Virus record (IMG/VR): IMGVR_UViG_3300021185_002316
Length of the DNA stretch: 64,000 nucleotides
Reading direction: 5' to 3' (one strand)
DNA from: an uncultured virus (IMG/VR IMGVR_UViG_3300021185_002316)
Taxonomy: Duplodnaviria; Heunggongvirae; Uroviricota; Caudoviricetes
In this document: piece after piece, positions 1-64,000 of the stretch
How the letters are laid out: each line of letters starts with the position of its first letter
Numbering within the stretch: the stretch's first letter is position 1
Notes under the pieces: generated by a model
What the model was told of the DNA's origin: nothing
Database searches by the model: none
Seen by the model: the letters and a program-made list of their open reading frames with translations, nothing else
Program-made: the position numbers and the translations under genes

Positions 1-1
1 T

Positions 2-3000
2 TATAATCCTATACAATTTTCTTTAAATACATATAATTGTGTTGGAAACAACGCATCCGTCTTTGTAGGTCCTGCGCTTCTTGATGGAGTTTATTATGGA
101 GTATTACCTTCTTTCGATGATAGTACTGTCCAAGTAAATAATATAATAGTTCGCGCATATCCAGATAAAGGGACTACGGGTCAGTTTGAACCAGACTTAG
201 ATAGTACTTTATTTACACCGCTTACCCCAACTTGGGAGCAGTTAACTAATGTAAACGGAACTGAAATAGGAATTGAAGTACCGATTTACGATGTAGGAAC
301 AACGACGTTAGCCACATTTATAATCATAACTTTTGATTATACTAATGTTGCTCAATCTACTGAAACTGAGAATTCAGGTCATAGTTGTACATACTCTTCC
401 TCATTAATTTTTGATAACGCTTGTTTGAGTACACAGGGGTGTTTAGATAATGGGTATTTACCTAGTAATGCATCTGAAACTCCAGGGTTCCCTACAGTAG
501 GGTTTAATCCATCTTCAAGTATTCATGTAGATAGTACAGCTAATTGTAATGTCCCTTATGTATTAGGGTGCATGGATGAGTATTATGCTAAACCTGACGG
601 AGCAGGACGAAGTTTATTAGGAACTTCAAGTGCTCCTGCTATTACGGGGACCTTATCTTTTAATTATAATACTAACCCTTCAGGTACTGATATAAGAGGA
701 GTTGCTTATGACGGATGGAGTACGGCAGCTACAATTAACATGTTTGATAATACTAATGCTGCTAATACAAATCCAGGTGCATTAATAGCAGAGTTTCATC
801 CTTTATATGATGCAAGTTTAGCAACGACAGAAAATCAAGATCCTAATGTTGGGGCAGGTCCTGCTGAAGAATCTTTTAATGGAGCTTACTATGGGTGTTT
901 CCCTGTTGTCACTGGATGCTTAACAGCAAGTGGTCAGTTTAATAAAAATAACTTTTACCATGCTGGTAATATACACCCAATAACAGGAGTTGCTTATAGT
1001 GCAACTGCAGGTAACGCTGGTAACATAGCTGGATTAACATTTGGAGCTAACGAGCCTCAAGACCCAACTATAAACCCTTTAACTTTAGTACCTTATACTG
1101 CTGAAGAAATTAGACAAAATCTTCCGTATTTCTTTAATGTAAATACTCAATCTAATGATGCAGCAACAAATTGTTATAGCAACATATCAGGCTGCACGGA
1201 TCCAACTGCAGCTAATTTTGTTGCGCTTACAAATGATGTAGACGTAGATGTAAATACAGACAACGGTTCTTGTTGTTATGATGAAACAGATATAACAGGC
1301 TTAGGTATTGCGCTTGCTGATAATTTTTATAGTATTCTATATCAAATAGGTAACGATACTCTTCCAAATGGGGGGTATTATAATGACGAACTTACAGAGT
1401 CAACTTTAGACTTTACTCACGCGTCTTGGAGTAACATTACTTATCCATCAGATAGTAGTGCTATGCCTGCAGCAGTAAATGCAACTACATTAACTTCATC
1501 TACTTACACAGGAGATGCAATAATTTGGAGATTAGATAGTAGTGTAGTCGGAAGTGCGTTAACTACGGTAGATAACAGTATAATAAATATAACAAATCTT
1601 AAACTAGCTTTAACTTCTACGCAAAAGTTTAACGTAAAGGTAGTTGCACTTAATAAAGATTTTGTGATTAATAATATTGCAACTAGAGCTGAGTTTGTAG
1701 AATCTCTTGAAAATCCTAATAACAATATTTCTAGACTTATATCTAGCCAAAATTACGAGTCAGGCGCTGTGAATCTTAATTTTGACTCTGCTAACGATTT
1801 GTCTATAGGAACTTTATATAAAGATTTAGTTCTCATTATAACGCATATAAACGAAGACAGTGTAAATTCAAGCGATATTTCTTTTTTAAAGTTTACGATC
1901 GGTAAACGTACTCACGCTGCATTAAGTCTTTCGGCGGGGCTTGTTAATCTGCTAGATGATCTTGCTAACTTTCCTAGTACACTATCTGGTTATACTGCAA
2001 CGGTAAAGAATAGTTTAGGAGCTACAATATCTACTGTAACAGAAAATACTGCTACCCAAAATTTAGGTATTGTTTTACCTATTTATAAATATGATACATC
2101 CGCAGCTAATGCAAACGCTTACGGTGCTTACGATCCAACATACTCGAACCTTAGCACTCACAGTAATGCAACTAATTTTGTAGATCCTAATTTAGGTACA
2201 GAAGTACATTTTAGTTTAAATTACCTTGCTGTAGATGGTTCTACAGTTTGTACTGGAGCTTCTACAGGAATTGAGTTTAATTTTCCGATTGACTTTACAA
2301 ATACATCAATTAATTACGGATGTTCTAATAATACTTATTTACAATATTACCTTAATAATTATTTAGGTAACACATCAGCTATAACTAATTACACTTATAC
2401 TGCTGGAATTGGAGGATCTGTAACTATACCAAATGGAGATTGTCAAAATACGGCGTCTGCAGGATGTACAGATGATAATTATTTAGGAGCATACCCAGAT
2501 AAAGAACAGATAGGAACTGTTTCTTTAGATGCTAATAATGAAATAAGTCAAATTACTACACCATTTATTCTTAATCAATTTGGATACTTGGGTGTTGCTG
2601 GATTTAATAGTCCAACTTATACTGGATCTTCTTTCCCTAACGTAGCAGTAAATATTTCAAATAGTTCGCAATGTGGGGACGAGATTATTTTTGGATGTTT
2701 AATTGATACTTTTGCTGAGTACTGGGGAGCAACTACAATTTCTGGATCGCACACGCTTTATGGAGTCAATGAAAGCCAAGGTAATTTTACAGGAGAAGCA
2801 GGAACTTCTAATCTTTCTTTTGCAAATGTTTCTGAAGTTCATAATGTACCTGGATATGCAGACCACGCTTTATTAGCTGGTTGTGGTGATGCAACAGTAG
2901 CTGTAATAGGGTGTGCAACAGAAAATCAATCAGTTACTGCAGTTGTACCAGACAGTGGTACGACAACAAGTGGAAGTGCAGGAACTTCAGTAATAGGTGT

Positions 3001-5272
3001 TAATAGTAATGTGATATTCACAAGCACTACTACTACTTCAAATGTTTCTTATGGTACTTATGATTCTAACGTTAATGTTATTGGTTTAAATGCTTGTGGA
3101 GGAATTGGTGGATGTACAGACTTTGGTTATTTAGAATATTACTCTACACCTGTAGCTACTATTTCAGACACCGAAGTTGTTACTCCAATTAGTGAGTGTG
3201 AAACTCCTGTTATTGTAGGGTGTACTGATAACGCTTACGTTGGATACGATGCAACTGCAACAATACATGATGGATCTTTTTGCGGTAACCCAATTGTTGA
3301 CGGATGTACCGATTCTTCTTATTGTGAATATTATACAGAAGCACAAACACTTTACAATGTACATACCGGTGAAACAACTATAGTGTACCCTAACAATGAT
3401 ACAGGCTCGTGTAGCAGTGTACAAGGTTGTATGAATCCTAACTATTTAGAAGCTTACGGGGAAAATTACAATAGTGCATTATTAGCAAACATTCATGAGT
3501 ATGAAATAACTGGTCCGATAGTTTCAGAATGTAATAGTTTAACTGGTCAATACTCTTTAGATGAATATACTGCAGCAAACCCTGGGTTATCTCAAACACA
3601 AATAAACAATAACTATTATAATGATGGGTGTAGCATTCCTATGGTGATTGGTTGTACAGATCCAAATGCTGTAAATTATAACTCATTAGCAAATGTATCG
3701 TCTATTAATGCTGAGGGAGTTGTAAATGCTTCTTGTATAGCTAAAACTGAAGGATGTACAGATTCAACAGCATTTAATTACGACTCTGAAGCCACTTTTG
3801 ATGATGGTAGTTGTATAACTCTTGTCGAAGGGTGTACAGATAATACTGCTTTTAATTACAATTCAAATGCAAACACTAATGACGGATCTTGTATTCCTGT
3901 AATAGAAGGTTGTATTACAGACACTTTTATTTTAAACAATACTACGTATACTACAGCAGCTACATCGTTAGAAGCAGAGTATGATCCAATAACAAATACG
4001 GATATAACTGCTGCAAATACTCATTCATCTGCATTGTGTTTCCCAGAAATACTTGGGTGTACAGATGAAACAGCTGTAAACTTTAATAACTACATTACAG
4101 AGACTCCAAATATAGGGCAAGCTTTTGTGACTGATCTTAACGCAGCCTTTACAAATGTAAATACAGACGACGGATCATGCCTTGCTTCTGTAGTAGGTTG
4201 TATGGATCCTTGCGCAAATAATTACGAGTCTAACGCTACCGTATCTGGTAGTTGTACTTACACCCCAGGATGTACTGATGCTAACGCAATAAACTACAAT
4301 CCTGAAGCTAATCAGCTTGATACTACGTGTACGTACTGCGAAGACTGGTCTTTAGTACGTGCCGATTCTTCTTATGTTACAGTTGTAGATAACACTTATT
4401 TTATAAATAATGTGAGTTCTTCTGATGGTAGCATAACAATAAATCCAGTATCTGCGAATGGAGTTACAAATAATTATGTAATTAAATGGACAGGTGTTGC
4501 AAATGACGGAAGCGTTGTAGATATTGCTGACAATACTACTACAGTAACAGGGTTAGCTCCAGGAGAGTATACGTTTACTATATATACTGATAATCCTGCT
4601 TGCGCTCCTAGCCCAACAGTTCCTGTATCTAATGTAGTTAACACTCACATACATCAAACAGATTTATCGTGTGCGTATAATACAGAAGACACTGAGTCTT
4701 ACTCAACTTTACCGTTAGCTATTAGTAGTACAGTAACAGTAGGTACGGATAATTATGGGTGTACAGATAGTGAAGGATATGAGCCAGGATCTTATAGTCC
4801 GGCAGGAGAGTTAACTATACATGCTTTGGGAGGTATTAATAATACGTATGCACCAAGCACAGAAGAGATTCAGTTGCCAACAAATCCTGCTATCAACTAT
4901 GATGGTACAGCAGGTATAGATGATGATTCATGTAATTATTCAGGATGTACTGACCCAGACGCTTTAAATTATGATAGTTTAGCTAATGTTAATGACAATT
5001 CTTGTCAGTACATTGTAGGGTGTACTGCAGTGTCTGCGTGTAATTATCATCCAGCAGCTGTTCTTGCAGGACCTTGTGAATATGCAGCTGTATTTAGAAA
5101 CTGCTTAGGAGAGTGTGTAGACCCAGATACTGGAGTTAGTTTAGCTACAGCCGATAATCCATTAGGAGAGTCTGAGACCAACCCAGGTTTATGTCCAAAC
5201 CAAGTATTAGGTATATGTTTAGACCCAACAGCAATTAACTTTACACCTATCGGTGATAACATAATAATATAA
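2..5272 (+). CDS. Giant Cys-rich repeat protein (GC-T/M-D-x-x-A-x-N-Y/F...DDGSC repeats), probable fibre or surface virion protein; 5'-truncated
   Basis: The frame is open from position 2 (YNPIQFSLNTYNCVGNN...), so the TTG at 425 is not the true start. Many GCTD-type units and one SprB-like repeat near 4424-4603. Confidence 0.75.
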   Translation, partial: YNPIQFSLNTYNCVGNNASVFVGPALLDGVYYGVLPSFDDSTVQVNNIIVRAYPDKGTTGQFEPDLDSTLFTPLTPTWEQLTNVNGTEIGIEVPIYDVGTTTLATFIIITFDYTNVAQSTETENSGHSCTYSSSLIFDNACLSTQGCLDNGYLPSNASETPGFPTVGFNPSSSIHVDSTANCNVPYVLGCMDEYYAKPDGAGRSLLGTSSAPAITGTLSFNYNTNPSGTDIRGVAYDGWSTAATINMFDNTNAANTNPGALIAEFHPLYDASLATTENQDPNVGAGPAEESFNGAYYGCFPVVTGCLTASGQFNKNNFYHAGNIHPITGVAYSATAGNAGNIAGLTFGANEPQDPTINPLTLVPYTAEEIRQNLPYFFNVNTQSNDAATNCYSNISGCTDPTAANFVALTNDVDVDVNTDNGSCCYDETDITGLGIALADNFYSILYQIGNDTLPNGGYYNDELTESTLDFTHASWSNITYPSDSSAMPAAVNATTLTSSTYTGDAIIWRLDSSVVGSALTTVDNSIINITNLKLALTSTQKFNVKVVALNKDFVINNIATRAEFVESLENPNNNISRLISSQNYESGAVNLNFDSANDLSIGTLYKDLVLIITHINEDSVNSSDISFLKFTIGKRTHAALSLSAGLVNLLDDLANFPSTLSGYTATVKNSLGATISTVTENTATQNLGIVLPIYKYDTSAANANAYGAYDPTYSNLSTHSNATNFVDPNLGTEVHFSLNYLAVDGSTVCTGASTGIEFNFPIDFTNTSINYGCSNNTYLQYYLNNYLGNTSAITNYTYTAGIGGSVTIPNGDCQNTASAGCTDDNYLGAYPDKEQIGTVSLDANNEISQITTPFILNQFGYLGVAGFNSPTYTGSSFPNVAVNISNSSQCGDEIIFGCLIDTFAEYWGATTISGSHTLYGVNESQGNFTGEAGTSNLSFANVSEVHNVPGYADHALLAGCGDATVAVIGCATENQSVTAVVPDSGTTTSGSAGTSVIGVNSNVIFTSTTTTSNVSYGTYDSNVNVIGLNACGGIGGCTDFGYLEYYSTPVATISDTEVVTPISECETPVIVGCTDNAYVGYDATATIHDGSFCGNPIVDGCTDSSYCEYYTEAQTLYNVHTGETTIVYPNNDTGSCSSVQGCMNPNYLEAYGENYNSALLANIHEYEITGPIVSECNSLTGQYSLDEYTAANPGLSQTQINNNYYNDGCSIPMVIGCTDPNAVNYNSLANVSSINAEGVVNASCIAKTEGCTDSTAFNYDSEATFDDGSCITLVEGCTDNTAFNYNSNANTNDGSCIPVIEGCITDTFILNNTTYTTAATSLEAEYDPITNTDITAANTHSSALCFPEILGCTDETAVNFNNYITETPNIGQAFVTDLNAAFTNVNTDDGSCLASVVGCMDPCANNYESNATVSGSCTYTPGCTDANAINYNPEANQLDTTCTYCEDWSLVRADSSYVTVVDNTYFINNVSSSDGSITINPVSANGVTNNYVIKWTGVANDGSVVDIADNTTTVTGLAPGEYTFTIYTDNPACAPSPTVPVSNVVNTHIHQTDLSCAYNTEDTESYSTLPLAISSTVTVGTDNYGCTDSEGYEPGSYSPAGELTIHALGGINNTYAPSTEEIQLPTNPAINYDGTAGIDDDSCNYSGCTDPDALNYDSLANVNDNSCQYIVGCTAVSACNYHPAAVLAGPCEYAAVFRNCLGECVDPDTGVSLATADNPLGESETNPGLCPNQVLGICLDPTAINFTPIGDNIII

Positions 5273-5273
5273 G

Positions 5274-5777
5274 ATGGTAGAAAATTATAGAAAAATAGCT
5301 CCAGGAGCAAATACTCAAAGTAGAGTGTTTGCCTTGCCCTTAGCAGTAGAAGATGATGGATCATGTATATATTACAGCGAATGTGTTCCTGAAGATATTT
5401 TTGATATATGGGATGCGCTTGCGGATACAATTGTTGATCGATCTAAAAACGTTTTAACAACTATGCGTACTGGAATGCTTAACGAAGATGACGTAGCTAT
5501 ATTATGGACCTTGATGTTAATTGATAGAGTAATTAGAAAGCGCGGGTTGGAATCTTTATTTAACTGTAAAGACTATTTAAACTTAGGAGTTGTTGAATAT
5601 TCAGAAGGCGTAGATGGTATTAATTATTTTGATAAATTTCTTACCTTTGCTTTTAAGTATGGTGATGAGCATTTTACAGGAATTGAGAGTAACAGACGTC
5701 AAAGGATTGCTGAGACAAATCGAAAAAGTAAAAGTAGAGCATCTAAAAATAAATCATACGCATACATTAATAAATAA
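5274..5777 (+). CDS. Hypothetical protein; possibly the frameshifted C-terminus of the upstream giant protein
   Basis: 167-aa ORF containing EDDGSCIY, which completes the repeat unit begun at the end of the previous ORF. Confidence 0.6.
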   Translation: MVENYRKIAPGANTQSRVFALPLAVEDDGSCIYYSECVPEDIFDIWDALADTIVDRSKNVLTTMRTGMLNEDDVAILWTLMLIDRVIRKRGLESLFNCKDYLNLGVVEYSEGVDGINYFDKFLTFAFKYGDEHFTGIESNRRQRIAETNRKSKSRASKNKSYAYINK

Positions 5778-5786
5778 ACCAAAATT

Positions 5787-6209
5787 ATGGCAAAGATTAC
5801 ATTAACTAAAAAACGCGGTGAATTTTTAACTTCACTAAAAGGATTGTTTTCAGTACTACACATTAAAGGTAAAACTTTTAGTTTAGCTGTAACTCACAAC
5901 ATTCTTGTATTAAAAGAAGCTTTAGCTGGTTATCTATTTGATAATCCATCTGAAGATTATAAAGTTCTTTTAATGGAATTTAAATCAATTGTTGATTCTG
6001 GGGCGGAAGATACAGAAGCTCAAGTGCAAGCAATTAAAGATAATAATCCAGAGATTATGGCTGCAAGAGAAGAACAGATTCAACAACTTAAGCAAGATCT
6101 AGAAGTAGAGCTTACTATTGAATTTGAAGCTATCTCACAAGATGTACTAACAGAAGAGATCACTGCAGAAAAATTATTAAGTATACAAGAATTTATTTTA
6201 GAAGAATAA
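5787..6209 (+). CDS. Hypothetical helical protein (possible fibre chaperone)
   Basis: 140-aa ORF in the tightly packed operon; helical and acidic; function inferred from position only. Confidence 0.6.
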   Translation: MAKITLTKKRGEFLTSLKGLFSVLHIKGKTFSLAVTHNILVLKEALAGYLFDNPSEDYKVLLMEFKSIVDSGAEDTEAQVQAIKDNNPEIMAAREEQIQQLKQDLEVELTIEFEAISQDVLTEEITAEKLLSIQEFILEE

Positions 6210-6210
6210 A

Positions 6211-7653
6211 ATGGCAACGAGAGTAGCAAAAGCATTAGTTGAGTATGGAACACCCTTAGAAATAAGTAGTGTGTCTGAAAAATTGCAGCAAATAGACTTT
6301 ATAAGTTTTACATCTACTGCAGATGATTCTCCTGTAACAGTTGATATATTTTCTACGACTAGTGATACTTCTAATTTTCCTAACGAAGAAATACTTTTAC
6401 ATACTTTTAAAATCCCAACCCAATCTACTATAATTTTTAATAAAGACAATTTTCCTACAGGAGATGCTAACTCTTACAGTTTTGGTAATCATGCCGCAGA
6501 TAATCGATTATTTGTTAGAAATAATACAACACGTCGGTTAATTGTACATTATTCTGTAACAGATGTTGGGGTATCTGCAGATTACACAACGGAGCAATTA
6601 CAAGATATTGTAGGCGCTATGGTTGACGGGGGTACTGAAACTAACATTGCTGTAACATATGATGATACTAATGGTAAGTTAAACTTTGTATCCACAGATA
6701 ATGATACTGTACCAGACGCAACTAATGTAGCTGCAGCTGGCGCGTTGATGGATTCTGAAGTAACAAATTTAGCACAAGTTAAAGCTTTTGATTCATCAGA
6801 TTATGCAACTTCAGCACAAGGTACTAAAGCTGATACAGCTCATGGCTGGGGTGATCATGGTAGTGCTGGGTATAGCACAGCTACAGGTGTAGCAAATAAT
6901 GCAGAAGTTAACGTTAATGCTGATTGGAACTCGGCAAGTGGAGATAGTGAAATACTTAATAAACCTACAATACCTGCAGCATACACAGATGCAGCAGCAG
7001 TCAGCGCTGTAGCTACTGCTGATGACTATCTAAAGAATGATGCTAGTGATACGATGGCGGGAGCTCTCACACTAGAAGGTTCTGTATTTTTAGTAAGAGA
7101 TGATGGAACTAATACTACAAAATCTAAACTACAAAATAATGTTACTACTGTTAACCGTACTATAACCGTACCTGATGCAAGTGGTGTAATGGCCCTTACT
7201 TCAGACTTTCCGCCAGCAGCAGTTTCGACAGGAGCAATAAAGTGGCTGCAAGCTAAAGTAGTGCTTACAGAAGCTCAGTTAAATAGCATGCATAATACAG
7301 CTATAATGCTAATAGCTCACGCAGGGACTGACACTATTATAATGGTAGGAGACGCTATAGCTTTAATAGATAGAGATACTAGTACCGCACAAAGCGCTGC
7401 TGTAGATCTTTGTATTGGATACAATGGAACTACAGTATACTCTGAGTCAATCTTATATGAAAGAAGGTTTATGTATAATGAAAATGGAGATAGAACATGG
7501 TCATTAAAAGCTGATTATAGTGGGGAAGTTGGAGCAAGTTTAACTGCGGCTGTCGATAAAGATGTTACCGCAGCGTTTACTGGTGCGATAACTTCTGGGA
7601 GTTTAAACAGTATAACTTTATATATACAATATTATATAATAGATAATTCATAA
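6211..7653 (+). CDS. Tail fibre-like protein
   Basis: Ala/Thr/Asp-rich, with motifs typical of marine phage fibres: EQLQDIVGAM...IAVTYDD, ATNVAAAGALMDSEVTNLAQVKAFDSSDYAT, NVNADWN...ILNKPTIP, RTITVPDASG. Confidence 0.7.
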   Translation: MATRVAKALVEYGTPLEISSVSEKLQQIDFISFTSTADDSPVTVDIFSTTSDTSNFPNEEILLHTFKIPTQSTIIFNKDNFPTGDANSYSFGNHAADNRLFVRNNTTRRLIVHYSVTDVGVSADYTTEQLQDIVGAMVDGGTETNIAVTYDDTNGKLNFVSTDNDTVPDATNVAAAGALMDSEVTNLAQVKAFDSSDYATSAQGTKADTAHGWGDHGSAGYSTATGVANNAEVNVNADWNSASGDSEILNKPTIPAAYTDAAAVSAVATADDYLKNDASDTMAGALTLEGSVFLVRDDGTNTTKSKLQNNVTTVNRTITVPDASGVMALTSDFPPAAVSTGAIKWLQAKVVLTEAQLNSMHNTAIMLIAHAGTDTIIMVGDAIALIDRDTSTAQSAAVDLCIGYNGTTVYSESILYERRFMYNENGDRTWSLKADYSGEVGASLTAAVDKDVTAAFTGAITSGSLNSITLYIQYYIIDNS

Positions 7654-8135
7654 TGGCATTAAATAATAAAAAATATCAAGGTATATATACTAAAACAGGA
7701 GGTAGAGCAGATACAATTAGCGCTACTAAAATTGCACAAATGAAAGATTTGTGGGATAAAGATGTAGCATCTGGTAGAAATGTCGTAATGCTAGACGATC
7801 CACATTTAGGACCTATCTTATATCAATTGCAACAAATGCAAGACGAGTTTGACTCTTTAAGAGATCATCTTCTAAATGATGTTGTAGGGCAGCAAGGTGC
7901 TACAGGGCCTCAAGGTCCTACAGGATCAGCCGGTGCTGCAGGAGCAAAAGGAGATAAAGGAGATACAGGAAATACAGGTAATACTGGCGCAAGAGGATCC
8001 GCAGGTTCTACTGGGCCTGCTGGTCCTGCACAAACAGATCCATCACAATTAGATGGGTCTAGATTGCCTACAAGCTCTAAAGGTTTAGCTAAAGGCGCTT
8101 TGTGGAATGATAGAGGAATAATTAGAATAATGTAA
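7653..8135 (+). CDS. Collagen-like (G-X-Y) fibre protein
   Basis: About 16 consecutive G-X-Y triplets (GQQGATGPQGPTG...GPAGPA); C-terminal LPTS..GL..GALWND motif. Confidence 0.8.
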   Translation: MALNNKKYQGIYTKTGGRADTISATKIAQMKDLWDKDVASGRNVVMLDDPHLGPILYQLQQMQDEFDSLRDHLLNDVVGQQGATGPQGPTGSAGAAGAKGDKGDTGNTGNTGARGSAGSTGPAGPAQTDPSQLDGSRLPTSSKGLAKGALWNDRGIIRIM

Positions 8136-8136
8136 T

Positions 8137-8349
8137 ATGGAAATATTTAAAGATAATAATAATTGGAATGAAAAAGCAATAGTAGGGTTTGTAGCTTTTG
8201 CTATTATGTGCTTAATAATGATTGCAGACCTTGTAACAGGTTGGGTTGGAACTGACTTAGTTATAAACGAGTTTGTGTATGACTCATTTGTATGGGTTGT
8301 ACTTGGATCATTTGGAATTTCAGGAGTAGAAAAATTTGCAAAGAAATGA
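8137..8349 (+). CDS. Small 2-TM membrane protein (holin-like)
   Basis: 70 aa, two hydrophobic segments, basic C-terminus (EKFAKK). Confidence 0.6.
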   Translation: MEIFKDNNNWNEKAIVGFVAFAIMCLIMIADLVTGWVGTDLVINEFVYDSFVWVVLGSFGISGVEKFAKK

Positions 8350-9404
8350 AAAAATTAATATTTGTTTTATTAGTCTTTACATCTTTAACTGCTTCAGCTC
8401 AGTTAAACCTTTTAAGGTTTGCTACGTTTTACGCTAGCTACACTACTAACACTCCACAAATAGGTGCACCTAGTTTTATGGTTCAAGGTACAGAGCCTGA
8501 CAATCCTTACGACTTTGTACCTAACTTTGTAGATGGAGAGTTAATAGAGCTTACACCACAATACTCACCTAATGTTATTCTTACACTAGGTATACGAAAG
8601 ATAGCAAGATTTGACTATCAAATTAAACAAAACAACTTTTATACAGGTAACGAGCATCAGGCAACTGACTATGCTACTATATCTAACGCTCCTGGACTTG
8701 AGTATCTATTCCAGTATTCTTTTGTAAGAAACAATGGATTAGAAATAGCTCAACAAGAATACAATGTACGATACATATCTAACATGTATACAGCTAAAGC
8801 TAACTATGTTAATAATGAATTAATAGATTTAAAGTATTCTTTGGGCGAGGTTAGGTTACGCAAAAGTTTTGGTGGTTTAGACTTTACTTTTGGCGTAGCC
8901 CATCGTTCTCATCCTGTTTATGGATTTAATCCTATCGAAGATGTAGACATGGAATGGGAAGAGTTTGCTATAAGTCAAAAATACTTTAGGTTTAATGATG
9001 GTGTTTGGTTGAGATTTGATGAAGAAGCTGGAGAAATAGAATGGTTATCTTCTAGTGATAACGAGTTTTACAAATATCATTTTGGAGAGCTAGTTACTAA
9101 CTACAATGAAAGTGTGTTAAAAGATATAGGACTTCAGCAAGAAGTATCTGCAGTACTAGGATTAGATTATTATTTGTATAGAGATACGTACTGGCTGCAT
9201 GCTTGGGGATCTTTATATCCTTTACATAAAGGTTTAACAGATTTTTCTTATCAAAGAAGCGCGCAAGCAGAATGGGATACTGGTTTAATATTTGGAGTGA
9301 ATCTTAACAGACATCTTAGTTTGTTTGTTGAAGGTAAACACTTAAAGTTTTGGGGCGTACCATCTTATGAATTAAAAACAGGAATAAATTATTTAATATT
9401 TTAA
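8346..9404 (+). CDS. Exported protein, probable outer-membrane beta-barrel
   Basis: True start is probably the ATG at 8346 (ATGA overlap with the previous stop). Signal peptide MKKLIFVLLVFTSLTASA|Q, aromatic alternating beta-strands, and C-terminal beta-signal-like KTGINYLIF. Confidence 0.65.
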   Translation: MKKLIFVLLVFTSLTASAQLNLLRFATFYASYTTNTPQIGAPSFMVQGTEPDNPYDFVPNFVDGELIELTPQYSPNVILTLGIRKIARFDYQIKQNNFYTGNEHQATDYATISNAPGLEYLFQYSFVRNNGLEIAQQEYNVRYISNMYTAKANYVNNELIDLKYSLGEVRLRKSFGGLDFTFGVAHRSHPVYGFNPIEDVDMEWEEFAISQKYFRFNDGVWLRFDEEAGEIEWLSSSDNEFYKYHFGELVTNYNESVLKDIGLQQEVSAVLGLDYYLYRDTYWLHAWGSLYPLHKGLTDFSYQRSAQAEWDTGLIFGVNLNRHLSLFVEGKHLKFWGVPSYELKTGINYLIF

Positions 9405-9406
9405 CT

Positions 9407-9685
9407 ATGGCAAAAGAACTTAATGAGGATACAGCAGTACAGGTAAGTATAAAAACTTTAGCAAGTATCGCATTTTTAATAGCTACATTAGTCGGTATGT
9501 GGTTTACGCTTCAAGCAGATATAGCAGAAGCTAAGTTATTGCCTGAACCACAAGATCCTGAGATTACTCGTATGGAGTTTGATATGAAAGATCAGTTGAT
9601 TCGTCAAACTATTATGTCTACACAAGAAGATGTGACAGAAATAAAAGACGATCTAAAAGCAATTAAACAAAAATTGTATGAATAA
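9407..9685 (+). CDS. Single-TM coiled-coil membrane protein (paralog of 11053-11379)
   Basis: N-terminal TM ending GMWFTLQADI, then a coiled coil. Confidence 0.65.
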   Translation: MAKELNEDTAVQVSIKTLASIAFLIATLVGMWFTLQADIAEAKLLPEPQDPEITRMEFDMKDQLIRQTIMSTQEDVTEIKDDLKAIKQKLYE

Positions 9686-10043
9686 GTTATTAATATTTTT
9701 ACTACCTTTAACAGTTGCAGCTCAAGAGTTTGTTAGTTCTAGTTCATTTGAGTCTAAGACTGCAAAAGGAACAGTGGTAATTGAGTTCTGGGCTGAGTGG
9801 AACGCAGGTAATCAAGTAGATTTTTTACCCTCGTTAAAAGATTGCGAGTCATATAGGCTATGCATAGTTAAAGGAGCTGACGTTCAAAAAAAGTATAAAG
9901 TAACAGCTATACCTACAGTTATAATATTTGACAACGGTGTAGAACAAGAAAGGTTTAATCCTAACATAATGATGCAGCTTGTTGCTACTAAAAAGAAAGT
10001 ACAAAAATCAATAGATAACATAACCCTAAGTAAATTTCAGTAA
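9678..10043 (+). CDS. Exported thioredoxin-fold protein lacking CxxC
   Basis: Signal peptide ...TVAA|Q. VVIEFWAEWNAGN aligns to thioredoxin DFWAxWCxxC. The cis-Pro motif YKVTAIPTVIIFDNG is present. Confidence 0.75.
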   Translation: MNKLLIFLLPLTVAAQEFVSSSSFESKTAKGTVVIEFWAEWNAGNQVDFLPSLKDCESYRLCIVKGADVQKKYKVTAIPTVIIFDNGVEQERFNPNIMMQLVATKKKVQKSIDNITLSKFQ

Positions 10044-10645
10044 TGAACAAATTAAAATTAAACTTAAAAAGATTTCCTAAATCAAGCGTTGCATATATAA
10101 TGTTTTGGTTTCTTATGGTAGCTATGTATATAGTGGGCTTTATATTTTTATCTTTTAGTTCTAGAGCTCAAAACTTTGATAACTACAAAAAGATCGTAGT
10201 TACAGAGTCAGATATGATGGATGGTATGTTTTGGTCTATAGGTAATTGTGCCTTAGATACAGTAATATTTAACGGTACTACTACAGTAGACCAAATTGTT
10301 TATTTACCTAAACAATACAGAGTATTAATGCGTGACTTTAATGGTGACGCTTGGGGTGGTGCTGTTATGTATATAATAGATTATCCTGATTTAGATAGTG
10401 CTCTTACTTTAGAGTATAAACATCCTTCAGCTAGTGTTGTAGTACACGACTGTGGTTGCACAGACTCTACATACTTTGAGCAAAATCTTGAAGCGTTTGA
10501 GTTATCTGTACAAGAACTAAACAACGAGCCTTTTACCCCTACTACATACTACGATATGCTAGGTAGAGTAGTAACACCGACTAAAGGTATGTATATAGCA
10601 AGCGATGGTATAACACGTAAAAAAATATTTTTAATAAATAAATAA
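10043..10645 (+). CDS. Exported protein with T9SS (Por) C-terminal sorting-domain-like tail
   Basis: Hydrophobic N-terminus ending SSRA|Q; DFNGDAWGG and CGCTD motifs; C-terminal YYDMLGRVV...KGMYI....RKKIFLINK. Confidence 0.6.
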   Translation: MNKLKLNLKRFPKSSVAYIMFWFLMVAMYIVGFIFLSFSSRAQNFDNYKKIVVTESDMMDGMFWSIGNCALDTVIFNGTTTVDQIVYLPKQYRVLMRDFNGDAWGGAVMYIIDYPDLDSALTLEYKHPSASVVVHDCGCTDSTYFEQNLEAFELSVQELNNEPFTPTTYYDMLGRVVTPTKGMYIASDGITRKKIFLINK

Positions 10646-10653
10646 ATTAAATA

Positions 10654-11052
10654 ATGGCAACAGTTACAACAAAATTAACAATTACGTCTCAAGACTTAGT
10701 TTCAAATGCTTTAAGCATAGCTTTAACTACTAAAGCTACTGTAGCTCATACTACCGGGTTGGCGAGAGCGCCTATAACATCTACTTTAAAAACTACTGCT
10801 GCAGGGCAAGTAACTCTTTATACAGCTAACGACTTTTCGTCTGGAGCTTACATGTATATTAAAAATACAGATGTTACTTCTTTAGATTATATCTATATTT
10901 ATGCAGATACTTCTGCTGATGATCCTGTATTATTAAAATTAGCAGGTGGTGAGTTTGCATTTTTACCTATGAGTTCAGATACTACGTTAAAAGCATACAC
11001 AGCAACTAGTGGTACAATTGTAGAATGGATGGTATTTGGAACAGACGCATAA
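10654..11052 (+). CDS. Hypothetical beta-rich protein, probably virion-associated
   Basis: 132 aa, Thr/Ala-rich, YIKNTD and LAGGEFAFLP motifs; late-operon context. Confidence 0.6.
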   Translation: MATVTTKLTITSQDLVSNALSIALTTKATVAHTTGLARAPITSTLKTTAAGQVTLYTANDFSSGAYMYIKNTDVTSLDYIYIYADTSADDPVLLKLAGGEFAFLPMSSDTTLKAYTATSGTIVEWMVFGTDA

Positions 11053-11379
11053 ATGGATGAAGCTCTTGACATAAACGAGAACTCTAAAGTACAGTTAGAT
11101 GTAAAAAGTCTAATAGGTATTGTAGCTGGTATAGTTTCTCTTGCAGGTATATGGTTTACATTGCGAGCAGAGATTTCTCAGTTACAATTAGATGTAGTAC
11201 GCATGCAAGATAACGTAGAGCTTAACCACGAGTTTAGAGTTAAATGGCCTAGAGGTGAAATGGGTGCTTTACCTGATGACGCTAAGCAAGATTTAAAAAT
11301 AGAGTACCTACAAAAAGAAGTAGACTACTTACGTAAAGTAGTTAAAAATTTAGAAATTAAACAAGCAAAAACTGAGTAA
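11053..11379 (+). CDS. Single-TM coiled-coil membrane protein (paralog of 9407-9685)
   Basis: INENSKVQLDVKSL..TM..GIWFTLRAEI followed by a coiled coil; adjacent to the endolysin. Confidence 0.65.
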   Translation: MDEALDINENSKVQLDVKSLIGIVAGIVSLAGIWFTLRAEISQLQLDVVRMQDNVELNHEFRVKWPRGEMGALPDDAKQDLKIEYLQKEVDYLRKVVKNLEIKQAKTE

Positions 11380-11834
11380 TGAAATTAAGTAAAAACTTTG
11401 CGTTGTCTGAAATAACACACAGCAACACAGCTAAAAGATTAGGGATAGATAATGAGCCGACTGAAACGCACTTACAAAATATGCAGCATCTTGTGGACAA
11501 TCTTATACAGCCTCTTCGTGACTCTATTGGTCCTATCAGGATCAGTAGCGGTTATCGTAACCCGTCGCTCAATCGTGCTATTGGGGGCAGCGTTTCTTCG
11601 CAGCATTGCAAAGGTGAGGCATTGGACATCCAGTTTTGGCAGATGGGGAAGATGATGAACGAACTTATTTATGAGTGGATTTTAGATTCAGGTTTAGAGT
11701 TTGATCAGATGATAAATGAATTTGATTTTGCTTGGATACATATATCTTTAAAAGCTAAAGATAATAGAAAGCAAGTACTCGAAGCCTACAAAAATGAGGA
11801 TGGAGATACTAAATACAGATACGCAGACGTATGA
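11379..11834 (+). CDS. Endolysin, peptidase M15A family
   Basis: SSGYR..LN..IGG...SQH..GEALD and WIHIS zinc-binding motifs. Confidence 0.88.
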   Translation: MKLSKNFALSEITHSNTAKRLGIDNEPTETHLQNMQHLVDNLIQPLRDSIGPIRISSGYRNPSLNRAIGGSVSSQHCKGEALDIQFWQMGKMMNELIYEWILDSGLEFDQMINEFDFAWIHISLKAKDNRKQVLEAYKNEDGDTKYRYADV

Positions 11835-12217
11835 GTAAGTTATTAGATTTTTTAGGCGGTGGAGTAGTTAAGCAGGTCGGTGATGTGCTTGATAACTTAA
11901 CTACGTCTAAAGAAGAAAAACTAGAAGCTCAACGTAAGATACAGGAGGTTCTTATGCAGGCTGAGTCGCAGGCTCAAGAACAAGTAACTAAGCGTTGGGA
12001 GGCTGACATGAAATCTGATAACTGGCTTAGTAAAAATATTAGACCGTTGATATGTATATTTCTGACAGCTATGTTTGTTGTTATTTCACTTTTTGATGGA
12101 AACGCTGGTGGATTCCAAATTGCTCCAGCTTATATACCAATATATCAAACCTTATTAATAACTGTTTATGGAGCTTACTTTGCAGGAAGATCTATAGAAA
12201 AGATAAAGAAAAAATAA
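11831..12217 (+). CDS. Holin (3TM / GTA-holin-like)
   Basis: RWEADMKSDNWLSKNIRP, two TM helices, YFAGRSIEK; immediately downstream of the endolysin. Confidence 0.75.
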   Translation: MSKLLDFLGGGVVKQVGDVLDNLTTSKEEKLEAQRKIQEVLMQAESQAQEQVTKRWEADMKSDNWLSKNIRPLICIFLTAMFVVISLFDGNAGGFQIAPAYIPIYQTLLITVYGAYFAGRSIEKIKKK

Positions 12218-12939
12218 TGACATTAAACGAAATAGCATATAATCTATTAAATCTAGTGAGGGGTGGTAATTCTAATCAAGATGAAACTATCTCTATTGAG
12301 CAGATTAAATTTAATATAAAGCATTATCGTGCTATGTTTATTCGTAGAGATTTTGCAAAAAATAATGTTATATCTAGACATTCAGAGCAAGACTTAGGAT
12401 GTGTTGAACTTGAAAGAGTTAACGCTTCTCAATGCTGCAACTTACCTGTGACTTACTCAGTGTTTAGAAGTAAAACAAAAATACCTAAAACAGTAAGGTT
12501 AAATTTTAAAGAAGCCTTAACTTATATAGGAGATGTTACTGGAACTACTACAATACCGTTAGTAGATTCTCATAGTATACAGTGGCTTCCATACGATAAA
12601 TATACAAAAGGTAGGTATAAATCTTATATGATTGCAGATTATCTGTATATTTACAACGCAGATGGAATTGACACAGTTAATGTAAGAGGTATATTTGAAG
12701 ATCCAGATGAGGTTGCAAAGTACTCGCAATGTGGAGAGCAAGATCCTACAACAGGAGAATACTTTACCCCTTGCTATGATTCAGCAAAAGATCCATTTCC
12801 TATATCGATGGATATGATAAGTTTAATTAACCAAGGTATCACAAGCGGAGAGCTAACATTAATTACATCTACGTTTAATGATACCACTAACGATAGAGCG
12901 CAGGATAGGCCAACAGCTCCTGCACCTAATAATAACTAA
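12217..12939 (+). CDS. crAss-like tail ring / connector structural protein
   Basis: TLNEIAY...QIKFNIKHYRA...RGIFEDP...FPIS pattern, upstream of the IHF and tail-tube genes. Confidence 0.55.
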   Translation: MTLNEIAYNLLNLVRGGNSNQDETISIEQIKFNIKHYRAMFIRRDFAKNNVISRHSEQDLGCVELERVNASQCCNLPVTYSVFRSKTKIPKTVRLNFKEALTYIGDVTGTTTIPLVDSHSIQWLPYDKYTKGRYKSYMIADYLYIYNADGIDTVNVRGIFEDPDEVAKYSQCGEQDPTTGEYFTPCYDSAKDPFPISMDMISLINQGITSGELTLITSTFNDTTNDRAQDRPTAPAPNNN

Positions 12940-12954
12940 CTAAAATTTAAAACG

Positions 12955-13563
12955 ATGGCAAATAATAATTTTGACGATTTTTTACTAGATCCTTCTCACG
13001 ACGATTTAGATTCATTACACCAAGACTCAGAACGTCAACTGTATAAAAATGGTGGAACTCGAGCGGAAAGACGTATAAAAAGAAATCTTGAAAAAGGTAA
13101 TCTTGATAAAGCGGCTAGAATATCTAAAAGAAGCGGAAATCGTGCAGCTAAAAAAGCGTATAAAAAACAGGAAAAAGCTCGTAAGAACAAAGGTGTTGTA
13201 ACTAGAAAAGTAAGAAAAGGACCTTTAACTAAAGCAATTAACGATACTTCAGAGCTTTCTAAAAAACAAAAAGTGGGAATTAAAGTTTCTAATACTCCTA
13301 ACCTTAAAAAAACTACTAAGGCACAAGCAGCACCTTCAGGAGCTACTAATGCACCGGGTAAAACTAAAACTAAAAGAGGTACTGGAGTTACATACGCAGG
13401 TGCGTGGAGAGATAATAAGAACAACGTAAAGAGCAAGTACAAAACTTATAAAGAGTTTGAGACAGCAGCTAAAGCTTACAATAAAAAGAAGGATGCAGCT
13501 AAAGCTAAGTCTAAGTCTAGTAAGCCTAAAGTGAAAGTAGACAATATGAGTACAAGATCTTAA
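12955..13563 (+). CDS. Very basic Lys/Arg-rich protein, possible internal DNA-condensing protein
   Basis: Acidic N-terminal 27 aa, then YKNGG, then a K/R/A-rich low-complexity body. Confidence 0.6.
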   Translation: MANNNFDDFLLDPSHDDLDSLHQDSERQLYKNGGTRAERRIKRNLEKGNLDKAARISKRSGNRAAKKAYKKQEKARKNKGVVTRKVRKGPLTKAINDTSELSKKQKVGIKVSNTPNLKKTTKAQAAPSGATNAPGKTKTKRGTGVTYAGAWRDNKNNVKSKYKTYKEFETAAKAYNKKKDAAKAKSKSSKPKVKVDNMSTRS

Positions 13564-14039
13564 TGAGTTACACTCTTAGAGATATATATAAGGATTATGC
13601 AAAATCATGTAACAATCCTGTAGATAGTTTAACCTTTCGAGATATATGTTCAGATTTCAATATTGAAGTAATGGACTATATCTTGGATGGTAACTCTTTT
13701 AATATAGGGTTTAATCTATCAACCATTGCTATCACTAGACACGATAGAGACCCTCGCAACCCTAGAATAGATTGGGGAGAGAGCAACAAATACAGAAAAG
13801 AACTTATAGCTGAAGGTAAGAAAGTTTACGACGCAGTAACAGGAGAAGGAGAAGAGTGGTTTATATACCACACTGATTCTTTTTATTGTAAGTTTTATTG
13901 GAATAAAGGAAAATGTAAAGTAAAGAACAAATCCGTATACAGATTTGACGCTACTAGAGGAGTAAAAGGGAATAAAGATAAACTTATAGATCTTTTAAAG
14001 ACTGATGATTTAGCTTACTTACGATTTAAAAAGAAATAA
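13563..14039 (+). CDS. crAss-type IHF/HU-like DNA-binding protein
   Basis: FRDICSDFN..VMDYILDG.SF...FNLSTIAI..IDWGES..YCKFYW, in the conserved position upstream of the tail tubular gene. Confidence 0.6.
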   Translation: MSYTLRDIYKDYAKSCNNPVDSLTFRDICSDFNIEVMDYILDGNSFNIGFNLSTIAITRHDRDPRNPRIDWGESNKYRKELIAEGKKVYDAVTGEGEEWFIYHTDSFYCKFYWNKGKCKVKNKSVYRFDATRGVKGNKDKLIDLLKTDDLAYLRFKKK

Positions 14040-14040
14040 A

Positions 14041-14208
14041 ATGGCTAAAAATAAAAAAGGAAAAGAGCAAGGAGCAGACGGCAAAGCTTGCTGGGAAGGT
14101 TACAGATATAACGGCACTGTAAATGGTAAAGATAAATGTGTAAAAATAAATCGCTATGGTGGCTTTATTGAAGAGCCATCTGTGGTAAATTTAGATAAGT
14201 TAACGTAA
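14041..14208 (+). CDS. Small 55-aa protein with CWEGY...DKCVK motif (missing from the ORF track)
   Basis: ATG at 14041 gives MAKNKKGKEQGADGKACWEGYRYNGTVNGKDKCVKINRYGGFIEEPSVVNLDKLT*. It fills the gap exactly, and its TAA overlaps the next ATG (TAATG). Confidence 0.8.
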   Translation: MAKNKKGKEQGADGKACWEGYRYNGTVNGKDKCVKINRYGGFIEEPSVVNLDKLT

Positions 14209-15089
14209 TGGCTATATATAGAACAGAATCAAGTAAGATAATAATACGTAAAGTATTTAGAGATCTAAGACTTCAACATAGTAATTGGATTGACGATGCT
14301 ATAGAATGGATAGGAGAAGCTTTAGAGCATATAGGGTCAAGTACACAGCTTGTGACTAAGACGTGTGTATTACCTATAAAAGATCACAGACATTTTTTAC
14401 CTGCAGACCTGTATTATATAAATCAAGTTGCTGTAAACTCAGCCGTTACTGATAAGATTGATCAAGATCTTGACTCTTTAATTGCAACAGTTAAGCATCT
14501 AAATAAAACTATTGAAGACGCTAAAGAGCAAGGCATGAACTACGACAATACAGTTGCCACGCTTCAAGAGATTAATTCTCGAATAGTTGTTTTAGAAAAT
14601 GCTTATTTTGAAGATGTTACTAGTTTAGCTCCTTTACAATATGGAGCTAGTACGTTTCATGATAGTATACATTGTGAGAGCTGTGTAAATAGAAACGCAA
14701 AAAACGAAGATACATACATTATAGATAACGGTTATATAAAAACTTCTTTTACTACAGGAAAGATATGCCTTAGCTATACAGTATTTCCTACTGACGGAGA
14801 TAACTTCCCTTTAGTGCCTGCAGACATTAGTTTTAAAGAAGCTATGTTTTGGTATATCTATAAAAAATTATTATTGTCTATGCCTACATTAGTTAATAAC
14901 GGTATAGATTACGCTTTTGCTGAAGAGCAATGGAAGTACTATTGTACTCAAGCTCGTAACGCTGCTAACTATCCAGATATAGATAGATATGAATCGTTTA
15001 TGAATCAATGGGTAAGAATGATCCCATCTTTAAATAAACATGATTTAGGTTTTGAGCAATTAAATACTAGAGAAAACTTACTAAGGTAA
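14208..15089 (+). CDS. Tail tubular / ring protein (crAss Ttub, P22 gp4-like)
   Basis: DAIEWIGEAL..IG, LPADLY, YIKTSF..G.ICLSY, FPLVP, EAMFWYI, W..YC.QAR. Confidence 0.75.
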   Translation: MAIYRTESSKIIIRKVFRDLRLQHSNWIDDAIEWIGEALEHIGSSTQLVTKTCVLPIKDHRHFLPADLYYINQVAVNSAVTDKIDQDLDSLIATVKHLNKTIEDAKEQGMNYDNTVATLQEINSRIVVLENAYFEDVTSLAPLQYGASTFHDSIHCESCVNRNAKNEDTYIIDNGYIKTSFTTGKICLSYTVFPTDGDNFPLVPADISFKEAMFWYIYKKLLLSMPTLVNNGIDYAFAEEQWKYYCTQARNAANYPDIDRYESFMNQWVRMIPSLNKHDLGFEQLNTRENLLR

Positions 15090-18000
15090 TGACGGAAAAA
15101 AGATTTTTAAAAGGACTATTTAAAGATACAGGGCAATTAGATCAACCTGAAAGTACGTGGAGATACGCGTTAAACGCCGTATTAAATACACAAAAAGGGG
15201 CAATATCTAATGAAGCTGGAGCTGAATATGTGGCTAAGATAGACCCAGATTTTAAAGCAATAGGAGCTATAGAAATTTCAGACGGTAGGGTAGTTTTATT
15301 TTTAAAAAACTTGACTGATAAGCAAGCAATGATAGTGCTGCTTAATAATAATATAGTTACAGTTTTGTTTCAACCTTCTCTTTTGTTTGATTTAAATTTT
15401 AATACATCTTATCCAATTGAGGGTACGTTTAAAATTGACTCTAAAGGGGATCTTGTTGTATATTGGGTAGATGATTTAAATCCACCTAGGGCGTTTAATG
15501 TTTCTAGACAACAAAGATCGTTATCTGAAGGTGGTGGAATGTTTAATCGTTTATATGGGTTAAATGCTCAATCTTTTCAAAATCAGTTTGATGTTACGTC
15601 GCATTTAGATATTTTAAATCTTTTTCCAAGCTCTGGACCTGTCCCTAAAATTAATATAAGTACTGATCCTTTAGATCCTACAATCAAAGAAGGTGGAGGA
15701 TTATTAACTGGTGTATACTATTTAGCGCTTGCGTACGTAGATGAAGATTTAGTAGCAACTAATTATTTGTCTATATCAGATCCTATTTCTATTGTAGAAG
15801 AATTCCAATTCACTAAGCCTACAACTAAAGTAGATGGAGCTAAAGCAGGGAGTCAAACTTCTAAATCAATTACCTGGGTAATAGATAATTTAAATCCTGA
15901 TTATAAGTATATTAGACCTATTGTTATACGTAAATTAGGCACAGCAGTTGATGCTTTTAAACTTAATGATGTAGCAAATATACCTTACGCTACAACAATC
16001 GTTTCTAAAAAAATTACTTTTTCTGGTGTAGAAGGAGTGTCTAGCGCTGCTGTAGCGGATGTTATAATAGACACAGTAGGCTACGAATCAGCTAAAACAA
16101 TTAATCAATTAGATAATGTTTTATATTTAGGAAACGTTACAAGTAATAAGGATGTAGGATTTCAAAAATACGCAAACGCAATACAAGTTGAATCTACAAT
16201 TGAACCTATTGCACATTTTGACCCATTTTATGCAAGTCAAGATAATCTTGAAACTGGTTTTGCTACATCAGCTATTGATGGAGGTTATGATATAGATGCT
16301 TCAAAATCTTATAGAAACTATATACTTAACTCTAAATATAGAGGGTATATGCGTGATGAAACGTATGCATTTTATGTGGCATTCATTCTAAAGGATGGAT
16401 CAATGTCTTATGCGTATCACATACCAGGGAGAGAAAATTTATATATTTCAGAAAAAACATCATTATCTGCAGGAGGTGATATGAATGAAACGCATATGTC
16501 TGCTTTAGGTCCGCATTCTAAAAAGTTTCATTTACTTGATAGTAGTAGTCCGTCGTTTTTAGTAGATAATTTTTACGAAAACAGAATAAGCGAACCAAAA
16601 CAGCAAATGAATTACTGGGAAAATTCTACAGAGTTATATCCAGACACAGAAAATTATGATATTTTTCATATAAAGTCCAACGGCACAAGCTCAAATGGTA
16701 CCGAAATTGAACCTAGCATTGCATTAAACAAAACATTAAGAAGTGAAAATGTACGTCACCACCACTTCCCATCTAATGATAATTATTTTAGAAGAAGTAT
16801 AAATGCTGGGCATTTAGGTAGTTCATCTATAGCTACGGCAAGTACTTCTAATTATGCAAATAATGTAGATTGGTCAGGTACAGTTAAGTTTTATAGAAGT
16901 GACAGCAATACAAGTTCATACGGAAATGTAGCAGGGGCAGCTAACATTCTAGCAATACATAACAATACAAAATATACAGGAGATCAAATGAGTGCGGCTT
17001 TATCTGCTGGATGGAGCCCTCCATTGCTATTTCAATCGGCAGGCTTAAGTAACATGATTAATGCTAACTTAGTAGGAGAAGATTTTTATAGAGAAGAAAG
17101 CACTGCAATAACAAATGCTAACAACGTTGGGACGGTCACAATTAATAACGGGGTGTACAATGGAGGTACAGGTATATTTGTAGCAGATCAAGCTATGACT
17201 ATCTCAAACATGAAATTTAAAGTTTGGTGGTTTAGAGCCGAATCTAACTTTACAACCATGAAAACAAGAGTTGTTATAGAGACGGCTAACAATGAAAGAT
17301 ATTATACTATACCGGATAATAATATTACAAATGATGATTGGGGAGTTTCTGGATACAACACATTTGCTGGTGTAAATCATTGGGATTATAATTATAAAAA
17401 TAACATTAACGAGATGTACCCGGAAGCCACAAGTTCAAACGGAACCGTATCTGGTACAGCAGTTCCTATTACTTTAGGGATAGGAGATAAAATGTGGGTT
17501 GAAGGTAGAGCTTTTATAGGGCATGACCCTGATAAAGGTATACGTCAGGCAGGTACAACAGAAAGTGATGGGCCACAACAGCCTTCTGGCTCGGATAATT
17601 ACTGGCAATTTGATATTGATACGACTCCTACTAGTGAGTATGATACAGCTGGCTATGACGCTACAATTTCGCACAATGTGCAAGCGTTAGGGTTTCACTT
17701 AAATAATTTTAAAATACCTAAAAGTATAGCAGACAAAGTCCAAGGGTTTAGAGTTTATAGAGCTAAAAGAAATCATGCAAATAAAACTATTCTAGGGCAA
17801 GATATATTACTACCTATGCCTGAGTTAACTACAGCTATAGGAGCTTGCTCTGAAGCTAGTACAGGAGCAGATAGCATTTTAGAAAGTCTTAGTGGGCAGC
17901 CAGAGCTATTCCACAAAAAAGAGCCATGGCCAGGACCTGCAAGTAATTACCCTGATGGATACAATCATTTTAGTTTCCACGACTTTAATCTTCTTAGAAC

Positions 18001-21000
18001 TAAGAATAGTTTAGCAGGGGCTACTCACATTAAACCTATTTATATGGTTAACAATCTTGTGTGGAATGGTCCAACTTTAAAGCAAGATAAAAAATCGTTA
18101 ACTACAATAGTAGACTACGATCCATTAACACCTAATGAATTGAAACAGCATTGGGGATACGATGTAGAATTTAATTGCTATGCTGAAGATATTAACTCTG
18201 CAATATTTATAGGGTTAGATTATGTTTTTAATGTTCAAAAATATAATGATGCTCCTGACGTACCAGAGTATAGATTTGCAAGATTATTGAATCAAAAAGC
18301 AAAAACTTACTTAAGAGGTGATAGCATATTTGACGCAACCGCTTTAGGTTTTGGGGGTAAAATAGTAAATAATTTTGGAGAGTCTGCAATTGTTTTGTCA
18401 ACTCAGCAATATATGGGGGCTTTAACATGCGCTCCAGACGGGACTGCTTCGGATGAGTCTGACTTTTTTGGTAAAGCTCCTTTAGATGCGCCGCCTTGGT
18501 TGGTTAATCAGCCTTTAATGGCTAGTATATCAAATAGTAATTCCGCAGACACTATTGCAAATACTCGGTATTTAAACTATATGGTAAATTTACATGCATA
18601 CAAAACAGATGTATATAAATCTATTGATAGCCAAGAGCTTGTTTGGACAGGGTATGAAGTAGTAGGAAAAGAGTTAGAAAACTTTATATTTAATGATGAC
18701 ACTACTTCAGATAAGTATTTAAATCACATAAAAGCTGGGCCTGAGTTTGTTTCAAGCGGGTACAACAAAGATACTATATATACTACTAAAAAAGACGCAA
18801 CACTTGTAGGGGCTGCTACTACTGGCTATTATACTAACGGTATTTTTGGAGGTGATACATTTATTTGTAGATACGGATTTGCGTCTGCAATAACGTCAAT
18901 TGATAATGCGTCTACGTCAAACCCTAAAAGAGCTATTTATTATAATATAGTTGAAAGCTCTGATAATATTAATTTTAGGCATGCAGAAGATAATGATAGC
19001 ATGTATTTTCCACATTCCCCTGCAAAAAATGTTTTAAAGAATGTAGGAGATAAAGATCTAACTCATCAAGATAACGTACGGTATAATGATAATTATTCTT
19101 CAGATAGTGATATAAGGACAGCTTTCCCGTTACCTCTTAGAGACACAACGCATACAGCTTTTCCTACTAGAGCACATAGAAGTGCTACTGCAGACAATAC
19201 TAGTATAATCGATAACTATAGAATCTTTTTAGCAAACCAGTATAAAGATCTACCTAAGAATAGAGGGGATTTATGGAAACTATCTAGCTTTAATAATTTA
19301 TTATATTTCCATATGGAGAACAGTCTGTTTGCTACAAAAGGTAAGCAAACAATGGAAATGAAAGATGGGACTGAAGCTTTTGTTGGAAGTGGGGATATAT
19401 TTGTTCAGCCTCCAGACGAGATACTTCAAACAGAACTTGGGTATGGAGGAACACAATCTCAGTGGGCCGCTCTTACTACAAGGTACGGATACTTTTTTGT
19501 AAATAAAAAAGACAGTAAGGTATTTTTGATGGCGCAAGCTCTTACAGATATAAGCGCTTTAGGGATGGAGTCTTGGTTTAAATCTAATTTAAAATTTGAA
19601 TTAGAGCGTTTTGGATTACCTGAAACTTTCGACAACCCTATAGTTGGTATTGGGCTTCACTCCGTATGGGACCCTGAGCAAAAAAGAATCGTTTTAACTA
19701 AAAGAGATAAAAGACCAACTCGAGAGTTTATACATAGATATGGTTCTGGAGTAAATCCATCCATACGATTTAATAATACTGCTATGCAGTACGAGCTAGT
19801 AGACAGCGTAACTACTACTACATCTACAGGGGAGGCGGGAGCTACTCCTACAGACAATTGGAATCTTTTTACTGAGCAATGGGAAGCAGGAAATGCATAT
19901 TTACTGCAGAGTTACGAAAGTTTCCAAGAATTTGGGCCTAGCGAAATACCTAATATATTACCTGCTAATGCAAGTGGGCAGTATAATTTACCGGTAGGTT
20001 CTTTAGTGCTTCTTGCTACATACAACCCATTTGGAGGATTAACTGCAACAGAGTATTTATATACTTTACCAACAGCTCCTATTGCGTATTGGGTAGATGA
20101 AGGAGGGTCTAATGCGTTAGTTATTAATACAGTAAGTAATATGGCTGCGCAATTTACTAATATAGCTGGTGTAGTAGTGTTTTATGAAAATCCTCAAACT
20201 TACGTTTCAACGTTAGAAGAAACTTCAAACACTAATGTAACGACTACTCTCATAGATTATAAGAACCCTACTTATTTTACAAATTCAGGGTGGAGTATAT
20301 CATTTAATCCTGAGATTAATGCGTGGGTGTCTTTCCATTCTTATATTCCTTATTTGTATTTTAATGCATTAGGAAGTTTTATGGCTTTAAGTGATACTGC
20401 ATCTGATATTCAAACTAATGATGCAGGTTCTAAGTTATTAGAGTTAGACAGTGTAGTATGGTCACATAGAGGTACTAATAATTTTACATATGGGCAATAT
20501 TACCAAAATTATGAAGATGCAGGTATTGATTTAGTAGAAGGTGATTTTGGAGATGACTTTCCAGAGTATTTTGATACTAACCCTTTTATCATTGATTTTG
20601 TTCATAATGAAAATAGAGCGATGGCGGCGTTATATTCTAGCATTGCATACACTGTAGATGTTGTAAACGCTAGTCAATCTAATTTATCAGAAGGAGGATT
20701 TGATCAATTTTACGTATACAATACTAACCAACTGTCTGGGCTACAAGATTTAAAGTACTTAGCTAACACAAGAAAAGTTGGGACAAATTGGAAGATTAAT
20801 TCGTTTAGAGATATGTCTAAACTATTAAAACTTGAAACATCAGATTCAGAAAATTATTGGCTTCATGGAGAAGATACTTTTCTTGGATCTCCCTTGCTTG
20901 AGTACACTACGACTACAGCAAACAATATGTTTGTTATAGACGGAATGAATGAAATTATAAATAATTCTTATATAGACAACGAAAAAATTTGGAGTTCTAG

Positions 21001-21112
21001 AAAAAAATTCGTAGACAAATGGGTAGGAATACGTTTAATTTGTCTGAATTTACGTAATAATTTAGTAAATTTGTACACCAGCTCTGTAGAAGCTAGAAAA
21101 TATTATCGATAA
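15089..21112 (+). CDS. Tail stabilisation / muzzle protein (crAss Tstab, P22 gp10-like)
   Basis: KGLFKD...YALN, YWVDDLNPPR, GYMRDETYAF, FGGDTFICRY, YGGTQSQW, WVSFHSYIP; follows Ttub. Confidence 0.8.
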   Translation: MTEKRFLKGLFKDTGQLDQPESTWRYALNAVLNTQKGAISNEAGAEYVAKIDPDFKAIGAIEISDGRVVLFLKNLTDKQAMIVLLNNNIVTVLFQPSLLFDLNFNTSYPIEGTFKIDSKGDLVVYWVDDLNPPRAFNVSRQQRSLSEGGGMFNRLYGLNAQSFQNQFDVTSHLDILNLFPSSGPVPKINISTDPLDPTIKEGGGLLTGVYYLALAYVDEDLVATNYLSISDPISIVEEFQFTKPTTKVDGAKAGSQTSKSITWVIDNLNPDYKYIRPIVIRKLGTAVDAFKLNDVANIPYATTIVSKKITFSGVEGVSSAAVADVIIDTVGYESAKTINQLDNVLYLGNVTSNKDVGFQKYANAIQVESTIEPIAHFDPFYASQDNLETGFATSAIDGGYDIDASKSYRNYILNSKYRGYMRDETYAFYVAFILKDGSMSYAYHIPGRENLYISEKTSLSAGGDMNETHMSALGPHSKKFHLLDSSSPSFLVDNFYENRISEPKQQMNYWENSTELYPDTENYDIFHIKSNGTSSNGTEIEPSIALNKTLRSENVRHHHFPSNDNYFRRSINAGHLGSSSIATASTSNYANNVDWSGTVKFYRSDSNTSSYGNVAGAANILAIHNNTKYTGDQMSAALSAGWSPPLLFQSAGLSNMINANLVGEDFYREESTAITNANNVGTVTINNGVYNGGTGIFVADQAMTISNMKFKVWWFRAESNFTTMKTRVVIETANNERYYTIPDNNITNDDWGVSGYNTFAGVNHWDYNYKNNINEMYPEATSSNGTVSGTAVPITLGIGDKMWVEGRAFIGHDPDKGIRQAGTTESDGPQQPSGSDNYWQFDIDTTPTSEYDTAGYDATISHNVQALGFHLNNFKIPKSIADKVQGFRVYRAKRNHANKTILGQDILLPMPELTTAIGACSEASTGADSILESLSGQPELFHKKEPWPGPASNYPDGYNHFSFHDFNLLRTKNSLAGATHIKPIYMVNNLVWNGPTLKQDKKSLTTIVDYDPLTPNELKQHWGYDVEFNCYAEDINSAIFIGLDYVFNVQKYNDAPDVPEYRFARLLNQKAKTYLRGDSIFDATALGFGGKIVNNFGESAIVLSTQQYMGALTCAPDGTASDESDFFGKAPLDAPPWLVNQPLMASISNSNSADTIANTRYLNYMVNLHAYKTDVYKSIDSQELVWTGYEVVGKELENFIFNDDTTSDKYLNHIKAGPEFVSSGYNKDTIYTTKKDATLVGAATTGYYTNGIFGGDTFICRYGFASAITSIDNASTSNPKRAIYYNIVESSDNINFRHAEDNDSMYFPHSPAKNVLKNVGDKDLTHQDNVRYNDNYSSDSDIRTAFPLPLRDTTHTAFPTRAHRSATADNTSIIDNYRIFLANQYKDLPKNRGDLWKLSSFNNLLYFHMENSLFATKGKQTMEMKDGTEAFVGSGDIFVQPPDEILQTELGYGGTQSQWAALTTRYGYFFVNKKDSKVFLMAQALTDISALGMESWFKSNLKFELERFGLPETFDNPIVGIGLHSVWDPEQKRIVLTKRDKRPTREFIHRYGSGVNPSIRFNNTAMQYELVDSVTTTTSTGEAGATPTDNWNLFTEQWEAGNAYLLQSYESFQEFGPSEIPNILPANASGQYNLPVGSLVLLATYNPFGGLTATEYLYTLPTAPIAYWVDEGGSNALVINTVSNMAAQFTNIAGVVVFYENPQTYVSTLEETSNTNVTTTLIDYKNPTYFTNSGWSISFNPEINAWVSFHSYIPYLYFNALGSFMALSDTASDIQTNDAGSKLLELDSVVWSHRGTNNFTYGQYYQNYEDAGIDLVEGDFGDDFPEYFDTNPFIIDFVHNENRAMAALYSSIAYTVDVVNASQSNLSEGGFDQFYVYNTNQLSGLQDLKYLANTRKVGTNWKINSFRDMSKLLKLETSDSENYWLHGEDTFLGSPLLEYTTTTANNMFVIDGMNEIINNSYIDNEKIWSSRKKFVDKWVGIRLICLNLRNNLVNLYTSSVEARKYYR

Positions 21113-22035
21113 TGTCAAAATATAAAATAAATAAAAAACGAAAACGATATTTACCGGGAGGTATGTATGATCCTAACACAATACCTGCAGGAATAGGCCA
21201 AAACTCTACAAGTAATATTGTGTACGAAGAGTCTAATCCGCAAGCTCAAGCTCAAGCTTCTGCTGCTTTTACTTCTGATGTAGATAAGATACAACAAAAG
21301 AGTACAAACTTAGCATCTGAAATCAAAACTGATGCGCAGAAAAATGAAATGGAAGTTCAAGCAAATGCCGATAATTTAAAAAAAAGGTTTGGTACTGGAG
21401 AACAAGTTTTATCTAAAGGTTTACAGCTTGGAGCTAAAGAGTTAGGGTTTACTGCCGGAAAAAACATGTTATCTGAAGGAACTAAATTTGCTAGTAGTAA
21501 GCTAGGAACTAAATTCTTAGGTACTAAGTTTGCTCAAAAACAACTAGCAAAACAAGCTGCTAAACAAGGGGCAAAACAACTTGGTAAAACAGCTGCTACA
21601 GCATCTAAGATAAATCCTTGGGGAGTAGGAGCTTTAGCAGGTAAAGGTTTGTCTATGGTGTCTGATGATGGGGACGCTACTAAATGGAATGCAGGTGAAG
21701 TTATAGGTGATGTAGGAGGTTCTGCTGCTACAGGGGCGCAACTTGGATCTATGCTGTTACCTGGTATTGGAACTGCAATTGGAGGTATTGCAGGCGGTTT
21801 GTACGGACTTGGTAAAGGACTGTTCCAAAGACGTAAAGCTCGTAGAGAAAAAAGTGCAAACGAAGCAGAATTATTAAATAAAACAGTAAAAGGTAATAGA
21901 GAGCAAGAAAATAATTTTGCACAAAGCCTTACACAAAAATTAAATGCTGAAGCATATGGTAAAACATACGCTGGATTTGATTTTGGAAATAACATGGGAA
22001 CTAAGCGTTACGGCGGGTTAAAATATAAAAGATAA
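21112..22035 (+). CDS. Ejected cargo protein with glycine-zipper hydrophobic hairpin
   Basis: GAQLGSMLLPGIGTAIGGIAGGLYGLGKG; no Cys; located after the muzzle gene. Confidence 0.65.
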   Translation: MSKYKINKKRKRYLPGGMYDPNTIPAGIGQNSTSNIVYEESNPQAQAQASAAFTSDVDKIQQKSTNLASEIKTDAQKNEMEVQANADNLKKRFGTGEQVLSKGLQLGAKELGFTAGKNMLSEGTKFASSKLGTKFLGTKFAQKQLAKQAAKQGAKQLGKTAATASKINPWGVGALAGKGLSMVSDDGDATKWNAGEVIGDVGGSAATGAQLGSMLLPGIGTAIGGIAGGLYGLGKGLFQRRKARREKSANEAELLNKTVKGNREQENNFAQSLTQKLNAEAYGKTYAGFDFGNNMGTKRYGGLKYKR

Positions 22036-24722
22036 TGGCTGATAATAAAAATAAGAAGAATAAAAAGAAATACACAGGACCACAGTTAATCAAAAGCCCT
22101 GACGTATATACAGGAGATCAGTATTCTAACATGATGGATGAGATTACTATAACTGATAAAAATCCTAATTTAGTTGACTATCCTGGATTAAATGTTTTGG
22201 GTCAACAACTAATAGAACCTAGCCGAGGTAGAAAAAAAGAAATGAATTTTTGGACCGGAGACAAAAGAGAATGGGACGAACACGGAAATGAATTGGCATA
22301 TGAGGATGCTAATAGGGAGGTTTCAGGTATAGCCCCAATGCCTAGTGGTAGCCTTAAAGGGTTAGTTAGTCTAGCAAAAAATATTCCTCAGCTTATTAAA
22401 AATGTACCTAAGTATGCAAAGCAATTAAAAAGTTTAAGAGGAGTTATAAATCCAGCTAAATTTGCATCAGATGGTTCTAGAATAGATCCTTCTAAAGTAA
22501 CTAAGGCTATTAAAAGTATTACTAAAACAGGAAAATCTAAAGTAAAACCTAATATAACACAGGCAGCAGATGACGCTACAAAAGTAGAAACTCTTAAAAA
22601 CTTTGCTAGAAACACAGGAGAAAGATTTAAAGCAGGTGTACAAAATGCAGAGCTACCTAAAGCTATAACTAAGCCAATTCAAAATCTAAAAACTAAAGTA
22701 ACTCCTAACGTAAAAGATCTTCCACAAACTGTAAAAGGTAAAGGAGACGCAGCGCAGTCTATTCCTAATTGGAGAACTAAAGAAGTTAAAGACGCTATCT
22801 CAAGTGGTAAAATACGTAAATTAAAAGACGGTACTTACGAAGGTGTAACTCCAGAATGGGTTAGCAAAGTTGAAGAGTATGGTCCAAGTGTATTAAAAGC
22901 TTTACTAGGGGGAGGCGCGATTACAGGAGGAATTCAAGCATTTTTTAATTCAGGGGATGAAAAGAAAAAAGAGTATGGAGGAATGTACTCTAAGGCTAAG
23001 CAGTATATGCAAGGAGGAATGCAGCAACTTCCAGGAGGCGTTATGCAACCAATTGGTGGAGGAGCTGTTGAATTTATAGGTAATGAGCACGATGAGTCAG
23101 GTATGGGGTCAGAAAGCGGTATATTACTAGATGAACAAACTGAGGTAGAAAATGGAGAAACAATGACTCAAGTTGCAGCCCAAGGTGGAATGAAAGATTA
23201 TTTCTTTTCTAATAAGCTAAAATCTGGGGGGATGACTTTTGCTGACAAGCATAAAGAAATGCTAAATAATGGTGCCGGGCAAGAGCAAGTTAATTATTTA
23301 GCTAAAATGCAAGAGGCTGTAGCAGGGCGCAACCCTGGCGACATTAAAGCAGCATACGGAGGAATACGTAGATATGATGAAGCAGGTTTTAAAGATTCTT
23401 CATCTGAAGAAGATGATCCAAATTATAACCCAGAAGAAGCAAACATGCCAGCAGTAAATCTTGTTGAAGAAATGCCACGTCTTAAAATGTACACTGATAC
23501 TTACGACGCAGTAGAGAAAGCAGCGCAAGAGTCTGGGTTTAGCATGGGAGATAGAGCCGCTGATAGAGGTAAAGAAGGAGTAGCTAGAATGCAAAAAGAA
23601 GGTGAAGATGGTGTTTTTGGTGATGGAGATTTTAATTCAGAAGAAGCTAGAGAAGATTTTTATAAAAGAAATAAAACTATATTAAATGAAATGGGTGTAA
23701 ATTCACCGCAAGAATTTAATCCAAAAGAAATGACCGGGGAGTTTCAATCTAAGTTCAATGAAAAGTTAAATTCAAGATGGGATACTGACGAAAGTTTTAG
23801 AACTTCTATGGAAGGTAAAGGTATTACAAAAGATCAGTATCTATCAACTGGATTCTCAGGAGAGAAAGGTATGGGCGCTCTAGATGGAGACTACGGCGAG
23901 TACTCTTTTAGTAGAACGTCTGAGTTTGGAGATGCTGCTACAAAAGGTAAAGAAAAGTTTGTAAAATCAGATCTAGATTTTAGTGAAGAGTATGAGCAAT
24001 CTTTAAAAGAAGATGAAAAGGATGATGTAGAAGAAGAAACAAAAAAAGATAATACTTCTACTTATCTTGCAGCATTATCAGGAATACCTGCAGCAATGGC
24101 GTTTGCGGACACTCCTGATACAATGAAAAATCCAGATATAGTAAATCCTGGAATTGTAATGGCTGAACGCCAAGGCAGAGAAAACTTAGATCGAGTAGAT
24201 TACACAAATCTGTTAAGCTCTAACACTCAAGATAATCAAGCTTTAATGCAAGCTATTGATAACCAAGGGGGCGGTAGTACAGGTTTGGTAAATAAGATGG
24301 CAGCATTAGCTAATAAACGTAAAGCAGATTTAGCAATTAAAGGAAAAGAGTCAGAAGTTAATACAACTATAGGTAATCAAGAAACACAAATGAACGCTCA
24401 GATTGAATCAGGTAATGTTTCAAGAGCTTTAAATGCAAGTACGACAAACGCAGGTAATATTTTAAATGCTTCAAATGCTAACGCTGCTAATAAAATGAGA
24501 GTAGATGACTTTAATGCGGCCGCAAAAGCTGCAACAAAAGACAGAAAATTAGGAGCTGCGCAATACACAGTAGAAGCTTTGCAGCAGCTTCATAGAGATA
24601 AACTGGCATATAAAGCTAGTAGCGGAGTGACTGCTGCATTATCTGGTGAGACAGACATTGACAAGCGTAAAGGTATGGAAGCGCTTTACAAGCAGCATGG
24701 CGTAGATTATAACAAATCTTAA
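22035..24722 (+). CDS. Ejected cargo protein (crAss cargo-1-like)
   Basis: GNEHDESG...TEVENGET...YFFSNKL...TFAD motif; repeated xxGG motifs; Asn/Ala/Gln coiled-coil C-terminus; no Cys. Confidence 0.65.
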   Translation: MADNKNKKNKKKYTGPQLIKSPDVYTGDQYSNMMDEITITDKNPNLVDYPGLNVLGQQLIEPSRGRKKEMNFWTGDKREWDEHGNELAYEDANREVSGIAPMPSGSLKGLVSLAKNIPQLIKNVPKYAKQLKSLRGVINPAKFASDGSRIDPSKVTKAIKSITKTGKSKVKPNITQAADDATKVETLKNFARNTGERFKAGVQNAELPKAITKPIQNLKTKVTPNVKDLPQTVKGKGDAAQSIPNWRTKEVKDAISSGKIRKLKDGTYEGVTPEWVSKVEEYGPSVLKALLGGGAITGGIQAFFNSGDEKKKEYGGMYSKAKQYMQGGMQQLPGGVMQPIGGGAVEFIGNEHDESGMGSESGILLDEQTEVENGETMTQVAAQGGMKDYFFSNKLKSGGMTFADKHKEMLNNGAGQEQVNYLAKMQEAVAGRNPGDIKAAYGGIRRYDEAGFKDSSSEEDDPNYNPEEANMPAVNLVEEMPRLKMYTDTYDAVEKAAQESGFSMGDRAADRGKEGVARMQKEGEDGVFGDGDFNSEEAREDFYKRNKTILNEMGVNSPQEFNPKEMTGEFQSKFNEKLNSRWDTDESFRTSMEGKGITKDQYLSTGFSGEKGMGALDGDYGEYSFSRTSEFGDAATKGKEKFVKSDLDFSEEYEQSLKEDEKDDVEEETKKDNTSTYLAALSGIPAAMAFADTPDTMKNPDIVNPGIVMAERQGRENLDRVDYTNLLSSNTQDNQALMQAIDNQGGGSTGLVNKMAALANKRKADLAIKGKESEVNTTIGNQETQMNAQIESGNVSRALNASTTNAGNILNASNANAANKMRVDDFNAAAKAATKDRKLGAAQYTVEALQQLHRDKLAYKASSGVTAALSGETDIDKRKGMEALYKQHGVDYNKS

Positions 24723-24731
24723 ATAAACAAT

Positions 24732-27011
24732 ATGGCTAATAAGTATAGTAAGTACCAGTTAAAACCTTTTGCTAGTCAGTATGTTGATCCGCAAGGTGAT
24801 AAAATTATGGAAATTTACCGTAAAAGGTATGACCAAAATAAACAGAAAAAAAATCAACTAGATCAATTATACGCAAATATAAATAGTGTATCTACTGCAG
24901 ACGAAGGAATTTTAAATCAAGCTAAAGAACAAACTAAACAATCTTTACAAAGTATAGTACAATCAGGCGCTTACGAAGACGCTGGTATAGCTTTAGATGA
25001 TGCAGTACAAGATTTTGCTACTAACAAAGGTTTAATAGCTGTTTCAAAGTCTTACCAAGTTAGAGAAAAAGAAAAAGAGTGGCAAGCAAAGGCTACAGCT
25101 GAAGGAAAGAAAGTACTAGATTTTGGTAGAGACGCTACAAAAAATCATTCTTCTTGGACGTTAGATCCAGAAACAGGAGAGTACAAAGAAAATATATACA
25201 CCCCTAAAAGCGAAATGCAGCATGATTATAATGCTGCGATAAAAAGTTATATGCCTACTATAAAGGCAGATGCGTCTGGTATTTCGCAAGGACGTATGAA
25301 TCAGCTAGCAACTCGTATTATGGGAGGGTACCTTCAAAGCCCTGAAGGAGACCAGCATTTAAGAAATCTTATGCAATTGCAGTATGATCAAAATCTTCCT
25401 GAAGAACAAAGACAACAGATGGCTATGGATAGCATCTTTAAAGCGGTTAGGCTTCACACAGATGAGCAAGTACATAGTAAAGCTGCTAGTAGTGAAAGCC
25501 AAGAATTAAATGCTAGACAAAATGCTGTTGTTAATAGTATTATGGGTGGAAGCCATACTTCAGTAAATTCAGGATACACGGCAGCAGATATTACAGATTT
25601 AGAAGATAGATCTGCTCTTGATGGAACTAACTTGTATTTTGCTGATAAAATAATCGAAGCTGAAAGTAACGGTAAAACTAAACTCGCACAGGATTATAGA
25701 AATATATTAGACAATTTAGGAAATGTAATGCTAAATGAGGGGACGTTTAATGAAGAAGAAGCAGCTCTTTATAAAAAATACGAATCTGACTTATGGAAAG
25801 ATTCTAAAGATGTTGAGAAGTTTGGTACTATGATTAAGTATATGACTGAAGATCAATGGACTCCAGACTTTAGTATGCAAGGAGGCATCATGGGCGATTG
25901 GATGTCTAGAACAGGCGTAGCTCTTGGTATAGCCGGAGCAGTTAGTGGAGGAGCGGCTTTAACTGGTGTTGGAGCAGTAGTGGCGCCTTTTGCTTTTCTG
26001 GGAGCAGGAGTTTACGCAGCGGGAGATTTAGCTGTTAGTTTAGCTTCATACACTTTAGATGGCTTTGGGAATGTTAGAGATGTTATGAGACCGGAAACTC
26101 CAGGTATAGGCCGGGGATTAGGATTTGTAGATTCTGAGCAAACGCAATTAATGCAAAACGTTGAAAATTTAGATAGAGTAAATAATATATTAGGTACAGA
26201 ATTTACTGAGAAAGATTTACCAATGCTAAAAACTAAAGCATTAGAATATTTTAAATATAAAACAGAAGGAGAGAACGGTATTACCGGAGATCAGATTGCT
26301 GAAAAAACTCATAGTTATGAGGGATCTGTATTTGAAGGTGAAGTGTGGAAACCATCTACCACTGAAGAAGGTAAAAAAGCTACTACAGCAATAACTTCTG
26401 CACTAAAAGGATACAACGTAAATGACTTTAGATTTGTTGGTGTAGATGAAGGTAGCGATATACACAAAGAAATAACTGAAGGAAAAATAGATGGGTTAGT
26501 TTATCAAGGAGCTATTGGTGGAGATATAATGGGAGATATTCCTGCGCGTCTTATGTTTAAAACTCAAAGCGGTAACTTAGTGATAGCAGAAACTAAAACG
26601 GGAGCGCAAAATGGTACTAGAAGTACTGTTGGAGATATTTTAGCAGCTGCAGGAAAATTAAACTTTTTAGTAGGTGACATAGCAAGGCAAGAAATTAACC
26701 AAATAAGAGACTCTGAAAATAGAGATGTAAATTTAGTTGATCTTAATAATTCTATTTATAGAGCTACTCAGCAAATTGGGGGTGAACAAGGTTTATCTCA
26801 GCAAGCACAGTTTATTACATATCAAGAAACTTTTAAGCAATACTTAATGAAAGTTCCGCAAGCTATGTCTAGAATAAGCGCAGCAATGAAGCCTTTTGAA
26901 GGTTTACAACAAACAAATCCAGAAGCTTACGAGAATGAGTTAAATAGGTTTATCTTTGAAGGAGATGAAAATCAACCGCCTTTAATTAAATTACCATTAA
27001 AACTTAAATAA
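24732..27011 (+). CDS. Ejected cargo protein with central hydrophobic hairpin
   Basis: N-terminal YxSQYV-like helical domain; GVALGIAGAVSGGAALTGVGAVVAPFAFLGAG; no Cys. Confidence 0.6.
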   Translation: MANKYSKYQLKPFASQYVDPQGDKIMEIYRKRYDQNKQKKNQLDQLYANINSVSTADEGILNQAKEQTKQSLQSIVQSGAYEDAGIALDDAVQDFATNKGLIAVSKSYQVREKEKEWQAKATAEGKKVLDFGRDATKNHSSWTLDPETGEYKENIYTPKSEMQHDYNAAIKSYMPTIKADASGISQGRMNQLATRIMGGYLQSPEGDQHLRNLMQLQYDQNLPEEQRQQMAMDSIFKAVRLHTDEQVHSKAASSESQELNARQNAVVNSIMGGSHTSVNSGYTAADITDLEDRSALDGTNLYFADKIIEAESNGKTKLAQDYRNILDNLGNVMLNEGTFNEEEAALYKKYESDLWKDSKDVEKFGTMIKYMTEDQWTPDFSMQGGIMGDWMSRTGVALGIAGAVSGGAALTGVGAVVAPFAFLGAGVYAAGDLAVSLASYTLDGFGNVRDVMRPETPGIGRGLGFVDSEQTQLMQNVENLDRVNNILGTEFTEKDLPMLKTKALEYFKYKTEGENGITGDQIAEKTHSYEGSVFEGEVWKPSTTEEGKKATTAITSALKGYNVNDFRFVGVDEGSDIHKEITEGKIDGLVYQGAIGGDIMGDIPARLMFKTQSGNLVIAETKTGAQNGTRSTVGDILAAAGKLNFLVGDIARQEINQIRDSENRDVNLVDLNNSIYRATQQIGGEQGLSQQAQFITYQETFKQYLMKVPQAMSRISAAMKPFEGLQQTNPEAYENELNRFIFEGDENQPPLIKLPLKLK

Positions 27012-30000
27012 TGGAACAAGACTACAGTAAGTACTTAGTAAAACCAGAAGACGTAGCGACAATTGATGAAAACAATTTAACTACTTCAGATGCTATCACA
27101 GCTGATAAAAAAGCAGCTGAAATGACTCCAACTCAAATACGAGCAGCAAGAGCTACTCAAGGTGATATATTAAAAGTTGATTGGGATGGAGCTGCAGACG
27201 TACCGCAAGGTATGGAAAGTATGTATGGCCGTACATTACATAACACTAATTATAATGATTATGCTAAATACATAGATAAACCATTCTCTTTTATATCTGA
27301 TGATGCTGATGACTTACGAGCGCATGGGCAATCTTCAGCAGATAAGTGGGCTAATGGTATGCTTAAGTTTGCAGGTAAAACTGGTACTAACATTTTAGGA
27401 TCTACTGTAGGTTTAGTTTATGGAGCTGGTGCATTTGGTATGGGGTTATTCCAAGAAGGAAGTGCTACTAAAAAGTTCTTTGATAATGATTTTCAGAGAG
27501 GTTTAGATGGTATTAACGAATACATGGATGGGGCTCTTCCTAACTACTACACTAAGAATGAGCAAGATTACAACCTATTGCAAAGTATGGGTACGGCTAA
27601 TTTTTGGGCTAATGACTTTACTCAAGGATTATCGTTTATTGCAGGTGCAGTATTAGCAGAAGGACTAACGTCTGGTATGGCTTCAAGTGCGGTAGCGGCT
27701 AAAGCTACTAAGATACTTCAAGGTGCGAGTGGTGCTAAAACTGCAGGGCGTATGGCAAAAGCCGCAGATACAGCAGCAGATACAGTAAAAGCTGCTGATG
27801 CTTTAATGGATGCTCAACGTTTAAAAAACGGATTAGTTACTATTCGTCAGTTAGGTACAGGTGCTATGTATGAGTCAGGTGTAGAAGCTAGACATCATTA
27901 CGACGAGACATTAAACCATTTAAAAGAGCAATACAAAGAAGAGCACGGAGCGTATCCTCCACCTGAAAAACTAGCAGGATTAGCGGATCTCGCTACTAAA
28001 AGCTCTAATGCAGTGTTTGCAGGAAACTTAGCTTTAGTGGGGTACGGTAACTTTATGATGTTTCCAAAAATATTTGGTAAAGGGTTAAACTCAACTAAAG
28101 GAGCTCTTAGCAAGACAATAAAGAGTGAATTAAAAGGAAAAGTTCGAACTTATAAAGAGGTATTTAAAGACTTAAGTAAAAGAGAGGCAACTGGGAGAGC
28201 GGTGTGGAAAGCTCTTAAAACTCCATTATACGAAGGGGTAGTAGAAGAAGGTGGACAAAAACTTTTAGATCTTTCAGGGCAAGGTGCAGCATATGATTAC
28301 TATTTAAGTAAACGAGATGCTTCATCATTAGGTATGATAAAAGACTTGCTTTTACATACAGAAGACGCTTTTGGTGATGCTTATGGATCTAAAGAAGGTC
28401 AGAAAGAAATAGGTATAGGATTCTTACTTGCCGCAATGGGGCTACCAGGACGAGCAACGACTACAAATAAAGATGGTAAAACATCTAAAAAATTAACTTG
28501 GCAAGGTGGTGTTTGGGGTAGTATACAAGATGCAAAAGCTCAGCAAGAAGCTATAACTAAATTACGTAAAAGACTAGAAAGTATGCCTAACGGTATGCAG
28601 GCGTTTTCTCGTAATATGGATACATTAATACGTAATCAGGTAATACAAGATAGTAAAGATTTTAATACTATTATTGATAATCCGTTTGGCGTACATAATG
28701 CAGAGCATGATGAAATTTTTAATTACGTTTCATCTAGAATTAGAGCTGGATTTGAGTCCGAACTTTATGATGATATAAAGCATATACGTAAAATGCCTTT
28801 AGAAGAGTTTAGAACTGCTTTCCAATACAATGAAAAAGGAGATTTAACAGACAATCAATTAAAAAAGCGTAGAGAAGATATAGCCAATAAAATGGAAGAG
28901 CGTATTGAATCTATTTCAACTACGTTGACTAAGCTAGATCAATCGTTTGTTAATTTTGGAGAAGACCAAAAAAATGCAATTGCACATGCATTGTCTATAG
29001 CTGAAAATTCAGATGCTAGAGAAGACTCAATAATATCTGAATTAGGTAAATTAAAGTTTGATGTAAATATAGAAGTAGAAGAAGATAAAGCAGCTGTAGA
29101 TAAAAGAGAGGCAGACGAGTCAAAACTTAGGTTAAAAAATATATGGCAACGGTTATCTCCTAAAAAGAAAAAAGCAGTTTTAGAAGACAATGCGGAAGCG
29201 GTAGAAAAGGTAAAAAAGACTTTAAACATTAAAGAGCTTACAGACCCTTCTCACATTGAAGAGCTTCATAGAACTTTAGCTGAAGAACAAAACGAGTTAA
29301 TCCAGCAGATTGAAGAGATTACTGCAGATGAGTCTTTAGGTGAAAAAGAGAAAGAGAAAAAACTTTTAGAACTTGGTAAAAAACAAGAAGCTGGTCTACT
29401 TAGATCTGCTGAATTACAAAAAGCTATTAATGAAGGCTTAGATCCGTACATCAGTGCTCAAGAACAAAAGATGTTAGACGCTTGGACTAAAGCTAATCCT
29501 TTAGAGTCTGCTAAAAGCTTAGAAGATGTTAAAAGTAAACTTAAAGATCTTAGAAAATTAAGAGCTCGTAGACATAGAGCTATTAGCATGTTTAACGAAC
29601 TTCAAGGTTTACGAGAAGAAGGCGCTTGGAATCCAAAAGGATGGTGGAAAGTATGGGGAATGGAACAAGGAGAGCTTATTCCGCAGCCTGAACTATTGAT
29701 GCAGCGTATGCTAGACACTACCTTATATCAAAGTGAGGATAGTGGTAATAAGCAACTAGATAGGCTATACTCTAACTTTAAGGGTAAAATTGTAGAATTC
29801 CAATATAAAAATGAAAAAGGGGAAACTTCTACAAAACGTTTTTATGTAACTCCAGGGCAACTAACTTCTGAAGGAGATAAGTTGCTACAACCAATACCGT
29901 CATTTGATACTATCGCTTTATTAAAACAAAAGCAAGATCTACAGGAAGAGTTAGAAGGTTTAAAAGCTGAAGAAGCATTATTAGAGGATGATGACATTAC

Positions 30001-33000
30001 TTTAAATGTTCTTTCAAATGCTAAAGCTAGAGTACAAGAGAGTTTAAATTCAGTTGAAGATACACTTGCTAAGCATGAGCACATTACTGATACATCACCT
30101 GCAAATGTAGGGTTTTTACTAAATGCTAGTAGTCCTATATCTGTAGTTAATGAAGCTAAAATAGCAACTGAATCCTTAGAGGCTGTAACAAAAGAAATAA
30201 ACAAAAAATTATCTAATAAAACTTCAGATTTAAAACTTGAAATAGATTCTGCAGTTAAAGAGTTAAAGACAGATGAAGCTTTATTAGATGAACTTTTAAA
30301 TCAAGACGTACAAACACAAGAAGATGTAGGTGTAATAACTAAACTACAAAATAGTGCAACAAGTATAAAAAAGCACATTTTAAGTTTAGAAACAGCATTA
30401 ACAGAAATTGAAAAAGATTTAAGTATAATACATAATTTTAACAAAAAATCTTTAAAAGTTAAAACTGCTGAGCAAGCTAGAACTCTTATTACAACTTTAT
30501 TTAACGAGTCTTTTGAATCTAAAGATTACTCAGATTTATACAAAGAAATATTAGAAAATTCTGTGTATAGTATGGTAGTAAATAAAGATAAATCTTCAGA
30601 TACTATAGTAGATTTAAATAAACTAAAAGCTTTAAAAGCTGAACTTGAAGAGACTGGTGAAGTTACAAAAGAAATGCTGCTAAAAGCTAAACCTTCTATT
30701 AAAAGGTTGTACAATCAGTTAGCTAAACTAGAAAAAGCTTTAGCAGATATAGAGAGCGCCATAAAATTTAGAGCAGACGGAACACCTTATAAGAATACAT
30801 CAGCTGCTAAGTTAGCAGATAGAAGAAAAGCTTTAGGTGAACTTGAAATTGCAAAAGATAAATTAGAAGCTGCTAAAGAGCAATATCGCGACTCGTTAAA
30901 TGACCTGTACGCCGGCGTAGCAACTATTTCAAGTGTTGCAGGAGATTTATACGATCATTTAATATTTACTTTACATACTATTCAAGAGTTTCAAAACCCA
31001 ACACCTAAAGCTGAAGAATTAGATGAAGGGGTTGAGGCAACTCAAAATACAATTATGACTGAAGGAGAGTTAGCTGAAGCTCAGCAAGCTTTTGGGAAAG
31101 GTAAACCATTCTTTTCTTCTGCTATTGGATCTCACGGATTATTTAAAACAGCTACTGATCAACTTACTGCAGAGAGAGACCTTCAAGAGTTGCTTGACGC
31201 ACAAGCGGCTGGAAAAGATGTAGATGTAAGTAAAGTATATGCTCTTGAAGCGCACTTAAGATTTCATGCTTTTTTAGGAGCAGAAGATTTTACAAAACCG
31301 TCTACTGCTACAAAATATAAGTTAATGATAGTGCACAGAGAAAATGTGCCAAGCGGTATATCAGATGACGTGTTTTTTTATGACAGTACTGGATATAGCA
31401 GAGGAAAAGCTTTAGGGCAAGGAGAAAAAAGTACTTTAAAATCAGAAGAAAACGAAAACATTCTTTTTGTTGTTACTGATGCAAAGGGGACTCCAATAAC
31501 TAGATTAGATAAATTTGGTGAGGCAAAACCTGTGTACGCATCTATGCCTACATCTGACTTAACAAGGTCGGTTACAGTAAATAAAAAAGGTGCAAAAATG
31601 GATGTTTACCGATATGGTAAATCAGATTTAAAGCCAAGTACTATAAAAGTTGTAACAGATGTAAATGATGTACAGCATTATACAGGAGAGGTCCTTAGTA
31701 CTGTCCAAACAGCAATAAATGCGCATAAAGCTAGAAGAAATGAATATCTAGCAATGCAAGAGAATGAGTTTGTAGATATTATAGGGCTTAATAACCCAAT
31801 GGTTAATAAAAATACAAGTGCGGTTAAAAGTTTACCTTCAACTTCTATTAAAAATAATACTTCTCAAATTGATTTAAGGCTTAATATTAGTAAAAAGGGA
31901 GAAGCTAGAAGCTCAGTATATGTTGGGAACAATAAAAGCTCAATGACATTAAAAGCAGGTATGCCTTACACACATTTAAATGGTAAGTTAGTTCCTATGT
32001 ATAATAATATGTTGAGTGAAAGTTCTGCCGAGACCGTATTCCAACTTTTTAAAATAGCAGCTAAAAATCACAATAGAATGCTTGAGGGTAAGATGAGCCC
32101 AGAGCAAGCAAAGCGAGTAGATCCTTCTGATGACAAGAGCTCGGAGATAATGCACGTGTTAAAGAATATGGTATTCTTTGGTCCTAGAACTAGAGGAAAG
32201 TCTGACAACGCATTACAGAAATCTTTAAGGTTTGAGTTACGATACACAGAGTCTGGATTTACAGTGTTCTACGGTGATTACGGATCTATTACAATGCAGC
32301 AACTTCTTGAAGAAGAAGCTACAATGGAGTTATCGCAGTTAAGTGAGCACATTAAAACTCTAAGACACAATATTAATAGGTTTAGTTTGGCTCAGGATAT
32401 AACTGCTAGAAAAGGCGGAACAGAAGTAGAAGAATGGCAAAAAAGATTAGACGCATATACTGCTACTTTAAAAAAACAAAAAAAGCCATTATCTGCTAAA
32501 GCTATAAAGTATAAGCAAAATATGTGGATGCGTAAAAAAGGCAATAAACGCCCAAGCACAGCTGCAGAAAATATTAATTATGAGAGTTTTAAAGAGTATA
32601 GAATAGATAATAAAGGAAAAATTGAAACATACGATTGGACTAACTATACTGATTATTTATTAGGGGATGGTACAGGTAACTTTAAACGTGCTAACGGTAA
32701 TGAAATACCTTTGTATTCTTATCTAAATGATAAAATCTCAGAAAAAAATAAAAACTTTGGTAGAGGAGCTCAATTTCTTAATAGCTATTTGTTGATTGGA
32801 AACAAAACTATGCTAAAAGAAGATCTAAAGAAAAAAAGCGAAAAAGAAGAAGCAACAGAAACTGAAGAAAAAACTGTAATAAATGAAGAGTTTGAACAAG
32901 AAATGCAAGATCTTTCTGACGTAGTTGAGAAAACTGTTCCAAAATATGACAATAAAGTTATTACTGCTAAGCGAGGAAAAACTTCTCTTGAATTTAAAAT

Positions 33001-33301
33001 AAAATATAAAAATGGTATATTTGATGAATTTGAGCTTTTAAAGCATGACTCTAAAGTAGAAGATTTTTCTATAAAATTTGAAGAAGCTATGAGTGAACAG
33101 CTTGTAGATGAGAATGAAGCCGGAGTTTTAAGAATATTAGACAAGTTTTTTGAAGAAGGAGAGTACGTTTTACCTGATTTAAGCGAAGAAACTTCTGAAG
33201 AAACTTCGGAAGAAGCTCCAGATAAGAGTGTAAAAAAGAAAGGTAAAGGGAGAAAACAGCAACCAACTACCAAAACAACAACAAACGAAGAAGATTGCTA
33301 A
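27011..33301 (+). CDS. Giant ejected cargo protein (2096 aa)
   Basis: QS..DKWANG..K, LPNYYT, NFWAND and EG..EEGGQ motifs typical of the crAss protein preceding the vRNAP; long coiled coils; the only Cys is the last residue. Confidence 0.7.
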   Translation: MEQDYSKYLVKPEDVATIDENNLTTSDAITADKKAAEMTPTQIRAARATQGDILKVDWDGAADVPQGMESMYGRTLHNTNYNDYAKYIDKPFSFISDDADDLRAHGQSSADKWANGMLKFAGKTGTNILGSTVGLVYGAGAFGMGLFQEGSATKKFFDNDFQRGLDGINEYMDGALPNYYTKNEQDYNLLQSMGTANFWANDFTQGLSFIAGAVLAEGLTSGMASSAVAAKATKILQGASGAKTAGRMAKAADTAADTVKAADALMDAQRLKNGLVTIRQLGTGAMYESGVEARHHYDETLNHLKEQYKEEHGAYPPPEKLAGLADLATKSSNAVFAGNLALVGYGNFMMFPKIFGKGLNSTKGALSKTIKSELKGKVRTYKEVFKDLSKREATGRAVWKALKTPLYEGVVEEGGQKLLDLSGQGAAYDYYLSKRDASSLGMIKDLLLHTEDAFGDAYGSKEGQKEIGIGFLLAAMGLPGRATTTNKDGKTSKKLTWQGGVWGSIQDAKAQQEAITKLRKRLESMPNGMQAFSRNMDTLIRNQVIQDSKDFNTIIDNPFGVHNAEHDEIFNYVSSRIRAGFESELYDDIKHIRKMPLEEFRTAFQYNEKGDLTDNQLKKRREDIANKMEERIESISTTLTKLDQSFVNFGEDQKNAIAHALSIAENSDAREDSIISELGKLKFDVNIEVEEDKAAVDKREADESKLRLKNIWQRLSPKKKKAVLEDNAEAVEKVKKTLNIKELTDPSHIEELHRTLAEEQNELIQQIEEITADESLGEKEKEKKLLELGKKQEAGLLRSAELQKAINEGLDPYISAQEQKMLDAWTKANPLESAKSLEDVKSKLKDLRKLRARRHRAISMFNELQGLREEGAWNPKGWWKVWGMEQGELIPQPELLMQRMLDTTLYQSEDSGNKQLDRLYSNFKGKIVEFQYKNEKGETSTKRFYVTPGQLTSEGDKLLQPIPSFDTIALLKQKQDLQEELEGLKAEEALLEDDDITLNVLSNAKARVQESLNSVEDTLAKHEHITDTSPANVGFLLNASSPISVVNEAKIATESLEAVTKEINKKLSNKTSDLKLEIDSAVKELKTDEALLDELLNQDVQTQEDVGVITKLQNSATSIKKHILSLETALTEIEKDLSIIHNFNKKSLKVKTAEQARTLITTLFNESFESKDYSDLYKEILENSVYSMVVNKDKSSDTIVDLNKLKALKAELEETGEVTKEMLLKAKPSIKRLYNQLAKLEKALADIESAIKFRADGTPYKNTSAAKLADRRKALGELEIAKDKLEAAKEQYRDSLNDLYAGVATISSVAGDLYDHLIFTLHTIQEFQNPTPKAEELDEGVEATQNTIMTEGELAEAQQAFGKGKPFFSSAIGSHGLFKTATDQLTAERDLQELLDAQAAGKDVDVSKVYALEAHLRFHAFLGAEDFTKPSTATKYKLMIVHRENVPSGISDDVFFYDSTGYSRGKALGQGEKSTLKSEENENILFVVTDAKGTPITRLDKFGEAKPVYASMPTSDLTRSVTVNKKGAKMDVYRYGKSDLKPSTIKVVTDVNDVQHYTGEVLSTVQTAINAHKARRNEYLAMQENEFVDIIGLNNPMVNKNTSAVKSLPSTSIKNNTSQIDLRLNISKKGEARSSVYVGNNKSSMTLKAGMPYTHLNGKLVPMYNNMLSESSAETVFQLFKIAAKNHNRMLEGKMSPEQAKRVDPSDDKSSEIMHVLKNMVFFGPRTRGKSDNALQKSLRFELRYTESGFTVFYGDYGSITMQQLLEEEATMELSQLSEHIKTLRHNINRFSLAQDITARKGGTEVEEWQKRLDAYTATLKKQKKPLSAKAIKYKQNMWMRKKGNKRPSTAAENINYESFKEYRIDNKGKIETYDWTNYTDYLLGDGTGNFKRANGNEIPLYSYLNDKISEKNKNFGRGAQFLNSYLLIGNKTMLKEDLKKKSEKEEATETEEKTVINEEFEQEMQDLSDVVEKTVPKYDNKVITAKRGKTSLEFKIKYKNGIFDEFELLKHDSKVEDFSIKFEEAMSEQLVDENEAGVLRILDKFFEEGEYVLPDLSEETSEETSEEAPDKSVKKKGKGRKQQPTTKTTTNEEDC

Positions 33302-33305
33302 AATT

Positions 33306-36300
33306 ATGGCGTGTACATTAAATATATATGACAGGAATTCAAAGTATTTTGAAGAAACAAATGCTGCATTACAAGCTTTAAATCCAACTATGGATGGTGT
33401 TCCCATTTATGATATAGAGAGACTGCGTACTTTTTTATACGGTACTAGCTATGCAGAGCACAAAGAGATTAGAGATTTGTTTTTTGAAGAGAATGCTTTA
33501 GATAAAGAAAAGCCGTTTTTGCTTTTGTTATCTAATTTAAATGAACTTGAGCTAGTAAAAAAATTACAAGAAAAACCTGAAGAGCTAGCAACTGCTTTAG
33601 AGAATTTTCAAGATTTTATCGAGCACAAACAAATGGGGCAGAGGTATAGTACTAAAAATAACAAGTACGATACCTTGTATGAGTTTTTATATGGATTTTA
33701 CAATCCTTTAGAATCTAATCAAGCTGCTATTAACGGTTCTGTTATTGGTTCAGGTGCTATGAATGTAGCATTTAAAACTACTGCTGATGGTAAACAAATT
33801 ATAGTTAAAGAGTTATCTAACAGTTTAAGACAACGTCTGAATCAAGGGATGACTACTATCTTATTTGATATAATTGCACCACAAGATTTGTTAGATTTAG
33901 TAGCTCGTAAAGGAGAATATAAAACTACTTTAAATTTAACTTACGGATCTCCTTCTTCGTCTGAGCTTTCTGTATTTACAGAGACAGTTGCGTATTTAAC
34001 TCGAAGGTACAATCAATTGTTAACTCGCCAAGATAATGCAAAAGAAGGTTCCCCTCAATTTGAGCAGCTAGAGCGAGCTTTACAAGATCTAGAGCTGTTG
34101 CTAGGAATGGATGACGATTTTAATTTTGTACTTGAAAACGGTGTACTTGCAAAAAAATGGCAAGACATTAAAAAAGATCATGCAACATACTTACGTAAAT
34201 TAGATATAGATGCAAGTTTAGCTTATGAAGATCAAACTAGCGATGATGCGCAAAAAGATACTGGAGAAATAAACAGTAGAGATTCTTTAGGTATTACACC
34301 TGCAAATCAAGTTAATCCTGTTTCTAGATTAAATAAACAACTTAAAGTAATATTAAAAACTTTACCACAAGTAGAGAAACATCTATCCGCAAGCACAAAC
34401 GAGTATGTGTTTAAAATGAACACTATGGGGTTACCTGATGGTGCTAATTTTGGGAAAGTGCTACGAACACTGTATACAGCATTAGCTGGTAAACCTGATG
34501 TAGCTAGTATGTTTAATGCTTTATCTGATTTAGCATTAAAAGATTATACTTATGCAATTTTAATAGAAAGATTAGGAATTTCTTCCGAAGGTTGGGGGGA
34601 TACAGACATAAAATCTTTAAGTGAAAATCAAGTAGAAATGCTTATAAGCTTTATTAATACTTTTAATAACGCAAATCACACTTACACAATTAACAATGTT
34701 GCATCTACTGGACAGCGTAATACGCAAAACGCAAACATGGAAGGTGCTAACCGTATAAAGAAAAGCGAGTGGCGTCAAAACTTTAAAGCTTTAGCTCAAG
34801 GCCCTCGAGGGATTATAGATACAGATGTAAATAAATATGTGTTAAATTTAGATGCAAAAGTTCAAGGTCGAACTGTTAAAGACAGGTTAAACTATGTAGG
34901 GAGTTCTTCTAAAGAAATGATTGAAAATCTAGCTCTATTAGGAATAGTATTTACAGATCCTGATAGTATGGAAGCTTTAGCAGACTTAGAGTTTGAGTCT
35001 TTTTCTGATGCAGTAAAAAATATTTTTAAAGATGTTGTAGAGCAAGAAGGTAATATTTCTGATGTTTTTGAGTTAGATCTAGGAGGTAGATTTAATACAT
35101 TACTTGAAATGGATAATGATTCTACTATCAATGCAGGTACATTGCAACTACGAGGTATAGACAATTCAACTATATACGCCATCTCTTTAAAAGGGTTTAA
35201 TGATTTAATGGCTGATAGTATAAATGAAGGCTCAGAGTTAGCGTCTAGCTTGCAGGATTCACCTACTGCTGTAAACTCTATAATTTTAAATAACAATGAG
35301 ACATTAGAGATCTCTACAATGTTAGGAACAGTAAATACTGACGATAATAGAGGTATAGGTGTAACTAATACTGGTCTTGGAGATACCGCAGTGCAAGAGA
35401 TCTCATCGATACTTGATGGTAGAGTTCCAATGATTAAGTCTGGTAACAAAACTACACACACAGCATTACGAATTGGTAAAGGATCCCCTTCATATAATAC
35501 TACTGAAAAGGAATACATAGAGAGACTTGTTGGTTATTTAGAGGATGAGATTGTTACGGCGCAAATGATTACTCATGGTGCAGGTAAACAAATTAAAGGT
35601 CTAACAAAAAGAGGTAGCAGTTTACAGTTTTTTAATCACACGGATTTTGCAGATATAAAATCTATTGCAGAAGGGTTGATTAATTCTAGTAAAACTACAA
35701 GAGGTGATGTCCAAAAAAGCTTAGAAACTTACAAAGCATTGATTCAAACTACTTTTAAAGCTCATATTAAAGAGCAAAAAAGAAGAGTTAAAGAAACACT
35801 GCTAGAATTTAACGTTATCAGTAAAAGCGGAAAAGTCTTATCTAATATAGGGATCGATTCTAATCAATTAGAAATGTTAGAACGAAACTCTCTCAATGGC
35901 AAACTAACCGGAGATAGCCTTAATGACGCCTTGTTTGACAAACTAGCTGAGCAAATAGTGTTTATACGTGATACAAGTTTACACGAGCAGTTTAAAATAT
36001 TTTTAGGGCATCCTGCAGTATTTACAGATTTGTTTAAACGTACATCTTTATTTATTGGGCCTAAGAAATATCCAATTACTGATGGAAAAGTTCTAGACTG
36101 GGCGGAGCAAGCTTACCCTAATTTAGGTAATCCTACACGTTATGCTAACATACGTAGCACAAGTGAAGTTAGATATATTACTAGAAAAGAAGTTACAGAA
36201 ATTTCTAAATACAAAAATGAGTATGTAGAAGTTTTAAAAGCATTGCAAAAAAAGAATAACTTAAGTGAAGAAACATATTTAGCTCCAATATTAGACATAG

Positions 36301-39300
36301 TAGAAAAAACTTATGGTGGAGAAGGTGTTGTAGGAAAGTATACACACCAGGACGGTGGTATGGAAGTAAATGATGGGGGTGGATTTATACATATTGATTT
36401 CTATAGAAGAGTTAGATTATTGACAGACTCTTGGAATGAAAAAGCAGAAAAAGCTTATCAAAATGTTATTTCTGGAAATGCTACTGAAACAGATTTAGGG
36501 GTTTTAGCTCCATTAAAACCGCAGGTAGTTGCGCAAGCTTTAGAAGACGGTATTGACATACGTATTGGTAATAAATTTGCATTATTCCCTATACATCCTA
36601 ATATGACTAAAGTTGTAGGTACAGAGTCTGGGCAATCTGTAGCAGACAGTATATATGCTGATATGAATAAGCATAACTTAGATTACATGGTAATGGAGTC
36701 TGCGTCTAAAGTGTCTCCTAAAATGAATTCTAAACTAAGGTTTGACGATTACATAGATGAAAATGAGAATTACAAAGCTTTAGAAGATGACTCTGCTGTA
36801 CAGGTTTACTCGTTAGATTTCTTTGGAGTTCAAATGGATCCTAAAGATAAGCGAGGTAAAAAAGTATCAGTAGGTACTCAGATTTTATCCAGTTTACTTA
36901 CAAACATATTCAATAACGCTAAAACGAACCCTAGATATAAAGGAGATTTTAAACCAGGAGAAACATGGACTCAGGCTGCAGAGCGTTATCACAAATTAAA
37001 CGGAGACTTAGTTCAAAGAGAGGCTCAACAACTAGCTGCAAAGCTTGGTTTCTTATACGACAAAGATGCAGTAGCATCTGAAGGCGAAAGTAAATTTGTT
37101 TCTATAGATCCCTCTATTACAAGAGAATCTATGCGAGATACAATTCTAGATGAATTAGATCGTCGAGAAGTACCTGCAAACATGCGTAATTCTATTTGGA
37201 ACATTTTTGAAGGAGACAACAATTTATTAAATCAGATAGCAGAAAAAAGTAGACTAGAGATTATAATTAACTCTATTATTACAAATTCTATTGTTCAACG
37301 GAAAATGAATGGAGATATGGTTGTTCTTCAGTCTAATTTTGGTTTAACTGTAGAAAATAAAGCTGTAAAACAAAAAAATGCTAGTGAAGGTATTAGAGGG
37401 TTACGTCGTTTAGAATTTTATAGAAAAGATTCTAAAGCAGGTGTTGCATTAGTAGATCAAGAGACATTAGCAATGGAAGTGTACATGCCTCATAGTATGC
37501 GTGAATTTTTTGGTAAAGAAATACCTGAATATATTGAGCTTACAGAAGAGGTAAAAGAAGCTATAGGGTTTCGTATACCTACAGAAGGATTAAACTCAGT
37601 AGAGTTTATTAAAATAGTAGATTTCCTACCTAAAGAGTATGGGTCTACTATTATTGTACCGTCTGAGATGGTTGCTAAGTCAGGGGCCGATTTTGATATT
37701 GATAAATTAACTTTGTATTTACCAAATACAGAGATTATAGAAAATAAAGTTCAGCTAGCAAGAGAAGTTAAAGGTTTGAGTACAATGGACTTTGAATACT
37801 TAGCTACAGCAGATGTAAATGCTTTTAAAGTGCTTGCATATGATTTGCTACCTACAACAGCTGCTAAAAAAATAATTAAGCAGCTTGATAAAATTAAAAA
37901 TGATACTGCTATAATTAATGGTTTATTTAAAGCTTTTAAAGATCACCCTGTTCTAAAAGCAAAGCAAGCTAGTATTGATGATTTAAGAGCAGAGCGGTTA
38001 GAAACTTCTGACATAGAAACAAAAAGAGAACTTAAAAAGTTAGAGCGGGATCTTATAAAAGAGATACAAGAGCAGTTGTTCACCATGAATGACAATGACT
38101 TATTTGACGGGCAAGAATTTGATAAAGTTAAGCTTAAGCAGTTTAGAGCTAAAAGTAAAGATGATATTTTATCTATAGCTAAACGAGTTAGTAATGCTTA
38201 CATGAAGTTAAGCCCTGAAGAGAAAGCAAATAAATACCCTCTTTTACAAACAAGGCAATACCAGGAAAATCAAATGCAAATCTTTATGCGTGATGTTCTA
38301 CGTCACCCAGAAAGTTTTGATCAATTGATTACTCCGGTAGGAGCTTTTGGATTTAAAGAGATTGCTTATGAAATAAGCCAACGTATAACTGGAGAAAGAA
38401 ACTGGGTCAGAGACGAAGTGACTAAAGAGTACACCGGAGAGCAAATACAAAAAGAGTTATATGATAAGTTATCTTTAAAAAATTTAATAGAAACTACTAA
38501 TAACTTTTACCAAACTCTTGGAGGTACTGGTATTGTGGCAACTACAGCTACGCACAACACTAAAATGCAAAAATACAATGTTAAGTTTAGTGCAGATAGA
38601 GCTACAATTAATTTTGAGAAATATCACAAAAGCTTAAACATTGGTAATGTATATTCTTTTGGTTCTGATAGAGCAATTAATGCAGAAATGCAGCAGTATA
38701 TCACAGCTTATGTCGATGGTGAAAAAGATCCATTTGCTGTATTTGTAAATGCAGGTAAAAATGGTGCAGCAGTTCACATGCTTCTATTAAGATTAGGTGT
38801 GCCACTTAGAGAGACTTTATTTTTTATGTCTCAACCTATTATTACAGACTTTTTACGAATGAAAAGTATATATCAATCGCAATCTGCGGCTACATCAGAC
38901 CAGTATTTAAGTAATGATGATATAGTAGAAGATCTTAACAGTGGAAAATATAAAACAACACTACCTTCAGAAAATACAAAGTTTTCATTAGAAGATTTGG
39001 ATTTAATGCTAGACAAAGATACATTCAGTGATCAAGAAAACGCTTATCAGCAACAAATTCTAAATGATTACTTACATTATAAAGAGCTAGCTGAAGATTT
39101 AAGAAACTTAGTTACTATACATTCTTACGATAAAATGACAATTAAGAATGGTAGTGAAAATATATGGCTTGAAGCTTTAGAGATGCATGTTGAAAACAAT
39201 GAAGCTTTTGAAGGAGCTATGGTTCCTATAGAAGATCCTGGTTCTATGCTGTCTTACAGTAGAGATGCAATTATGGCTTCTACTGAGTTATTGTCTGAAG

Positions 39301-40628
39301 TAGATCTTAAAAACTCTAATAAAGATATACGAGATTTCTATACGTCGAAAGCGTTAGAAATGATACAGCTTGGAAAGTCTAAAGATGAAATCGTGTATAC
39401 GCTAAATAAATATGACAATTTTGTAAGTATAAGTCAAATACATAATGTTGTAGTAAATGATTCAAGCATTGCTAGCAGAGTTAGCGGGCTATTTCAAGGA
39501 CCAAATAGTGTACCTAAAAGAATAAAAGCTTTACAAGAGTCTGACGAAATATCTAACCTTGCATTGGATAATTTTTTACCGCTATTAGATGTATATATAA
39601 AAGGATCTGCAAACGCTACTGTAGACGGACTAAGACTTAGAGAAGGTAAATATGATACTTATGATATTGACATGCTTAGTGAGTCTTTTGAAGAAATAAA
39701 AAGACTGCAGCCTGATTTACATCAAGATATTATTTTGTATAGCTTATTGCAATCTGGTGTAGACTTTAATCCAAATGCATTCTACTCTTTAATATCCCCT
39801 GAAGATATGTTAAGTATTACTGATGATGCTTTTACTGGGATCCGTAATTTAGATAACCCGCATAGAATTCTAGAAGGGCTGTGGAATAATTTTATGTCTT
39901 CTAATCATGATAATGGTAGAATTGTAGCTCAACGTTTTGTGGGACAAAAGAATGCTGCGCTTTTAGGGGCGATGGCTAAAGGGACTCTTAGTGAAAAGAT
40001 GTTAAGTAATTTAAAAGGTAATGAAGTAACGTTAACTAAAAAAGTTGGATCTGAGTATATTTCTATATTTTTTAAACGTCAAGCTCCTGGAAGCAAATGG
40101 AGACAAGCTGATAAAAAAGGTATAAAAAACATGCTAATAGAAACTTCAAACATGCAGTCTATTATAGTTAGAAACCAATTTCCTGATATTGCAGGAACGC
40201 TATCTGTTACTAATAAAGTAGCAAACATGATAATAAATGAAGAAAAAACTATGTATGCAGGACCTAAAAAAAATATAGGAAGCTATGTTTTAGATAATCA
40301 AGCAATAGTTAATATTGTTGATAAAGGATATTACGGTACAGCAAAGACTGTATTAGCTGCAATTAAAAAGAATACTAATGAAGAGATGACTGCTGCAGAG
40401 CTAGCTGAAGCTTTTGGATACAGCACACTTAAAGCAGCTAAAGCGTCTCCTAAATATGCTAAATTTTTTGCAAATAACGTTAAAAAAGGTAAAATGTATG
40501 TGTATGATTTAAATGTTGTAACTTTACCTGATAGTGAAATTTTCTTTAATGAAGAGGAAGGGGTAGAAAATCCAGAGTCTGTGTTAACAAGAGAAGAAGG
40601 AATAAACGAATCTGAATGTAATAGCTAA
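33306..40628 (+). CDS. Virion-packaged single-polypeptide two-barrel RNA polymerase (phi14:2 gp66-like)
   Basis: Catalytic GADFDIDKL (DFDID codons 37689-37703), GFRIPTEG, and upstream beta-like motifs DGGGFI, LKP, KFALFP, ESASKV; YVDGEKDP. Confidence 0.92.
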   Translation: MACTLNIYDRNSKYFEETNAALQALNPTMDGVPIYDIERLRTFLYGTSYAEHKEIRDLFFEENALDKEKPFLLLLSNLNELELVKKLQEKPEELATALENFQDFIEHKQMGQRYSTKNNKYDTLYEFLYGFYNPLESNQAAINGSVIGSGAMNVAFKTTADGKQIIVKELSNSLRQRLNQGMTTILFDIIAPQDLLDLVARKGEYKTTLNLTYGSPSSSELSVFTETVAYLTRRYNQLLTRQDNAKEGSPQFEQLERALQDLELLLGMDDDFNFVLENGVLAKKWQDIKKDHATYLRKLDIDASLAYEDQTSDDAQKDTGEINSRDSLGITPANQVNPVSRLNKQLKVILKTLPQVEKHLSASTNEYVFKMNTMGLPDGANFGKVLRTLYTALAGKPDVASMFNALSDLALKDYTYAILIERLGISSEGWGDTDIKSLSENQVEMLISFINTFNNANHTYTINNVASTGQRNTQNANMEGANRIKKSEWRQNFKALAQGPRGIIDTDVNKYVLNLDAKVQGRTVKDRLNYVGSSSKEMIENLALLGIVFTDPDSMEALADLEFESFSDAVKNIFKDVVEQEGNISDVFELDLGGRFNTLLEMDNDSTINAGTLQLRGIDNSTIYAISLKGFNDLMADSINEGSELASSLQDSPTAVNSIILNNNETLEISTMLGTVNTDDNRGIGVTNTGLGDTAVQEISSILDGRVPMIKSGNKTTHTALRIGKGSPSYNTTEKEYIERLVGYLEDEIVTAQMITHGAGKQIKGLTKRGSSLQFFNHTDFADIKSIAEGLINSSKTTRGDVQKSLETYKALIQTTFKAHIKEQKRRVKETLLEFNVISKSGKVLSNIGIDSNQLEMLERNSLNGKLTGDSLNDALFDKLAEQIVFIRDTSLHEQFKIFLGHPAVFTDLFKRTSLFIGPKKYPITDGKVLDWAEQAYPNLGNPTRYANIRSTSEVRYITRKEVTEISKYKNEYVEVLKALQKKNNLSEETYLAPILDIVEKTYGGEGVVGKYTHQDGGMEVNDGGGFIHIDFYRRVRLLTDSWNEKAEKAYQNVISGNATETDLGVLAPLKPQVVAQALEDGIDIRIGNKFALFPIHPNMTKVVGTESGQSVADSIYADMNKHNLDYMVMESASKVSPKMNSKLRFDDYIDENENYKALEDDSAVQVYSLDFFGVQMDPKDKRGKKVSVGTQILSSLLTNIFNNAKTNPRYKGDFKPGETWTQAAERYHKLNGDLVQREAQQLAAKLGFLYDKDAVASEGESKFVSIDPSITRESMRDTILDELDRREVPANMRNSIWNIFEGDNNLLNQIAEKSRLEIIINSIITNSIVQRKMNGDMVVLQSNFGLTVENKAVKQKNASEGIRGLRRLEFYRKDSKAGVALVDQETLAMEVYMPHSMREFFGKEIPEYIELTEEVKEAIGFRIPTEGLNSVEFIKIVDFLPKEYGSTIIVPSEMVAKSGADFDIDKLTLYLPNTEIIENKVQLAREVKGLSTMDFEYLATADVNAFKVLAYDLLPTTAAKKIIKQLDKIKNDTAIINGLFKAFKDHPVLKAKQASIDDLRAERLETSDIETKRELKKLERDLIKEIQEQLFTMNDNDLFDGQEFDKVKLKQFRAKSKDDILSIAKRVSNAYMKLSPEEKANKYPLLQTRQYQENQMQIFMRDVLRHPESFDQLITPVGAFGFKEIAYEISQRITGERNWVRDEVTKEYTGEQIQKELYDKLSLKNLIETTNNFYQTLGGTGIVATTATHNTKMQKYNVKFSADRATINFEKYHKSLNIGNVYSFGSDRAINAEMQQYITAYVDGEKDPFAVFVNAGKNGAAVHMLLLRLGVPLRETLFFMSQPIITDFLRMKSIYQSQSAATSDQYLSNDDIVEDLNSGKYKTTLPSENTKFSLEDLDLMLDKDTFSDQENAYQQQILNDYLHYKELAEDLRNLVTIHSYDKMTIKNGSENIWLEALEMHVENNEAFEGAMVPIEDPGSMLSYSRDAIMASTELLSEVDLKNSNKDIRDFYTSKALEMIQLGKSKDEIVYTLNKYDNFVSISQIHNVVVNDSSIASRVSGLFQGPNSVPKRIKALQESDEISNLALDNFLPLLDVYIKGSANATVDGLRLREGKYDTYDIDMLSESFEEIKRLQPDLHQDIILYSLLQSGVDFNPNAFYSLISPEDMLSITDDAFTGIRNLDNPHRILEGLWNNFMSSNHDNGRIVAQRFVGQKNAALLGAMAKGTLSEKMLSNLKGNEVTLTKKVGSEYISIFFKRQAPGSKWRQADKKGIKNMLIETSNMQSIIVRNQFPDIAGTLSVTNKVANMIINEEKTMYAGPKKNIGSYVLDNQAIVNIVDKGYYGTAKTVLAAIKKNTNEEMTAAELAEAFGYSTLKAAKASPKYAKFFANNVKKGKMYVYDLNVVTLPDSEIFFNEEEGVENPESVLTREEGINESECNS

Positions 40629-40633
40629 AATAT

Positions 40634-43600
40634 ATGTCGTGTAGGATAAACAGAGCAGAAGATGGCTCAATAGAAAGTGTAACTGATAGATTTGGACGTG
40701 AGTCTGAACTTTTTAAACAAATAAATAAAGTACTAGATAATGGAGCTAACGAGGATGTTGCCTACGCGGCATATTTAAAAGCAACGTCTATTGCTAAAAC
40801 TATGCAGTTAAGTTCAGAGCCCTCTCTTACTGGTAACGTCGTGCAAGGAATTTTAGAGAGTGTAAATGATAATTGGACTGCTTGGGAAAATGTTAGCTCA
40901 GAATTAAAAATAGCTGAAGCCCAAAGCAATCTAGAAATGTCTTTACATCATTTCCTAAACAAAGTAGGAGTAAAAGTAAGAACAGTACCTACATTACGAG
41001 ATGAAGACGGTAACGATGTAAGCGCTGCAGGTTTAGCAGATATGACTAACAGAGTTATACAATTATCTAAAGATTCTGCAGATATAAGCACTTTAAGTGA
41101 AGAAACAGCCCATTTTGTTGTAGAAATACTACGAAAAGATGATAATCCGTTGTTTAAATCTATGTACAACCTTATTGAAGGGTACCAGGAATTTAAAGAT
41201 ATTTCTAAACCAGATAGTTTCTACTTTAAGAAGTACGATGGTAATATTGATATGCTTAAGCGGGAAGCTATAGCTAAAGTCGTGACCACACATTTGGTTA
41301 ACGGAGAACAAAAAAATGAATCAAAAGAGAATGTATCGAGACTAAAAAGATGGTGGGATCGAGTTATGCAGTACATAGGAAAGATGATGGGAAAAACCCA
41401 AACAGACCCATTTACCTCAGCTGCTGAAGTAGTCTTCAACAATAACCTTGAGACATTAGTTAACATAGACCCAGTATCCGCTAAACTTACAGGTACATTT
41501 TATCAGGATCTCTCCCGTGATGAAACTTTAAAAATGTTTAAAAAGTTTGAAGGAGTTTACGGTATTAAGGATTTAGAAATAAGTAAGCTCTCATCAAAAG
41601 AGTTTAAAAAGTATTTTAAAAAGGTTGCAGGAGAAGATGAAACAATACCTAGATATGTAGGTAAAAAAAATACTCCGTATGAAGACCAGATTTTAAAGCT
41701 TAGGGGTTCAGATGCTAACTCTATTTCATTTAATAGATTAAAGCAAGATAAATTTGTTGGTGAGCAAGAAGCTAAGCGTTTAAAAAACAACGCTGATGTT
41801 AGAATGGAGTTTGGTACTCAAGGTCACTTAGTGATGGAGGATCTAGTTGGGCTAGTGTTTGAAAACAAAAGCTCTTTAGTTAGAATTATGCGGAAGCAAA
41901 AGATATTTACGGACGATCAAGTTAAAATGCTTCACAAATCCGTTTTACATCTTAAAAAAGAAACAGACGCACAACAAAGGAAAGTAGAACTTGAAGGTGG
42001 GCCTAAAGGTAAGCCAATTGTATTGCTAGAACAGTTTATTTCTGATGAAAAGCAAGGTGCAGGGGGTAAAATCGATTTACTTGTATTGTATACAGATAAT
42101 TCTGCAAGTATCTATGATTATAAATTCAAAGGTACAAATGGTAATACATCTAAATGGAATAAAAACACTAAACATTTAGAAATAACAGGAGATATGTATG
42201 CTAACTCTATAGAAGGGTATGACTCTCAATTAGGTATATATAGAGACGCTCTCTTAGGAAAGTACGGTGTAACAAAAGTTCGACAATCCCGGATAATACC
42301 TGTAGCAGTAAAGTATAAAAACAAAGATGGGTACTTGTTTCAGAGTGCGGAGCAAATAGCTGTATGGACAGGGTCTGAAGACGACAGTGTGCATATGCAG
42401 CACATACCAGTTGCTGAAGAGATGACAGGTATAGAGAGTGTCGATAAATTAATACAAGCTGAAGTACGACGTTATAGAAAATTATCTTTGAAGTTACGTC
42501 ACGCACCATTTAAAGATCGTGAAGAGCTACAGCTTAGAATGAATACATCTAGATCGATAACTAAAGATCTACAATTATCTCAAAATGTTACACATGCATT
42601 ATCAGAGGCTGCTAGATTGTTAGAGCGGGCTGAGCAAGGTATGAGTCAACAAGATCCGTTTACTTTAAACGCTAAGAATGAAAAAGTTGTAAATCCTAAG
42701 TATTTAACTGAAAAAGAACTGTTAGAGTTGTACGAAGAGCTACAACACTTTAAACATTTTACAGAGTTATATCAAGTTAGAAAAACACTTAGAGAGAGTA
42801 AGTCTGCAGCTATGAAAAAAATAGCTAAAAAACTACTTGGTGATATAGATAAAAGTGCGGGTCTTATCGGGGCTACTATAGATGGATTACGATCTGCAAT
42901 TGTTTATCGTATGGATAGTAAAGCTAAAGAGCTAGGTATTAAAAATTTTAAGTACAACAGAGCTATAGGGTATTCGTCTAGATACTTGGATATTTCAGAA
43001 CACGATAGTCCGTACAGTAGATACGTACATGAAACTATGCAAGCTGTAAATGGAGCAGCTATAAAGTTTGAGAAAAAATTACAAGAGGATATTCAGCAAA
43101 AAGAAAACGTATTAAAAAGATACGCAGACAGTGTGGGAATAACATTACAAGAGGCATTCTCAGAGTTAATAAATCCAGTGACATTTAACTTACATGCAAA
43201 GTATTCTAATGAGTTTTACATAGCAAAAGATAAAGCTATACAAGAAGGAGATTCTACTTGGATGCAGAAATACTATTCTATTAATGAAGAGTATTATAAC
43301 GAAGTGTTTACTAAGTGGAAAACAGATCAATTTAGAAGACTGAGCCAAAAATACAGTAAAGCTCCTACAGAATTAGAAAGAGCAAAACAAAATTGGTTAA
43401 AACGATATGACGTTAAGAATCATGCATCAGCGTGGTTAGATGTTGGAGGAAAATATTTTACTTTTATTAATGAAGACGCAGCTAACAAAAATAATTTTAT
43501 TACTTCAGAGTTTACTAAGATTTCTAGAACTCCAGAATTAAAAGAGTTTTATGACTTTCATGTATCTAAAATTAAAGAGTTTGAGCGTAGATTTGGTACT

Positions 43601-45580
43601 GACTTAGGGCATACATTTGTGCCTAACGTGCAAAAATCGCTAGTTGACTCATTATTAGAATCAGATAACAAATGGTCGTCTTTTACAGCGGCTATGGCAG
43701 ATAACTTTAAAGCCCGTCAGCATCAGATGGATCTATCTTATCAAGATAAAGACGGTAACCCTCTAAGACAAATACCTAGATTATATACTGCAGAACTTAC
43801 TAGCGAAGATGAGTTTGGTAATGAGGTTGTAGATAAATCTCTAAGATCTACTGAGCTTGGACGGTCTTTGTATTTACTTGGTCAAGCTGCTATACGATAT
43901 GAACTAAAAACTGAAATCGAAGATGAGTTTTTATTAATTAAAGCTATTCTAGATGATGGAGCTATTAGTGAAGTAGCTGAGAATAAAGAAGGTCGATCTG
44001 TAAAAGCAGGGTTTAATAGAGTTAAAACGTTATTCACTACGGCTAGTAGTGCAGAGCAATTTACTGATATAATTGATAATGCTTTGTATGGTGTAAATTT
44101 AAAAACTAAAGATATAGTTTCTAAAGATGGATACAGTTTAAATCGTACGTTCTTAAGTTTAAAGACATTCCACTCGATTGCAGCGCTTGGTCTCAAGACT
44201 CCAGTTGCACTTGGTGCTATGTTTTCAGGAACATTAGGTATCCATATACAAGGATCTAAAGCTTTACACTTTACAAACAAACAAGTGAGAGCCGCAGAAG
44301 CTATGTTCTTATCTAGAGATCCTAAAGTAAGAGCGGTAGTAGATTACTTCCAGTTAGCTGTATTAGATGTTTCTAATCGTAGAGCAGATATGCTTTCTTC
44401 TAGTTATAGAGCTAAATACTTAACAGGAGATAGATGGTTTGAATTCTTAGCACAAGCAGATAAAGTAGTTGATTCTATATTAGGTGTAGCTATGGCTCAA
44501 AACCACGGATTTGATTCTAACGGTAAATTAAAAAGATTATCTCAACTTCCTAAAGGTACTAAGTCTTTACTAGATAGTATGGAAATCACAGATAATGAAA
44601 ATTATGAGCCTGGCACAAACATGGATAAGTATACTGTTAAGATACCAGGGGAAACTGATAGCGCTTATAATAGCTTTAGAGCTAGACATAAAAAACTAAG
44701 TACAAAGATTAAAGGTACGGCCCACCCTGAAGCAGTTACTACAGCGGGCATGTCGTTAATTAACAGATTCTTCCTACACTATAGATCTTGGTTACCAGGA
44801 CTAGCTAATGAAAGGTTTTCAGGACTTAAGTTTGATAACGTTCTTGATCATTGGGATCAAGGTACGTGGAGAGGATTTTTTGGTAATTTTGGTCCAGATC
44901 AAGAGTTTGATGATTTTAACCAATTAGTTACAGCTGAGTTAGGAGCTTTAGAATATGCTAGCACAGTTTTAGTAGATATAGGGAAGATAGCTCTCGACAT
45001 TAGTACGTTTGGATTAACTTCCGCGCATAAGACTAAAGAAGGTAAAGCGAGAATACAGTTTGAGCAGTACATTCAGGATCAATCTATGAATGAAGAGTTC
45101 AAATATGACACAGCAGAAGAGAAAGAAGAAGCATACCAACAATTTTTAGAAATGAAACGTGGAAATCTCAGAGGAGCTATGGCGGAGTTAAGAGCTGTAG
45201 TTATGCTTTTAATGTTAATGATGATGCTTGGCGGAGACTGGGATGAAGATGGTAAAATTGATATACGCCAAACTTACGTAGGTAGAAAAATGTATAACAT
45301 ATTAAGTAGAGTGTATAGAGAAACTGCTGTATTTTGGGATCCAACAGAGATGACTGGTCCTAGATCTACAGGTATCCCGTTACTTGGGTTGATACAAGAT
45401 GGAATTAAACTAGTACGTAATACATCTGATGAGCTTTGGGATAGAGTAACTGGACGTCAAGGCGTAGAAAAGAATGACCGAGTTGAGGCAGGGTACTATA
45501 CGTTTAAACTTGCTCCAGGATTAGGTGGTTTAGCTAAAGCTCTTGAAATTTATCCTCAGCATAAACAGTCTAAAACTTAA
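40634..45580 (+). CDS. Giant ejected cargo protein with degenerate zincin and PD-(D/E)xK nuclease-like domains
   Basis: LSEETAHF...REAIAK...RWWDR (zincin-like); GTQGH...E...GKIDLL...IYDYK...QLGIY (nuclease); hydrophobic C-terminal segment. Confidence 0.7.
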   Translation: MSCRINRAEDGSIESVTDRFGRESELFKQINKVLDNGANEDVAYAAYLKATSIAKTMQLSSEPSLTGNVVQGILESVNDNWTAWENVSSELKIAEAQSNLEMSLHHFLNKVGVKVRTVPTLRDEDGNDVSAAGLADMTNRVIQLSKDSADISTLSEETAHFVVEILRKDDNPLFKSMYNLIEGYQEFKDISKPDSFYFKKYDGNIDMLKREAIAKVVTTHLVNGEQKNESKENVSRLKRWWDRVMQYIGKMMGKTQTDPFTSAAEVVFNNNLETLVNIDPVSAKLTGTFYQDLSRDETLKMFKKFEGVYGIKDLEISKLSSKEFKKYFKKVAGEDETIPRYVGKKNTPYEDQILKLRGSDANSISFNRLKQDKFVGEQEAKRLKNNADVRMEFGTQGHLVMEDLVGLVFENKSSLVRIMRKQKIFTDDQVKMLHKSVLHLKKETDAQQRKVELEGGPKGKPIVLLEQFISDEKQGAGGKIDLLVLYTDNSASIYDYKFKGTNGNTSKWNKNTKHLEITGDMYANSIEGYDSQLGIYRDALLGKYGVTKVRQSRIIPVAVKYKNKDGYLFQSAEQIAVWTGSEDDSVHMQHIPVAEEMTGIESVDKLIQAEVRRYRKLSLKLRHAPFKDREELQLRMNTSRSITKDLQLSQNVTHALSEAARLLERAEQGMSQQDPFTLNAKNEKVVNPKYLTEKELLELYEELQHFKHFTELYQVRKTLRESKSAAMKKIAKKLLGDIDKSAGLIGATIDGLRSAIVYRMDSKAKELGIKNFKYNRAIGYSSRYLDISEHDSPYSRYVHETMQAVNGAAIKFEKKLQEDIQQKENVLKRYADSVGITLQEAFSELINPVTFNLHAKYSNEFYIAKDKAIQEGDSTWMQKYYSINEEYYNEVFTKWKTDQFRRLSQKYSKAPTELERAKQNWLKRYDVKNHASAWLDVGGKYFTFINEDAANKNNFITSEFTKISRTPELKEFYDFHVSKIKEFERRFGTDLGHTFVPNVQKSLVDSLLESDNKWSSFTAAMADNFKARQHQMDLSYQDKDGNPLRQIPRLYTAELTSEDEFGNEVVDKSLRSTELGRSLYLLGQAAIRYELKTEIEDEFLLIKAILDDGAISEVAENKEGRSVKAGFNRVKTLFTTASSAEQFTDIIDNALYGVNLKTKDIVSKDGYSLNRTFLSLKTFHSIAALGLKTPVALGAMFSGTLGIHIQGSKALHFTNKQVRAAEAMFLSRDPKVRAVVDYFQLAVLDVSNRRADMLSSSYRAKYLTGDRWFEFLAQADKVVDSILGVAMAQNHGFDSNGKLKRLSQLPKGTKSLLDSMEITDNENYEPGTNMDKYTVKIPGETDSAYNSFRARHKKLSTKIKGTAHPEAVTTAGMSLINRFFLHYRSWLPGLANERFSGLKFDNVLDHWDQGTWRGFFGNFGPDQEFDDFNQLVTAELGALEYASTVLVDIGKIALDISTFGLTSAHKTKEGKARIQFEQYIQDQSMNEEFKYDTAEEKEEAYQQFLEMKRGNLRGAMAELRAVVMLLMLMMMLGGDWDEDGKIDIRQTYVGRKMYNILSRVYRETAVFWDPTEMTGPRSTGIPLLGLIQDGIKLVRNTSDELWDRVTGRQGVEKNDRVEAGYYTFKLAPGLGGLAKALEIYPQHKQSKT

Positions 45581-45592
45581 GATAACTAGCAT

Positions 45593-45622
45593 AAAAAAGG
45601 GGGCACCTAAGCCCCTTTTTTT
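45593..45622. terminator. Bidirectional intrinsic terminator between the convergent gene blocks
   Basis: AAAAAAGGGGGC-ACCTAA-GCCCCTTTTTTT: GC stem flanked by an A-tract and a T-tract. Confidence 0.85.
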
Positions 45623-46029
45623 CTATTATCAAAATTCTTATGATTATTTAATACGTATTGAATAAACATTAAATTACACATAGCATGCCCAATATGAGAC
45701 TTGCCACTTTCAGAATCTAAATCTTCTCCTTTTTGAAAGGCGATAATATGTCTAAACAAGCTCCCTAATAACTCAGTTATAAGTTGCCCTTTCTTCCAAT
45801 TATCTCTAGAATATTTAGTTTCTCCAAACATCAAGACTTCAACAAGGGGTTCAAGTGATTCGAAATCAATTTGATCCCATTCTAGTTTACCCTTATTGTG
45901 TCTATCAGCATACCGTTGTTCATCTGGCCACTCTTTTGATCGGTTTATTACACCTGGTTTATCTACGTAAGCCACAGTTTTTTCTGTAACTAGATCGTAT
46001 TTATATCTTACAAAGTTTTCTTTTGACAT
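45607..46029 (-). CDS. dATP/dGTP diphosphohydrolase domain protein (DUF5664-like)
   Basis: N.GKL.W......L..L..VL.FG..KY..DNW.KG...SL.RH.......D.ESG..H..HA.CN. Confidence 0.8.
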   Translation of the reverse strand: MSKENFVRYKYDLVTEKTVAYVDKPGVINRSKEWPDEQRYADRHNKGKLEWDQIDFESLEPLVEVLMFGETKYSRDNWKKGQLITELLGSLFRHIIAFQKGEDLDSESGKSHIGHAMCNLMFIQYVLNNHKNFDNRKKGA

Positions 46030-46766
46030 CTGTATGTGTTTGAATTAAAAGTTTCGTCTTCAAAGTTAATAATACTTAGCAATTCTGCATTTGGATGCAA
46101 TTTTACACCTAGTTTAAAACTTAACCGTTCGCGGCGTTTTGCGTCTTTATATAGAATTTGACCTATCTCACTATTAGTTGTCAGCCCATGAAATGTTAGT
46201 ATATCATTTTTATAACCAGTCGACAATTTAGAATACCCACCTTGTATAAGCTGTGTATAATCTTCTTCGTATTCTGTAGGTATATCAAATACAAACATAA
46301 CAGTTTGAGTGTCAGGATCATATGTCTTTCTAAAATTTGGAAACTCACTAAGTGTTTTCTCAAATTTTATAAACATTGGGTCTCCCGACCATCTATATAG
46401 TAATGCAATGCAATGTGAATCATTATCTGTTGCAATAAAACAATTCATAAACAATCTATCCCAAAAAAAGTCTGATCTTTTTCCACCTAACATTGGAAAT
46501 AAAAAAGTAGAAGATTTAGTTTTCTTAGCGGTAGATAGTACATAAATGGTACGACCATTTATTACTTTCTCTTCGATAATATTAACTCTATATCTTTGCT
46601 TTTGGACCTCCAAAGTTAGCCCCAGCTCTATTGAGCTAGTGGGGCTTTGTAAGGAAATTATCTTTCCATTCTCTACTTGGGGGGTTAGAACTTTGGTTCC
46701 GCCTGTAATACTAAATGATAATGCATCAGTAGGCGTGTAGATTAGTTTATTGCAAGTTACTGCCAT
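46008..46766 (-). CDS. Hypothetical protein
   Basis: 252-aa ORF overlapping both neighbours; no motif recognised. Confidence 0.6.
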   Translation of the reverse strand: MAVTCNKLIYTPTDALSFSITGGTKVLTPQVENGKIISLQSPTSSIELGLTLEVQKQRYRVNIIEEKVINGRTIYVLSTAKKTKSSTFLFPMLGGKRSDFFWDRLFMNCFIATDNDSHCIALLYRWSGDPMFIKFEKTLSEFPNFRKTYDPDTQTVMFVFDIPTEYEEDYTQLIQGGYSKLSTGYKNDILTFHGLTTNSEIGQILYKDAKRRERLSFKLGVKLHPNAELLSIINFEDETFNSNTYRCQKKTL

Positions 46767-47527
46767 AGCTCGGAGTCTTTATTGGTTTCAAATTTATGTA
46801 GCACTAGCTCTGGTAGCTTGATCCCGGTTTCTCTTTCGAGTTCCTCCTCAGTTTTGAGGATGTAGACCAATCTGAATGTCTCTGTAAATTTAAGAATTCC
46901 TTCGTGTATACCAAATTTTTCTATATATTTATTTAGTACAATTTTAGGATAATCTCCCATACATTCGTCATTCAACCACAGTGCGGCTGTCTTTTCACCA
47001 ACTTTCGGTATTCCTGGTATCCCATCTGTAGGGTCACCCATAAGCATTTGCTTCCATAAGAACAGTAAGCCTTCCGCAGGGGTAGTCTCAATCCATTCTG
47101 CTGTTCGATAATTATAATGCTTGCCAGGCAGCTGCTTTAACACATCTTTATCTGGACTACACACTACAATCCTTGCCCAGTCAGGTGGATTGTGTGCATA
47201 CATGCATACTAAGTCATCAGCTTCTACTTCTGTTAAATACGTACATTTCCAAGTTTGTTGTAAATATTCTTTTAATGCATAAAATATAATCGGTCTATCT
47301 GTCTTCTTGCGGTTTCCTTTGTATTTTCGTGTTTCTGCTCTATCATATCTAAAGCACCTTCCTACTGTCAAAAATCCAGCAAAATCAGTGGCTTTAGTCT
47401 CTCTTAGGATAGTTGTCATCCTATCATCAATACCTGCTATAGCTTCTTCTAGAGTAGGCTTGTTCATTTCAAAATAAATCAAGCTGTCTGCATCTATAAG
47501 AGCTGTAGTCGTTGAAACCTTTTCCAT
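46757..47527 (-). CDS. 5'-3' exonuclease / flap endonuclease (T7 gp6 / PolI-N-like)
   Basis: LIDADS, YKGNR, EADD, SPDKD, GDPTDGIPGIPKVGEKTA (H3TH). Confidence 0.9.
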   Translation of the reverse strand: MEKVSTTTALIDADSLIYFEMNKPTLEEAIAGIDDRMTTILRETKATDFAGFLTVGRCFRYDRAETRKYKGNRKKTDRPIIFYALKEYLQQTWKCTYLTEVEADDLVCMYAHNPPDWARIVVCSPDKDVLKQLPGKHYNYRTAEWIETTPAEGLLFLWKQMLMGDPTDGIPGIPKVGEKTAALWLNDECMGDYPKIVLNKYIEKFGIHEGILKFTETFRLVYILKTEEELERETGIKLPELVLHKFETNKDSELWQ

Positions 47528-47540
47528 CTTTTCTAATTTT

Positions 47541-47575
47541 AAAGTAAAGATAAAGGGGCACTAGGCCCCTTCATC
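47541..47575 (-). terminator. Intrinsic terminator-like hairpin downstream of rIIB
   Basis: Minus strand GATGAAGGGGC-CTAGT-GCCCCTTTATCTTTACTTT. Confidence 0.65.
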
Positions 47576-47593
47576 AACCAATTTAACACACAG

Positions 47594-48763
47594 TTACAAA
47601 GCATTCAGCTCAGCGACTTCCTTGTCAACTTGAGCTTTGCTTTCTAATTTTACCTTTACTGCTTCTGCCCTCATTTCTTGCCACTCGGCATCAGTCATAG
47701 CTGCATAGGTTGAACTGTGATAAATCGATCCATTTACTCCTGCAAGAGAAGAATGAACAAAGTACTGCTTGCAACGTATAGCACCATCTACATCATCAGG
47801 CACTGCACCAATATGCATAGGGTCCGCAAATATATTGTGGATCTCACCTGAATAGAACGCGATATACTTAAGGCCACCAATATGAAGACCTTTTACACAA
47901 GACTGAAAGTCATTGGTATTAACTTGGCTCCATGAAGCTAAGCTGTGTGTACAACCAACTTTGATAAAATGCCCTGGATTAGCAAATCCATTGTCGCCAA
48001 TACAAGAGAAGCTATCTCCACCTGCACCCATCATTGCAGGTTCAAATAAGCGGTCTTCTACGTGCTCAGGAAGGCCATCTCCTTGTATTTCACCAGTATC
48101 AGGATTGAACGTACGAGCGTAACGATCTACTTGCTCCCCTGTTTCTGTGTCATACTTATGCATAACCTCTTTAGATACTTTGTAACCATTAAGAAGACCC
48201 TCACGAGTAATCTTCATTTGATACATAGTAGCACGAGCAGTAGCAATTGCTTCACTTAGACCTTGCTCTTCCATGAGCTCTTCTTTGAGTTTAGGGTGCA
48301 CATACTGCATATTAACAAAGTTAAAGAAGCGATTAGAGAAATCTACTCCTCTATCACATTCAGCTTTCTTTGCTAATATAGGATTACGCAACCATCTGGT
48401 CCACATTTTAACAAGTGGTTCAAATGATACGCCTTTATCAATAGACTCAAATATTCTATCTACCAATGCTTGAGGCATAGGAATAGAAGAAACAACTCCT
48501 TCACTCTTAAGGAAGAACTCGCCTGTATTCTTGTTTACATGAATGTAAGCACATTTTGACTCTACTGTTTTAGTATAGTCTACAACACATAGCTCTGCAA
48601 ACTCACTCATAATGGTTTTGTAGTCGTCCATGGTTGTTACTGAAGATGCTTCGTCAGCAAGTTGCATCATTGATGCATAAGTTTCTTCAGTGTACTGCAC
48701 TGCAAATGGTGTTTCACCATAAGAGCCGCAGATTTTGTCGTCGATAACGTTAATTGTGATCAT
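47594..48763 (-). CDS. rIIB: rIIB-like protein
   Basis: PLVKMW.RWL.NP, F.F, IT.EG...GYK.V, C..GLH.G...Y; directly downstream of the rIIA-like gene. Confidence 0.75.
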   Translation of the reverse strand: MITINVIDDKICGSYGETPFAVQYTEETYASMMQLADEASSVTTMDDYKTIMSEFAELCVVDYTKTVESKCAYIHVNKNTGEFFLKSEGVVSSIPMPQALVDRIFESIDKGVSFEPLVKMWTRWLRNPILAKKAECDRGVDFSNRFFNFVNMQYVHPKLKEELMEEQGLSEAIATARATMYQMKITREGLLNGYKVSKEVMHKYDTETGEQVDRYARTFNPDTGEIQGDGLPEHVEDRLFEPAMMGAGGDSFSCIGDNGFANPGHFIKVGCTHSLASWSQVNTNDFQSCVKGLHIGGLKYIAFYSGEIHNIFADPMHIGAVPDDVDGAIRCKQYFVHSSLAGVNGSIYHSSTYAAMTDAEWQEMRAEAVKVKLESKAQVDKEVAELNAL

Positions 48764-48788
48764 GTGTTAATTGATATTAAATTGGTTA

Positions 48789-48820
48789 CTAATTTACGAA
48801 AATTTAAGAAGATGCGCAAC
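48789..48820 (-). promoter_or_regulatory. Possible Bacteroidota sigma-70-type promoter upstream of rIIB
   Basis: Minus strand GTTG-N20-TAAATTAG, a variant of TTTG-N19-21-TAnnTTTG; overlaps a hairpin at 48806-48839. Confidence 0.4.
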
Positions 48821-51627
48821 TATTGTGCGCTATCTTCTTCTAATTCAGGGGTTTCTGGTAAAACATCAGTGACGTCCCACTCATCTTTCCCTTTGCATTT
48901 CAAATAAGAGATTATTTCTTTCTCTAATTCTGGGCTAAGAGCTTTCTCTCTACTTATACCCTCTATAGCAGAAAGTAAATGCTTAGTGTCTTCTGAAAAT
49001 TCTAGTATGTTATTATACATATCTAAAATATTTAGATTAACTGCAACAGTTTCTCCTATGTCTGAAAGAACAAATAACTCAGTACTCTTCGCACTAATTA
49101 GTTCAGCTGCATTAGCTTCACCTTCTACTTGCTTGCAATATATTTGAAAATCCATAAGCTTTTGAGCTTGTGCAAACACATCAGTTCCGTCTAGATTTCT
49201 ATGACGATAATACTCAAAATTAGATTCTCTAGCTTTTAAGACTAAATCGTAGATCTCTTTAAGCCCAGGATTAATGTTAATAAAACTCGATAAGAATCCA
49301 GCATCAGAAATTTTGTCTAATTTTGTCGCTGTAAACCACTTAATCATTGATTCATCCATAGTATATCCTCCTTTATCATTTACTTGTAAGAAGAATTCAC
49401 TAATGTGTTTACAATTTGGATTCTTCTTGATGTATTTAACTTTATTTTCACTTACTCTGATTAACTGTGGTGTATCCCATGCTCGAACTGCTTTGGCAGT
49501 CCAGTCATGAAATTTACCTTTGTCTTCCCCATATGATATTCTAAGAGAAACGGCTGGTTCTTCATAATAAAATACTGGCTGATTTTGACAGCTATCCCAA
49601 GAAGACCAACTGTTATCAGGGTAAACTTCTTTAAAAGTAGGAGCTTGCACATGCATAACTTTAGCTGCTAGGTGCATTAGATCTTCATCCGCTTTAGTGC
49701 AATAATAAATACGAGACTCGCTTTCCATAAGATCTTTGGCCTTTGGCTCTATCTTGTCAAGGGTGTACTGTTTATCATCATTACGACTTTTGTCAAATCT
49801 AAGAGAATATGCAACCATACGTTTCTCTATTTCACGACGCTCTGCAGGAGAGATGTCGTCAAACTTAGATACTTCCATAGCTTGCTCTTCTTCTGTAGTG
49901 AACTCCGTAGTCCAGTCTTCAGGTACTACTACATCATCATAAGAATGATAAAACTCAGACTCTTTAAAGTATTTAAGTACAGCTGCACGTTTACGTGAGA
50001 CTCTACTTTTCTCTTTAATTAGTGCAAGCTTAGCTTCTCCTTGAGCTATAGCAATTTTACCGTCAAACTTAGCATCTAAGTCTTCTAGAGTAAATACTGA
50101 AGGACGACATTCTTGGTCTCCACCTTTAATAAGATATGCATCTGTCAATCTATTGAAAGATACATTCTCTTTAAAGTAGAAATGCATAGGATCTATACCG
50201 CCCCACACTACTAATTTGTCATCTCTTACAGATTTAAACTTACCTTTCTCAACGTCATATAAAAGCTTAGTAATCTTAAATCCTTCGAATAATTTAGTTG
50301 GTATAGCGTATCTAATTCTCTTGTCTCCAGGGAACGTAGGGCTAATCATGTCTTTATCTATAATATTAGATAATTTGTTTAGAACACGATTCTCACTACG
50401 AGCACCACTAACAAGCGCACGAGTCTTAGAAATCCAGTCAACAAAATCTGTAGTGTTTAGCTCTTCCTGAACTACATTAGTAGCCTCTATCGCAGCTTTC
50501 TTGATAATACCCTGAACATAGTTTTTAGTAGCTTCATTCCATATTACCTTCTCACGCGACGGAGTTACGTCGACACCTTCTTGTATAACTGTTTCTACGC
50601 CATTGTCATCTACTACAACTTGCCTCATAGGACATTTAAATGCAATAGCGCCATACAGTTGCTCCATTTCTAACTCTCGGAAATCTATGTGACCATAGTT
50701 AATACCTGTTTCAGCTTTAGGATTCTTTACTACAAGTATATGCGGTTTAGAATACGTATAGCCATCACTGATAATAAGATGATCTGAAGAGTATATTACT
50801 TCATTTTTAAAGTCAACTTCTTCGGTCCATCCACTTTCGTGTAAAACTGTAAAGTTAACATTGTTCAAATAATTTAATTGCTCTTCTACAGCTTCCTTGT
50901 ACTTACGTCTATTATGTTTCTTGGTTCTGAAGCTTACTTCCGTGTAATTCTTAGAGTCCGATTCTTCATAATATACTTTAGTACCATCTGAGAATGTAAC
51001 AAATGGGTTTTGTTTACCTGCTTCTACATTAAAAGCTGGTATAATGAAATCTGTCTTGTAATTGTAGCAATTACATTTAAATCTCATTCCGTTGTAGACA
51101 GTTTCTATAGTGTAGAAATCTACACCTGTAGACAATGCTGCTTTAGCACCTAAGCCAAACGCACCAAAGTTCTCTGATGTGTTACGCTTAGTAGAATATC
51201 CTAATTCTAGGACACCTTCTAGTCTGCGTGCACCAATACCTACGCCGTAGTCCATTATTGCAAATGTATCACAAAATCCTGTACCTTCTTTTTCAGTATA
51301 AGTCAAGTCTACAGTGTTCTTTACATGATCTAAGGAAGCAACATTGTAATACTCTATATTAAAGTTACTGTCTTCGTACTGTGCGCCTCCACGCGTAATG
51401 TAATAGTCTTCTGGCTTCTTCTCTCCGCTTAGTATCTCTAGAGCTATCTCCTTTTCCCTCTGTGAATCACAAGCATTAGTTGTAAGTTCACGTATGGTAC
51501 TCGGAATTGGCATAGAGTACTGTGTTGATTGAAGAATGTCAAAGACCATTCTCTTTGCTCCTTCGTTGATCTTTTTCTCGATCCCTTTAGAGCCTTTAAT
51601 CTGTGTGTCAATAGTTTTTATACTCAT
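48820..51627 (-). CDS. rIIA: rIIA-like protein with N-terminal GHKL/HATPase domain
   Basis: IRELTTNACDS, DYGVG, YSTK..T....G.FGLG.K, VTPSRE. Confidence 0.8.
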   Translation of the reverse strand: MSIKTIDTQIKGSKGIEKKINEGAKRMVFDILQSTQYSMPIPSTIRELTTNACDSQREKEIALEILSGEKKPEDYYITRGGAQYEDSNFNIEYYNVASLDHVKNTVDLTYTEKEGTGFCDTFAIMDYGVGIGARRLEGVLELGYSTKRNTSENFGAFGLGAKAALSTGVDFYTIETVYNGMRFKCNCYNYKTDFIIPAFNVEAGKQNPFVTFSDGTKVYYEESDSKNYTEVSFRTKKHNRRKYKEAVEEQLNYLNNVNFTVLHESGWTEEVDFKNEVIYSSDHLIISDGYTYSKPHILVVKNPKAETGINYGHIDFRELEMEQLYGAIAFKCPMRQVVVDDNGVETVIQEGVDVTPSREKVIWNEATKNYVQGIIKKAAIEATNVVQEELNTTDFVDWISKTRALVSGARSENRVLNKLSNIIDKDMISPTFPGDKRIRYAIPTKLFEGFKITKLLYDVEKGKFKSVRDDKLVVWGGIDPMHFYFKENVSFNRLTDAYLIKGGDQECRPSVFTLEDLDAKFDGKIAIAQGEAKLALIKEKSRVSRKRAAVLKYFKESEFYHSYDDVVVPEDWTTEFTTEEEQAMEVSKFDDISPAERREIEKRMVAYSLRFDKSRNDDKQYTLDKIEPKAKDLMESESRIYYCTKADEDLMHLAAKVMHVQAPTFKEVYPDNSWSSWDSCQNQPVFYYEEPAVSLRISYGEDKGKFHDWTAKAVRAWDTPQLIRVSENKVKYIKKNPNCKHISEFFLQVNDKGGYTMDESMIKWFTATKLDKISDAGFLSSFININPGLKEIYDLVLKARESNFEYYRHRNLDGTDVFAQAQKLMDFQIYCKQVEGEANAAELISAKSTELFVLSDIGETVAVNLNILDMYNNILEFSEDTKHLLSAIEGISREKALSPELEKEIISYLKCKGKDEWDVTDVLPETPELEEDSAQ

Positions 51628-51977
51628 CTTAATTTGTTATTTAATAAATTAACATACTCTTGTTGATATTTTGTTAGATAAGATTCTGGCATAGGTAACA
51701 CTTTTTCTTCAGCATGATTAGTTGTCCAAGAGATGTTACCAGGAAAGTACTTAACTTTACCTGCTTTAGCCTCATCTAAAAACTTTTGCTGGGCAGAAGC
51801 TGTAAATCCAGCCCACTTAGGTATTGTATAATACCAAGCTTTACGATCAACTCCTTCTTCTGTTGTGTAACCATTACCTTCCCATCCCCAAAACATAGCA
51901 AAAGAAAAGCCGTTGTGTTGAACAACGGCTATAATGTCTCCTCGCTGGAGAGCATTTACTCTTTCATTTCTTGTCAT
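51624..51977 (-). CDS. Hypothetical protein
   Basis: 117-aa ORF with 4-nt overlaps on both sides. Confidence 0.6.
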   Translation of the reverse strand: MTRNERVNALQRGDIIAVVQHNGFSFAMFWGWEGNGYTTEEGVDRKAWYYTIPKWAGFTASAQQKFLDEAKAGKVKYFPGNISWTTNHAEEKVLPMPESYLTKYQQEYVNLLNNKLR

Positions 51978-52405
51978 AATTGTTGTACTAATTCTAAAAC
52001 TTCTTTACATTGCTCCCTATTTCTAGGCATAAATAGAACGTACGTCAGGCTATTCTCTTTCAGATGCTTTTTAAACAACTTCCATCTCAAAGGGAATGAC
52101 TCGTTAGCGTATCCTTTTGTCTCGATTATCCACTTACCGTTAGGATCTACAAAATCAGGAGTGTATGTAATAGGTCGTATTTTACTACCCTTATTACACA
52201 ACTTAGCTTTTGTTCCTTCATAACATGCTTGTGGATATACCATACCGTCAAATACAGTAAATGTATGCTTTTCGTAATCAACTTTAATCTTATTGTCGTC
52301 GAGCATCTTATACATATGCTTTTCTAAAAGAGATTGAAATTGAATTCCTTTGTATACATTTTTCTTGGCGCTTACTTTAACTTTTCCTTTTTTCTTATAA
52401 CCCAT
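51974..52405 (-). CDS. PD-(D/E)xK endonuclease (T7 endonuclease I / DUF1064-like resolvase)
   Basis: F.S.LE, YE, YTPDF, IIETKG. Confidence 0.8.
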   Translation of the reverse strand: MGYKKKGKVKVSAKKNVYKGIQFQSLLEKHMYKMLDDNKIKVDYEKHTFTVFDGMVYPQACYEGTKAKLCNKGSKIRPITYTPDFVDPNGKWIIETKGYANESFPLRWKLFKKHLKENSLTYVLFMPRNREQCKEVLELVQQL

Positions 52406-53525
52406 TTGCTACAATATTAGTTTGGAAATTACCTTCATACCCTCTGTCTTTACTCCATATATGGGCTTGACCTACACGCTTGGTGCCAACATAAGCTTTA
52501 TTCTTATGCCACTCGTCATTACCACATATAGATGGAATAAACCTGACTTTAGTTCCCATAAACTCATTAAGCATCTCCTTGTGGTAATGTCCTAAATGTG
52601 CTTCTCGGAATGTAGTCTGGCTCCACATGATTGGTTGCTCCGTAGCCATAAGTAAAGGGATTTTATCCGCTTTAACTTTATCGCCATGAAAATGCAATAT
52701 CATGTTTGTTCCATACTGATAGTATTTACGTTCTTCTAAACTATTATCTACTGTAATATTTGGATTGTTTGAAAACTTAGCTTCAAGCAGGTCACCTACA
52801 TAGAACATACGTTCATAGTCATGGTTACCTTGCACTATAATCACATCTACTGGTGCGTATTGTGAAAGATACGTAATTGCATACTCCATTAACTGCCAAT
52901 AACCACGGAAAGACTCTCGCCATCCCATATAGTCATCTTGAGGCGTACCTGCAGTAGTTGTTTTACGTAATCCTTCAGAATTCATCCCGTCGTTACCAAT
53001 TGGAAGCAATATTCTGTCTACATGCAATCCTCCTGCCTTAGATATAAGGTTTGTTAAGACTTTCATGTAGTCATCTATTAACTTCTGTGGACCTTCCCCT
53101 GACACTTTACCATAATGTATGTCCGGTAATGATATTTCTAACATTACTGGGTCTTCTGGAAGAGCGTAATCTATTGCATCAACTTTAGGGGCATCTTCTT
53201 TTACTAGATCTATGAACTCTTGTTTCATATTTCCGAATTCATGCCATTGATTTTGAGTTACAACAGAGTATCTTTGATCACCATTAGCCGCTTGCCAAAA
53301 CTTAACAGATTTTACATCTGCCATAGTAAGGCCATTTGACTCTAAGTGCTCTTTAAATTCTGGGGCATTCACATTATCGTTAGAATTAACGCCTAATGCT
53401 TCTCGACGTGCAGCGTGTGCTACTGTTTCTGGTACTTCAAATTTCTCTGCTAACCAGGCTGATCCTTTTTTCAAATAGCCTGTACGTTCTCTTAAAAATT
53501 CAACTATCTCCTCTTTGTTCATCAA
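52395..53525 (-). CDS. Calcineurin-like metallophosphoesterase
   Basis: DIHYG, GND, GNHD, HFHGD, GHYH. Confidence 0.85.
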   Translation of the reverse strand: MMNKEEIVEFLRERTGYLKKGSAWLAEKFEVPETVAHAARREALGVNSNDNVNAPEFKEHLESNGLTMADVKSVKFWQAANGDQRYSVVTQNQWHEFGNMKQEFIDLVKEDAPKVDAIDYALPEDPVMLEISLPDIHYGKVSGEGPQKLIDDYMKVLTNLISKAGGLHVDRILLPIGNDGMNSEGLRKTTTAGTPQDDYMGWRESFRGYWQLMEYAITYLSQYAPVDVIIVQGNHDYERMFYVGDLLEAKFSNNPNITVDNSLEERKYYQYGTNMILHFHGDKVKADKIPLLMATEQPIMWSQTTFREAHLGHYHKEMLNEFMGTKVRFIPSICGNDEWHKNKAYVGTKRVGQAHIWSKDRGYEGNFQTNIVANGL

Positions 53526-54501
53526 TTATCTGCTTTAGTATAGAGATGTTTGTATTCTGAACTAGGTCAGATGGATCTTTCGATTCATACTTACTAGGAA
53601 TACACACATTTATTAGGCCATACTTCATACAGATCTTGTTGCCCATCATCTGTCCCGGATTGGTAGCTTTATCATAATCATTATCATAAAGCACTAAGAT
53701 TTTTGCAAATCTCTCCTTAAGACTCTCTATTAGTTTCTCTGCTGGTATTTGCATCTCGCTTTGCATAGCAATTGCGGGATACCCTGCAGAATATAGAGTC
53801 ATGATGTCTTTTAACGAAGATGTTAGAATAACTAAATCACCTTTTTCAGGTAATTGATTCCAACCTTGAGTGTCTACTGCTTTAACATTGCTTGTCCATT
53901 TGCGCTCTGTTTCTTTTGGTGCGTAGATTTTAAATCTTTGACCAAACTTATATGCGTAAGTGATTGTTTTACAGCTGAATCTGTGTTCGTTGACCCAATA
54001 ATAATCTATAGGTTCAACGCCAAATTTAACTAAAATATCTTTACTTATATAATATTTGGACCAAAACTTTGCATCCTCCTTATTCCACTTACGACGTTTC
54101 TTACGTATAAGCGTAAGTTTTTCTATAAGATCAGGTTGTTTTTGTTTAACACCCTGATTACCCATAGAGAATAATCCTTCGTCTTTAGTATAAGAAAGTC
54201 CCAAAGCAAAATCTCTGTCTACCATACGTAGCGCAGTAATCCAGTCACATGTGTATGCAGCCTGAATATATCTGAAGCAGTTAAAGGTATGTTCTGGATG
54301 ACCGTGATCCTTGTATAACAAGGCGTTCTTCCATACATATATAGCAGCGGTTGGAGTATTGTCTTCACGTAACTCGCTACAGAACTTTTTGTTAAGCTCT
54401 TTAAACCCTCTGATATAATACCTGAAAATGTCATACTCAGTAATTTTACTAAGTATGACATCTGTATGCAGGTAATCATCACTACTTCGTGATGCAATCA
54501 T
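53500..54501 (-). CDS. DNA primase (crAss-type DnaG/TOPRIM)
   Basis: S.LRED.TPT, YKDHG, F.IY.P, LVILTSSLKD, YDND, KDPSD. Confidence 0.8.
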   Translation of the reverse strand: MIASRSSDDYLHTDVILSKITEYDIFRYYIRGFKELNKKFCSELREDNTPTAAIYVWKNALLYKDHGHPEHTFNCFRYIQAAYTCDWITALRMVDRDFALGLSYTKDEGLFSMGNQGVKQKQPDLIEKLTLIRKKRRKWNKEDAKFWSKYYISKDILVKFGVEPIDYYWVNEHRFSCKTITYAYKFGQRFKIYAPKETERKWTSNVKAVDTQGWNQLPEKGDLVILTSSLKDIMTLYSAGYPAIAMQSEMQIPAEKLIESLKERFAKILVLYDNDYDKATNPGQMMGNKICMKYGLINVCIPSKYESKDPSDLVQNTNISILKQIIDEQRGDS

Positions 54502-55280
54502 TAAAACGGAGAGTCGTCGTCTGTACTGCTAAGAGGCTTGTCTGGCATAGTCCAATCTTCATCCTCTTTCGAGTCAGGAGTAACCAAGTTAATGGTTGGG
54601 TTATGCGTACCCCATGCTAAGTCAGCGTTAAAGTCAGCGTTGAACGATCCATAGTCGTCGTTTAAGTTACGAACAAAGAAATCATCACGTTGAGGTTTAA
54701 CACGACCAAAGTGCTTAGTGTATACAGTTTGGTACTTGTCATCTTTAACACCTACCAATACACGTACTTGGTTGTCTTTCAACACATTAACAAGAGCTTT
54801 AATCTCGGATACGTCACCGTTAGAGATTTTCTTGCCTGTCTCAAAGCTTACTTCGTCTCCGTTAGCTACATTAGCCCACGATTTAACAAAGTTGATAAGA
54901 GTCTCTTCACCAACAAAGGCGTGTCTCTCACCTGCAGCTTTCCACCAGTCAAATGAAGGCTTACCTTCTGACCATGTAGTTTGACCAACAGCATTGATGT
55001 ATTGGTTCTTACCATTTTGAGATACACGAGCTTTTGGTTGTACCAATACCTCTAGTTTAATCTTAGTATCTTCATTACCTAACCAGAACACTACTTTGTT
55101 GTATTCTTGGTCGCTAAAAGCTACTTGATAATTTGGCTCACTCTTAACTTTGATGTCTAGAGCATGTAATTCAGCCATTGTAGGGTTAACTGCGATAACG
55201 TTTACGTTAGTTAATCCTGAGTATAGTTTCATCCCTGAACCTACTACTTCTTGCGTACTTGCGTTTGATTTAATTGCCAT
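54501..55280 (-). CDS. Probable single-stranded DNA-binding protein
   Basis: VIAVNPT..EL, aromatic beta-rich core, acidic tail ending DDDSPF; between Sak4 and primase. Confidence 0.6.
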   Translation of the reverse strand: MAIKSNASTQEVVGSGMKLYSGLTNVNVIAVNPTMAELHALDIKVKSEPNYQVAFSDQEYNKVVFWLGNEDTKIKLEVLVQPKARVSQNGKNQYINAVGQTTWSEGKPSFDWWKAAGERHAFVGEETLINFVKSWANVANGDEVSFETGKKISNGDVSEIKALVNVLKDNQVRVLVGVKDDKYQTVYTKHFGRVKPQRDDFFVRNLNDDYGSFNADFNADLAWGTHNPTINLVTPDSKEDEDWTMPDKPLSSTDDDSPF

Positions 55281-55282
55281 AA

Positions 55283-55777
55283 TTAAAATTCTTCTTCTTC
55301 GTTATTAATTTCATTTAATTGATCTTGAGCGTCCATTTCTGTACGACCTTGGATTTCTTCCTCCCAAGCTTGTCCTTCCATTTGCTCTTGTTGTCCATCA
55401 GTATACTCTTCAGTATTTTCAATAGCATCTTGAGTTCTCAGATCTGCGCGATTATGAAAATCATCTGTAATAGTGTTTACTGTACCCATAACTTCTTCGA
55501 TAACTCCCTCTACGGTAGTTTGATTAGGGTTAGGAGTAGGAGTAGTGTCGTCAACAAAGTTAAAAGACATTTTACGCTTCTTCTTAGCTTTCTTGCCTTT
55601 TAATACTGGGTGCTTAAACATTTCTGTCAATTCCCATCCTTCTAAGCTATACTTAGCTTGGATCCCTTTGCGGTCAATCCCATTGTCTAGATCGTTTAAG
55701 ATCATAGTCGTTGTAATGGTTTGCGGAGTCGGTTGTGACTCAACGCTTGCTTCTGTGTGTTGATTGGTTTCAATCAT
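55283..55777 (-). CDS. Hypothetical protein (N-terminal HTH-like region, acidic tail)
   Basis: ILNDLDNGIDRKGIQAKY...F.HP.LKG.K; very acidic C-terminus. Confidence 0.55.
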   Translation of the reverse strand: MIETNQHTEASVESQPTPQTITTTMILNDLDNGIDRKGIQAKYSLEGWELTEMFKHPVLKGKKAKKKRKMSFNFVDDTTPTPNPNQTTVEGVIEEVMGTVNTITDDFHNRADLRTQDAIENTEEYTDGQQEQMEGQAWEEEIQGRTEMDAQDQLNEINNEEEEF

Positions 55778-55797
55778 TTGTGTTAAATTTTTAACAG

Positions 55798-56499
55798 TTA
55801 ATCAATAAAAATCTTTGACCATTCCATGGGCATGGTCTTACCCTTTAAGTGATCGCATCGACTGCCGGCTACTACATCTCCTAGTGAGTCAAATGATACC
55901 ATAGTAACATCGTCTTCTCTATAGATATAGCCTACTGCGTCAGCGTTTGCGCATGTAATTTGCTTAATCTTACCTGTAAGGTCGAGGTCTTTCACAGCCA
56001 CTTCCTTACCTTTCTTCTCAAGCATCTTGTCTTTCAAGTGACCAACAAGGATCACGTGATCGGCAAGCGTGTTTAATCTATCTATCCATTTCTTGTATGC
56101 CATTCTAAGGTACAGATAACCTGCACCGTTAGGCAATGAAAGGATAGACATACCTGGGTTCTTTTGTTCAAAGTTCTTACCCATTGGAGTTTTCAGGTAA
56201 ATTTGTTTACCCTCTTCTTCACACCATTCTTCTAACTTAGAGATAGTATCGATAGCTACATACTTGTAAGGTTTACCCTCTTGGTATATCTCTTTCCCTA
56301 TCTCTCCTAGTTCTTTTAGACTATTTACTTGTACTTTTAATGCATCTAACATGTCAGAGCCCTGTTCTAAGTCTATAATAAGACAGTCGTCTAGCTGAGC
56401 TAGCACTGTAGTCTTACCTATCTTAGGAGCACCGTAAATAATCATGTTCTTTGGTGATTTTCTACTCGCTTTTACTTTCTTCTTAGGTAGTTTACTCAT
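55798..56499 (-). CDS. AAA_24 / Sak4-like ssDNA-annealing ATPase
   Basis: Walker A GAPKIGKT, IIDLEQG, VAIDT, GAGY, LVGH. Confidence 0.85.
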   Translation of the reverse strand: MSKLPKKKVKASRKSPKNMIIYGAPKIGKTTVLAQLDDCLIIDLEQGSDMLDALKVQVNSLKELGEIGKEIYQEGKPYKYVAIDTISKLEEWCEEEGKQIYLKTPMGKNFEQKNPGMSILSLPNGAGYLYLRMAYKKWIDRLNTLADHVILVGHLKDKMLEKKGKEVAVKDLDLTGKIKQITCANADAVGYIYREDDVTMVSFDSLGDVVAGSRCDHLKGKTMPMEWSKIFID

Positions 56500-56738
56500 T
56501 TCTTAGTCTCTTTTTTAGGACGACCAGGCTTACGTTTATGCGGTGCTTCCACTGTAAGAGCCTTTGAACGACTTTTATACTTTTTCCTCTTTTTTGGCTT
56601 TCGCATAGCATCTTTGATAAGACGCCTCTGTTCCTTTTCATACTTTTCTGGATTAAATGGTGATTTTAATGTCTCATAAAGCATGTAAGCTACAAGACTT
56701 AATAAAATTAAAAGTGCAACAGTTATTTCTGTACTCAT
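56496..56738 (-). CDS. Small membrane-anchored basic protein with AT-hook-like motif
   Basis: N-terminal TM (ITVALLILLSLVAYML); C-terminal RKPGRPKK. Confidence 0.55.
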   Translation of the reverse strand: MSTEITVALLILLSLVAYMLYETLKSPFNPEKYEKEQRRLIKDAMRKPKKRKKYKSRSKALTVEAPHKRKPGRPKKETKK

Positions 56739-56800
56739 AACAAAAATTTAAGTATAATATAAATTTTGCCCAATTCACGCTTGGTACTCTCGTTATAATA

Positions 56801-56905
56801 ATATATGAGCCAATTAGTTTTTCTATTCGGCTCATGTATGCGGTATTACACCCGTTAGGGTATAATTAGCCACTCATTAAGCTATTTTATACCCGTTAGG
56901 GTACA
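56801..56905. repeat. Cluster of palindromes, including two copies of ACCCGTTAGGGTA
   Basis: ATATATGAGCC...GGCTCATGTAT (56801-56839); ACCCGTTAGGGTA at 56850-56862 and 56891-56903, each a self-hairpin. Confidence 0.8.
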
Positions 56906-57050
56906 ATTTAGCATAATAATAAAATAGGCGCCATGTGGTTTGGCAGTATCACCTGGAATCACGATCTTAAAAGAGTGTACTCACTTCTCTTACCTAATTT
57001 ACACAGCTCGTAGTCTTATTGGTATTGTTGAGACATTACCACTAGCTATG

Positions 57051-57308
57051 TTATCTAAATTTTGCCACTTTACCGTTAGAACCTAGTGATTTAGGGTCTC
57101 TGTAAGTTGGCATTGTCGATGGTCTCTTGTATGTTTTTGGGTATCCAAATCCAAACACAAGCTCAAATATACCAGTAGTTACAAAACCTGGTTTGTTTTT
57201 CTCTGCTAATTTCTTAGCATGTCTTTCTCTCCAGTATTCAGTTTCTCTTCCCTTGGAAACAAATGGTTTCTTATCAAGAGGCTTATAGTCTAAATATCCT
57301 TTTTTCAA
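57051..57308 (-). CDS. Hypothetical basic protein
   Basis: 85-aa ORF coupled (ATGA) to the SPL-like gene. Confidence 0.55.
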   Translation of the reverse strand: MKKGYLDYKPLDKKPFVSKGRETEYWRERHAKKLAEKNKPGFVTTGIFELVFGFGYPKTYKRPSTMPTYRDPKSLGSNGKVAKFR

Positions 57309-58162
57309 AATATGTATCTGATTTTATTCCATGGTATAATTTGACCATGAAGGTTTATAAATTGGTTAATGTATTCTCGTTTACGGTGTCTTTCGTATCT
57401 AATGTTTCTCCCTCCATACTGTGAGATTTTATCCTCTTGTATATCTGGTGCCCACAGTTGTGCTTCTGCGTCCGGTTTATCTATAAGATTAGCTCTATGC
57501 TTGTTCTCGTTGTGGGTTAGAAATATAACCTCTGCAAGAACTTGCTTTTTGTAATCTACATAGTCGTCTAACATTTGAAACAACTGCTTGTAATCCTCTA
57601 GCCATGTCTCCGTCACAATGACTGGACTGAAGTTAACATGGACGTCATACCCTGCATCTATAAATGCATCGATAGCTTTAATCCTATCAATGATTTTAGA
57701 TGTAGCGGGTTCATGTAACGTAGACATGTGCTGAGGCATCAAACTGAAACGTATGCGTATCTTACCTTCAGGGTTATACTCAATCAACTTAGGATTTACG
57801 TACTTGGTAGCGAACGAGCCCATGGCTACAGGGTGAGTTCTAAAAAACTCAAAGATGTTCTCCCAGTCGTGATGTCTAAGGTGCAATGCAAAGTCTTCGT
57901 TACAACTAACGTCGTAAGTAGTGTACTGTGCGTGTGTCTGATTAGGTTTGTTAACGTGTGTAAAGAATGCATGGTTATTTACTGCTGTGAGTATATCTCC
58001 TGTATTCTGTGCTATCGTCAACCCATTAGGTTTGTTACGTTTCATGTAACAGTAACTACAATCGTACAAACATCCATGCCCAAAAGAAGGTGTAATAAAG
58101 TCTGTAGATCTACCGCTTGTCTTAATGTCAAGGGCTTTTCTATTTACCTTTTTTATTAACAT
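57305..58162 (-). CDS. splB: Spore photoproduct lyase-family radical SAM protein
   Basis: GCLYDCSYCY (CxxxCxxC); DVSCNED (matches SPL EASCTSD with the H-donor Cys); FATK; RIRFSL; EP.TS....RI.A; GY.V.....P. Confidence 0.8.
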   Translation of the reverse strand: MLIKKVNRKALDIKTSGRSTDFITPSFGHGCLYDCSYCYMKRNKPNGLTIAQNTGDILTAVNNHAFFTHVNKPNQTHAQYTTYDVSCNEDFALHLRHHDWENIFEFFRTHPVAMGSFATKYVNPKLIEYNPEGKIRIRFSLMPQHMSTLHEPATSKIIDRIKAIDAFIDAGYDVHVNFSPVIVTETWLEDYKQLFQMLDDYVDYKKQVLAEVIFLTHNENKHRANLIDKPDAEAQLWAPDIQEDKISQYGGRNIRYERHRKREYINQFINLHGQIIPWNKIRYIF

Positions 58163-59114
58163 ACTTTCTCTCGTTTATGGTGAATGTACTAAGTTCAGCT
58201 TCGTATGGTATCATACCTAACATGCCGTCCCTGTTCTTCTCTATATGCACTGCTAGCAAACCTTCTGGTTCTTCATCGCAGTACAGATCTGTAATACCAT
58301 AGAGATCGAAGGGTCTCTGTAGCATCATAACAACATGAGCATCCTGACCTATACTGTCACCACCAAACAAATCTGTTAGCATTGGTTGGTACTGATTACG
58401 GGCACGGTGTTCTTGTTCTATATTCCTATTTAGCTGTGATAACAGTATATTAATAACCCCAAACTTAGCTTGCATATACATACACCCTTTTGATATTTGG
58501 TTTAGTTTTTGCAATTCTGTGTCAGCGTTAGCTAATATTAACCTAGAGTGATCGTAAACATTTATCACCAAAGTATCCGGATAGCTCTCTGCTATCTCTG
58601 CGTTGGTTCTCTTGATGAATGTTATGTCTTTAGGTACGTTATTAAAATAGATAGGATATTCAGTATAAGCAGCAACTTTCTCTGCATATAGATCATACTC
58701 GTCTTGTCTCAACTTGTTTTGCACTGATAGTAAATCCATTACCTCTTTCTTGACATCCTTAGCACCAGCACGTAATATTTGCTGATGACCAGGCATCTCG
58801 AAAGACCAGTACAATACCATTAAGTTTTTCTTTGAGTTAGTATCTAAAAGATCGAAGATCATCTGATTACTGAATGCGCTTTTACCTACACCTGGACGAC
58901 CTGCTATGACATACATTTTGCCAGGTTGCAGACCACCTAGTAGGTTCCTGTTTAATCTTGTCCACTTAGTGGGGTAAACCACACGCTGTCCAAGCATACC
59001 TTTCTTTATCTCACTAAGTGAGGTATTTACTGAGTCTGCTATGCTATGAAATCCTTTGTCTTTAAAGAGATCTTGTGATGCGTGGTTTGGTTTTGTCTCG
59101 TGTGTCATTTTCAT
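58140..59114 (-). CDS. dnaB: DnaB-like replicative helicase (C-terminal domain only)
   Basis: AGRPGVGKS, SFEM, LSQLNR, SIGQDAHVVM, KNRDG. Confidence 0.9.
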   Translation of the reverse strand: MKMTHETKPNHASQDLFKDKGFHSIADSVNTSLSEIKKGMLGQRVVYPTKWTRLNRNLLGGLQPGKMYVIAGRPGVGKSAFSNQMIFDLLDTNSKKNLMVLYWSFEMPGHQQILRAGAKDVKKEVMDLLSVQNKLRQDEYDLYAEKVAAYTEYPIYFNNVPKDITFIKRTNAEIAESYPDTLVINVYDHSRLILANADTELQKLNQISKGCMYMQAKFGVINILLSQLNRNIEQEHRARNQYQPMLTDLFGGDSIGQDAHVVMMLQRPFDLYGITDLYCDEEPEGLLAVHIEKNRDGMLGMIPYEAELSTFTINERKYVNKKGK

Positions 59115-59613
59115 CTAAGTTTTCATACTTTTCCCAAGTATGGTTATTAATCCATGTTTCTAAGTTCTGCAAATAAGCTAGGTTATTACGTTCCAACTTG
59201 AGCTGTGTATTCAGGCAAGCGATGATCTTTCTATGAACATGGGGCTTGCCGTCAACAATTCTTTTGTAACGTATTTTAGCTTTTTGATTAGACTTAGCAT
59301 TAGGATCCTTAGCATGAAGAATACGAACACCCTTGTCAGAGTTTACTTTGAGGGGATAAGTTAACGTCAACTCGTTGAACATCTTGTCAAAATCAGCTAG
59401 AAATAAATCTAGAAACTTATGTCTAACAACATGATCTTCGAAGCTATCTCCGAGTTTGACGTAACCATTCTCCTGTAATCTGTCTAAATTTGGCTTAAGA
59501 TTAAGCTGTGGTAAATATGATTGACCTTTTCTGTAAACTAGATAAAGGTAGGTAAAGTCATCAGGACTCATACCTACCTCTTTAAGCATATTTAAATCTA
59601 GTTCAATAGTCAT
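59062..59613 (-). CDS. Hypothetical replication protein (possible initiator or helicase partner)
   Basis: N-terminal wHTH-like region, F......YP and YLQN.ETWIN..W motifs; overlaps the dnaB start. Confidence 0.5.
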   Translation of the reverse strand: MTIELDLNMLKEVGMSPDDFTYLYLVYRKGQSYLPQLNLKPNLDRLQENGYVKLGDSFEDHVVRHKFLDLFLADFDKMFNELTLTYPLKVNSDKGVRILHAKDPNAKSNQKAKIRYKRIVDGKPHVHRKIIACLNTQLKLERNNLAYLQNLETWINNHTWEKYENLDENDTRDKTKPRITRSL

Positions 59614-59655
59614 TGCATATAAAAGATTTTGTTATAATGGCATATAACGCATTAA

Positions 59656-59686
59656 CAAATGTAATAAAATTATTTAGCATATCAAA
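59656..59686 (-). promoter_or_regulatory. Bacteroidota housekeeping promoter (-33 TTTG / -7 TAnnTTTG)
   Basis: Minus strand TTTG (59683-59686), 19 nt, then TACATTTG (59656-59663), in the intergenic gap upstream of 59613. Confidence 0.75.
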
Positions 59687-59705
59687 ATATATGTTTAAAT
59701 ATTAT

Positions 59706-60872
59706 TTACAACCACTTAACTCCATTTAACTTTTGGACTGAGTTTTTAAGCCATTTCTCTTCCTGACTGTCCTTAACATACAGGACATATACAAGACCTT
59801 TCTTGCCTTCTTCAAACCTTATCAGCCTACCAACACGTTGGACCATTGATAAAGCTTTACTAGTCAAGCCGCAGATTACACCCACGTTAGCATTAGGTAC
59901 ATCAAAGCCTTGATTCAGAGCTTTAGTTGAGCAAAGTACATTGACTTCACCTTCCTTAAACTTACGCAATGCCTCTTTACGAAGCTTTGCGGATCTCTTG
60001 CTGTGATATACTTCTGCTAGTGGGCTAACACTTGCTGCTAGCTCATCGGTAAATGAATTCTTACCGCCAAAAGTTATTATTCTGTTATCTAAATTATTGT
60101 ACACAATCTCTCTAAACTTCTCAACCTTGTTGGTTGCGCAGTCTACAATTTTCTTGCGTTCACGTATAGCACTGTAGAATCCTGCAGCATGTGCTTTCAT
60201 CTCCCCACTACTATTAGCAGAGGCTAAGATAATACGTGCAGCATTGAATGCATCATGACCAAGAGCTAACTTATGTTTAACAAACTTTCTATTGATGCGT
60301 TTGTATTCTGTTTGCTCTTCATTAGTCATGTCAATAGGTATGCAGTGGATTTCGTACGGTGATACTAATCCAAGCTCTACACACTCATCTATGCTTATTC
60401 TATATACTGTTGGTGCTAATTTAAATAATAGTAATCTGTACTCCTCCTCTTCAGGTGGAGTAGCAGTCATACATAGAAGACGGTCATACTGATTGTTCTT
60501 AAAGAACTTACGGTACTGTGGTGATAGTCCAAGATGGACCTCATCACACACTACAATATCATAATGATTGTCTACTAATTTGTATGCGCTCTGGTAACAT
60601 ATTATATCAACACGGTCGAGACACTGCTCAAATCCCCACTTGATGAACTCCTCTTTGAACTGATCTTGCAATTGTACTGTTGGTACAAGCAAGAGTGCAC
60701 TGCCTTTGGGTATCTGTTTGAGGACATAGTTGATTGCAACTACACCACATCTAGATTTACCAAAGCCAGTACCAGCTATTATACTACCTCTAAAGTTGTG
60801 AGAAGCCCATGCATTTAATGCGGCTCTTTGTTCAGTGTCTTTGACTGCGTGTGTTTTTATGCTAGTGTCCAT
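59706..60872 (-). CDS. Superfamily 2 DExH helicase
   Basis: GTGFGKS, DEVH, MTAT, LNQGFDVP, QRVGR. Confidence 0.9.
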   Translation of the reverse strand: MDTSIKTHAVKDTEQRAALNAWASHNFRGSIIAGTGFGKSRCGVVAINYVLKQIPKGSALLLVPTVQLQDQFKEEFIKWGFEQCLDRVDIICYQSAYKLVDNHYDIVVCDEVHLGLSPQYRKFFKNNQYDRLLCMTATPPEEEEYRLLLFKLAPTVYRISIDECVELGLVSPYEIHCIPIDMTNEEQTEYKRINRKFVKHKLALGHDAFNAARIILASANSSGEMKAHAAGFYSAIRERKKIVDCATNKVEKFREIVYNNLDNRIITFGGKNSFTDELAASVSPLAEVYHSKRSAKLRKEALRKFKEGEVNVLCSTKALNQGFDVPNANVGVICGLTSKALSMVQRVGRLIRFEEGKKGLVYVLYVKDSQEEKWLKNSVQKLNGVKWL

Positions 60873-61117
60873 ACGGTTACCGTCCTGTTAGTTTCAGGGT
60901 CACGTTTAGTTGAGTTTGAGGTTACAATACCACGATTAACTAGTTCGGTTACCCTACCAGTTACACGATTGATTGGCCATCCCAACGCTTTGGACAGATC
61001 TTTGTTGCTTGCTTCCCCCATTACTTTGAGGGCATGCGCAACTGCTCTTTGTTTAGCACCTAGCTTTTGCTTGATACTATCAAATGCATCTACTTGAGTT
61101 TTTCTAACTTTATTCAT
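60857..61117 (-). CDS. Winged-helix DNA-binding protein
   Basis: ASNKDLSKALGWPINRVTGRVTELV.RG.V plus a beta-wing. Confidence 0.75.
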   Translation of the reverse strand: MNKVRKTQVDAFDSIKQKLGAKQRAVAHALKVMGEASNKDLSKALGWPINRVTGRVTELVNRGIVTSNSTKRDPETNRTVTVWTLA

Positions 61118-61469
61118 GTATTATCTGTTTACAATGTTCACATATTTTTACATACGTACGTTCTCTTAGTTTGTCTTTTATATCTAATTCGATGTAGTTC
61201 CTAGTTATACTTAGACGCTTGCTTACAGCAACTAGTCCTTGCATATTCTTAGTAGCATACACAACAGTAGAGTGGTTTCGCTTAATAGCTTCACCTATCT
61301 CTCCTGTAGTCTTTTTAGTATGCATGCGTGCGAGAAGGCAAAACATTTGTCTTGCTTCACACACATCACGCGTTCTATCTCTACTTAAAATCTGATGCTT
61401 TTGTATTCGCATCTCTTTGCGTATAGCTTTGAACAATATTTCGAATGGAGTCAATACTATTTCTCCCAT
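61110..61469 (-). CDS. Stand-alone DnaA C-terminal (domain IV-like) HTH protein
   Basis: ILS..R.R....ARQ....L.R.......EIG....RNHSTVVYA; C-terminal CEHC. Confidence 0.8.
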   Translation of the reverse strand: MGEIVLTPFEILFKAIRKEMRIQKHQILSRDRTRDVCEARQMFCLLARMHTKKTTGEIGEAIKRNHSTVVYATKNMQGLVAVSKRLSITRNYIELDIKDKLRERTYVKICEHCKQIIHE

Positions 61470-63346
61470 ACTTTACTTGCGTTTACATCTGCTTTAAGCA
61501 GACCATTAGTAACTACTTTGTTTGCTGCTTTCTCCATTAGATGTGTAAGAGTTTTTGACCATTCATCAATGTAATCGTCTTTACAAATACTATCTACTTG
61601 ATCATGCACAGTCATAACTATCTTAACAGGTAAGTCTTTATCAGCTAAATACTCATAAATATATACAAGAGCAAGCTTAGTCATATCTGCTGATGCACCT
61701 TGAATTGGTGTATTCTTGGATGCACGCTCAATACTACTAAGCTCCATTGATGCTGATTCATCTGACCATATCTTTGGAAACCAATTAACAAACCAACGAC
61801 GGCGGTTAAATGGTGGGAAAGTCTTGATGTAACCATAATGCTTACCGAAGTCAGCTAGTTTCTCAAGGAACCCTTTGATGTTAGGGAACGCACTGAAGTA
61901 ATCTTCAATGAGTTGCTTTGCATCTTCTTTAGCTATGTTAAGAGTATCAGCAAGCTTGTTAGGACCCATACCATATGCAAGACCAAAGTTAATAGTCTTT
62001 ACATTAGTACGCAACTTCTTGTGCGTTGGGCAGTCACACTTGCTTTTGTTGACCATGTAAGCACAGTCATCTTCAGCATAGTTATTCCATCCATCTTTGT
62101 ACACAAGTTCAGCACAGGTTGAGTGTAAGTCCTGACCTTCTTCTAACGCTTTAATCCACACAGGATCTTGGCTACCAAAAGCTATGACATTCAGTTCTTG
62201 GGAAGCATAGTCAGCACTCACAAACGACCATCCATCAGGTGCAATGAAGCAGTTTCTAAACGCATTGTCTGCAGGTATTTGTTGCATATTTGGTCTAGAA
62301 CTACTAACACGCCCAGTGTCAAGTATCTGATTAAAGCTAGTATGTATCTTACCACTCTTACGTACATTCTTAAGGAAGGCTTCGCCATAGCTTGTAGCTA
62401 TCTTCATCTTTTCCTTGTATGTAATGTAGTCGTTGATAAGAGGAAACTTGTTCCTATATTTATACATACTCTTACTGTTTACATTTTCAAGCTTAGGTAT
62501 TAAGCATTGAAACACATCAAGTGTTTGCTTAGGTGAGTCCCAATTGACATCTACTTGTTTTTCAATAGTGTCAAATAAATCGCCTTGCACATACTTAGGT
62601 ATAAACTTCTGCATTCTATGGTCTTCCACCACATACTGATTGAGAGTATACTTTAGATTTTCAGCATCATAGTATGATTTCTCACTAAGTTTAACCCATT
62701 TCTCTTGGTCAAGATTAAGACCATTGAATTCTATGTCAGCAAATGCTAACACAGACTTATTCTCTAAGTCTACTACATTTTGTAACTTATTTTTAATGAT
62801 GAATGATTCTTGTTTATCTTTTATTTGTATAAGATATTTAACATCATCAGCACCATAAACTATTTGGTCACTAGTAAATCTTAGATTATAATTATTTATA
62901 AATGAAGATTGAGCTACTTTACTAATCTCTATGTTTAAATGACGCAAAAGCGTATTTTTAAGACTAGCACTTAAACCTTTACCACAATTTATAATTTTCT
63001 CTACAAGCATAGTATCGTAAACGTTGTTACATATAATACCTGAGTGAGAACGAATAAAGTTTATGTCAAATTTAGAGTTATGGAAGATTTTGAGTATCGT
63101 GGGACATTCTAGTATTTGTGTGAATACAGAAATCGGATGAACTCGTAAATCTATTACATATTGATGAATTTCATCACCAATTTGAAACATAGTCATTTGA
63201 TCTGACGTAAAATCGAGACCTGTAGTCTCGGTATCAACAGCTAGAACAGTTTTACTGTTACAATAATTAACAGCATCCTTTAGATTTGCGTGAAAGAAAC
63301 GCTCTTCTGAAGGATGATGTGAATTATCTCCTACGAAATATCTCAT
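61457..63346 (-). CDS. polA: DNA polymerase family A with 3'-5' exonuclease
   Basis: DTETTGLD, HN.KFD, YDTM, TGRVSS..PNMQQIP, ADYASQEL (motif A), KTINFGLAYG (motif B), VHDQV (motif C). Confidence 0.95.
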   Translation of the reverse strand: MRYFVGDNSHHPSEERFFHANLKDAVNYCNSKTVLAVDTETTGLDFTSDQMTMFQIGDEIHQYVIDLRVHPISVFTQILECPTILKIFHNSKFDINFIRSHSGIICNNVYDTMLVEKIINCGKGLSASLKNTLLRHLNIEISKVAQSSFINNYNLRFTSDQIVYGADDVKYLIQIKDKQESFIIKNKLQNVVDLENKSVLAFADIEFNGLNLDQEKWVKLSEKSYYDAENLKYTLNQYVVEDHRMQKFIPKYVQGDLFDTIEKQVDVNWDSPKQTLDVFQCLIPKLENVNSKSMYKYRNKFPLINDYITYKEKMKIATSYGEAFLKNVRKSGKIHTSFNQILDTGRVSSSRPNMQQIPADNAFRNCFIAPDGWSFVSADYASQELNVIAFGSQDPVWIKALEEGQDLHSTCAELVYKDGWNNYAEDDCAYMVNKSKCDCPTHKKLRTNVKTINFGLAYGMGPNKLADTLNIAKEDAKQLIEDYFSAFPNIKGFLEKLADFGKHYGYIKTFPPFNRRRWFVNWFPKIWSDESASMELSSIERASKNTPIQGASADMTKLALVYIYEYLADKDLPVKIVMTVHDQVDSICKDDYIDEWSKTLTHLMEKAANKVVTNGLLKADVNASKVWEK

Positions 63347-63576
63347 TCGAAAGGAACATCAGGCTCTGTTTGATTTTGAATTATATGCTCTTCATATTCA
63401 GGCATACAATGTTTGTCAACATAAGCACATACAAATTTAGCATAGTTTACATCTATTTTGCTTTTGTTGAAATAAAAACTTTGTTTTTTATTTTTAACAG
63501 CTGATGTATAACTAATTTTAAATATTTCATAGCTATTGTCTGCTACCATATGGTAGATCCATTTCATGTGTCCCAT
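63343..63576 (-). CDS. Hypothetical protein
   Basis: 77-aa ORF with ATGA overlap into polA. Confidence 0.55.
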   Translation of the reverse strand: MGHMKWIYHMVADNSYEIFKISYTSAVKNKKQSFYFNKSKIDVNYAKFVCAYVDKHCMPEYEEHIIQNQTEPDVPFE

Positions 63577-63591
63577 AATAGATAGGTATAA

Positions 63592-63658
63592 AGTATTTGG
63601 GCGTTACCAAACATTAAAATCATTCCACTAATTTGCAATTAGTAACGCCCAAAATACT
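63592..63658 (-). terminator. Long intergenic hairpin (terminator or structured RNA)
   Basis: AGTATTTGGGCGTTAC ... GTAACGCCCAAAATACT arms (16 bp, one bulge). Confidence 0.55.
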
Positions 63659-63659
63659 A

Positions 63660-63998
63660 TTATATTAACTCATCCATTGATGTGAATGTTTCTGCCTTTG
63701 CATTAGCTGTTAAGCTAGTTGAGTCAGGACTTAGGAACACATGCATGTCCGAAGTATCTTTGTTAGTCAAAGTTACTTCTGTGTTGCTGAAGATATAATC
63801 TCCATCATGTGTTATATAATCACCATCTTTACCTTTACGTTTAGCAGCACGTTCTAAGTTTGCAGCTTGATATTCAGTAGGTTCAGTTGTTTCATTAACA
63901 AGTATACGTACACGCATATTGTTAATCATTGGATTTAACACATTTAGTTCTAGCATTTCTCGCTTTTCATTGATGTACCAACCTGCATTTGCACCGAA
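63660..63998 (-). CDS. Hypothetical protein, start beyond the window edge (possibly a crAss-type ssDNA-binding family protein)
   Basis: Frame open to the window end (FGANAGWYINEKREMLEL...); KRKGKDG..ITHDG..IF motif. Confidence 0.55.
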   Translation of the reverse strand, partial: FGANAGWYINEKREMLELNVLNPMINNMRVRILVNETTEPTEYQAANLERAAKRKGKDGDYITHDGDYIFSNTEVTLTNKDTSDMHVFLSPDSTSLTANAKAETFTSMDELI

Positions 63999-64000
63999 GT

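Follow-up and report, generated by a model that had tools for sequence, protein, structure and literature searches.

A conserved barrel, anchor, and thioredoxin gene trio of an uncultured marine crAss-like phage as a possible spanin-like arm of host lysis

Our analysis of a 64,000-nucleotide stretch of viral DNA (IMG/VR IMGVR_UViG_3300021185_002316; hereafter, the window) indicates that an uncultured marine crAss-like phage encodes a core set of three genes, specifying a predicted 352-aa outer-membrane β-barrel, a 92-aa membrane anchor, and a 121-aa Cys-less thioredoxin, which behave as a single conserved unit. This exported core set is phage-only and recurs in many related ocean phages. The three genes are embedded within a single tightly coupled block (8137–12217), the 3' end of which is formed by the genes for an M15 endolysin and a holin. 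Our favored explanation, to which we would assign a probability of roughly 40%, is that the block represents an extended lysis cassette for a Bacteroidota host, with the trio serving as a spanin-like arm for outer-membrane disruption. If true, the trio would constitute a previously undescribed means of breaking the host outer membrane. What was established here is how the genes are ordered and coupled, which products carry export signals, what folds are predicted, and how far the genes are co-conserved and linked to those for lysis.

Directly 3' of the holin gene (from 12217, + strand), the window encodes a crAss Ring-2 protein; CrAss_Ring_2 was matched in Pfam at E 1.8e-39, thus identifying a crAss-type virion protein, and all 50 records matched by tblastn are crAss-like, Flavobacterium or Cellulophaga phages. 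The ORFs of the block are close-packed on the + strand, with translational coupling unbroken from a 70-aa gene through the endolysin and holin, and each of them other than a 132-aa ORF is conserved at the protein level across many independent viral contigs. The preliminary description of this region had noted tightly packed, partly overlapping envelope genes, as is indeed the case for the ORFs between 8137 and 11379, which include an ATGA overlap as well as overlaps of 8 nt and 1 nt. It had also proposed a multi-gene trans-envelope set. This holds true for the barrel, 92-aa, and thioredoxin genes, which are co-conserved as one unit, whereas the six genes originally grouped together do not form a co-conserved system: in the nearest relative (G001), the block reads barrel, 92-aa, thioredoxin, 132-aa, endolysin, and holin, and the 70-, 200- and 108-aa genes are missing. 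The latter three are accessory and variable among relatives.

The first core gene (8346..9404, + strand) begins at the ATG at 8346 (MKKLIF...), which forms the ATGA overlap with the stop codon of the 70-aa gene; an ATG at 8292, at the head of the longest ORF, was rejected as its start. The predicted cleavable Sec signal peptide, MKKLIFVLLVFTSLTASA, is followed by Q19, which is invariant in 45/45 sequences. As previously described, the protein ends in ...GINYLIF, with the terminal aromatic residue of a β-signal (F352) kept in 43 of 45 relatives, along with invariant G346 and N348, Y349 in 44/45, and I351 in 43/45. Its AF2 model contains 12 long strands (pLDDT 73), all 69 of the listed Foldseek matches at E ≤ 1e-3 are outer-membrane barrels, and VIA comparisons to known 12-stranded barrels yield Z scores of about 11–15.3 over 163–206 aligned residues. 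The barrel fold suspected earlier is well in line with these models, and the protein is predicted to be a 12-stranded outer-membrane β-barrel of a phage-only family. It matched no family in Pfam, PHROG or NCBIfam, 19 further full-length family members matched none in Pfam, and a search of the phage-isolate collection gave no match. Its homologues number 178, and a relative is encoded in 554 of 600 matched viral stretches. The barrel lumen is polar and conserved, while the outer loops are hypervariable; most of the invariant residues are polar and point into the lumen (R128, R142, R170, D179, R187, H189, E266, S268, H285, D311, E329, and N348). Residues 82–121 are the most conserved part of the protein, and strand parity assigns them to a periplasmic turn or plug, which could plausibly serve in docking. 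The barrel also carries a His-x-Ser pair like that of OMPLA and PagL (H186, 87% conserved; S188, 73%). Because neither residue is invariant, a lipid hydrolase function is not supported.

The second core gene (9407..9685, + strand) encodes a 92-aa protein which, judging from its hydrophobicity and heptads, is an i-spanin-like type-II inner-membrane protein. Its short N-terminus would be cytoplasmic and precedes a single TM helix, after which a Pro-containing linker leads to a heptad helix of ~35 aa. The 92-aa protein and an accessory 108-aa protein (11053..11379, + strand) are the two TM coiled-coil proteins that had been recognized in the region. As in i-spanins, each has a single N-terminal hydrophobic helix and ~35 C-terminal residues with heptad a/d positions, although the coiled coil is short. 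Their N-terminal 43 residues are 42% identical (E 7e-12), and they are paralogues. The 108-aa protein matches phrog_20984 (E 6.2e-13; annotated as "unknown function"), to which the 92-aa protein is also weakly matched, and it is 39.6% identical to gp15 of Pelagibacter phage HTVC027P (E 1e-10), whose gene is found two genes ahead of one for an M15 endolysin. Another homologue, gp53 of HTVC121P, adjoins a holin-like gene. From its sequence relatives, the 108-aa protein is probably an i-spanin-like lysis-cassette component. The second of the paired anchors noted earlier, the 108-aa protein, is part of an ordinary lysis cassette, one that pelagiphages carry as well. Within the 65 kb of the nearest relative that was examined, the 108-aa gene is absent and the 92-aa protein is the sole protein of its type. 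Only ~55 residues of the 92-aa protein are periplasmic, whereas the periplasmic part of Rz-type i-spanins is much longer.

The third core gene (9678..10043, + strand) overlaps the second by 8 nt and encodes a 121-aa protein matching Pfam Thioredoxin (PF00085) at 26.9 bits (cut-off 23.5; E 5.2e-6). Together with its signal peptide and the replacement of both active-site Cys, this agrees with the exported thioredoxin fold recognized previously. WCGPC is replaced by WNAGN, leaving no redox CxxC, and both active-site Cys are absent from all 42 sequences compared, in which W41, N42, N45, P79, and T80 are invariant (WNxxN, with the cis-Pro kept). The signal peptide, which contains no Cys in this clade, is followed by Q16, conserved in at least 90%, and metagenomes hold at least 1441 clusters homologous to this thioredoxin. 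A Gln after the signal peptide is described as the Q-rule of Bacteroidetes (PMC5837995, PMC10653852), and the predicted export signals of the barrel (Q19), the thioredoxin (Q16), and the accessory 200-aa protein (Q43, 19/19) appear to fit this rule of the host phylum.

Co-conservation was counted in 69 related loci whose sequence extends at least 3.5 kb beyond the barrel gene on its downstream side. The thioredoxin gene is found near the barrel in 64 of these, and in four of the five exceptions the anchor-thioredoxin pair is located elsewhere on the contig, for a same-contig total of 68/69. In the sole displaced-pair contig inspected (G002), the pair is encoded on the other strand, ~8 kb away from the barrel. 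The co-occurrence of the barrel and the pair persists to 36% barrel identity, and the anchor and thioredoxin genes nearly always adjoin and overlap, with no more than 30 nt between them in 61/64 loci. An M15 endolysin is encoded within 2.5 kb downstream in 46/63 loci and a holin nearby in 47/63, while 14/63 have neither near the pair; one of these lysis-gene-less loci continues into the large terminase and another into virion proteins. Gene content between the barrel and lysin differs widely among relatives, and the envelope-directed accessory genes SNase and PAP2 cluster at the same place. Pairwise-distance correlations among the barrel, anchor, thioredoxin, and lysin range from 0.72–0.86, values that do not tell co-evolution from shared descent, and those of the holin with its neighbors (0.16–0.21) reflect independent shuffling.

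The endolysin (Peptidase_M15_3; 11379..11834, + strand; Pfam E 2e-16, phrog_894 E 2.3e-36) is 42% identical to HTVC027P gp17, and the holin belongs to the GTA_holin_3TM family (11831..12217, + strand; Pfam E 1.2e-7, phrog_3427 E 8.8e-29). At the opposite end of the block, the accessory 70-aa gene (8137..8349, + strand) encodes a small membrane protein that, by hydrophobicity, has one long and one shorter stretch, consistent with the 2-TM protein noted initially, and a basic C-terminus (EKFAKK). It is almost invariant in sequence and present in 36/86 related loci, though not in the nearest relative. In the unrelated myophage Flavobacterium phage immuto, a 48.5% identical homologue is encoded directly upstream of the annotated endolysin and holin. 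In the window, the gene lies 3 kb from the lysin, and its product matched no holin family in Pfam or PHROG. This protein is lysis-associated and may be holin- or antiholin-like. The block further includes a 132-aa ORF (10654..11052, + strand), not listed previously, which has no hydrophobic segment. It occurs in only 4/86 loci, making it rarer than the other accessory genes, is 98% identical in the nearest relative, and found no family match in Pfam, PHROG or other profile searches; the Atlas clusters closest to it are unnamed and of viral origin. Nothing ties it to the envelope set.

Outer-membrane disruption in phages of Proteobacteria is the work of spanins. If the trio acts analogously, the M15 endolysin and holin would supply the standard lysis parts, the 92-aa protein would reside in the inner membrane with its short coiled coil extending into the periplasm, the redox-dead thioredoxin fold would be exported into the periplasm, and the 12-stranded barrel would be inserted in the outer membrane, such that the trio joins both membranes. 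Once the cell wall is gone through the action of holin and endolysin, the trio would destabilize the outer membrane. We infer both the mutual binding of the three proteins and their action in lysis. This scenario is suggested by the coupled operon, co-conservation, endolysin/holin linkage, and the anchor's paralogue in lysis cassettes, and also by the block of the nearest relative, the immuto homologue of the 70-aa protein, the Q-rule signals, the overlap of the anchor and thioredoxin genes, the conserved periplasmic-side segment of the barrel, and the lack of any lipobox ORF. When all + strand ORFs of 25 aa or more between 7600 and 13000 were scanned with a relaxed lipobox pattern, 0 matched; as had been noted, no o-spanin, the small lipoprotein that is anchored in the outer membrane through its lipobox Cys, is evident there. 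Because of this, non-canonical outer-membrane disruption is favored by context among the functions first suggested for the region. The original observation is thus partly confirmed and its interpretation partly supported. Counted against a role in lysis are the 14/63 loci without nearby lysis genes, the displaced pair, the short periplasmic part of the 92-aa protein, and the missing lipoprotein. Furthermore, a rigid barrel with a polar lumen and hypervariable loops, as modeled here, bears a closer resemblance to a channel or a protein of the cell surface than to a subunit that fuses membranes.

The obvious comparison is to two-component spanins of the lambda Rz/Rz1 type, as outlined by Kongari et al. 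(2018, PMC6139136). Both would include an N-terminally anchored inner-membrane protein with a periplasmic coiled coil, both have an anchor gene overlapping the gene of its exported partner in a lysis cassette beside an endolysin and holin, and the phage set would likewise bridge the periplasm. Its gene placement is that of spanins, given the 92-aa/121-aa overlap and a lysin within 2.5 kb in most loci, and the 8-nt overlap mirrors the overlapped spanin architecture. Unlike spanins, the set has a lipobox-free thioredoxin fold as its exported partner, places a predicted integral 12-stranded barrel rather than a small lipoprotein in the outer membrane, and counts three components instead of two, with a short coiled coil. 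No sequence relation of the phage set to Rz or Rz1 was found. The pelagiphage lysis cassettes of HTVC027P and HTVC121P share the 108-aa homologue (gp15 and gp53, respectively), the M15 endolysin (in HTVC027P), and the N-terminal 43 residues of the 92-aa protein, but their anchor is followed by a 71–74-aa ORF with a hydrophobic N-terminus, and no thioredoxin gene occurs in the stretches read. Disruptin (phage phiKT gp28), a small cationic peptide described as disrupting the outer membrane in a spanin-less phage (bioRxiv 10.1101/515445), offers another non-spanin route to the same end, albeit via a single peptide rather than a three-protein set including a barrel.

It is possible, if doubtful, that the barrel instead functions in surface display or secretion, as an outer-membrane translocator or an anchor in trans in the manner of autotransporters or FapF, with tagged secreted proteins as cargo that remodels the infected-cell surface. 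Superinfection exclusion, receptor masking, or keeping progeny off debris could, equally tentatively, be among its uses. The best structural matches of the barrel do include autotransporter β-domains and FapF (VIA Z for EstA 15.3, NalP 14.3, AaaA 13.9, AIDA-I 12.6, and FapF 12.5), and both its hypervariable outer loops and the gathering of SNase and PAP2 genes at this site in relatives would fit. Candidate cargo is encoded by the accessory 200-aa gene (10043..10645, + strand; 29/86 loci), which overlaps the thioredoxin gene by 1 nt. Its secreted or anchored product (AF2 model pLDDT 72.8) has an N-terminal hydrophobic helix, a β-sandwich (~45–138), a disordered linker (141–157), and a ~33-aa C-terminal tag, modeled as three short strands within 168–197; a fold search covering mainly residues 6–138 returned weak β-sandwich matches (Z ≤ 5.7). 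The same tag occurs in a second secreted family encoded beside the barrel (hhalign 92.8%, E 3.9e-7), of Cys-rich LDLa-like plus acidic-repeat type and unrelated to the β-sandwich proteins, and ~60/84 barrel loci carry one type or the other, never both. However, ~24 barrel loci, including the nearest relative and those ordered barrel, anchor, thioredoxin, lysin, have no tag-bearing gene and still retain the core trio. A tag HMM (E ≤ 1e-3) found just 1 LDLa-type protein, and the tag signal is therefore short and weak. Display would also leave the anchor and thioredoxin without a role, and the phage is lytic, with the block placed in its late operon. The preliminary description had assigned the tail of the 200-aa protein to T9SS. 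Its pattern, D-x-L-G-R-x-V ... G-x-Y-I ... K, resembles the last motifs of type A CTDs. Neither this assignment nor routing through T9SS is supported, as Pfam sorting-domain models matched 0/19 members of the 200-aa family and NCBIfam models 0/10 proteins (both at E ≤ 1), with the window protein also lacking a match, and as the tag has only three predicted strands in ~33 residues, compared with the roughly 70–90 residues of a type A CTD. Type A CTDs are described as seven-stranded 3+4 β-sandwiches (Mizgalska et al. 2024, PMC11285876), from which a tag of ~33 residues without an HMM match differs. Quite unlikely is a virus-owned minimal secretion system, in which the tag, as a β-hairpin, would be recognized in the periplasm and its cargo (β-sandwich or LDLa-like Cys-rich plus acidic-repeat proteins) threaded through or docked on the barrel and shown on the Bacteroidota surface, with the anchor and thioredoxin as its handling parts in the inner membrane and periplasm, respectively.

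The variable gene content from barrel to lysin, the absence of the 70-, 200-, 132-, and 108-aa genes from many loci, and the independent shuffling of the holin could also indicate that there is no single system and that the fibre-to-lysis interval is a hot spot of unrelated exported "moron" genes with separate roles. This is unlikely given the presence of the barrel and pair on the same contig in 68/69 loci, even at 36% barrel identity, and the overlapping anchor and thioredoxin genes in 61/64. Very unlikely, too, is a substrate-specific outer-membrane channel for uptake or release of small solutes during infection, such as a nucleoside or oligosaccharide. The barrel matches the specific 12-stranded channels KdgM (Z 14.7), NanC (14.0), and Tsx (13.7), and its invariant residues mostly face the lumen, but fold likeness among 12-stranded barrels is generic, the gene resides in a late lysis-adjacent block rather than among early or metabolic genes, and the co-conserved anchor and thioredoxin would go unexplained. 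Folding of the Cys-rich tail fibre in the periplasm, one of the functions initially proposed, or some other role in virion assembly is hardly probable at all. The thioredoxin-fold gene does adjoin Cys-rich fibre genes; however, 42/42 of its sequences lack both active-site Cys, its export signal is at odds with tailed-phage virions, which assemble in the cytoplasm, and the barrel has a membrane-protein fold.

The individual components also have parallels elsewhere. Like redox-inactive thioredoxin-fold proteins, the 121-aa protein keeps the fold and its cis-Pro (P79, T80), but it is distinguished by its invariant WNxxN, its export, its phage origin, and its fixed position beside a membrane anchor. 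The 352-aa protein shares its predicted fold and strand number with EstA, NalP, KdgM/NanC, Tsx, FapF, OMPLA, and LpxR, yet falls outside their sequence families and has no passenger domain. In BFVD, A0A516LKJ4 is its sole family-like entry (E 1.4e-21, TM 0.56–0.58, 25% identity), the remaining matches being weak (TM 0.17–0.35) and members of cellular families. Porin and autotransporter β-domain entries in BFVD from uncultured phages, as well as an outer membrane protein of Aeromonas phage phiAS5, indicate that other phage genomes carry outer-membrane barrel genes too.

Among the genes packed into the plus-strand block at 8137-12217, three are retained together by nearly all related loci: those for a 352-aa predicted outer-membrane barrel, a 92-aa inner-membrane anchor and a 121-aa exported thioredoxin-fold protein. 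ORFs were called in 86 related loci and classed by iterated HMMs, which placed the barrel in 84 loci, the anchor family in 76, the thioredoxin in 75, the holin family in 53, the M15 lysin in 52, and the 70-aa, 200-aa and 132-aa genes in 36, 29 and 4, respectively. The thioredoxin lies nearby in 64 of the 69 loci whose sequence extends 3.5 kb or more past the barrel, and the anchor gene is found no more than 30 nt upstream of it in 61 of these 64. When the whole contigs of the five other loci were searched, four proved to carry a thioredoxin elsewhere, while the fifth contig is 25% complete; in the one exception inspected, anchor and thioredoxin are again neighbors, on the opposite strand to the barrel and some 8 kb away from it. 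Thus, for 68 of the 69 loci, the same contig contains barrel, anchor and thioredoxin, even where barrel identity is as low as 36%. The preliminary description had treated a longer run of genes as a single trans-envelope set, and conservation of the gene neighborhood does hold for the trio, whereas the remainder of the block is variable among relatives. The nearest relative, G001, encodes barrel, 92-aa protein, thioredoxin, 132-aa protein, lysin and holin, and no 70-, 200- or 108-aa gene was found in the 65 kb of it that was covered. Mirror-tree style distance correlations among the block genes gave no discrimination.

The ORFs from 8137 to 12217 are separated by gaps of 0-8 nt or overlap by 1-8 nt throughout, and the tightly packed, partly overlapping genes reported previously are present as described, as are their signal peptides and membrane anchors. 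The barrel gene begins not at 8292 but with the ATG at 8346 (MKKLIF...), where it overlaps the stop codon of the preceding 70-aa gene. One further ORF inside the block, at 10654-11052, was missing from the earlier list and lacks a hydrophobic segment; its 132-aa product is Thr/Ala-rich, with no membrane segment or family match, has a 98% identical counterpart in G001, is duplicated in tandem in the related locus L090, and has viral, unnamed clusters as its nearest Atlas neighbors. Glutamine follows the signal peptide in all 45 barrels (Q19), in all 19 members of the 200-aa family (Q43) and in at least 90% of the thioredoxins (Q16). This is the Q-rule, which PMC5837995 and PMC10653852 describe for Bacteroidetes substrates of signal peptidase I and which PMC10367356 reports in Porphyromonas phage genes. 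The near invariance of this residue argues that the export signals of the three proteins are real and suited to a Bacteroidota host.

The barrel has no match in Pfam, PHROGs or NCBIfam. A search of a large protein collection returned 178 homologues at E<=1e-3, and the 120 of them that were listed contain no Pfam domain and derive from phage-sized contigs. Against 1.84 billion representatives, a barrel profile yielded 356 matches at E<=1e-3, mainly fragments; 20 of these were compared with Pfam, and the 19 that are full-length members fell into no family. Within IMG/VR, a barrel relative is encoded in 554 of 600 pattern-matched stretches, whereas in BFVD a single candidate, A0A516LKJ4, was obtained, which likely belongs to the family. 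A common Pfam family is absent from all of the 30 nearest Atlas clusters, of which the three shown are viral. The twentieth sequence compared with Pfam, P0211, is a 314-aa metagenome protein in which an FGE-sulfatase domain (37-206) is joined to the last ~100 positions of the barrel profile; chimerism or misassembly may account for it. The AF2 model built from a 45-sequence alignment (pLDDT 73, pTM 0.63) has 12 long strands plus loop helices, and Foldseek against the PDB gave 69 matches at E<=1e-3, all those listed being outer-membrane barrels. At the level of prediction, the outer-membrane beta-barrel proposed in the preliminary description is therefore borne out. In a VIA-align comparison covering 48,161 chains, 12-stranded barrels rank first, with Z scores of 15.3 for EstA (193 aligned residues, rmsd 3.8 Å), 14.7 for KdgM, 14.3 for NalP, 14.0 for NanC, 13.7 for Tsx, 12.5 for FapF, 12.2 for LpxR and 11.1 for OMPLA. 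The invariant residues are mainly polar and, by strand alternation, lumen-facing. Hypervariable sequence marks the putative outer loops (about 38-75, 198-237 and 303-308). Conservation peaks at 82-121, a segment that the model cannot place (pLDDT <50 for 87-113) and that is predicted from strand parity to be a periplasmic turn or plug. We also considered an OMPLA/PagL-like outer-membrane lipid hydrolase, an idea that was dropped because the His-x-Ser pair is not invariant (H186 occurs in 39 of 45 members and S188 in 33, both having hydrophobic replacements in some).

The 121-aa protein scores 26.9 bits against Pfam Thioredoxin (cut-off 23.5) and carries a signal peptide, confirming the exported thioredoxin fold reported earlier. 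It is Cys-less, with WNAGN at the WCGPC position, and W41, N42, N45, P79 and T80 are invariant across the 42 members of its family. Its homologues populate at least 1441 clusters. In a collection of phage isolates that may lack records close to the window, the thioredoxin yielded one weak tblastn match, the barrel and the 92-aa protein yielded none by tblastn, and the block at 8137-12217 none by blastn.

Several lines of evidence connect the block to lysis genes. An M15 lysin is located within 2.5 kb in 46 of the 63 loci having at least 2.5 kb after the thioredoxin, and a holin is nearby in 47 of 63; neither is found in 14 of 63, where the module borders other genes, such as those for the large terminase or virion proteins. 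The 92-aa and 108-aa proteins have their first 43 residues in common (42% identity, E 7e-12), which makes the two anchors paralogues. A link to pelagiphage lysis cassettes comes from the 108-aa protein, which matches phrog_20984 (E 6.2e-13); its tblastn homologues are confined to four records, only pelagiphages and one fosmid. The homologue in HTVC027P, gp15, is encoded two genes upstream of an M15 endolysin 42% identical to that of the window, while the homologue in HTVC121P has as its neighbor a protein with 26% identity to the window's holin and lies just before DNA maturase B, the position occupied by the spanin genes in T7. In both pelagiphages the 108-aa homologue is followed by a 71-74-aa ORF (2901-3125 in HTVC027P and 2884-3099 in HTVC121P) whose product begins with a hydrophobic segment, contains two or three Cys and lacks a canonical lipobox; it may be an unrecognized partner protein. 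The 70-aa protein is nearly invariant across the clade, and in the unrelated Flavobacterium myophage immuto the gene of a 48.5%-identical homologue immediately precedes the annotated endolysin and holin. Past that endolysin and holin, immuto (NC_055915.1, 6344-7007) has two overlapping genes. One product (116 aa) combines an N-terminal anchor with a coiled coil; the other (133 aa) carries a signal peptide and a C-terminal TM helix but lacks a lipobox. The two amount to a lipoprotein-free, spanin-like pair in a further Flavobacterium phage. The holin itself has been swapped between close relatives (140 aa at 9791-10213 in G001 versus 128 aa at 11831-12217 in the window), the flanking lysin and Ring-2 being 93-99% identical, and holin distances are uncorrelated with those of neighboring genes (0.16-0.21).

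The best-supported reading of the trio, to which we assign a probability of roughly 0.4, is a putative spanin-like outer-membrane arm of the lysis cassette. The coiled-coil anchor would form its inner-membrane part, the thioredoxin fold would act as a periplasmic adaptor, and the barrel would be its outer-membrane part, such that the trio would work like a spanin without being one. Spanins are defined by a lipoprotein feature and the trio, in contrast, includes no lipoprotein, so it falls outside the spanin family. Furthermore, no lipobox-bearing ORF occurs on the plus strand at 7600-13000 and hence no recognizable two-component o-spanin or unimolecular spanin, in agreement with the lack of a lipoprotein o-spanin remarked upon in the preliminary description. 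Counting against a spanin-like role are the 14 loci without nearby lysis genes, the short coiled coil of the anchor, and the combination in the barrel of a channel-like conserved lumen with variable outer loops. That same lumen can be set beside a function as a solute channel, which we regard as improbable. It is somewhat less improbable, if still unlikely, that the region is simply a hot spot of unrelated exported genes, a proposal that accords with the variable remainder of the block but not with the persistence of the trio. Fibre folding, for which the candidate would be a Cys-less thioredoxin encoded after the tail-fibre genes, is highly improbable.

The main rival, which is doubtful, is surface display or secretion of tag-bearing proteins, the tag being the C-terminus of the 200-aa protein. 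This protein had been described as T9SS-tailed, a claim that found no support: sorting-domain profiles of T9SS were matched by none of 19 family members in Pfam and none of 10 in NCBIfam. Its AF2 model (pLDDT 72.8) starts with a helix, followed by a beta-sandwich of eight strands (45-138); from there a disordered linker leads to the last ~33 residues, in which three short strands are well predicted. A fold search that covered mainly residues 6-138 returned generic beta-sandwich matches only (Z<=5.7), and a T9SS substrate chain (Z 4.2) aligned to the N-terminal domain, not the tail. T9SS CTDs are seven-stranded sandwiches (PMC11285876), unlike the three short strands of the tag, and T9SS routing is not supported. 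Deeper-branching loci encode a different secreted protein directly after the barrel gene (7028-7795 in L074, 7011-7766 in L076 and about 28 other loci), having a Cys-rich N-terminus with a DGxxDCxDxSDE-like motif, presumably LDL-receptor class A-like, long acidic D/T/E/I/Y repeats and a similar C-terminus. The two tagged families are linked solely through a profile-profile comparison of their tails (92.8% probability, E 3.9e-7, 23 columns), and both the strict tag regex and the tag HMM at E<=1e-3 undercount the LDLa-type proteins. The 200-aa family is present in 29-31 loci and the LDLa-like family in 30, never together; in about 24 loci the barrel is accompanied by neither.

Most descriptions of classical Rz/Rz1-type spanins concern phages of Proteobacteria, and how Bacteroidota phages break the outer membrane when infection ends is poorly understood. 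For Bacteroidetes phages, one survey reports only unimolecular spanins (PMC12596118). In open-access article texts, we found no account of a phage lysis cassette that combines a barrel, an anchor and a thioredoxin. A conserved, phage-only trio welded to lysis genes and as abundant as this one (at least 1441 thioredoxin clusters and a barrel relative in 554 of 600 matched viral stretches) is a concrete candidate for the breakage step. If the trio acts otherwise, it would still represent a widespread viral investment in remodeling the envelope of Flavobacteriia-type hosts in the ocean. Both the barrel family and the C-terminal tag provide new handles for marine virome annotation.

On its plus strand the window carries, in order, tail-fibre genes, the block, the M15 endolysin, the holin, a crAss-type Ring-2 protein (PF25702 in Pfam, E 1.8e-39) and giant virion-type ORFs, and on its minus strand a replication block. 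Ring-2 matched 50 records of the phage collection by tblastn, every one below 60% identity (Flavobacterium 29, uncultured crAss-like 18, Cellulophaga 2, 'Bacteriophage' 1), and G001, the nearest among the records compared, has 27% of sampled words in common with the window. The Ring-2 matches and the similarity to G001 mark the window as DNA of an uncultured marine crAss-like phage whose host is probably of Flavobacteriia type. The tail-fibre ORF at 2-5272 continues beyond the 5' end of the window, its open frame spanning 1756 aa, or 1615 aa if counted from the first TTG, and contains many Cys-containing repeats of the form GCTD..A.NY; it is kept at 89% identity in G001, where the next fibre genes differ. 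The start of the minus-strand block includes a T7-lysozyme/amidase-like 140-aa protein (45607-46029; phrog_801 and phrog_2252) as well as rIIB-like and rIIA-like proteins (47594-51627; phrog_609 and phrog_612).

A scan of 94 neighbor ORFs in the relatives revealed two DUF5675 proteins, six SNase-like nucleases and five PAP2 phosphatases. The staphylococcal-nuclease-like genes (119-138 aa) lie within the cassette in L047, L048, L056, L075 (7778-8149), L089 and L090. The PAP2-family membrane phosphatases are encoded a few genes past the thioredoxin (L076 9669-10187, L077 9526-10065, L083 11110-11673, L085 9692-10255 and L086 10311-10838) and might modify lipid A or undecaprenyl phosphate.

What the first reader, a model, noticed from the sequence alone, without database searches (positions are those of the whole stretch)
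27011..45580. Cysteines only at the junctions of the three giant ejected proteins: candidate disulfide-linked 'cargo train' carrying the virion RNA polymerase
Seen: reading the translations by eye, the 2096-aa protein has a single Cys, its last residue (...NEEDC*, codon 33296-33298). The 2440-aa RNAP has only Cys3 (MAC, 33312) and Cys2438 (...SECNS*, 40617). The 1648-aa protein has only Cys3 (MSC, 40640). That is 4 Cys in 6,184 aa, arranged so that A(C-term) could pair with B(N-term) and B(C-term) with C(N-term). The free outer ends have none, and the three smaller upstream cargo proteins (21112-27011) have none. Known: ejected proteins such as the N4 vRNAP are Cys-free, consistent with unfolded passage through the tail and an oxidising periplasm. 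Inference: the terminal Cys were retained to link the proteins head-to-tail in gene order. They would then be packaged stoichiometrically, threaded through the tail as one chain, and released by the reducing cytoplasm. A terminal metal clasp or thiol-based ligation are alternatives.
Basis: partly seen in the sequence, partly recalled or inferred. Interest (0 to 1): 0.92.

Follow-up and report, generated by a model that had tools for sequence, protein, structure and literature searches.

The report
Terminal cysteines chain crassvirus cargo proteins
Three giant proteins that this crAss-like phage probably packs and injects, its RNA polymerase in the middle, have cysteine only at the ends that face the next protein, which suggests they are tied head to tail by disulfide bonds.

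Summary
A (27011-33301, 2096 aa) has one Cys, its last residue. B, the RNA polymerase (33306-40628, 2440 aa), has Cys3 and Cys2438. C (40634-45580, 1648 aa) has Cys3. That is 4 Cys in 6,184 residues.

The pattern is a rule across Crassvirales:
- 239 of 240 polymerase homologues have a C-terminal Cys.
- 45 of 48 C homologues have Cys3 or Cys4 and none has a C-terminal Cys.
- 67 of 75 stand-alone A homologues have a C-terminal Cys and none an N-terminal one.

Where genes are fused the junction pair is gone. A+B fusions keep only the C-terminal Cys. Three A+B+C fusions of 5862-6118 aa have no terminal Cys.

The rule survives in crAss001, where gene A lies on the other strand, so it acts on the proteins. 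An unrelated cyanophage, A-4L, has the same signature, and there cryo-EM shows the disulfide.

My best reading is a head-to-tail disulfide chain A-B-C in the virion. The bond itself is untested in crassviruses, and I found no description of it. Earlier notes of this scan report the same pattern on at least 23 other genomes.

The parts
27011..33301 (+). Cargo protein A (2096 aa), homologue of crAss001 gp47; its sole Cys is the last residue
   Evidence: phmmer to crAss001 gp47 gives E 2.2e-27. PHROG 32390. The last 60 residues are polar and low in hydrophobic residues (0.22, against 0.37 for the whole protein).
33296..33298 (+). Cys2096 codon (TGC) of A, the last codon before the stop
33306..40628 (+). 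Cargo protein B (2440 aa), the virion RNA polymerase; Cys only at residues 3 and 2438
   Evidence: A profile of B and 9 homologues matches PDB 6vr4_A (phi14:2 gp66 polymerase) at E 3.3e-20.
33312..33314 (+). Cys3 codon (TGT) of B
37689..37703 (+). Catalytic DFDID motif of the polymerase (B residues 1462-1466)
   Evidence: D1462, D1464, I1465 and D1466 are invariant in alignment A1; D1462, D1464 and D1466 also in A3. The motif is named in preprint 10.1101/2020.03.07.982082.
40617..40619 (+). Cys2438 codon (TGT) of B, third residue from the end
   Evidence: This column is invariant in the 25-sequence alignment A3.
40634..45580 (+). Cargo protein C (1648 aa); Cys only at residue 3. By position it corresponds to phi14:2 gp65 and crAss001 gp49
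   Evidence: The correspondence rests on position only: phmmer found no match to gp65 or gp49 at E 1e-3.
40640..40642 (+). Cys3 codon (TGT) of C
   Evidence: At least 90% conserved in alignment A2.
21112..27011 (+). Three smaller upstream ORFs (307, 895 and 759 aa), all Cys-free. By position they are candidates for the C1 and C2 cargo proteins; they are not part of the Cys chain
   Evidence: No Pfam or PHROG hit. In relatives, the junction between the about 750-880-aa protein and A has no Cys on either side.
15089..21112 (+). Muzzle protein (2007 aa, 5 Cys), which marks the virion module as crassviral
   Evidence: PF25731 crAss_MUZ at E 8e-49. Tail ring proteins R2 and R1 lie at 12217-12939 and 14208-15089.

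Best explanation
A, B (the virion RNA polymerase) and C are packaged cargo proteins. They have been purged of cysteine except for one thiol at each terminus that faces the next protein.

In the virion, the C-terminal Cys of A bonds to Cys3 of B, and Cys2438 of B bonds to Cys3 of C. This gives a linear, polarity-preserving A-S-S-B-S-S-C chain, the covalent equivalent of the single polypeptide that fused relatives encode.

Because the Cys sit 0-3 residues from the upstream C-terminus and at residue 3-5 of the downstream protein, the linked chain is hardly thicker than one polypeptide. The loss of all other Cys avoids wrong cross-links.

Inferred consequences: fixed 1:1:1 association in the capsid, ejection N-to-C as one thread through the tail, and separation when host thiols reduce the bonds in the cytoplasm.

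Shown here: the sequence rule and its covariation with gene fusion. Shown elsewhere: the same signature as a real disulfide in phage A4, and disulfides in other crAss001 virion proteins. Inferred: the bond in crassviruses, and every functional consequence.
For: 1. Window pattern; p = 1.3e-12 for chance placement.

2. Conservation down to about 22% identity:
- 119 of 120 polymerase homologues have a Cys in the last 7 residues, as do 120 of 120 longer ones.
- That set holds 384 Cys in 953,958 residues (0.040%), 274 of them terminal.
- C family: 45 of 48 have Cys3 or Cys4, 0 of 48 a C-terminal Cys.
- A family at 1350-3000 aa: 67 of 75 have a C-terminal Cys, 0 of 75 an N-terminal one.

3. Pairing across 80 loci: 104 of 141 adjacent junctions have both Cys, 29 neither, 8 the upstream one only, and 0 the downstream one only. 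Seven of the 8 carry an in-frame M-S-C start that my first-ATG rule overshot. After 70% de-duplication there are 68 junction types with both, 23 with neither and 2 mixed.

4. Background ORFs in the same loci: 1.13% Cys; 5 of 53 have a Cys at positions 2-5 and 2 of 53 in the last 4 residues.

5. Fusions:
- L008 and L009 (4625 and 4636 aa) contain A then B and have a single, C-terminal Cys.
- p-crAssphage gp45 has a C-terminal Cys. Its gp44, annotated as a polymerase fused to a further subunit, has Cys3 and no C-terminal Cys.
- The A+B+C fusions P0300, P0397 and P0301 have 0, 1 and 1 Cys, none terminal or at a junction.

6. The effect is at protein level. crAss001 gp47 is on the + strand; gp50 and gp49 are on the - strand, and the Cys are kept. 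Intergenic gaps at paired junctions range from -11 to 265 nt.

7. Cultured references fit: phi14:2 gp67 (Cys1797, last residue), gp66 (Cys3, Cys2179) and gp65 (Cys3). All three are annotated as found by virion MS/MS.

8. Precedent: A-4L gp27 (1717 aa, sole Cys1715) and gp26 (1114 aa, sole Cys5). Their disulfide is resolved by cryo-EM (PMC12002296, passages).

9. crAss001 virions contain inter-subunit disulfides in the tail and in gp57 (PMC10172136, passages).
Against: - No experiment shows the bond in any crassvirus. The cargo proteins were not resolved in the crAss001 reconstruction.
- The covariation rests on few independent events. An RNAP-core tree of 221 representatives needs only 4 or more architecture changes, so the Fisher p-values overstate independence.
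- Gut crassviruses tolerate internal Cys. p-crAssphage gp44 has 7 and ctcc615 has 16, which weakens the argument that every other Cys must go.
- Virions assemble in a reducing cytoplasm, and gut phages live without oxygen, so when and whether the bonds form is open.
- The phi14:2 preprint suggests that fused forms are cleaved. If so, fused lineages manage without a covalent link, and the link may serve assembly rather than ejection.
- 8 of 75 stand-alone A homologues and 3 of 48 C homologues lack the expected Cys. I take these for truncated gene calls but did not prove it.
Confidence: 0.65

Rival explanations
1. Metal clasp: the two facing thiols, with nearby carboxylates or the free termini, bind a metal ion that holds the termini together without a covalent bond. 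Such a clasp could form in the reducing cytoplasm during assembly.
For: Acidic residues often precede the upstream Cys: NEEDC and ESEC in the window, and the EEDPFKC type in relatives. A clasp would solve the problem of bonding in a reducing cell.
Against: There is only one Cys per terminus. No conserved His or second Cys lies nearby. The identical signature in A-4L is a disulfide by cryo-EM.
Confidence: 0.1
2. The terminal Cys do not bond to each other. Each attaches its protein to something else (portal, capsid interior, another copy of itself), or acts as a redox or processing signal. The pairing is a by-product of having free internal termini.
For: The crAss001 virion uses many disulfides between structural proteins. 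The copy number of cargo proteins is estimated at about 6 each, which leaves room for homotypic links.
Against: This does not explain why the outermost ends never carry a Cys: 0 of 75 stand-alone A N-termini and 0 of 48 C C-termini. Nor does it explain why both Cys of a junction are lost together on fusion, with no junction having only the downstream Cys (0 of 141).
Confidence: 0.1
3. Different wiring: B is closed on itself (Cys3 to Cys2438) and A bonds to C.
For: The number of Cys is even in every architecture, so this wiring is arithmetically possible.
Against: Each fusion would orphan two Cys that then have to swap partners. The junction wiring needs no swap. A-4L shows upstream C-terminus bonded to downstream N-terminus.
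Confidence: 0.05
4. Nucleotide-level artefact: the TGY codons belong to a translational coupling or re-initiation signal at abutting genes, not to a protein feature.
For: Both window junctions read TAA-AAT-(n)-ATG-NCG-TGT, with gaps of 4 and 5 nt.
Against: The Cys are kept where A is on the opposite strand (crAss001, cr85_1, IAS). They are also kept across gaps of up to 265 nt, and the upstream Cys sits 0-3 codons from the stop in no fixed register.
Confidence: 0.02

Closest known systems
Cyanopodophage A4 / Anabaena phage A-4L pre-ejectosome proteins gp27 and gp26 (PNAS 2025, PMC12002296)
   Same: Two consecutive ejection-protein genes. The upstream protein has a single Cys 2 residues from its C-terminus (Cys1715 of 1717). 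The downstream protein has a single Cys at residue 5. The paper resolves a disulfide between exactly these residues in the virion (passages).
   Different: - No detectable homology to the crassvirus proteins: hhalign probability is 0.2% for gp26 against the C family and 6.2% for gp27 against the polymerase family.
- It has one link between two proteins, not a chain of three, and no polymerase.
- The passages I read treat the bond as stabilising a ring and state no general rule.
Crassvirales virion polymerase module: phi14:2 gp67-gp66-gp65 and crAss001 gp47-gp50-gp49
   Same: The window's A, B and C are this module. A matches gp47 at E 2.2e-27 and B matches gp50 at E 2e-20; the B profile matches PDB 6vr4. 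Both reference phages carry the same terminal Cys.
   Different: Nothing differs in kind; the window's clade simply has no internal Cys at all. The texts I read do not mention these Cys: the phi14:2 preprint has 0 hits for cysteine, Cys or disulfide, and the crAss001 paper mentions disulfides only in tail and capsid proteins.
Cys-suppressed ejection operon of Schitoviridae (N4 gp50, DEV gp71-gp73; PMC11445570)
   Same: Giant ejected virion RNA polymerase and partners, with Cys far below the proteome average. The published explanation is passage through the oxidising periplasm (passages).
   Different: In N4-like phages suppression is essentially total and the polymerase is one protein. Here four terminal Cys are positively retained, and the polymerase is of the two-barrel type.

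Membership tests
Crassvirales virion RNA polymerase cargo module | Two-barrel RNA polymerase with a DFDID catalytic motif | tested here: met
   DFDID at B residues 1462-1466. Profile A1 matches 6vr4_A at E 3.3e-20. tblastn matches phi14:2 g066 and crAss001-type polymerases. A single-sequence phmmer search against the PDB found nothing.
Crassvirales virion RNA polymerase cargo module | Placed after the tail ring and muzzle genes, and flanked by two giant partner proteins | tested here: met
   PF25702, PF24228 and PF25731 lie upstream. A matches crAss001 gp47. C has 48 homologues, which sit next to polymerases in the loci.
Crassvirales virion RNA polymerase cargo module | The proteins are present in virions | not testable with these tools
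   Known for phi14:2 (MS/MS notes in the record) and for crAss001 (PMC10172136). No data exist for this phage.
Disulfide-linked consecutive ejection proteins (A4 gp27-gp26 type) | Sole Cys at the C-terminus of the upstream protein and sole Cys at the N-terminus of the downstream protein | tested here: met
   Window. A-4L.
Disulfide-linked consecutive ejection proteins (A4 gp27-gp26 type) | Sequence homology to gp27 or gp26 | tested here: not met
   hhalign probabilities of 0.2% and 6.2%. Only gp26 against the C family and gp27 against the polymerase family were compared.
Disulfide-linked consecutive ejection proteins (A4 gp27-gp26 type) | Disulfide observed in the particle | not testable with these tools
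   Needs non-reducing gels, mass spectrometry or cryo-EM of a crassvirus.
Cys-free ejected proteins (Schitoviridae type) | Complete absence of cysteine | tested here: not met
   Four Cys are retained, all terminal. Internal positions are Cys-free, as in N4 gp50.

The most novel reading that the evidence does not exclude
Terminal-cysteine disulfides are a general device that evolved more than once in podophages: in Crassvirales and, without detectable homology, in the A4 cyanophage. The device makes separately encoded ejection proteins behave as one translocating polypeptide. Reduction in the host cytoplasm is the switch that releases, and perhaps activates, the virion RNA polymerase. Gene fusion and terminal Cys pairs would then be interchangeable evolutionary solutions to the same need.
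Probability: 0.3. Interest if true: 0.85.

Novelty: new variant of a known kind. Interest (0 to 1): 0.72.

Why it matters
Crassviruses are the most abundant phages of the human gut. How they deliver about 5 MDa of cargo protein, including the polymerase that starts infection, is unresolved (PMC10172136; PMC13434306).

A covalent head-to-tail chain would explain three things: how three giant proteins stay in fixed proportion, how they could leave in order through a channel narrower than 50 Å, and why fused and split gene architectures alternate in the order.

The idea can be tested at once on two cultured phages, and possibly on non-reduced mass-spectrometry data that already exist.

Tried and rejected
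- Complex prediction. A job with the window's own two pieces only (C residues 1-650, B residues 2191-2440) gave 'no answer', score 0.00, with an uncertain fold for the partner. It says nothing either way.
- Recoding or readthrough joining the ORFs. Rejected: the frames differ (4 and 5 nt between genes in the window; 9 and 2 nt in L001).
- Nucleotide signal. Rejected.
- Thiol-based or native-chemical ligation. Unlikely, because the downstream Cys is at residue 3-5 and never 1-2.
- Lipoprotein-type Cys. No signal peptide precedes it; it is residue 3.
- Homology of A-4L gp26 and gp27 to the crassvirus families. Not found.
- phmmer of the window's C against phi14:2 gp65 or crAss001 gp49, and of A, B and C against Intestiviridae proteins. 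No hits at E 1e-3, so those correspondences rest on position and annotation.
- P0413 and P0428 (5125 and 5284 aa, 0 Cys). They matched A but neither my B nor my C profile, so their architecture is unresolved and I did not count them as triple fusions.
- Pfam and PHROG searches gave no family for B or C; A matched only PHROG 32390, of unknown function.
- The final Nature version of the phi14:2 paper is not held; I read only the preprint.
Full report
**What is in the window.** The window is a crassvirus genome segment. Tail ring proteins R2 and R1 (PF25702, PF24228) and the muzzle protein (PF25731, E 8e-49) are followed on the + strand by three ORFs of 307, 895 and 759 aa. Three giant ORFs come next: A (27011-33301, 2096 aa), B (33306-40628, 2440 aa) and C (40634-45580, 1648 aa). 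A replication module lies on the other strand.

B is the virion RNA polymerase. It carries DFDID at residues 1462-1466. It matches crassvirus polymerases by tblastn. As a profile, it matches the phi14:2 gp66 structure 6vr4_A at E 3.3e-20. A matches crAss001 gp47 at E 2.2e-27.

**The observation.** It holds to the residue. A has one Cys, its last residue. B has Cys3 and Cys2438. C has Cys3. The three smaller upstream proteins have none. That is 4 Cys in 6,184 residues, whereas most other window ORFs carry 0.2-3.5%. Random placement would give this arrangement with p = 1.3e-12.

The tail of A that carries the Cys is polar and poor in hydrophobic residues (0.22 in the last 60 residues, against 0.37 overall).

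**Conservation.**
- Polymerase homologues of 1343-4270 aa: 119 of 120 have a Cys within the last 7 residues. The exception has it 10 residues from the end.
- Longer homologues of 4271-4918 aa: 120 of 120.
- Together these 240 proteins hold 384 Cys in 953,958 residues (0.040%), and 274 of them are terminal.
- C homologues: 45 of 48 have Cys3 or Cys4 and 0 of 48 a C-terminal Cys. The 3 without have no Cys at all. One is much shorter than the rest and one is about 70 residues shorter than close relatives with the same C-terminus, so I suspect truncated calls.
- A homologues (149 representatives at 50% identity): 67 of 75 proteins of 1350-3000 aa have a C-terminal Cys and 0 of 75 an N-terminal one. 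For 3000-5200 aa the figure is 39 of 41.

**Pairing at junctions.** In 80 viral-contig loci I called + strand ORFs of at least 300 aa by the first-ATG rule and examined all 141 adjacent junctions.
- 104 have both an upstream C-terminal Cys and a downstream N-terminal Cys. In these the upstream Cys is 0-3 residues from the end in 102 and 9 in 2; the downstream Cys is at residue 3-5 in 102 and at 7 or 8 in 2.
- 29 have neither.
- 8 have the upstream one only, and 0 the downstream one only.
- Seven of the 8 are p-crAssphage-like loci in which an in-frame M-S-C start lies 26-34 codons downstream of the ATG I chose, as in 14 or more sibling loci. One is a fragmented assembly.
- The junctions with neither Cys are the small cargo protein next to A, genes after C, and broken genes.
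- After single-linkage de-duplication at 70% identity there are 93 junction types: 68 with both, 23 with neither, 2 mixed.
- Background ORFs in the same loci have 1.13% Cys. A Cys lies at positions 2-5 in 5 of 53, and in the last 4 residues in 2 of 53.

**Natural experiments with fusion.**
- L008 and L009 encode 4625- and 4636-aa proteins. The window's A aligns to residues 45-2169 and B to 2322-4514. Their only Cys is C-terminal, and the next protein starts M-A-C. The A tail aligns up to the residue before its Cys and runs on into a Cys-free linker.
- p-crAssphage gp45 (1957 aa) ends with Cys1956. Its gp44 (4070 aa) is annotated as a polymerase fused to a further subunit; it starts M-S-C and has no C-terminal Cys.
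- P0300 (5862 aa), P0397 (5894 aa) and P0301 (6118 aa) contain A, B and C in one chain. The B and C profiles map inside them. They have 0, 1 and 1 Cys, none terminal or at a junction.
- So the number of terminal Cys equals twice the number of junctions in all four architectures.

**How many independent events.** An RNAP-core tree of 221 representatives needs at least 4 architecture changes (shuffled labels: mean 35.8, minimum 32). The independent events are therefore few, and the Fisher p-values (8e-20 de-duplicated) overstate independence.

The two split clades break at different places relative to a LYHEA[WFY]H zincin-like domain. The domain lies on the A side in crAss001 gp47 and p-crAssphage gp45, and on the B side in 25 of 35 split-type polymerase proteins. 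It is absent from the window's A, B and C. This argues for separate fissions, each with its own Cys pair.

**Protein level, not DNA level.** In crAss001, gp47 is on the + strand while gp50 and gp49 are on the - strand. Yet gp47 has only Cys2339 of 2341, gp50 has Cys5 and Cys2404 (plus Cys1334), and gp49 has only Cys5. cr85_1 and IAS virus are alike. Gaps at paired junctions range from -11 to 265 nt.

phi14:2 fits perfectly: gp67 has Cys1797 (its last residue), gp66 has Cys3 and Cys2179, and gp65 has Cys3. The rule was seen in Steigviridae, Suoliviridae and Intestiviridae records. I did not test a Crevaviridae record.

**Mechanism.** I take the pairs to be inter-protein disulfides that make a head-to-tail chain A-B-C.
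- Direct precedent: Anabaena phage A-4L gp27 (1717 aa) has a single Cys at 1715, and the next gene's product gp26 (1114 aa) has a single Cys at 5. The A4 cryo-EM paper resolves a disulfide between exactly these residues in the pre-ejectosome (PMC12002296, passages). I found no homology between those proteins and the crassvirus families, so this is an analogue.
- crAss001 virions contain disulfides in the tail and in gp57 (PMC10172136, passages).
- Cys suppression in ejected proteins is established for N4-like phages (PMC11445570, passages).
- Threading as one chain, fixed stoichiometry and reductive release are inference. The crAss001 authors infer N-to-C ejection for gp45 and partial unfolding of cargo in a channel narrower than 50 Å, which a polarity-preserving chain would suit.
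- Points against are listed in the Against line. The main ones are the reducing site of assembly, the internal Cys in gut lineages, and the suggestion that fused forms are cleaved.

**Literature.** Six full-text searches and term look-ups found no mention of terminal cysteines or a disulfide between crassvirus cargo proteins. The look-ups covered the crAss001 atlas, the phi14:2 preprint, a Crassvirales review and the 2026 N4 paper. The final phi14:2 paper was not available, and extended-data tables were not seen.

Earlier notes of this scan describe the same pattern on at least 23 other genomes. They pointed me to the Cys1715-Cys5 detail of A4, which I then checked myself.

**Verdict.** This is a new variant of a known kind, namely disulfide-linked ejection proteins. 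Here it extends to a three-protein chain that includes the virion polymerase, follows an order-wide rule, and trades off against gene fusion.

Noticed in passing
Relatives: crAss001 gp47 residue 2157 (L082), p-crAssphage gp45 residue 1743 (L092), P0125 residue 2249, and 25 split-type polymerase proteins at residues 671-1202: A LYHEA[WFY]H (HExxH, zincin-like) domain sits on the A side of the break in some lineages, on the B side in others, and at the A/B boundary in fusions. The window's A, B and C have no HExxH at all.
   Followed up: partly
C-terminal tails of polymerase homologues (P0001-P0240); A-4L gp27 (L091): A [DN]P[FL] tripeptide lies within the last 12 residues in 39 of 239 Cys-bearing tails, against 0.6% of random 12-mers from the same proteins. 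The counts are not phylogenetically independent. A-4L gp27 ends with D-N-P-C-Q-F. This may be a docking motif beside the Cys.
   Followed up: partly
Many A+B proteins (e.g. P0042 Cys3312 of 4256; P0150 Cys3143 of 4300); crAss001 gp50 Cys1334; cr85_1 Cys1331: A single internal Cys recurs about 950-1150 residues before the C-terminus in many lineages. Its partner or role is unknown. The window's B lacks it.
   Followed up: no
L092 (p-crAssphage gp44), L090 (ctcc615), L093 (IAS virus), compared with the window's clade: Gut and animal-associated crassviruses carry more internal Cys in the polymerase proteins (7, 16 and 9) than the window's clade and marine phi14:2, which have 0. This may reflect relaxed selection without oxygen. 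I did not look at the habitat of the unnamed loci.
   Followed up: no
L085 (cr4_1): Under table 11 the annotated cargo genes hold 7-38 in-frame stops, so this phage reads a stop codon as sense in its late genes. The terminal Cys rule still holds.
   Followed up: no
window 572-5272 (+): A 1566-aa ORF with 54 Cys (3.45%) and no Pfam hit, the opposite extreme of the cargo proteins. By position it may be a tail fibre or other external virion protein.
   Followed up: no
window 57305-58162 (-) and 7653-8135 (+): A spore-photoproduct-lyase-like gene (PF20903, E 1e-26) lies in the replication module. A small protein with collagen triple-helix repeats lies in the virion module.
   Followed up: no
L083 (cr108_1), L090 (ctcc615), L092 (p-crAssphage): These crassviruses have annotated thioredoxin genes. 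None of the 26 window ORFs I scanned hit a thioredoxin family.
   Followed up: no
L052, L053: The polymerase region is broken into several ORFs of 387-1135 aa, and N runs give X in the translation. It is probably an assembly or recoding problem. It accounts for one of the 8 discordant junctions.
   Followed up: no

What the first reader, a model, noticed from the sequence alone, without database searches (positions are those of the whole stretch)
57305..58162. Spore photoproduct lyase homolog inside the replication operon
Seen: a radical SAM CxxxCxxC plus SPL-specific motifs, including the SC.xD Cys equivalent to the Bacillus H-donor Cys; the gene overlaps the end of dnaB. Known: the spore photoproduct forms in dehydrated or A-like DNA under UV, and Bacteroidota do not sporulate. 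Inference: tightly packed virion DNA in sunlit water may accumulate SP-type lesions that the phage repairs without light after injection. Alternatively the enzyme makes or removes another base modification.
Basis: partly seen in the sequence, partly recalled or inferred. Interest (0 to 1): 0.7.

Follow-up and report, generated by a model that had tools for sequence, protein, structure and literature searches.

The report
Short photoproduct-lyase gene in marine phage
An uncultured marine crAss-like phage carries an intact, strongly conserved, shortened relative of the iron-sulfur enzyme that repairs UV-damaged spore DNA, probably giving the phage light-independent repair of a thymine cross-link, though no enzyme of this branch has ever been assayed.

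Summary
ORF 57305-58162 (-) encodes a 285-aa radical SAM protein with CxxxCxxC. It overlaps the DnaB-like gene by 23 nt.

It belongs to the spore photoproduct lyase (SPL) superfamily, but not to the Bacillus branch. It scores 85 bits against TIGR04070 (cut-off 400). It is a short form of the uncharacterised TIGR03886 branch (321.7 bits over profile positions 62-346) and lacks the first ~60 residues.

The predicted fold matches Geobacillus SPL residues 61-341 (Z 31.3). The cluster cysteines, both relay tyrosines, the H-donor Cys (C87) and the thymine-contacting Arg/Glu/Tyr are conserved. The two phosphate-contacting residues are not.

The window is a crAss-like phage. The gene forms one viral clade found in 316 IMG/VR stretches. 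It is under strong purifying selection (dN/dS 0.06-0.16), sits at several positions within replication modules, and occurs in contigs of four RNA libraries.

No hypermodification partner genes were found. Bacteroidota of the Cytophagales carry full-length homologues, often beside a near-canonical SPL, so the gene is not alien to the phylum.

Most likely it performs light-independent direct reversal of an SP-type thymine dimer in phage DNA. That such lesions arise in virions is untested.

This scan reported the same short phage SPL on eight other windows.

The parts
57305..58162 (-). Short-form SPL-family radical SAM gene (285 aa)
   Evidence: ORF. PF20903 E 8.8e-27. TIGR03886 321.7 bits over profile positions 62-346. 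AF2 model pLDDT 96.5. VIA Z 31.3 to 4FHF residues 61-341.
58046..58072 (-). Codons for C31-x3-C35-x2-C38-Y39: the [4Fe-4S] cluster motif with both relay tyrosines (Y37, Y39)
   Evidence: Aligned to C90/C94/C97 and Y96/Y98 of G. thermodenitrificans SPL. Invariant in 27 of 27 viral-clade rows.
57893..57907 (-). Codons for S86-C87-N-E-D90: the Cys equivalent to the H-atom donor Cys140/141
   Evidence: Alignments. C87 is present in 27/27 viral, 13/13 cellular short, 12/12 cellular long and 6/6 type A rows.
57395..57439 (-). Codons for residues 242-256: predicted beta-hairpin with aromatic Y249 at the tip (equivalent of the SPL base-flipping hairpin, Tyr305)
   Evidence: Strands 242-246 and 252-256 in the model. 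Position 249 is Y25/F2 in the viral clade and F in type A. Hairpin role from PMC3467042 (passages read).
57314..57316 (-). Codon for Y283 in the conserved C-terminal R-Y-I-F: equivalent of the lesion-binding Tyr339
   Evidence: Y in 27/27 viral and 6/6 type A rows. The structural alignment runs to chain residue 341. Role of Tyr339 from PMC3467042 section 14.
58140..58162 (-). 23-nt overlap between the end of the DnaB-like gene and the SPL start
   Evidence: Read directly from the DNA.
58140..59114 (-). DnaB-like replicative helicase, upstream neighbour (context)
   Evidence: DnaB_C E 1.6e-31. phrog_19 E 2.8e-36.
57051..57308 (-). 85-aa small ORF overlapping the SPL stop by 4 nt. It belongs to a conserved family of unknown function that follows SPL in many relatives. 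A link to SPL is not shown.
   Evidence: A small ORF with the F-G-F-x-Y-P motif occurs in 47 of 81 viral loci; aligned. No hit in Pfam, PHROGs, NCBIfam or the Atlas.

Best explanation
The gene encodes a working radical SAM DNA-repair enzyme of the spore photoproduct lyase superfamily. It is the short form of the TIGR03886 branch.

Inferred mechanism, by homology to the solved Geobacillus enzyme:
1. A host reductant reduces the [4Fe-4S] cluster held by C31/C35/C38.
2. SAM is cleaved to a 5'-deoxyadenosyl radical.
3. A flipped-out, methylene-bridged thymine dimer (5-thyminyl-5,6-dihydrothymine or a close analogue) is held by R138, E211, Y283 and the S16-S19 loop.
4. The radical abstracts H from C6, and the bridge breaks.
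5. C87 donates an H atom to the 3'-thymine radical.
6. Y39/Y37 relay the radical back.

The gene is expressed with the replication genes. It would therefore clear such lesions from the injected or replicating phage genome without light.

Shown here: homology, fold, residue conservation, purifying selection, spread among marine crAss-like phages, and presence in RNA libraries.

Inferred: the substrate, the chemistry, and where the lesion arises.
For: **Family and fold**
- PF20903 E 8.8e-27; TIGR03886 E 5.6e-96.
- AF2 model pLDDT 96.5.
- Foldseek top six hits are all SPL (E 2.8e-19, TMq 0.88); the next is RlmN at E 1.1e-4.
- VIA Z 31.3, rmsd 1.9 A, 275 residues aligned to chain residues 61-341; next best Z 14.1.

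**Residues**
- The equivalents of C90/94/97, Y96, Y98, C140, K174, R193, S195, E268, Y339 and the S76-S79 loop are all present. All are invariant in 27/27 viral-clade rows. Their roles come from PMC3467042.

**Selection**
- dN/dS is 0.06-0.16 in the 9 pairs with unsaturated dS.
- 136 of 285 positions are invariant among 58 distinct sequences.

**Conservation compared with the rest of the genome**
- Against complete relative G002, SPL is 73% identical. That is second of 18 shared proteins, whose median is about 35%. It ranks fourth of 30 against G003.
- Its place in the replication block varies.

**Spread**
- 316 of 321 IMG/VR stretches encode a relative.
- The viral sequences form one clade (SH-aLRT 97).

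**Presence in RNA libraries**
- Contigs at least 99% alike cover the gene in 4 of 4 RNA-labelled runs laid, from 4 studies.

**No modification pathway**
- No partner genes in 44 window ORFs or in 117 ORFs of two complete relatives.

**Published hint**
- An 'SPL family protein' is induced by UVC in non-sporulating Curtobacterium (PMC12029717, passages read).
Against: - No member of the TIGR03886 branch has a known substrate. No assay was found in the papers searched.
- The protein scores far below the cut-off for true SPL: 85 bits against 400.
- It lacks the first ~60 residues of the N-terminal domain.
- The two residues that hold the intra-lesion phosphate in Geobacillus SPL (R273, K309) align with N218 and N253. 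Instead, the branch has its own invariant basic residues R42, R255 and K261. Backbone recognition, and perhaps the lesion, may therefore differ.
- 6 of 7 Bacteroidota genomes tested with this branch also have a near-canonical SPL. The two genes are adjacent in 12 of 80 loci. This suggests the two paralogues do different jobs.
- Spore photoproduct has not been shown to form in hydrated phage particles. No such report was found.
- No SASP-like gene was seen.
- Contigs from RNA libraries cannot exclude carried-over DNA.
Confidence: 0.6

Rival explanations
1. It is a DNA-repair lyase, but for a different lesion than classical intrastrand 5R-SP. Candidates are another methylene-bridged or dihydropyrimidine-type dimer, an interstrand or other-stereoisomer SP, or a lesion in single-stranded or RNA-paired DNA at replication forks. 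On this view the TIGR03886 branch is a distinct enzyme specificity.
For: - The near-canonical (type A) and TIGR03886 (type B) genes co-occur in 6 of 7 Bacteroidota genomes tested. They are adjacent in 12 of 80 loci.
- The two branches are separated by long, fully supported branches.
- R273 and K309 are replaced by Asn in type B. R42, R255 and K261 are invariant only in type B.
- The N-terminal domain is partly missing.
Against: All residues that contact the two thymine bases, and the full H-atom relay, are identical to SPL. The bound bases are therefore probably the same.
Confidence: 0.22
2. It is a DNA base-modifying enzyme, like the SPL-fold radical SAM isomerase gp53 of Pseudomonas phage M6. 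It would help build or remove a hypermodified thymine that protects phage DNA from host nucleases.
For: - There is a precedent: M6 gp53 was modelled on SPL and isomerises N-alpha-glycinylthymine in DNA (PMC8989533, passages read).
- The gene sits among replication genes.
Against: - BLASTP to M6 gp53 finds only 13/44 identities around the cluster motif.
- gp53 matches the PA0069-type radical SAM family, not the SPL families.
- No 5-hmdU kinase, aGPT-Pplase, PLP decarboxylase or thymidylate-synthase-like hydroxymethylase was found in 44 window ORFs or in 117 ORFs of two complete 88-94 kb relatives.
- Chromosomal homologues lie in unrelated neighbourhoods.
Confidence: 0.08
3. It acts on something other than DNA (RNA, a nucleotide or a protein), or it is a decaying passenger gene.
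For: - No biochemical data exist for this branch.
- The gene's position in the genome is variable, as for mobile accessory genes.
Against: - dN/dS of 0.06-0.16 and 136 invariant positions rule out decay.
- The DNA-lesion-contacting residues and the hairpin are conserved.
- The only solved structures with a close fold are SPL.
Confidence: 0.05

Closest known systems
Spore photoproduct lyase SplB/SPL of Bacillus and Geobacillus (TIGR04070; PDB 4FHC-4FHG)
   Same: - Radical SAM fold with the SPL-specific C-terminal helices and beta-hairpin (Z 31.3, rmsd 1.9 A).
- CxxxCxxC motif, both relay tyrosines, and the H-donor Cys.
- SAM-binding Lys/Ser.
- Thymine-contacting Arg/Glu/Tyr and the Ser loop.
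   Different: - About 21% identity. Scores 85 bits against a cut-off of 400.
[quoted passage not shown]
- Phosphate-binding R273 and K309 are replaced by Asn.
- Encoded by a phage and expressed with replication genes, not in a forespore programme.
TIGR03886 'spore photoproduct lyase family protein' of non-sporulating bacteria, e.g. the 343-aa Rufibacter protein (489.6 bits)
   Same: - Same branch in the tree.
- 47-51% identity.
- Shares the type-B-only invariant residues R42, R255 and K261.
   Different: - The phage form starts at profile position 62, so it falls below the cut-off (321.7 bits against 437.55).
- It is viral and monophyletic.
- The function of the bacterial family is itself untested. 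The only hint is UVC induction in Curtobacterium (PMC12029717).
Short-form chromosomal homologues (288-294 aa) in Legionella, Odyssella/Paracaedibacteraceae, Neolewinella and Alkanindiges
   Same: Same truncated architecture and the same branch.
   Different: - 48-52% identity.
- Many have a two-residue insertion in the cluster motif, giving Cx3Cx4C.
- They are cellular, with no replication-gene context.
Pseudomonas phage M6 gp53, radical SAM N-alpha-glycinylthymine isomerase (PMC8989533)
   Same: A phage-encoded radical SAM enzyme that acts on thymine derivatives in DNA. The authors modelled it on SPL.
   Different: - No detectable family-level similarity.
- 480 aa.
- Embedded in a kinase/transferase/PLP cluster that is absent here.

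Membership tests
Canonical spore photoproduct lyase (SplB; TIGR04070) | Radical SAM CxxxCxxC cluster motif | tested here: met
   C31/C35/C38 align with C90/C94/C97.
Canonical spore photoproduct lyase (SplB; TIGR04070) | Score above the curated equivalog cut-off (400 bits) | tested here: not met
   85 bits.
Canonical spore photoproduct lyase (SplB; TIGR04070) | Fourth conserved Cys (H-atom donor, C140/C141) and the Tyr96/Tyr98 relay | tested here: met
   C87, Y37 and Y39 align with them and are invariant in the viral clade.
Canonical spore photoproduct lyase (SplB; TIGR04070) | Residues contacting the thymine bases of the lesion (R193, E268, Y339; S76-S79 loop) | tested here: met
   R138 and E211 by profile alignment. 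Y283 and S16-S19 by alignment with near-canonical proteins, themselves aligned full-length to 4FHC. This rests on sequence alignment; side-chain geometry was not inspected.
Canonical spore photoproduct lyase (SplB; TIGR04070) | Residues binding the intra-lesion phosphate (R273, K309) | tested here: not met
   The aligned positions are N218 and N253 in all 27 viral rows. Type A rows keep R and K.
Canonical spore photoproduct lyase (SplB; TIGR04070) | N-terminal alpha/beta domain (four-stranded sheet, three helices) | tested here: not met
   Model residues 1-285 align with chain residues 61-341. Profile matches start at position 62-65.
Canonical spore photoproduct lyase (SplB; TIGR04070) | Beta-hairpin with an aromatic residue at the tip | tested here: met
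   Strands 242-246 and 252-256. Position 249 is Y in 25 and F in 2 of 27 viral rows.
Canonical spore photoproduct lyase (SplB; TIGR04070) | Cleaves 5R-SP to two thymines in vitro and in vivo | not testable with these tools
   Needs biochemistry.
TIGR03886 SPL-family protein (type B) | Score above the curated cut-off (437.55 bits) | tested here: not met
   321.7 bits, matching profile positions 62-346 only. The full-length Rufibacter homologue scores 489.6.
TIGR03886 SPL-family protein (type B) | Falls on the type B side of the split from near-canonical SPL | tested here: met
   The split has SH-aLRT 100 in a 111-row tree. The TIGR03886 score is about four times the TIGR04070 score.
M6 gp53-type thymidine hypermodification isomerase | Sequence similarity to gp53 | tested here: not met
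   Only 13/44 identities at the cluster motif. Different NCBIfam matches.
M6 gp53-type thymidine hypermodification isomerase | Neighbouring 5-hmdU kinase, amino-acid:DNA transferase, PLP decarboxylase and dUMP hydroxymethylase | tested here: not met
   None among 44 window ORFs or 117 ORFs of two complete relatives. The part of this phage's genome outside the window could not be read.

The most novel reading that the evidence does not exclude
UV-exposed marine virus particles, with DNA packed at near-crystalline density, or their replicating genomes, accumulate a spore-photoproduct-type thymine cross-link as a biologically important lesion. Marine crAss-like phages have spread among themselves a dedicated, truncated radical SAM lyase to reverse it in the dark. 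The TIGR03886 branch would then be a second, previously unrecognised SP-lyase specificity. It would be used by non-sporulating, radiation- and desiccation-tolerant bacteria and by phages.
Probability: 0.25. Interest if true: 0.8.

Novelty: new variant of a known kind. Interest (0 to 1): 0.6.

Why it matters
Spore photoproduct repair is textbook biology of endospores. A strongly selected SPL-type gene shared by hundreds of marine phage contigs would mean one of two things. Either the 'spore' lesion, or a close analogue, matters outside spores: in virus particles, or in infected cells of sunlit waters. Or the SPL fold has a second DNA-repair specificity that nobody has characterised.

Either outcome is directly testable with a small, well-behaved protein (285 aa, confidently modelled). 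It bears on how ocean viruses survive sunlight, which is a major term in viral decay.

The paired near-canonical and TIGR03886 genes in Hymenobacteraceae offer a natural comparison.

Tried and rejected
- **Own genome.** The window's own assembly is not held. The part of this phage outside the window could not be checked. Two complete relatives (G002, G003) were used instead.
- **GenBank phages.** tblastn found no match at E 1e-5. At E <= 1 it found only two human-faecal phage records at 24.7% identity. A blastn of the ring-protein region found nothing.
- **Genome-contig scan.** A 12-row alignment worked.
- **SPL and the 85-aa ORF.** No test was made of whether the 85-aa downstream protein binds SPL. 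The Atlas gave no usable hit for that protein.
- **Promoters and terminators.** The scan around the gene gave no more sites than shuffles did: 22 against 22.7 promoter-like, 3 against 3.6 terminator-like.
- **Literature.** Seven searches found no paper on SPL in crAss-like or marine phages, and none on SP in phage capsids. PMC3204975 mentions SPL only in passing.
- **RNA libraries.** Depth in the RNA-library contigs cannot rank genes or prove transcription.
- **MAG contigs.** Whether the 'Rickettsiales' MAG contigs with 56-71% identical copies are phage contigs is not settled. Two of the four MAGs searched hold a Crass_capsid gene, but I did not check that it lies on the same contig.

Full report
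**1. The observation**

The window holds an ATG-started ORF at 57305..58162 on the minus strand, 285 aa long. The protein carries C31-x3-C35-x2-C38 followed by Tyr39.

Pfam places it in SPL (PF20903, E 8.8e-27, profile positions 65-337 of 338). The generic Radical_SAM model falls below its cut-off.

The ORF upstream (58140..59114, minus strand) is a DnaB-like helicase (DnaB_C, E 1.6e-31; phrog_19). Reading the DNA shows the helicase TAG ending at 58140 and the SPL ATG at 58162. The overlap is 23 nt.

**2. What the window is**

Pfam finds CrAss_Ring_2 (12217-12939), CrAss_Ring_1 (14208-15089) and the crassvirus muzzle protein (15089-21112). Three ORFs of 1648-2440 aa follow them.

From about 46 kb onward the genes run on the minus strand and form a replication block. 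It contains:
- family A DNA polymerase;
- a DnaA_C-like protein;
- an SNF2/ResIII helicase;
- DnaB;
- SPL;
- two small ORFs;
- a Sak4-like AAA_24 ATPase;
- primase;
- exonucleases;
- rIIA/rIIB-like proteins;
- a 5'-3' exonuclease.

So this is an uncultured crAss-like phage.

The window's own assembly is not held. Two complete relatives were fetched (G002, 94,285 bp; G003, 88,499 bp; CheckV 100%). They carry the crassvirus capsid and ring proteins and one SPL each. Their tail proteins have a Por_Secre_tail sorting domain, a Bacteroidota hallmark.

Near-identical DNA occurs in marine, seawater, viral and microbial-mat metagenomes. Twenty runs from 16 studies hold the stretch or a part of it; two of them may be the source.

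**3. Which family**

NCBIfam separates two models:
- The protein scores 321.7 bits (E 5.6e-96) against TIGR03886, 'spore photoproduct lyase family protein'. The match covers only profile positions 62-346, so it stays under the 437.55-bit cut-off.
- It scores only 85 bits against TIGR04070, the true SPL equivalog (cut-off 400).

A scan of one genome per prokaryote species with a 12-row alignment found 568 relatives among 598 matched stretches. I examined the best 80:
- They are mostly Cytophagales (Rufibacter, Pontibacter, Adhaeribacter, Spirosoma, Fibrella and others), Sphingobacteriales, and Neolewinella, at 47-51% identity.
- Some are Legionella, Paracaedibacteraceae and other Pseudomonadota.
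- By first-start ORF length, 62 are long (about 343-351 aa) and 18 are short (about 288-303 aa).

The Rufibacter long form passes the TIGR03886 cut-off with 489.6 bits.

In 12 of the 80 loci a second SPL gene lies next door. Eleven of these are Hymenobacteraceae. This second gene (type A) scores about 320 bits against TIGR04070. It aligns end to end with the Geobacillus structure sequence (243 bits, E 3.7e-71).

Of seven Bacteroidota genomes with a TIGR03886-type gene that I tested, six also have a type A gene.

Outside those lineages the family is rare:
- 2 of 301 genomes in the order of the Kordia MAG. One is the seed genome itself; the other has an in-frame stop.
- 3 of 401 genomes in the phylum of Rufibacter. 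Two of these are seeds.

So SPL-family genes do exist in non-sporulating Bacteroidota, but not in most of them.

**4. Tree**

I built a 111-row tree with quick IQ-TREE, rooted on six type A proteins.
- Type A splits from everything else with support 100.
- The long Cytophagales proteins form a clade (99) near the base.
- The short forms form a larger group (support 85).
- All 25 viral rows, plus two MAG contigs at 71% identity, form one clade inside the short-form group (97).

The rows were chosen by me: 24 of the 80 IMG/VR loci, 27 of the 80 cellular loci, and 53 full-length cluster representatives. The remaining rows were left out to keep the tree small. The root rests on the outgroup alone.

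**5. Structure and residues**

AlphaFold2 with the 56-row alignment gives pLDDT 96.5 and pTM 0.93.

Foldseek's six best PDB matches are all Geobacillus SPL (E 2.8e-19, TMq 0.88). The next match is RlmN at E 1.1e-4.

VIA-align gives Z 31.3, rmsd 1.9 A and 275 aligned residues. Model residues 1-285 align with chain residues 61-341. The next entry has Z 14.1. [quoted passage not shown]

I mapped residues using the pairwise and profile alignments to 4FHC, the full-length alignment of type A to 4FHC, and the 111-row alignment.

| Geobacillus SPL | Phage protein | Role |
|---|---|---|
| C90 / C94 / C97 | C31 / C35 / C38 | [4Fe-4S] cluster |
| Y96 / Y98 | Y37 / Y39 | radical relay |
| C140 | C87 | H-atom donor |
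| K174 / S195 | K120 / S140 | SAM binding |
| R193 / E268 / Y339 | R138 / E211 / Y283 | contact the dihydrothymine (section 14 of PMC3467042) |
| S76-S79 loop | S16-S19 | holds the 3' thymine |
| Y305 (hairpin tip) | Y249 | aromatic tip of the hairpin; Y or F in all 27 viral rows |

All other residues in the table are invariant in the 27 viral-clade rows.

Two residues are not kept. R273 and K309, which coordinate the intra-lesion phosphate, align with N218 and N253. The TIGR03886 branch instead has invariant R42, R255 and K261, which type A lacks. I could not inspect coordinates, so whether these replace the missing contacts is open.

**6. Selection, mobility, expression**

*Selection.* Among the 81 viral loci the gene is 71-100% identical to the window's copy. 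Neighbouring genes fall to 22-33% (DnaB, SNF2 helicase) or about 51% (polymerase). Nei-Gojobori dN/dS is 0.06-0.16 in the nine pairs where dS is not saturated. 136 of 285 positions are invariant among 58 distinct sequences.

*Mobility.* The gene occupies at least four positions, always inside the replication block:
- DnaB-SPL-small ORFs-Sak4, as in the window;
- helicase-SPL-small ORF-...-DnaB;
- rIIA-SPL-rIIB;
- DnaB-SPL-Sak4.

Against G002, SPL (73%) ranks second of 18 shared proteins, next to the holin and endolysin. Against G003 it ranks fourth of 30. High identity together with a shifting position fits strong constraint plus exchange between phages.

*Expression.* Contigs at least 99% alike cover the gene in all four RNA-labelled runs laid. 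For example, one 3152-nt contig spans 55967-59118 with one differing letter. These are assembled contigs, so strand, ends and level are unknown, and DNA carry-over cannot be excluded.

**7. Rivals**

The one known phage radical SAM enzyme that works on DNA bases is M6 gp53. It isomerises glycinyl-thymine and was modelled on SPL by its authors (PMC8989533, passages).
- I fetched it. BLASTP finds only 13 of 44 identities around the cluster motif.
- NCBIfam places gp53 near the PA0069 family, not near SPL.
- Its partner genes are absent from 44 window ORFs and from 117 ORFs of the two complete relatives.

I therefore rate a hypermodification role as unlikely.

A more serious rival is that the TIGR03886 branch repairs a lesion other than classical 5R-SP. 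Three results point that way: the A/B gene pairs in Hymenobacteraceae, the changed phosphate contacts, and the missing N-terminal piece. The unchanged base contacts argue that the bound bases are still two thymines.

**8. What is known, and novelty**

Seven full-text searches found nothing on SPL in crAss-like or marine phages, or on SP in phage particles. That library lacks most subscription journals.

GenBank phages (50,697 records) hold no close relative. IMG's automatic annotation already calls some of these proteins 'spore photoproduct lyase'.

Earlier agents of this scan reported the same short phage SPL on eight other windows. I reached my reading before that look-up, and those notes are not independent evidence.

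I class it as a new variant of a known kind: a truncated, virus-borne member of an uncharacterised SPL branch.

**9. Verdict**

- That it is an intact, selected SPL-superfamily radical SAM enzyme: about 0.95.
- That it reverses an SP-type thymine dimer in DNA without light: about 0.6.
I put it near 0.25-0.3.

Interest: 0.6.

Noticed in passing
window 57051-57308 (-): An 85-aa ORF overlaps the SPL stop by 4 nt. It belongs to a conserved small-protein family: an N-terminal K-K-G-Y-x-D-Y-x-P, a Lys-rich linker, F-G-F-x-Y-P, and in most members a C-terminal G-S-N-G-K. The family is present in 47 of 81 viral loci, usually right after SPL. It has no hit in Pfam, PHROGs, NCBIfam or the Atlas. Whether it works with SPL is unknown; the complex predictor was unavailable.
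   Followed up: partly
L103:3532-4611 and 4818-5849; L130:3607-4734 and 4818-5849; ten further loci: Hymenobacteraceae, and one Catalimonadaceae, carry a near-canonical SPL gene directly beside the TIGR03886-type gene. This is a paralogue pair in non-sporulating bacteria.
   Followed up: partly
L096, L098, L099, L101, L106, L107, L109 (cellular short forms): In these short-form homologues the cluster motif reads Cx3Cx4C. Two extra residues sit before the third Cys, in place of the canonical Cx3Cx2C.
   Followed up: no
protein P0121 (451 aa, metagenomic): One cluster representative, 58% identical, fuses a DUF4326 domain (PF14216, E 2.8e-10) to the N-terminus of a short SPL.
   Followed up: partly
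window 45607-46029 (-): A 140-aa protein has the N-terminal domain of dATP/dGTP diphosphohydrolase (PF18909, E 3e-27; phrog_801). No PurZ-like partner was seen in the window ORFs scanned.
   Followed up: no
window 9407-9685, 11379-11834, 11831-12217 (+): A 92-aa ORF, the M15 endolysin and the holin are 70-85% identical to those of the divergent relatives G002 and G003. Structural and replication genes are 23-60% identical. This is the same pattern as SPL and suggests exchange of accessory cassettes.
   Followed up: partly
L072-L075, ORF starting 15 nt after SPL: In one group of viral contigs a D12-class N6-adenine DNA methyltransferase (PF02086, E 4.7e-18) follows SPL in place of the small ORF.
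   Followed up: partly
window 47594-51627 (-): There is an rIIA-like (935 aa) and rIIB-like (389 aa) pair. In another group of relatives the SPL gene sits between these two genes.
   Followed up: no
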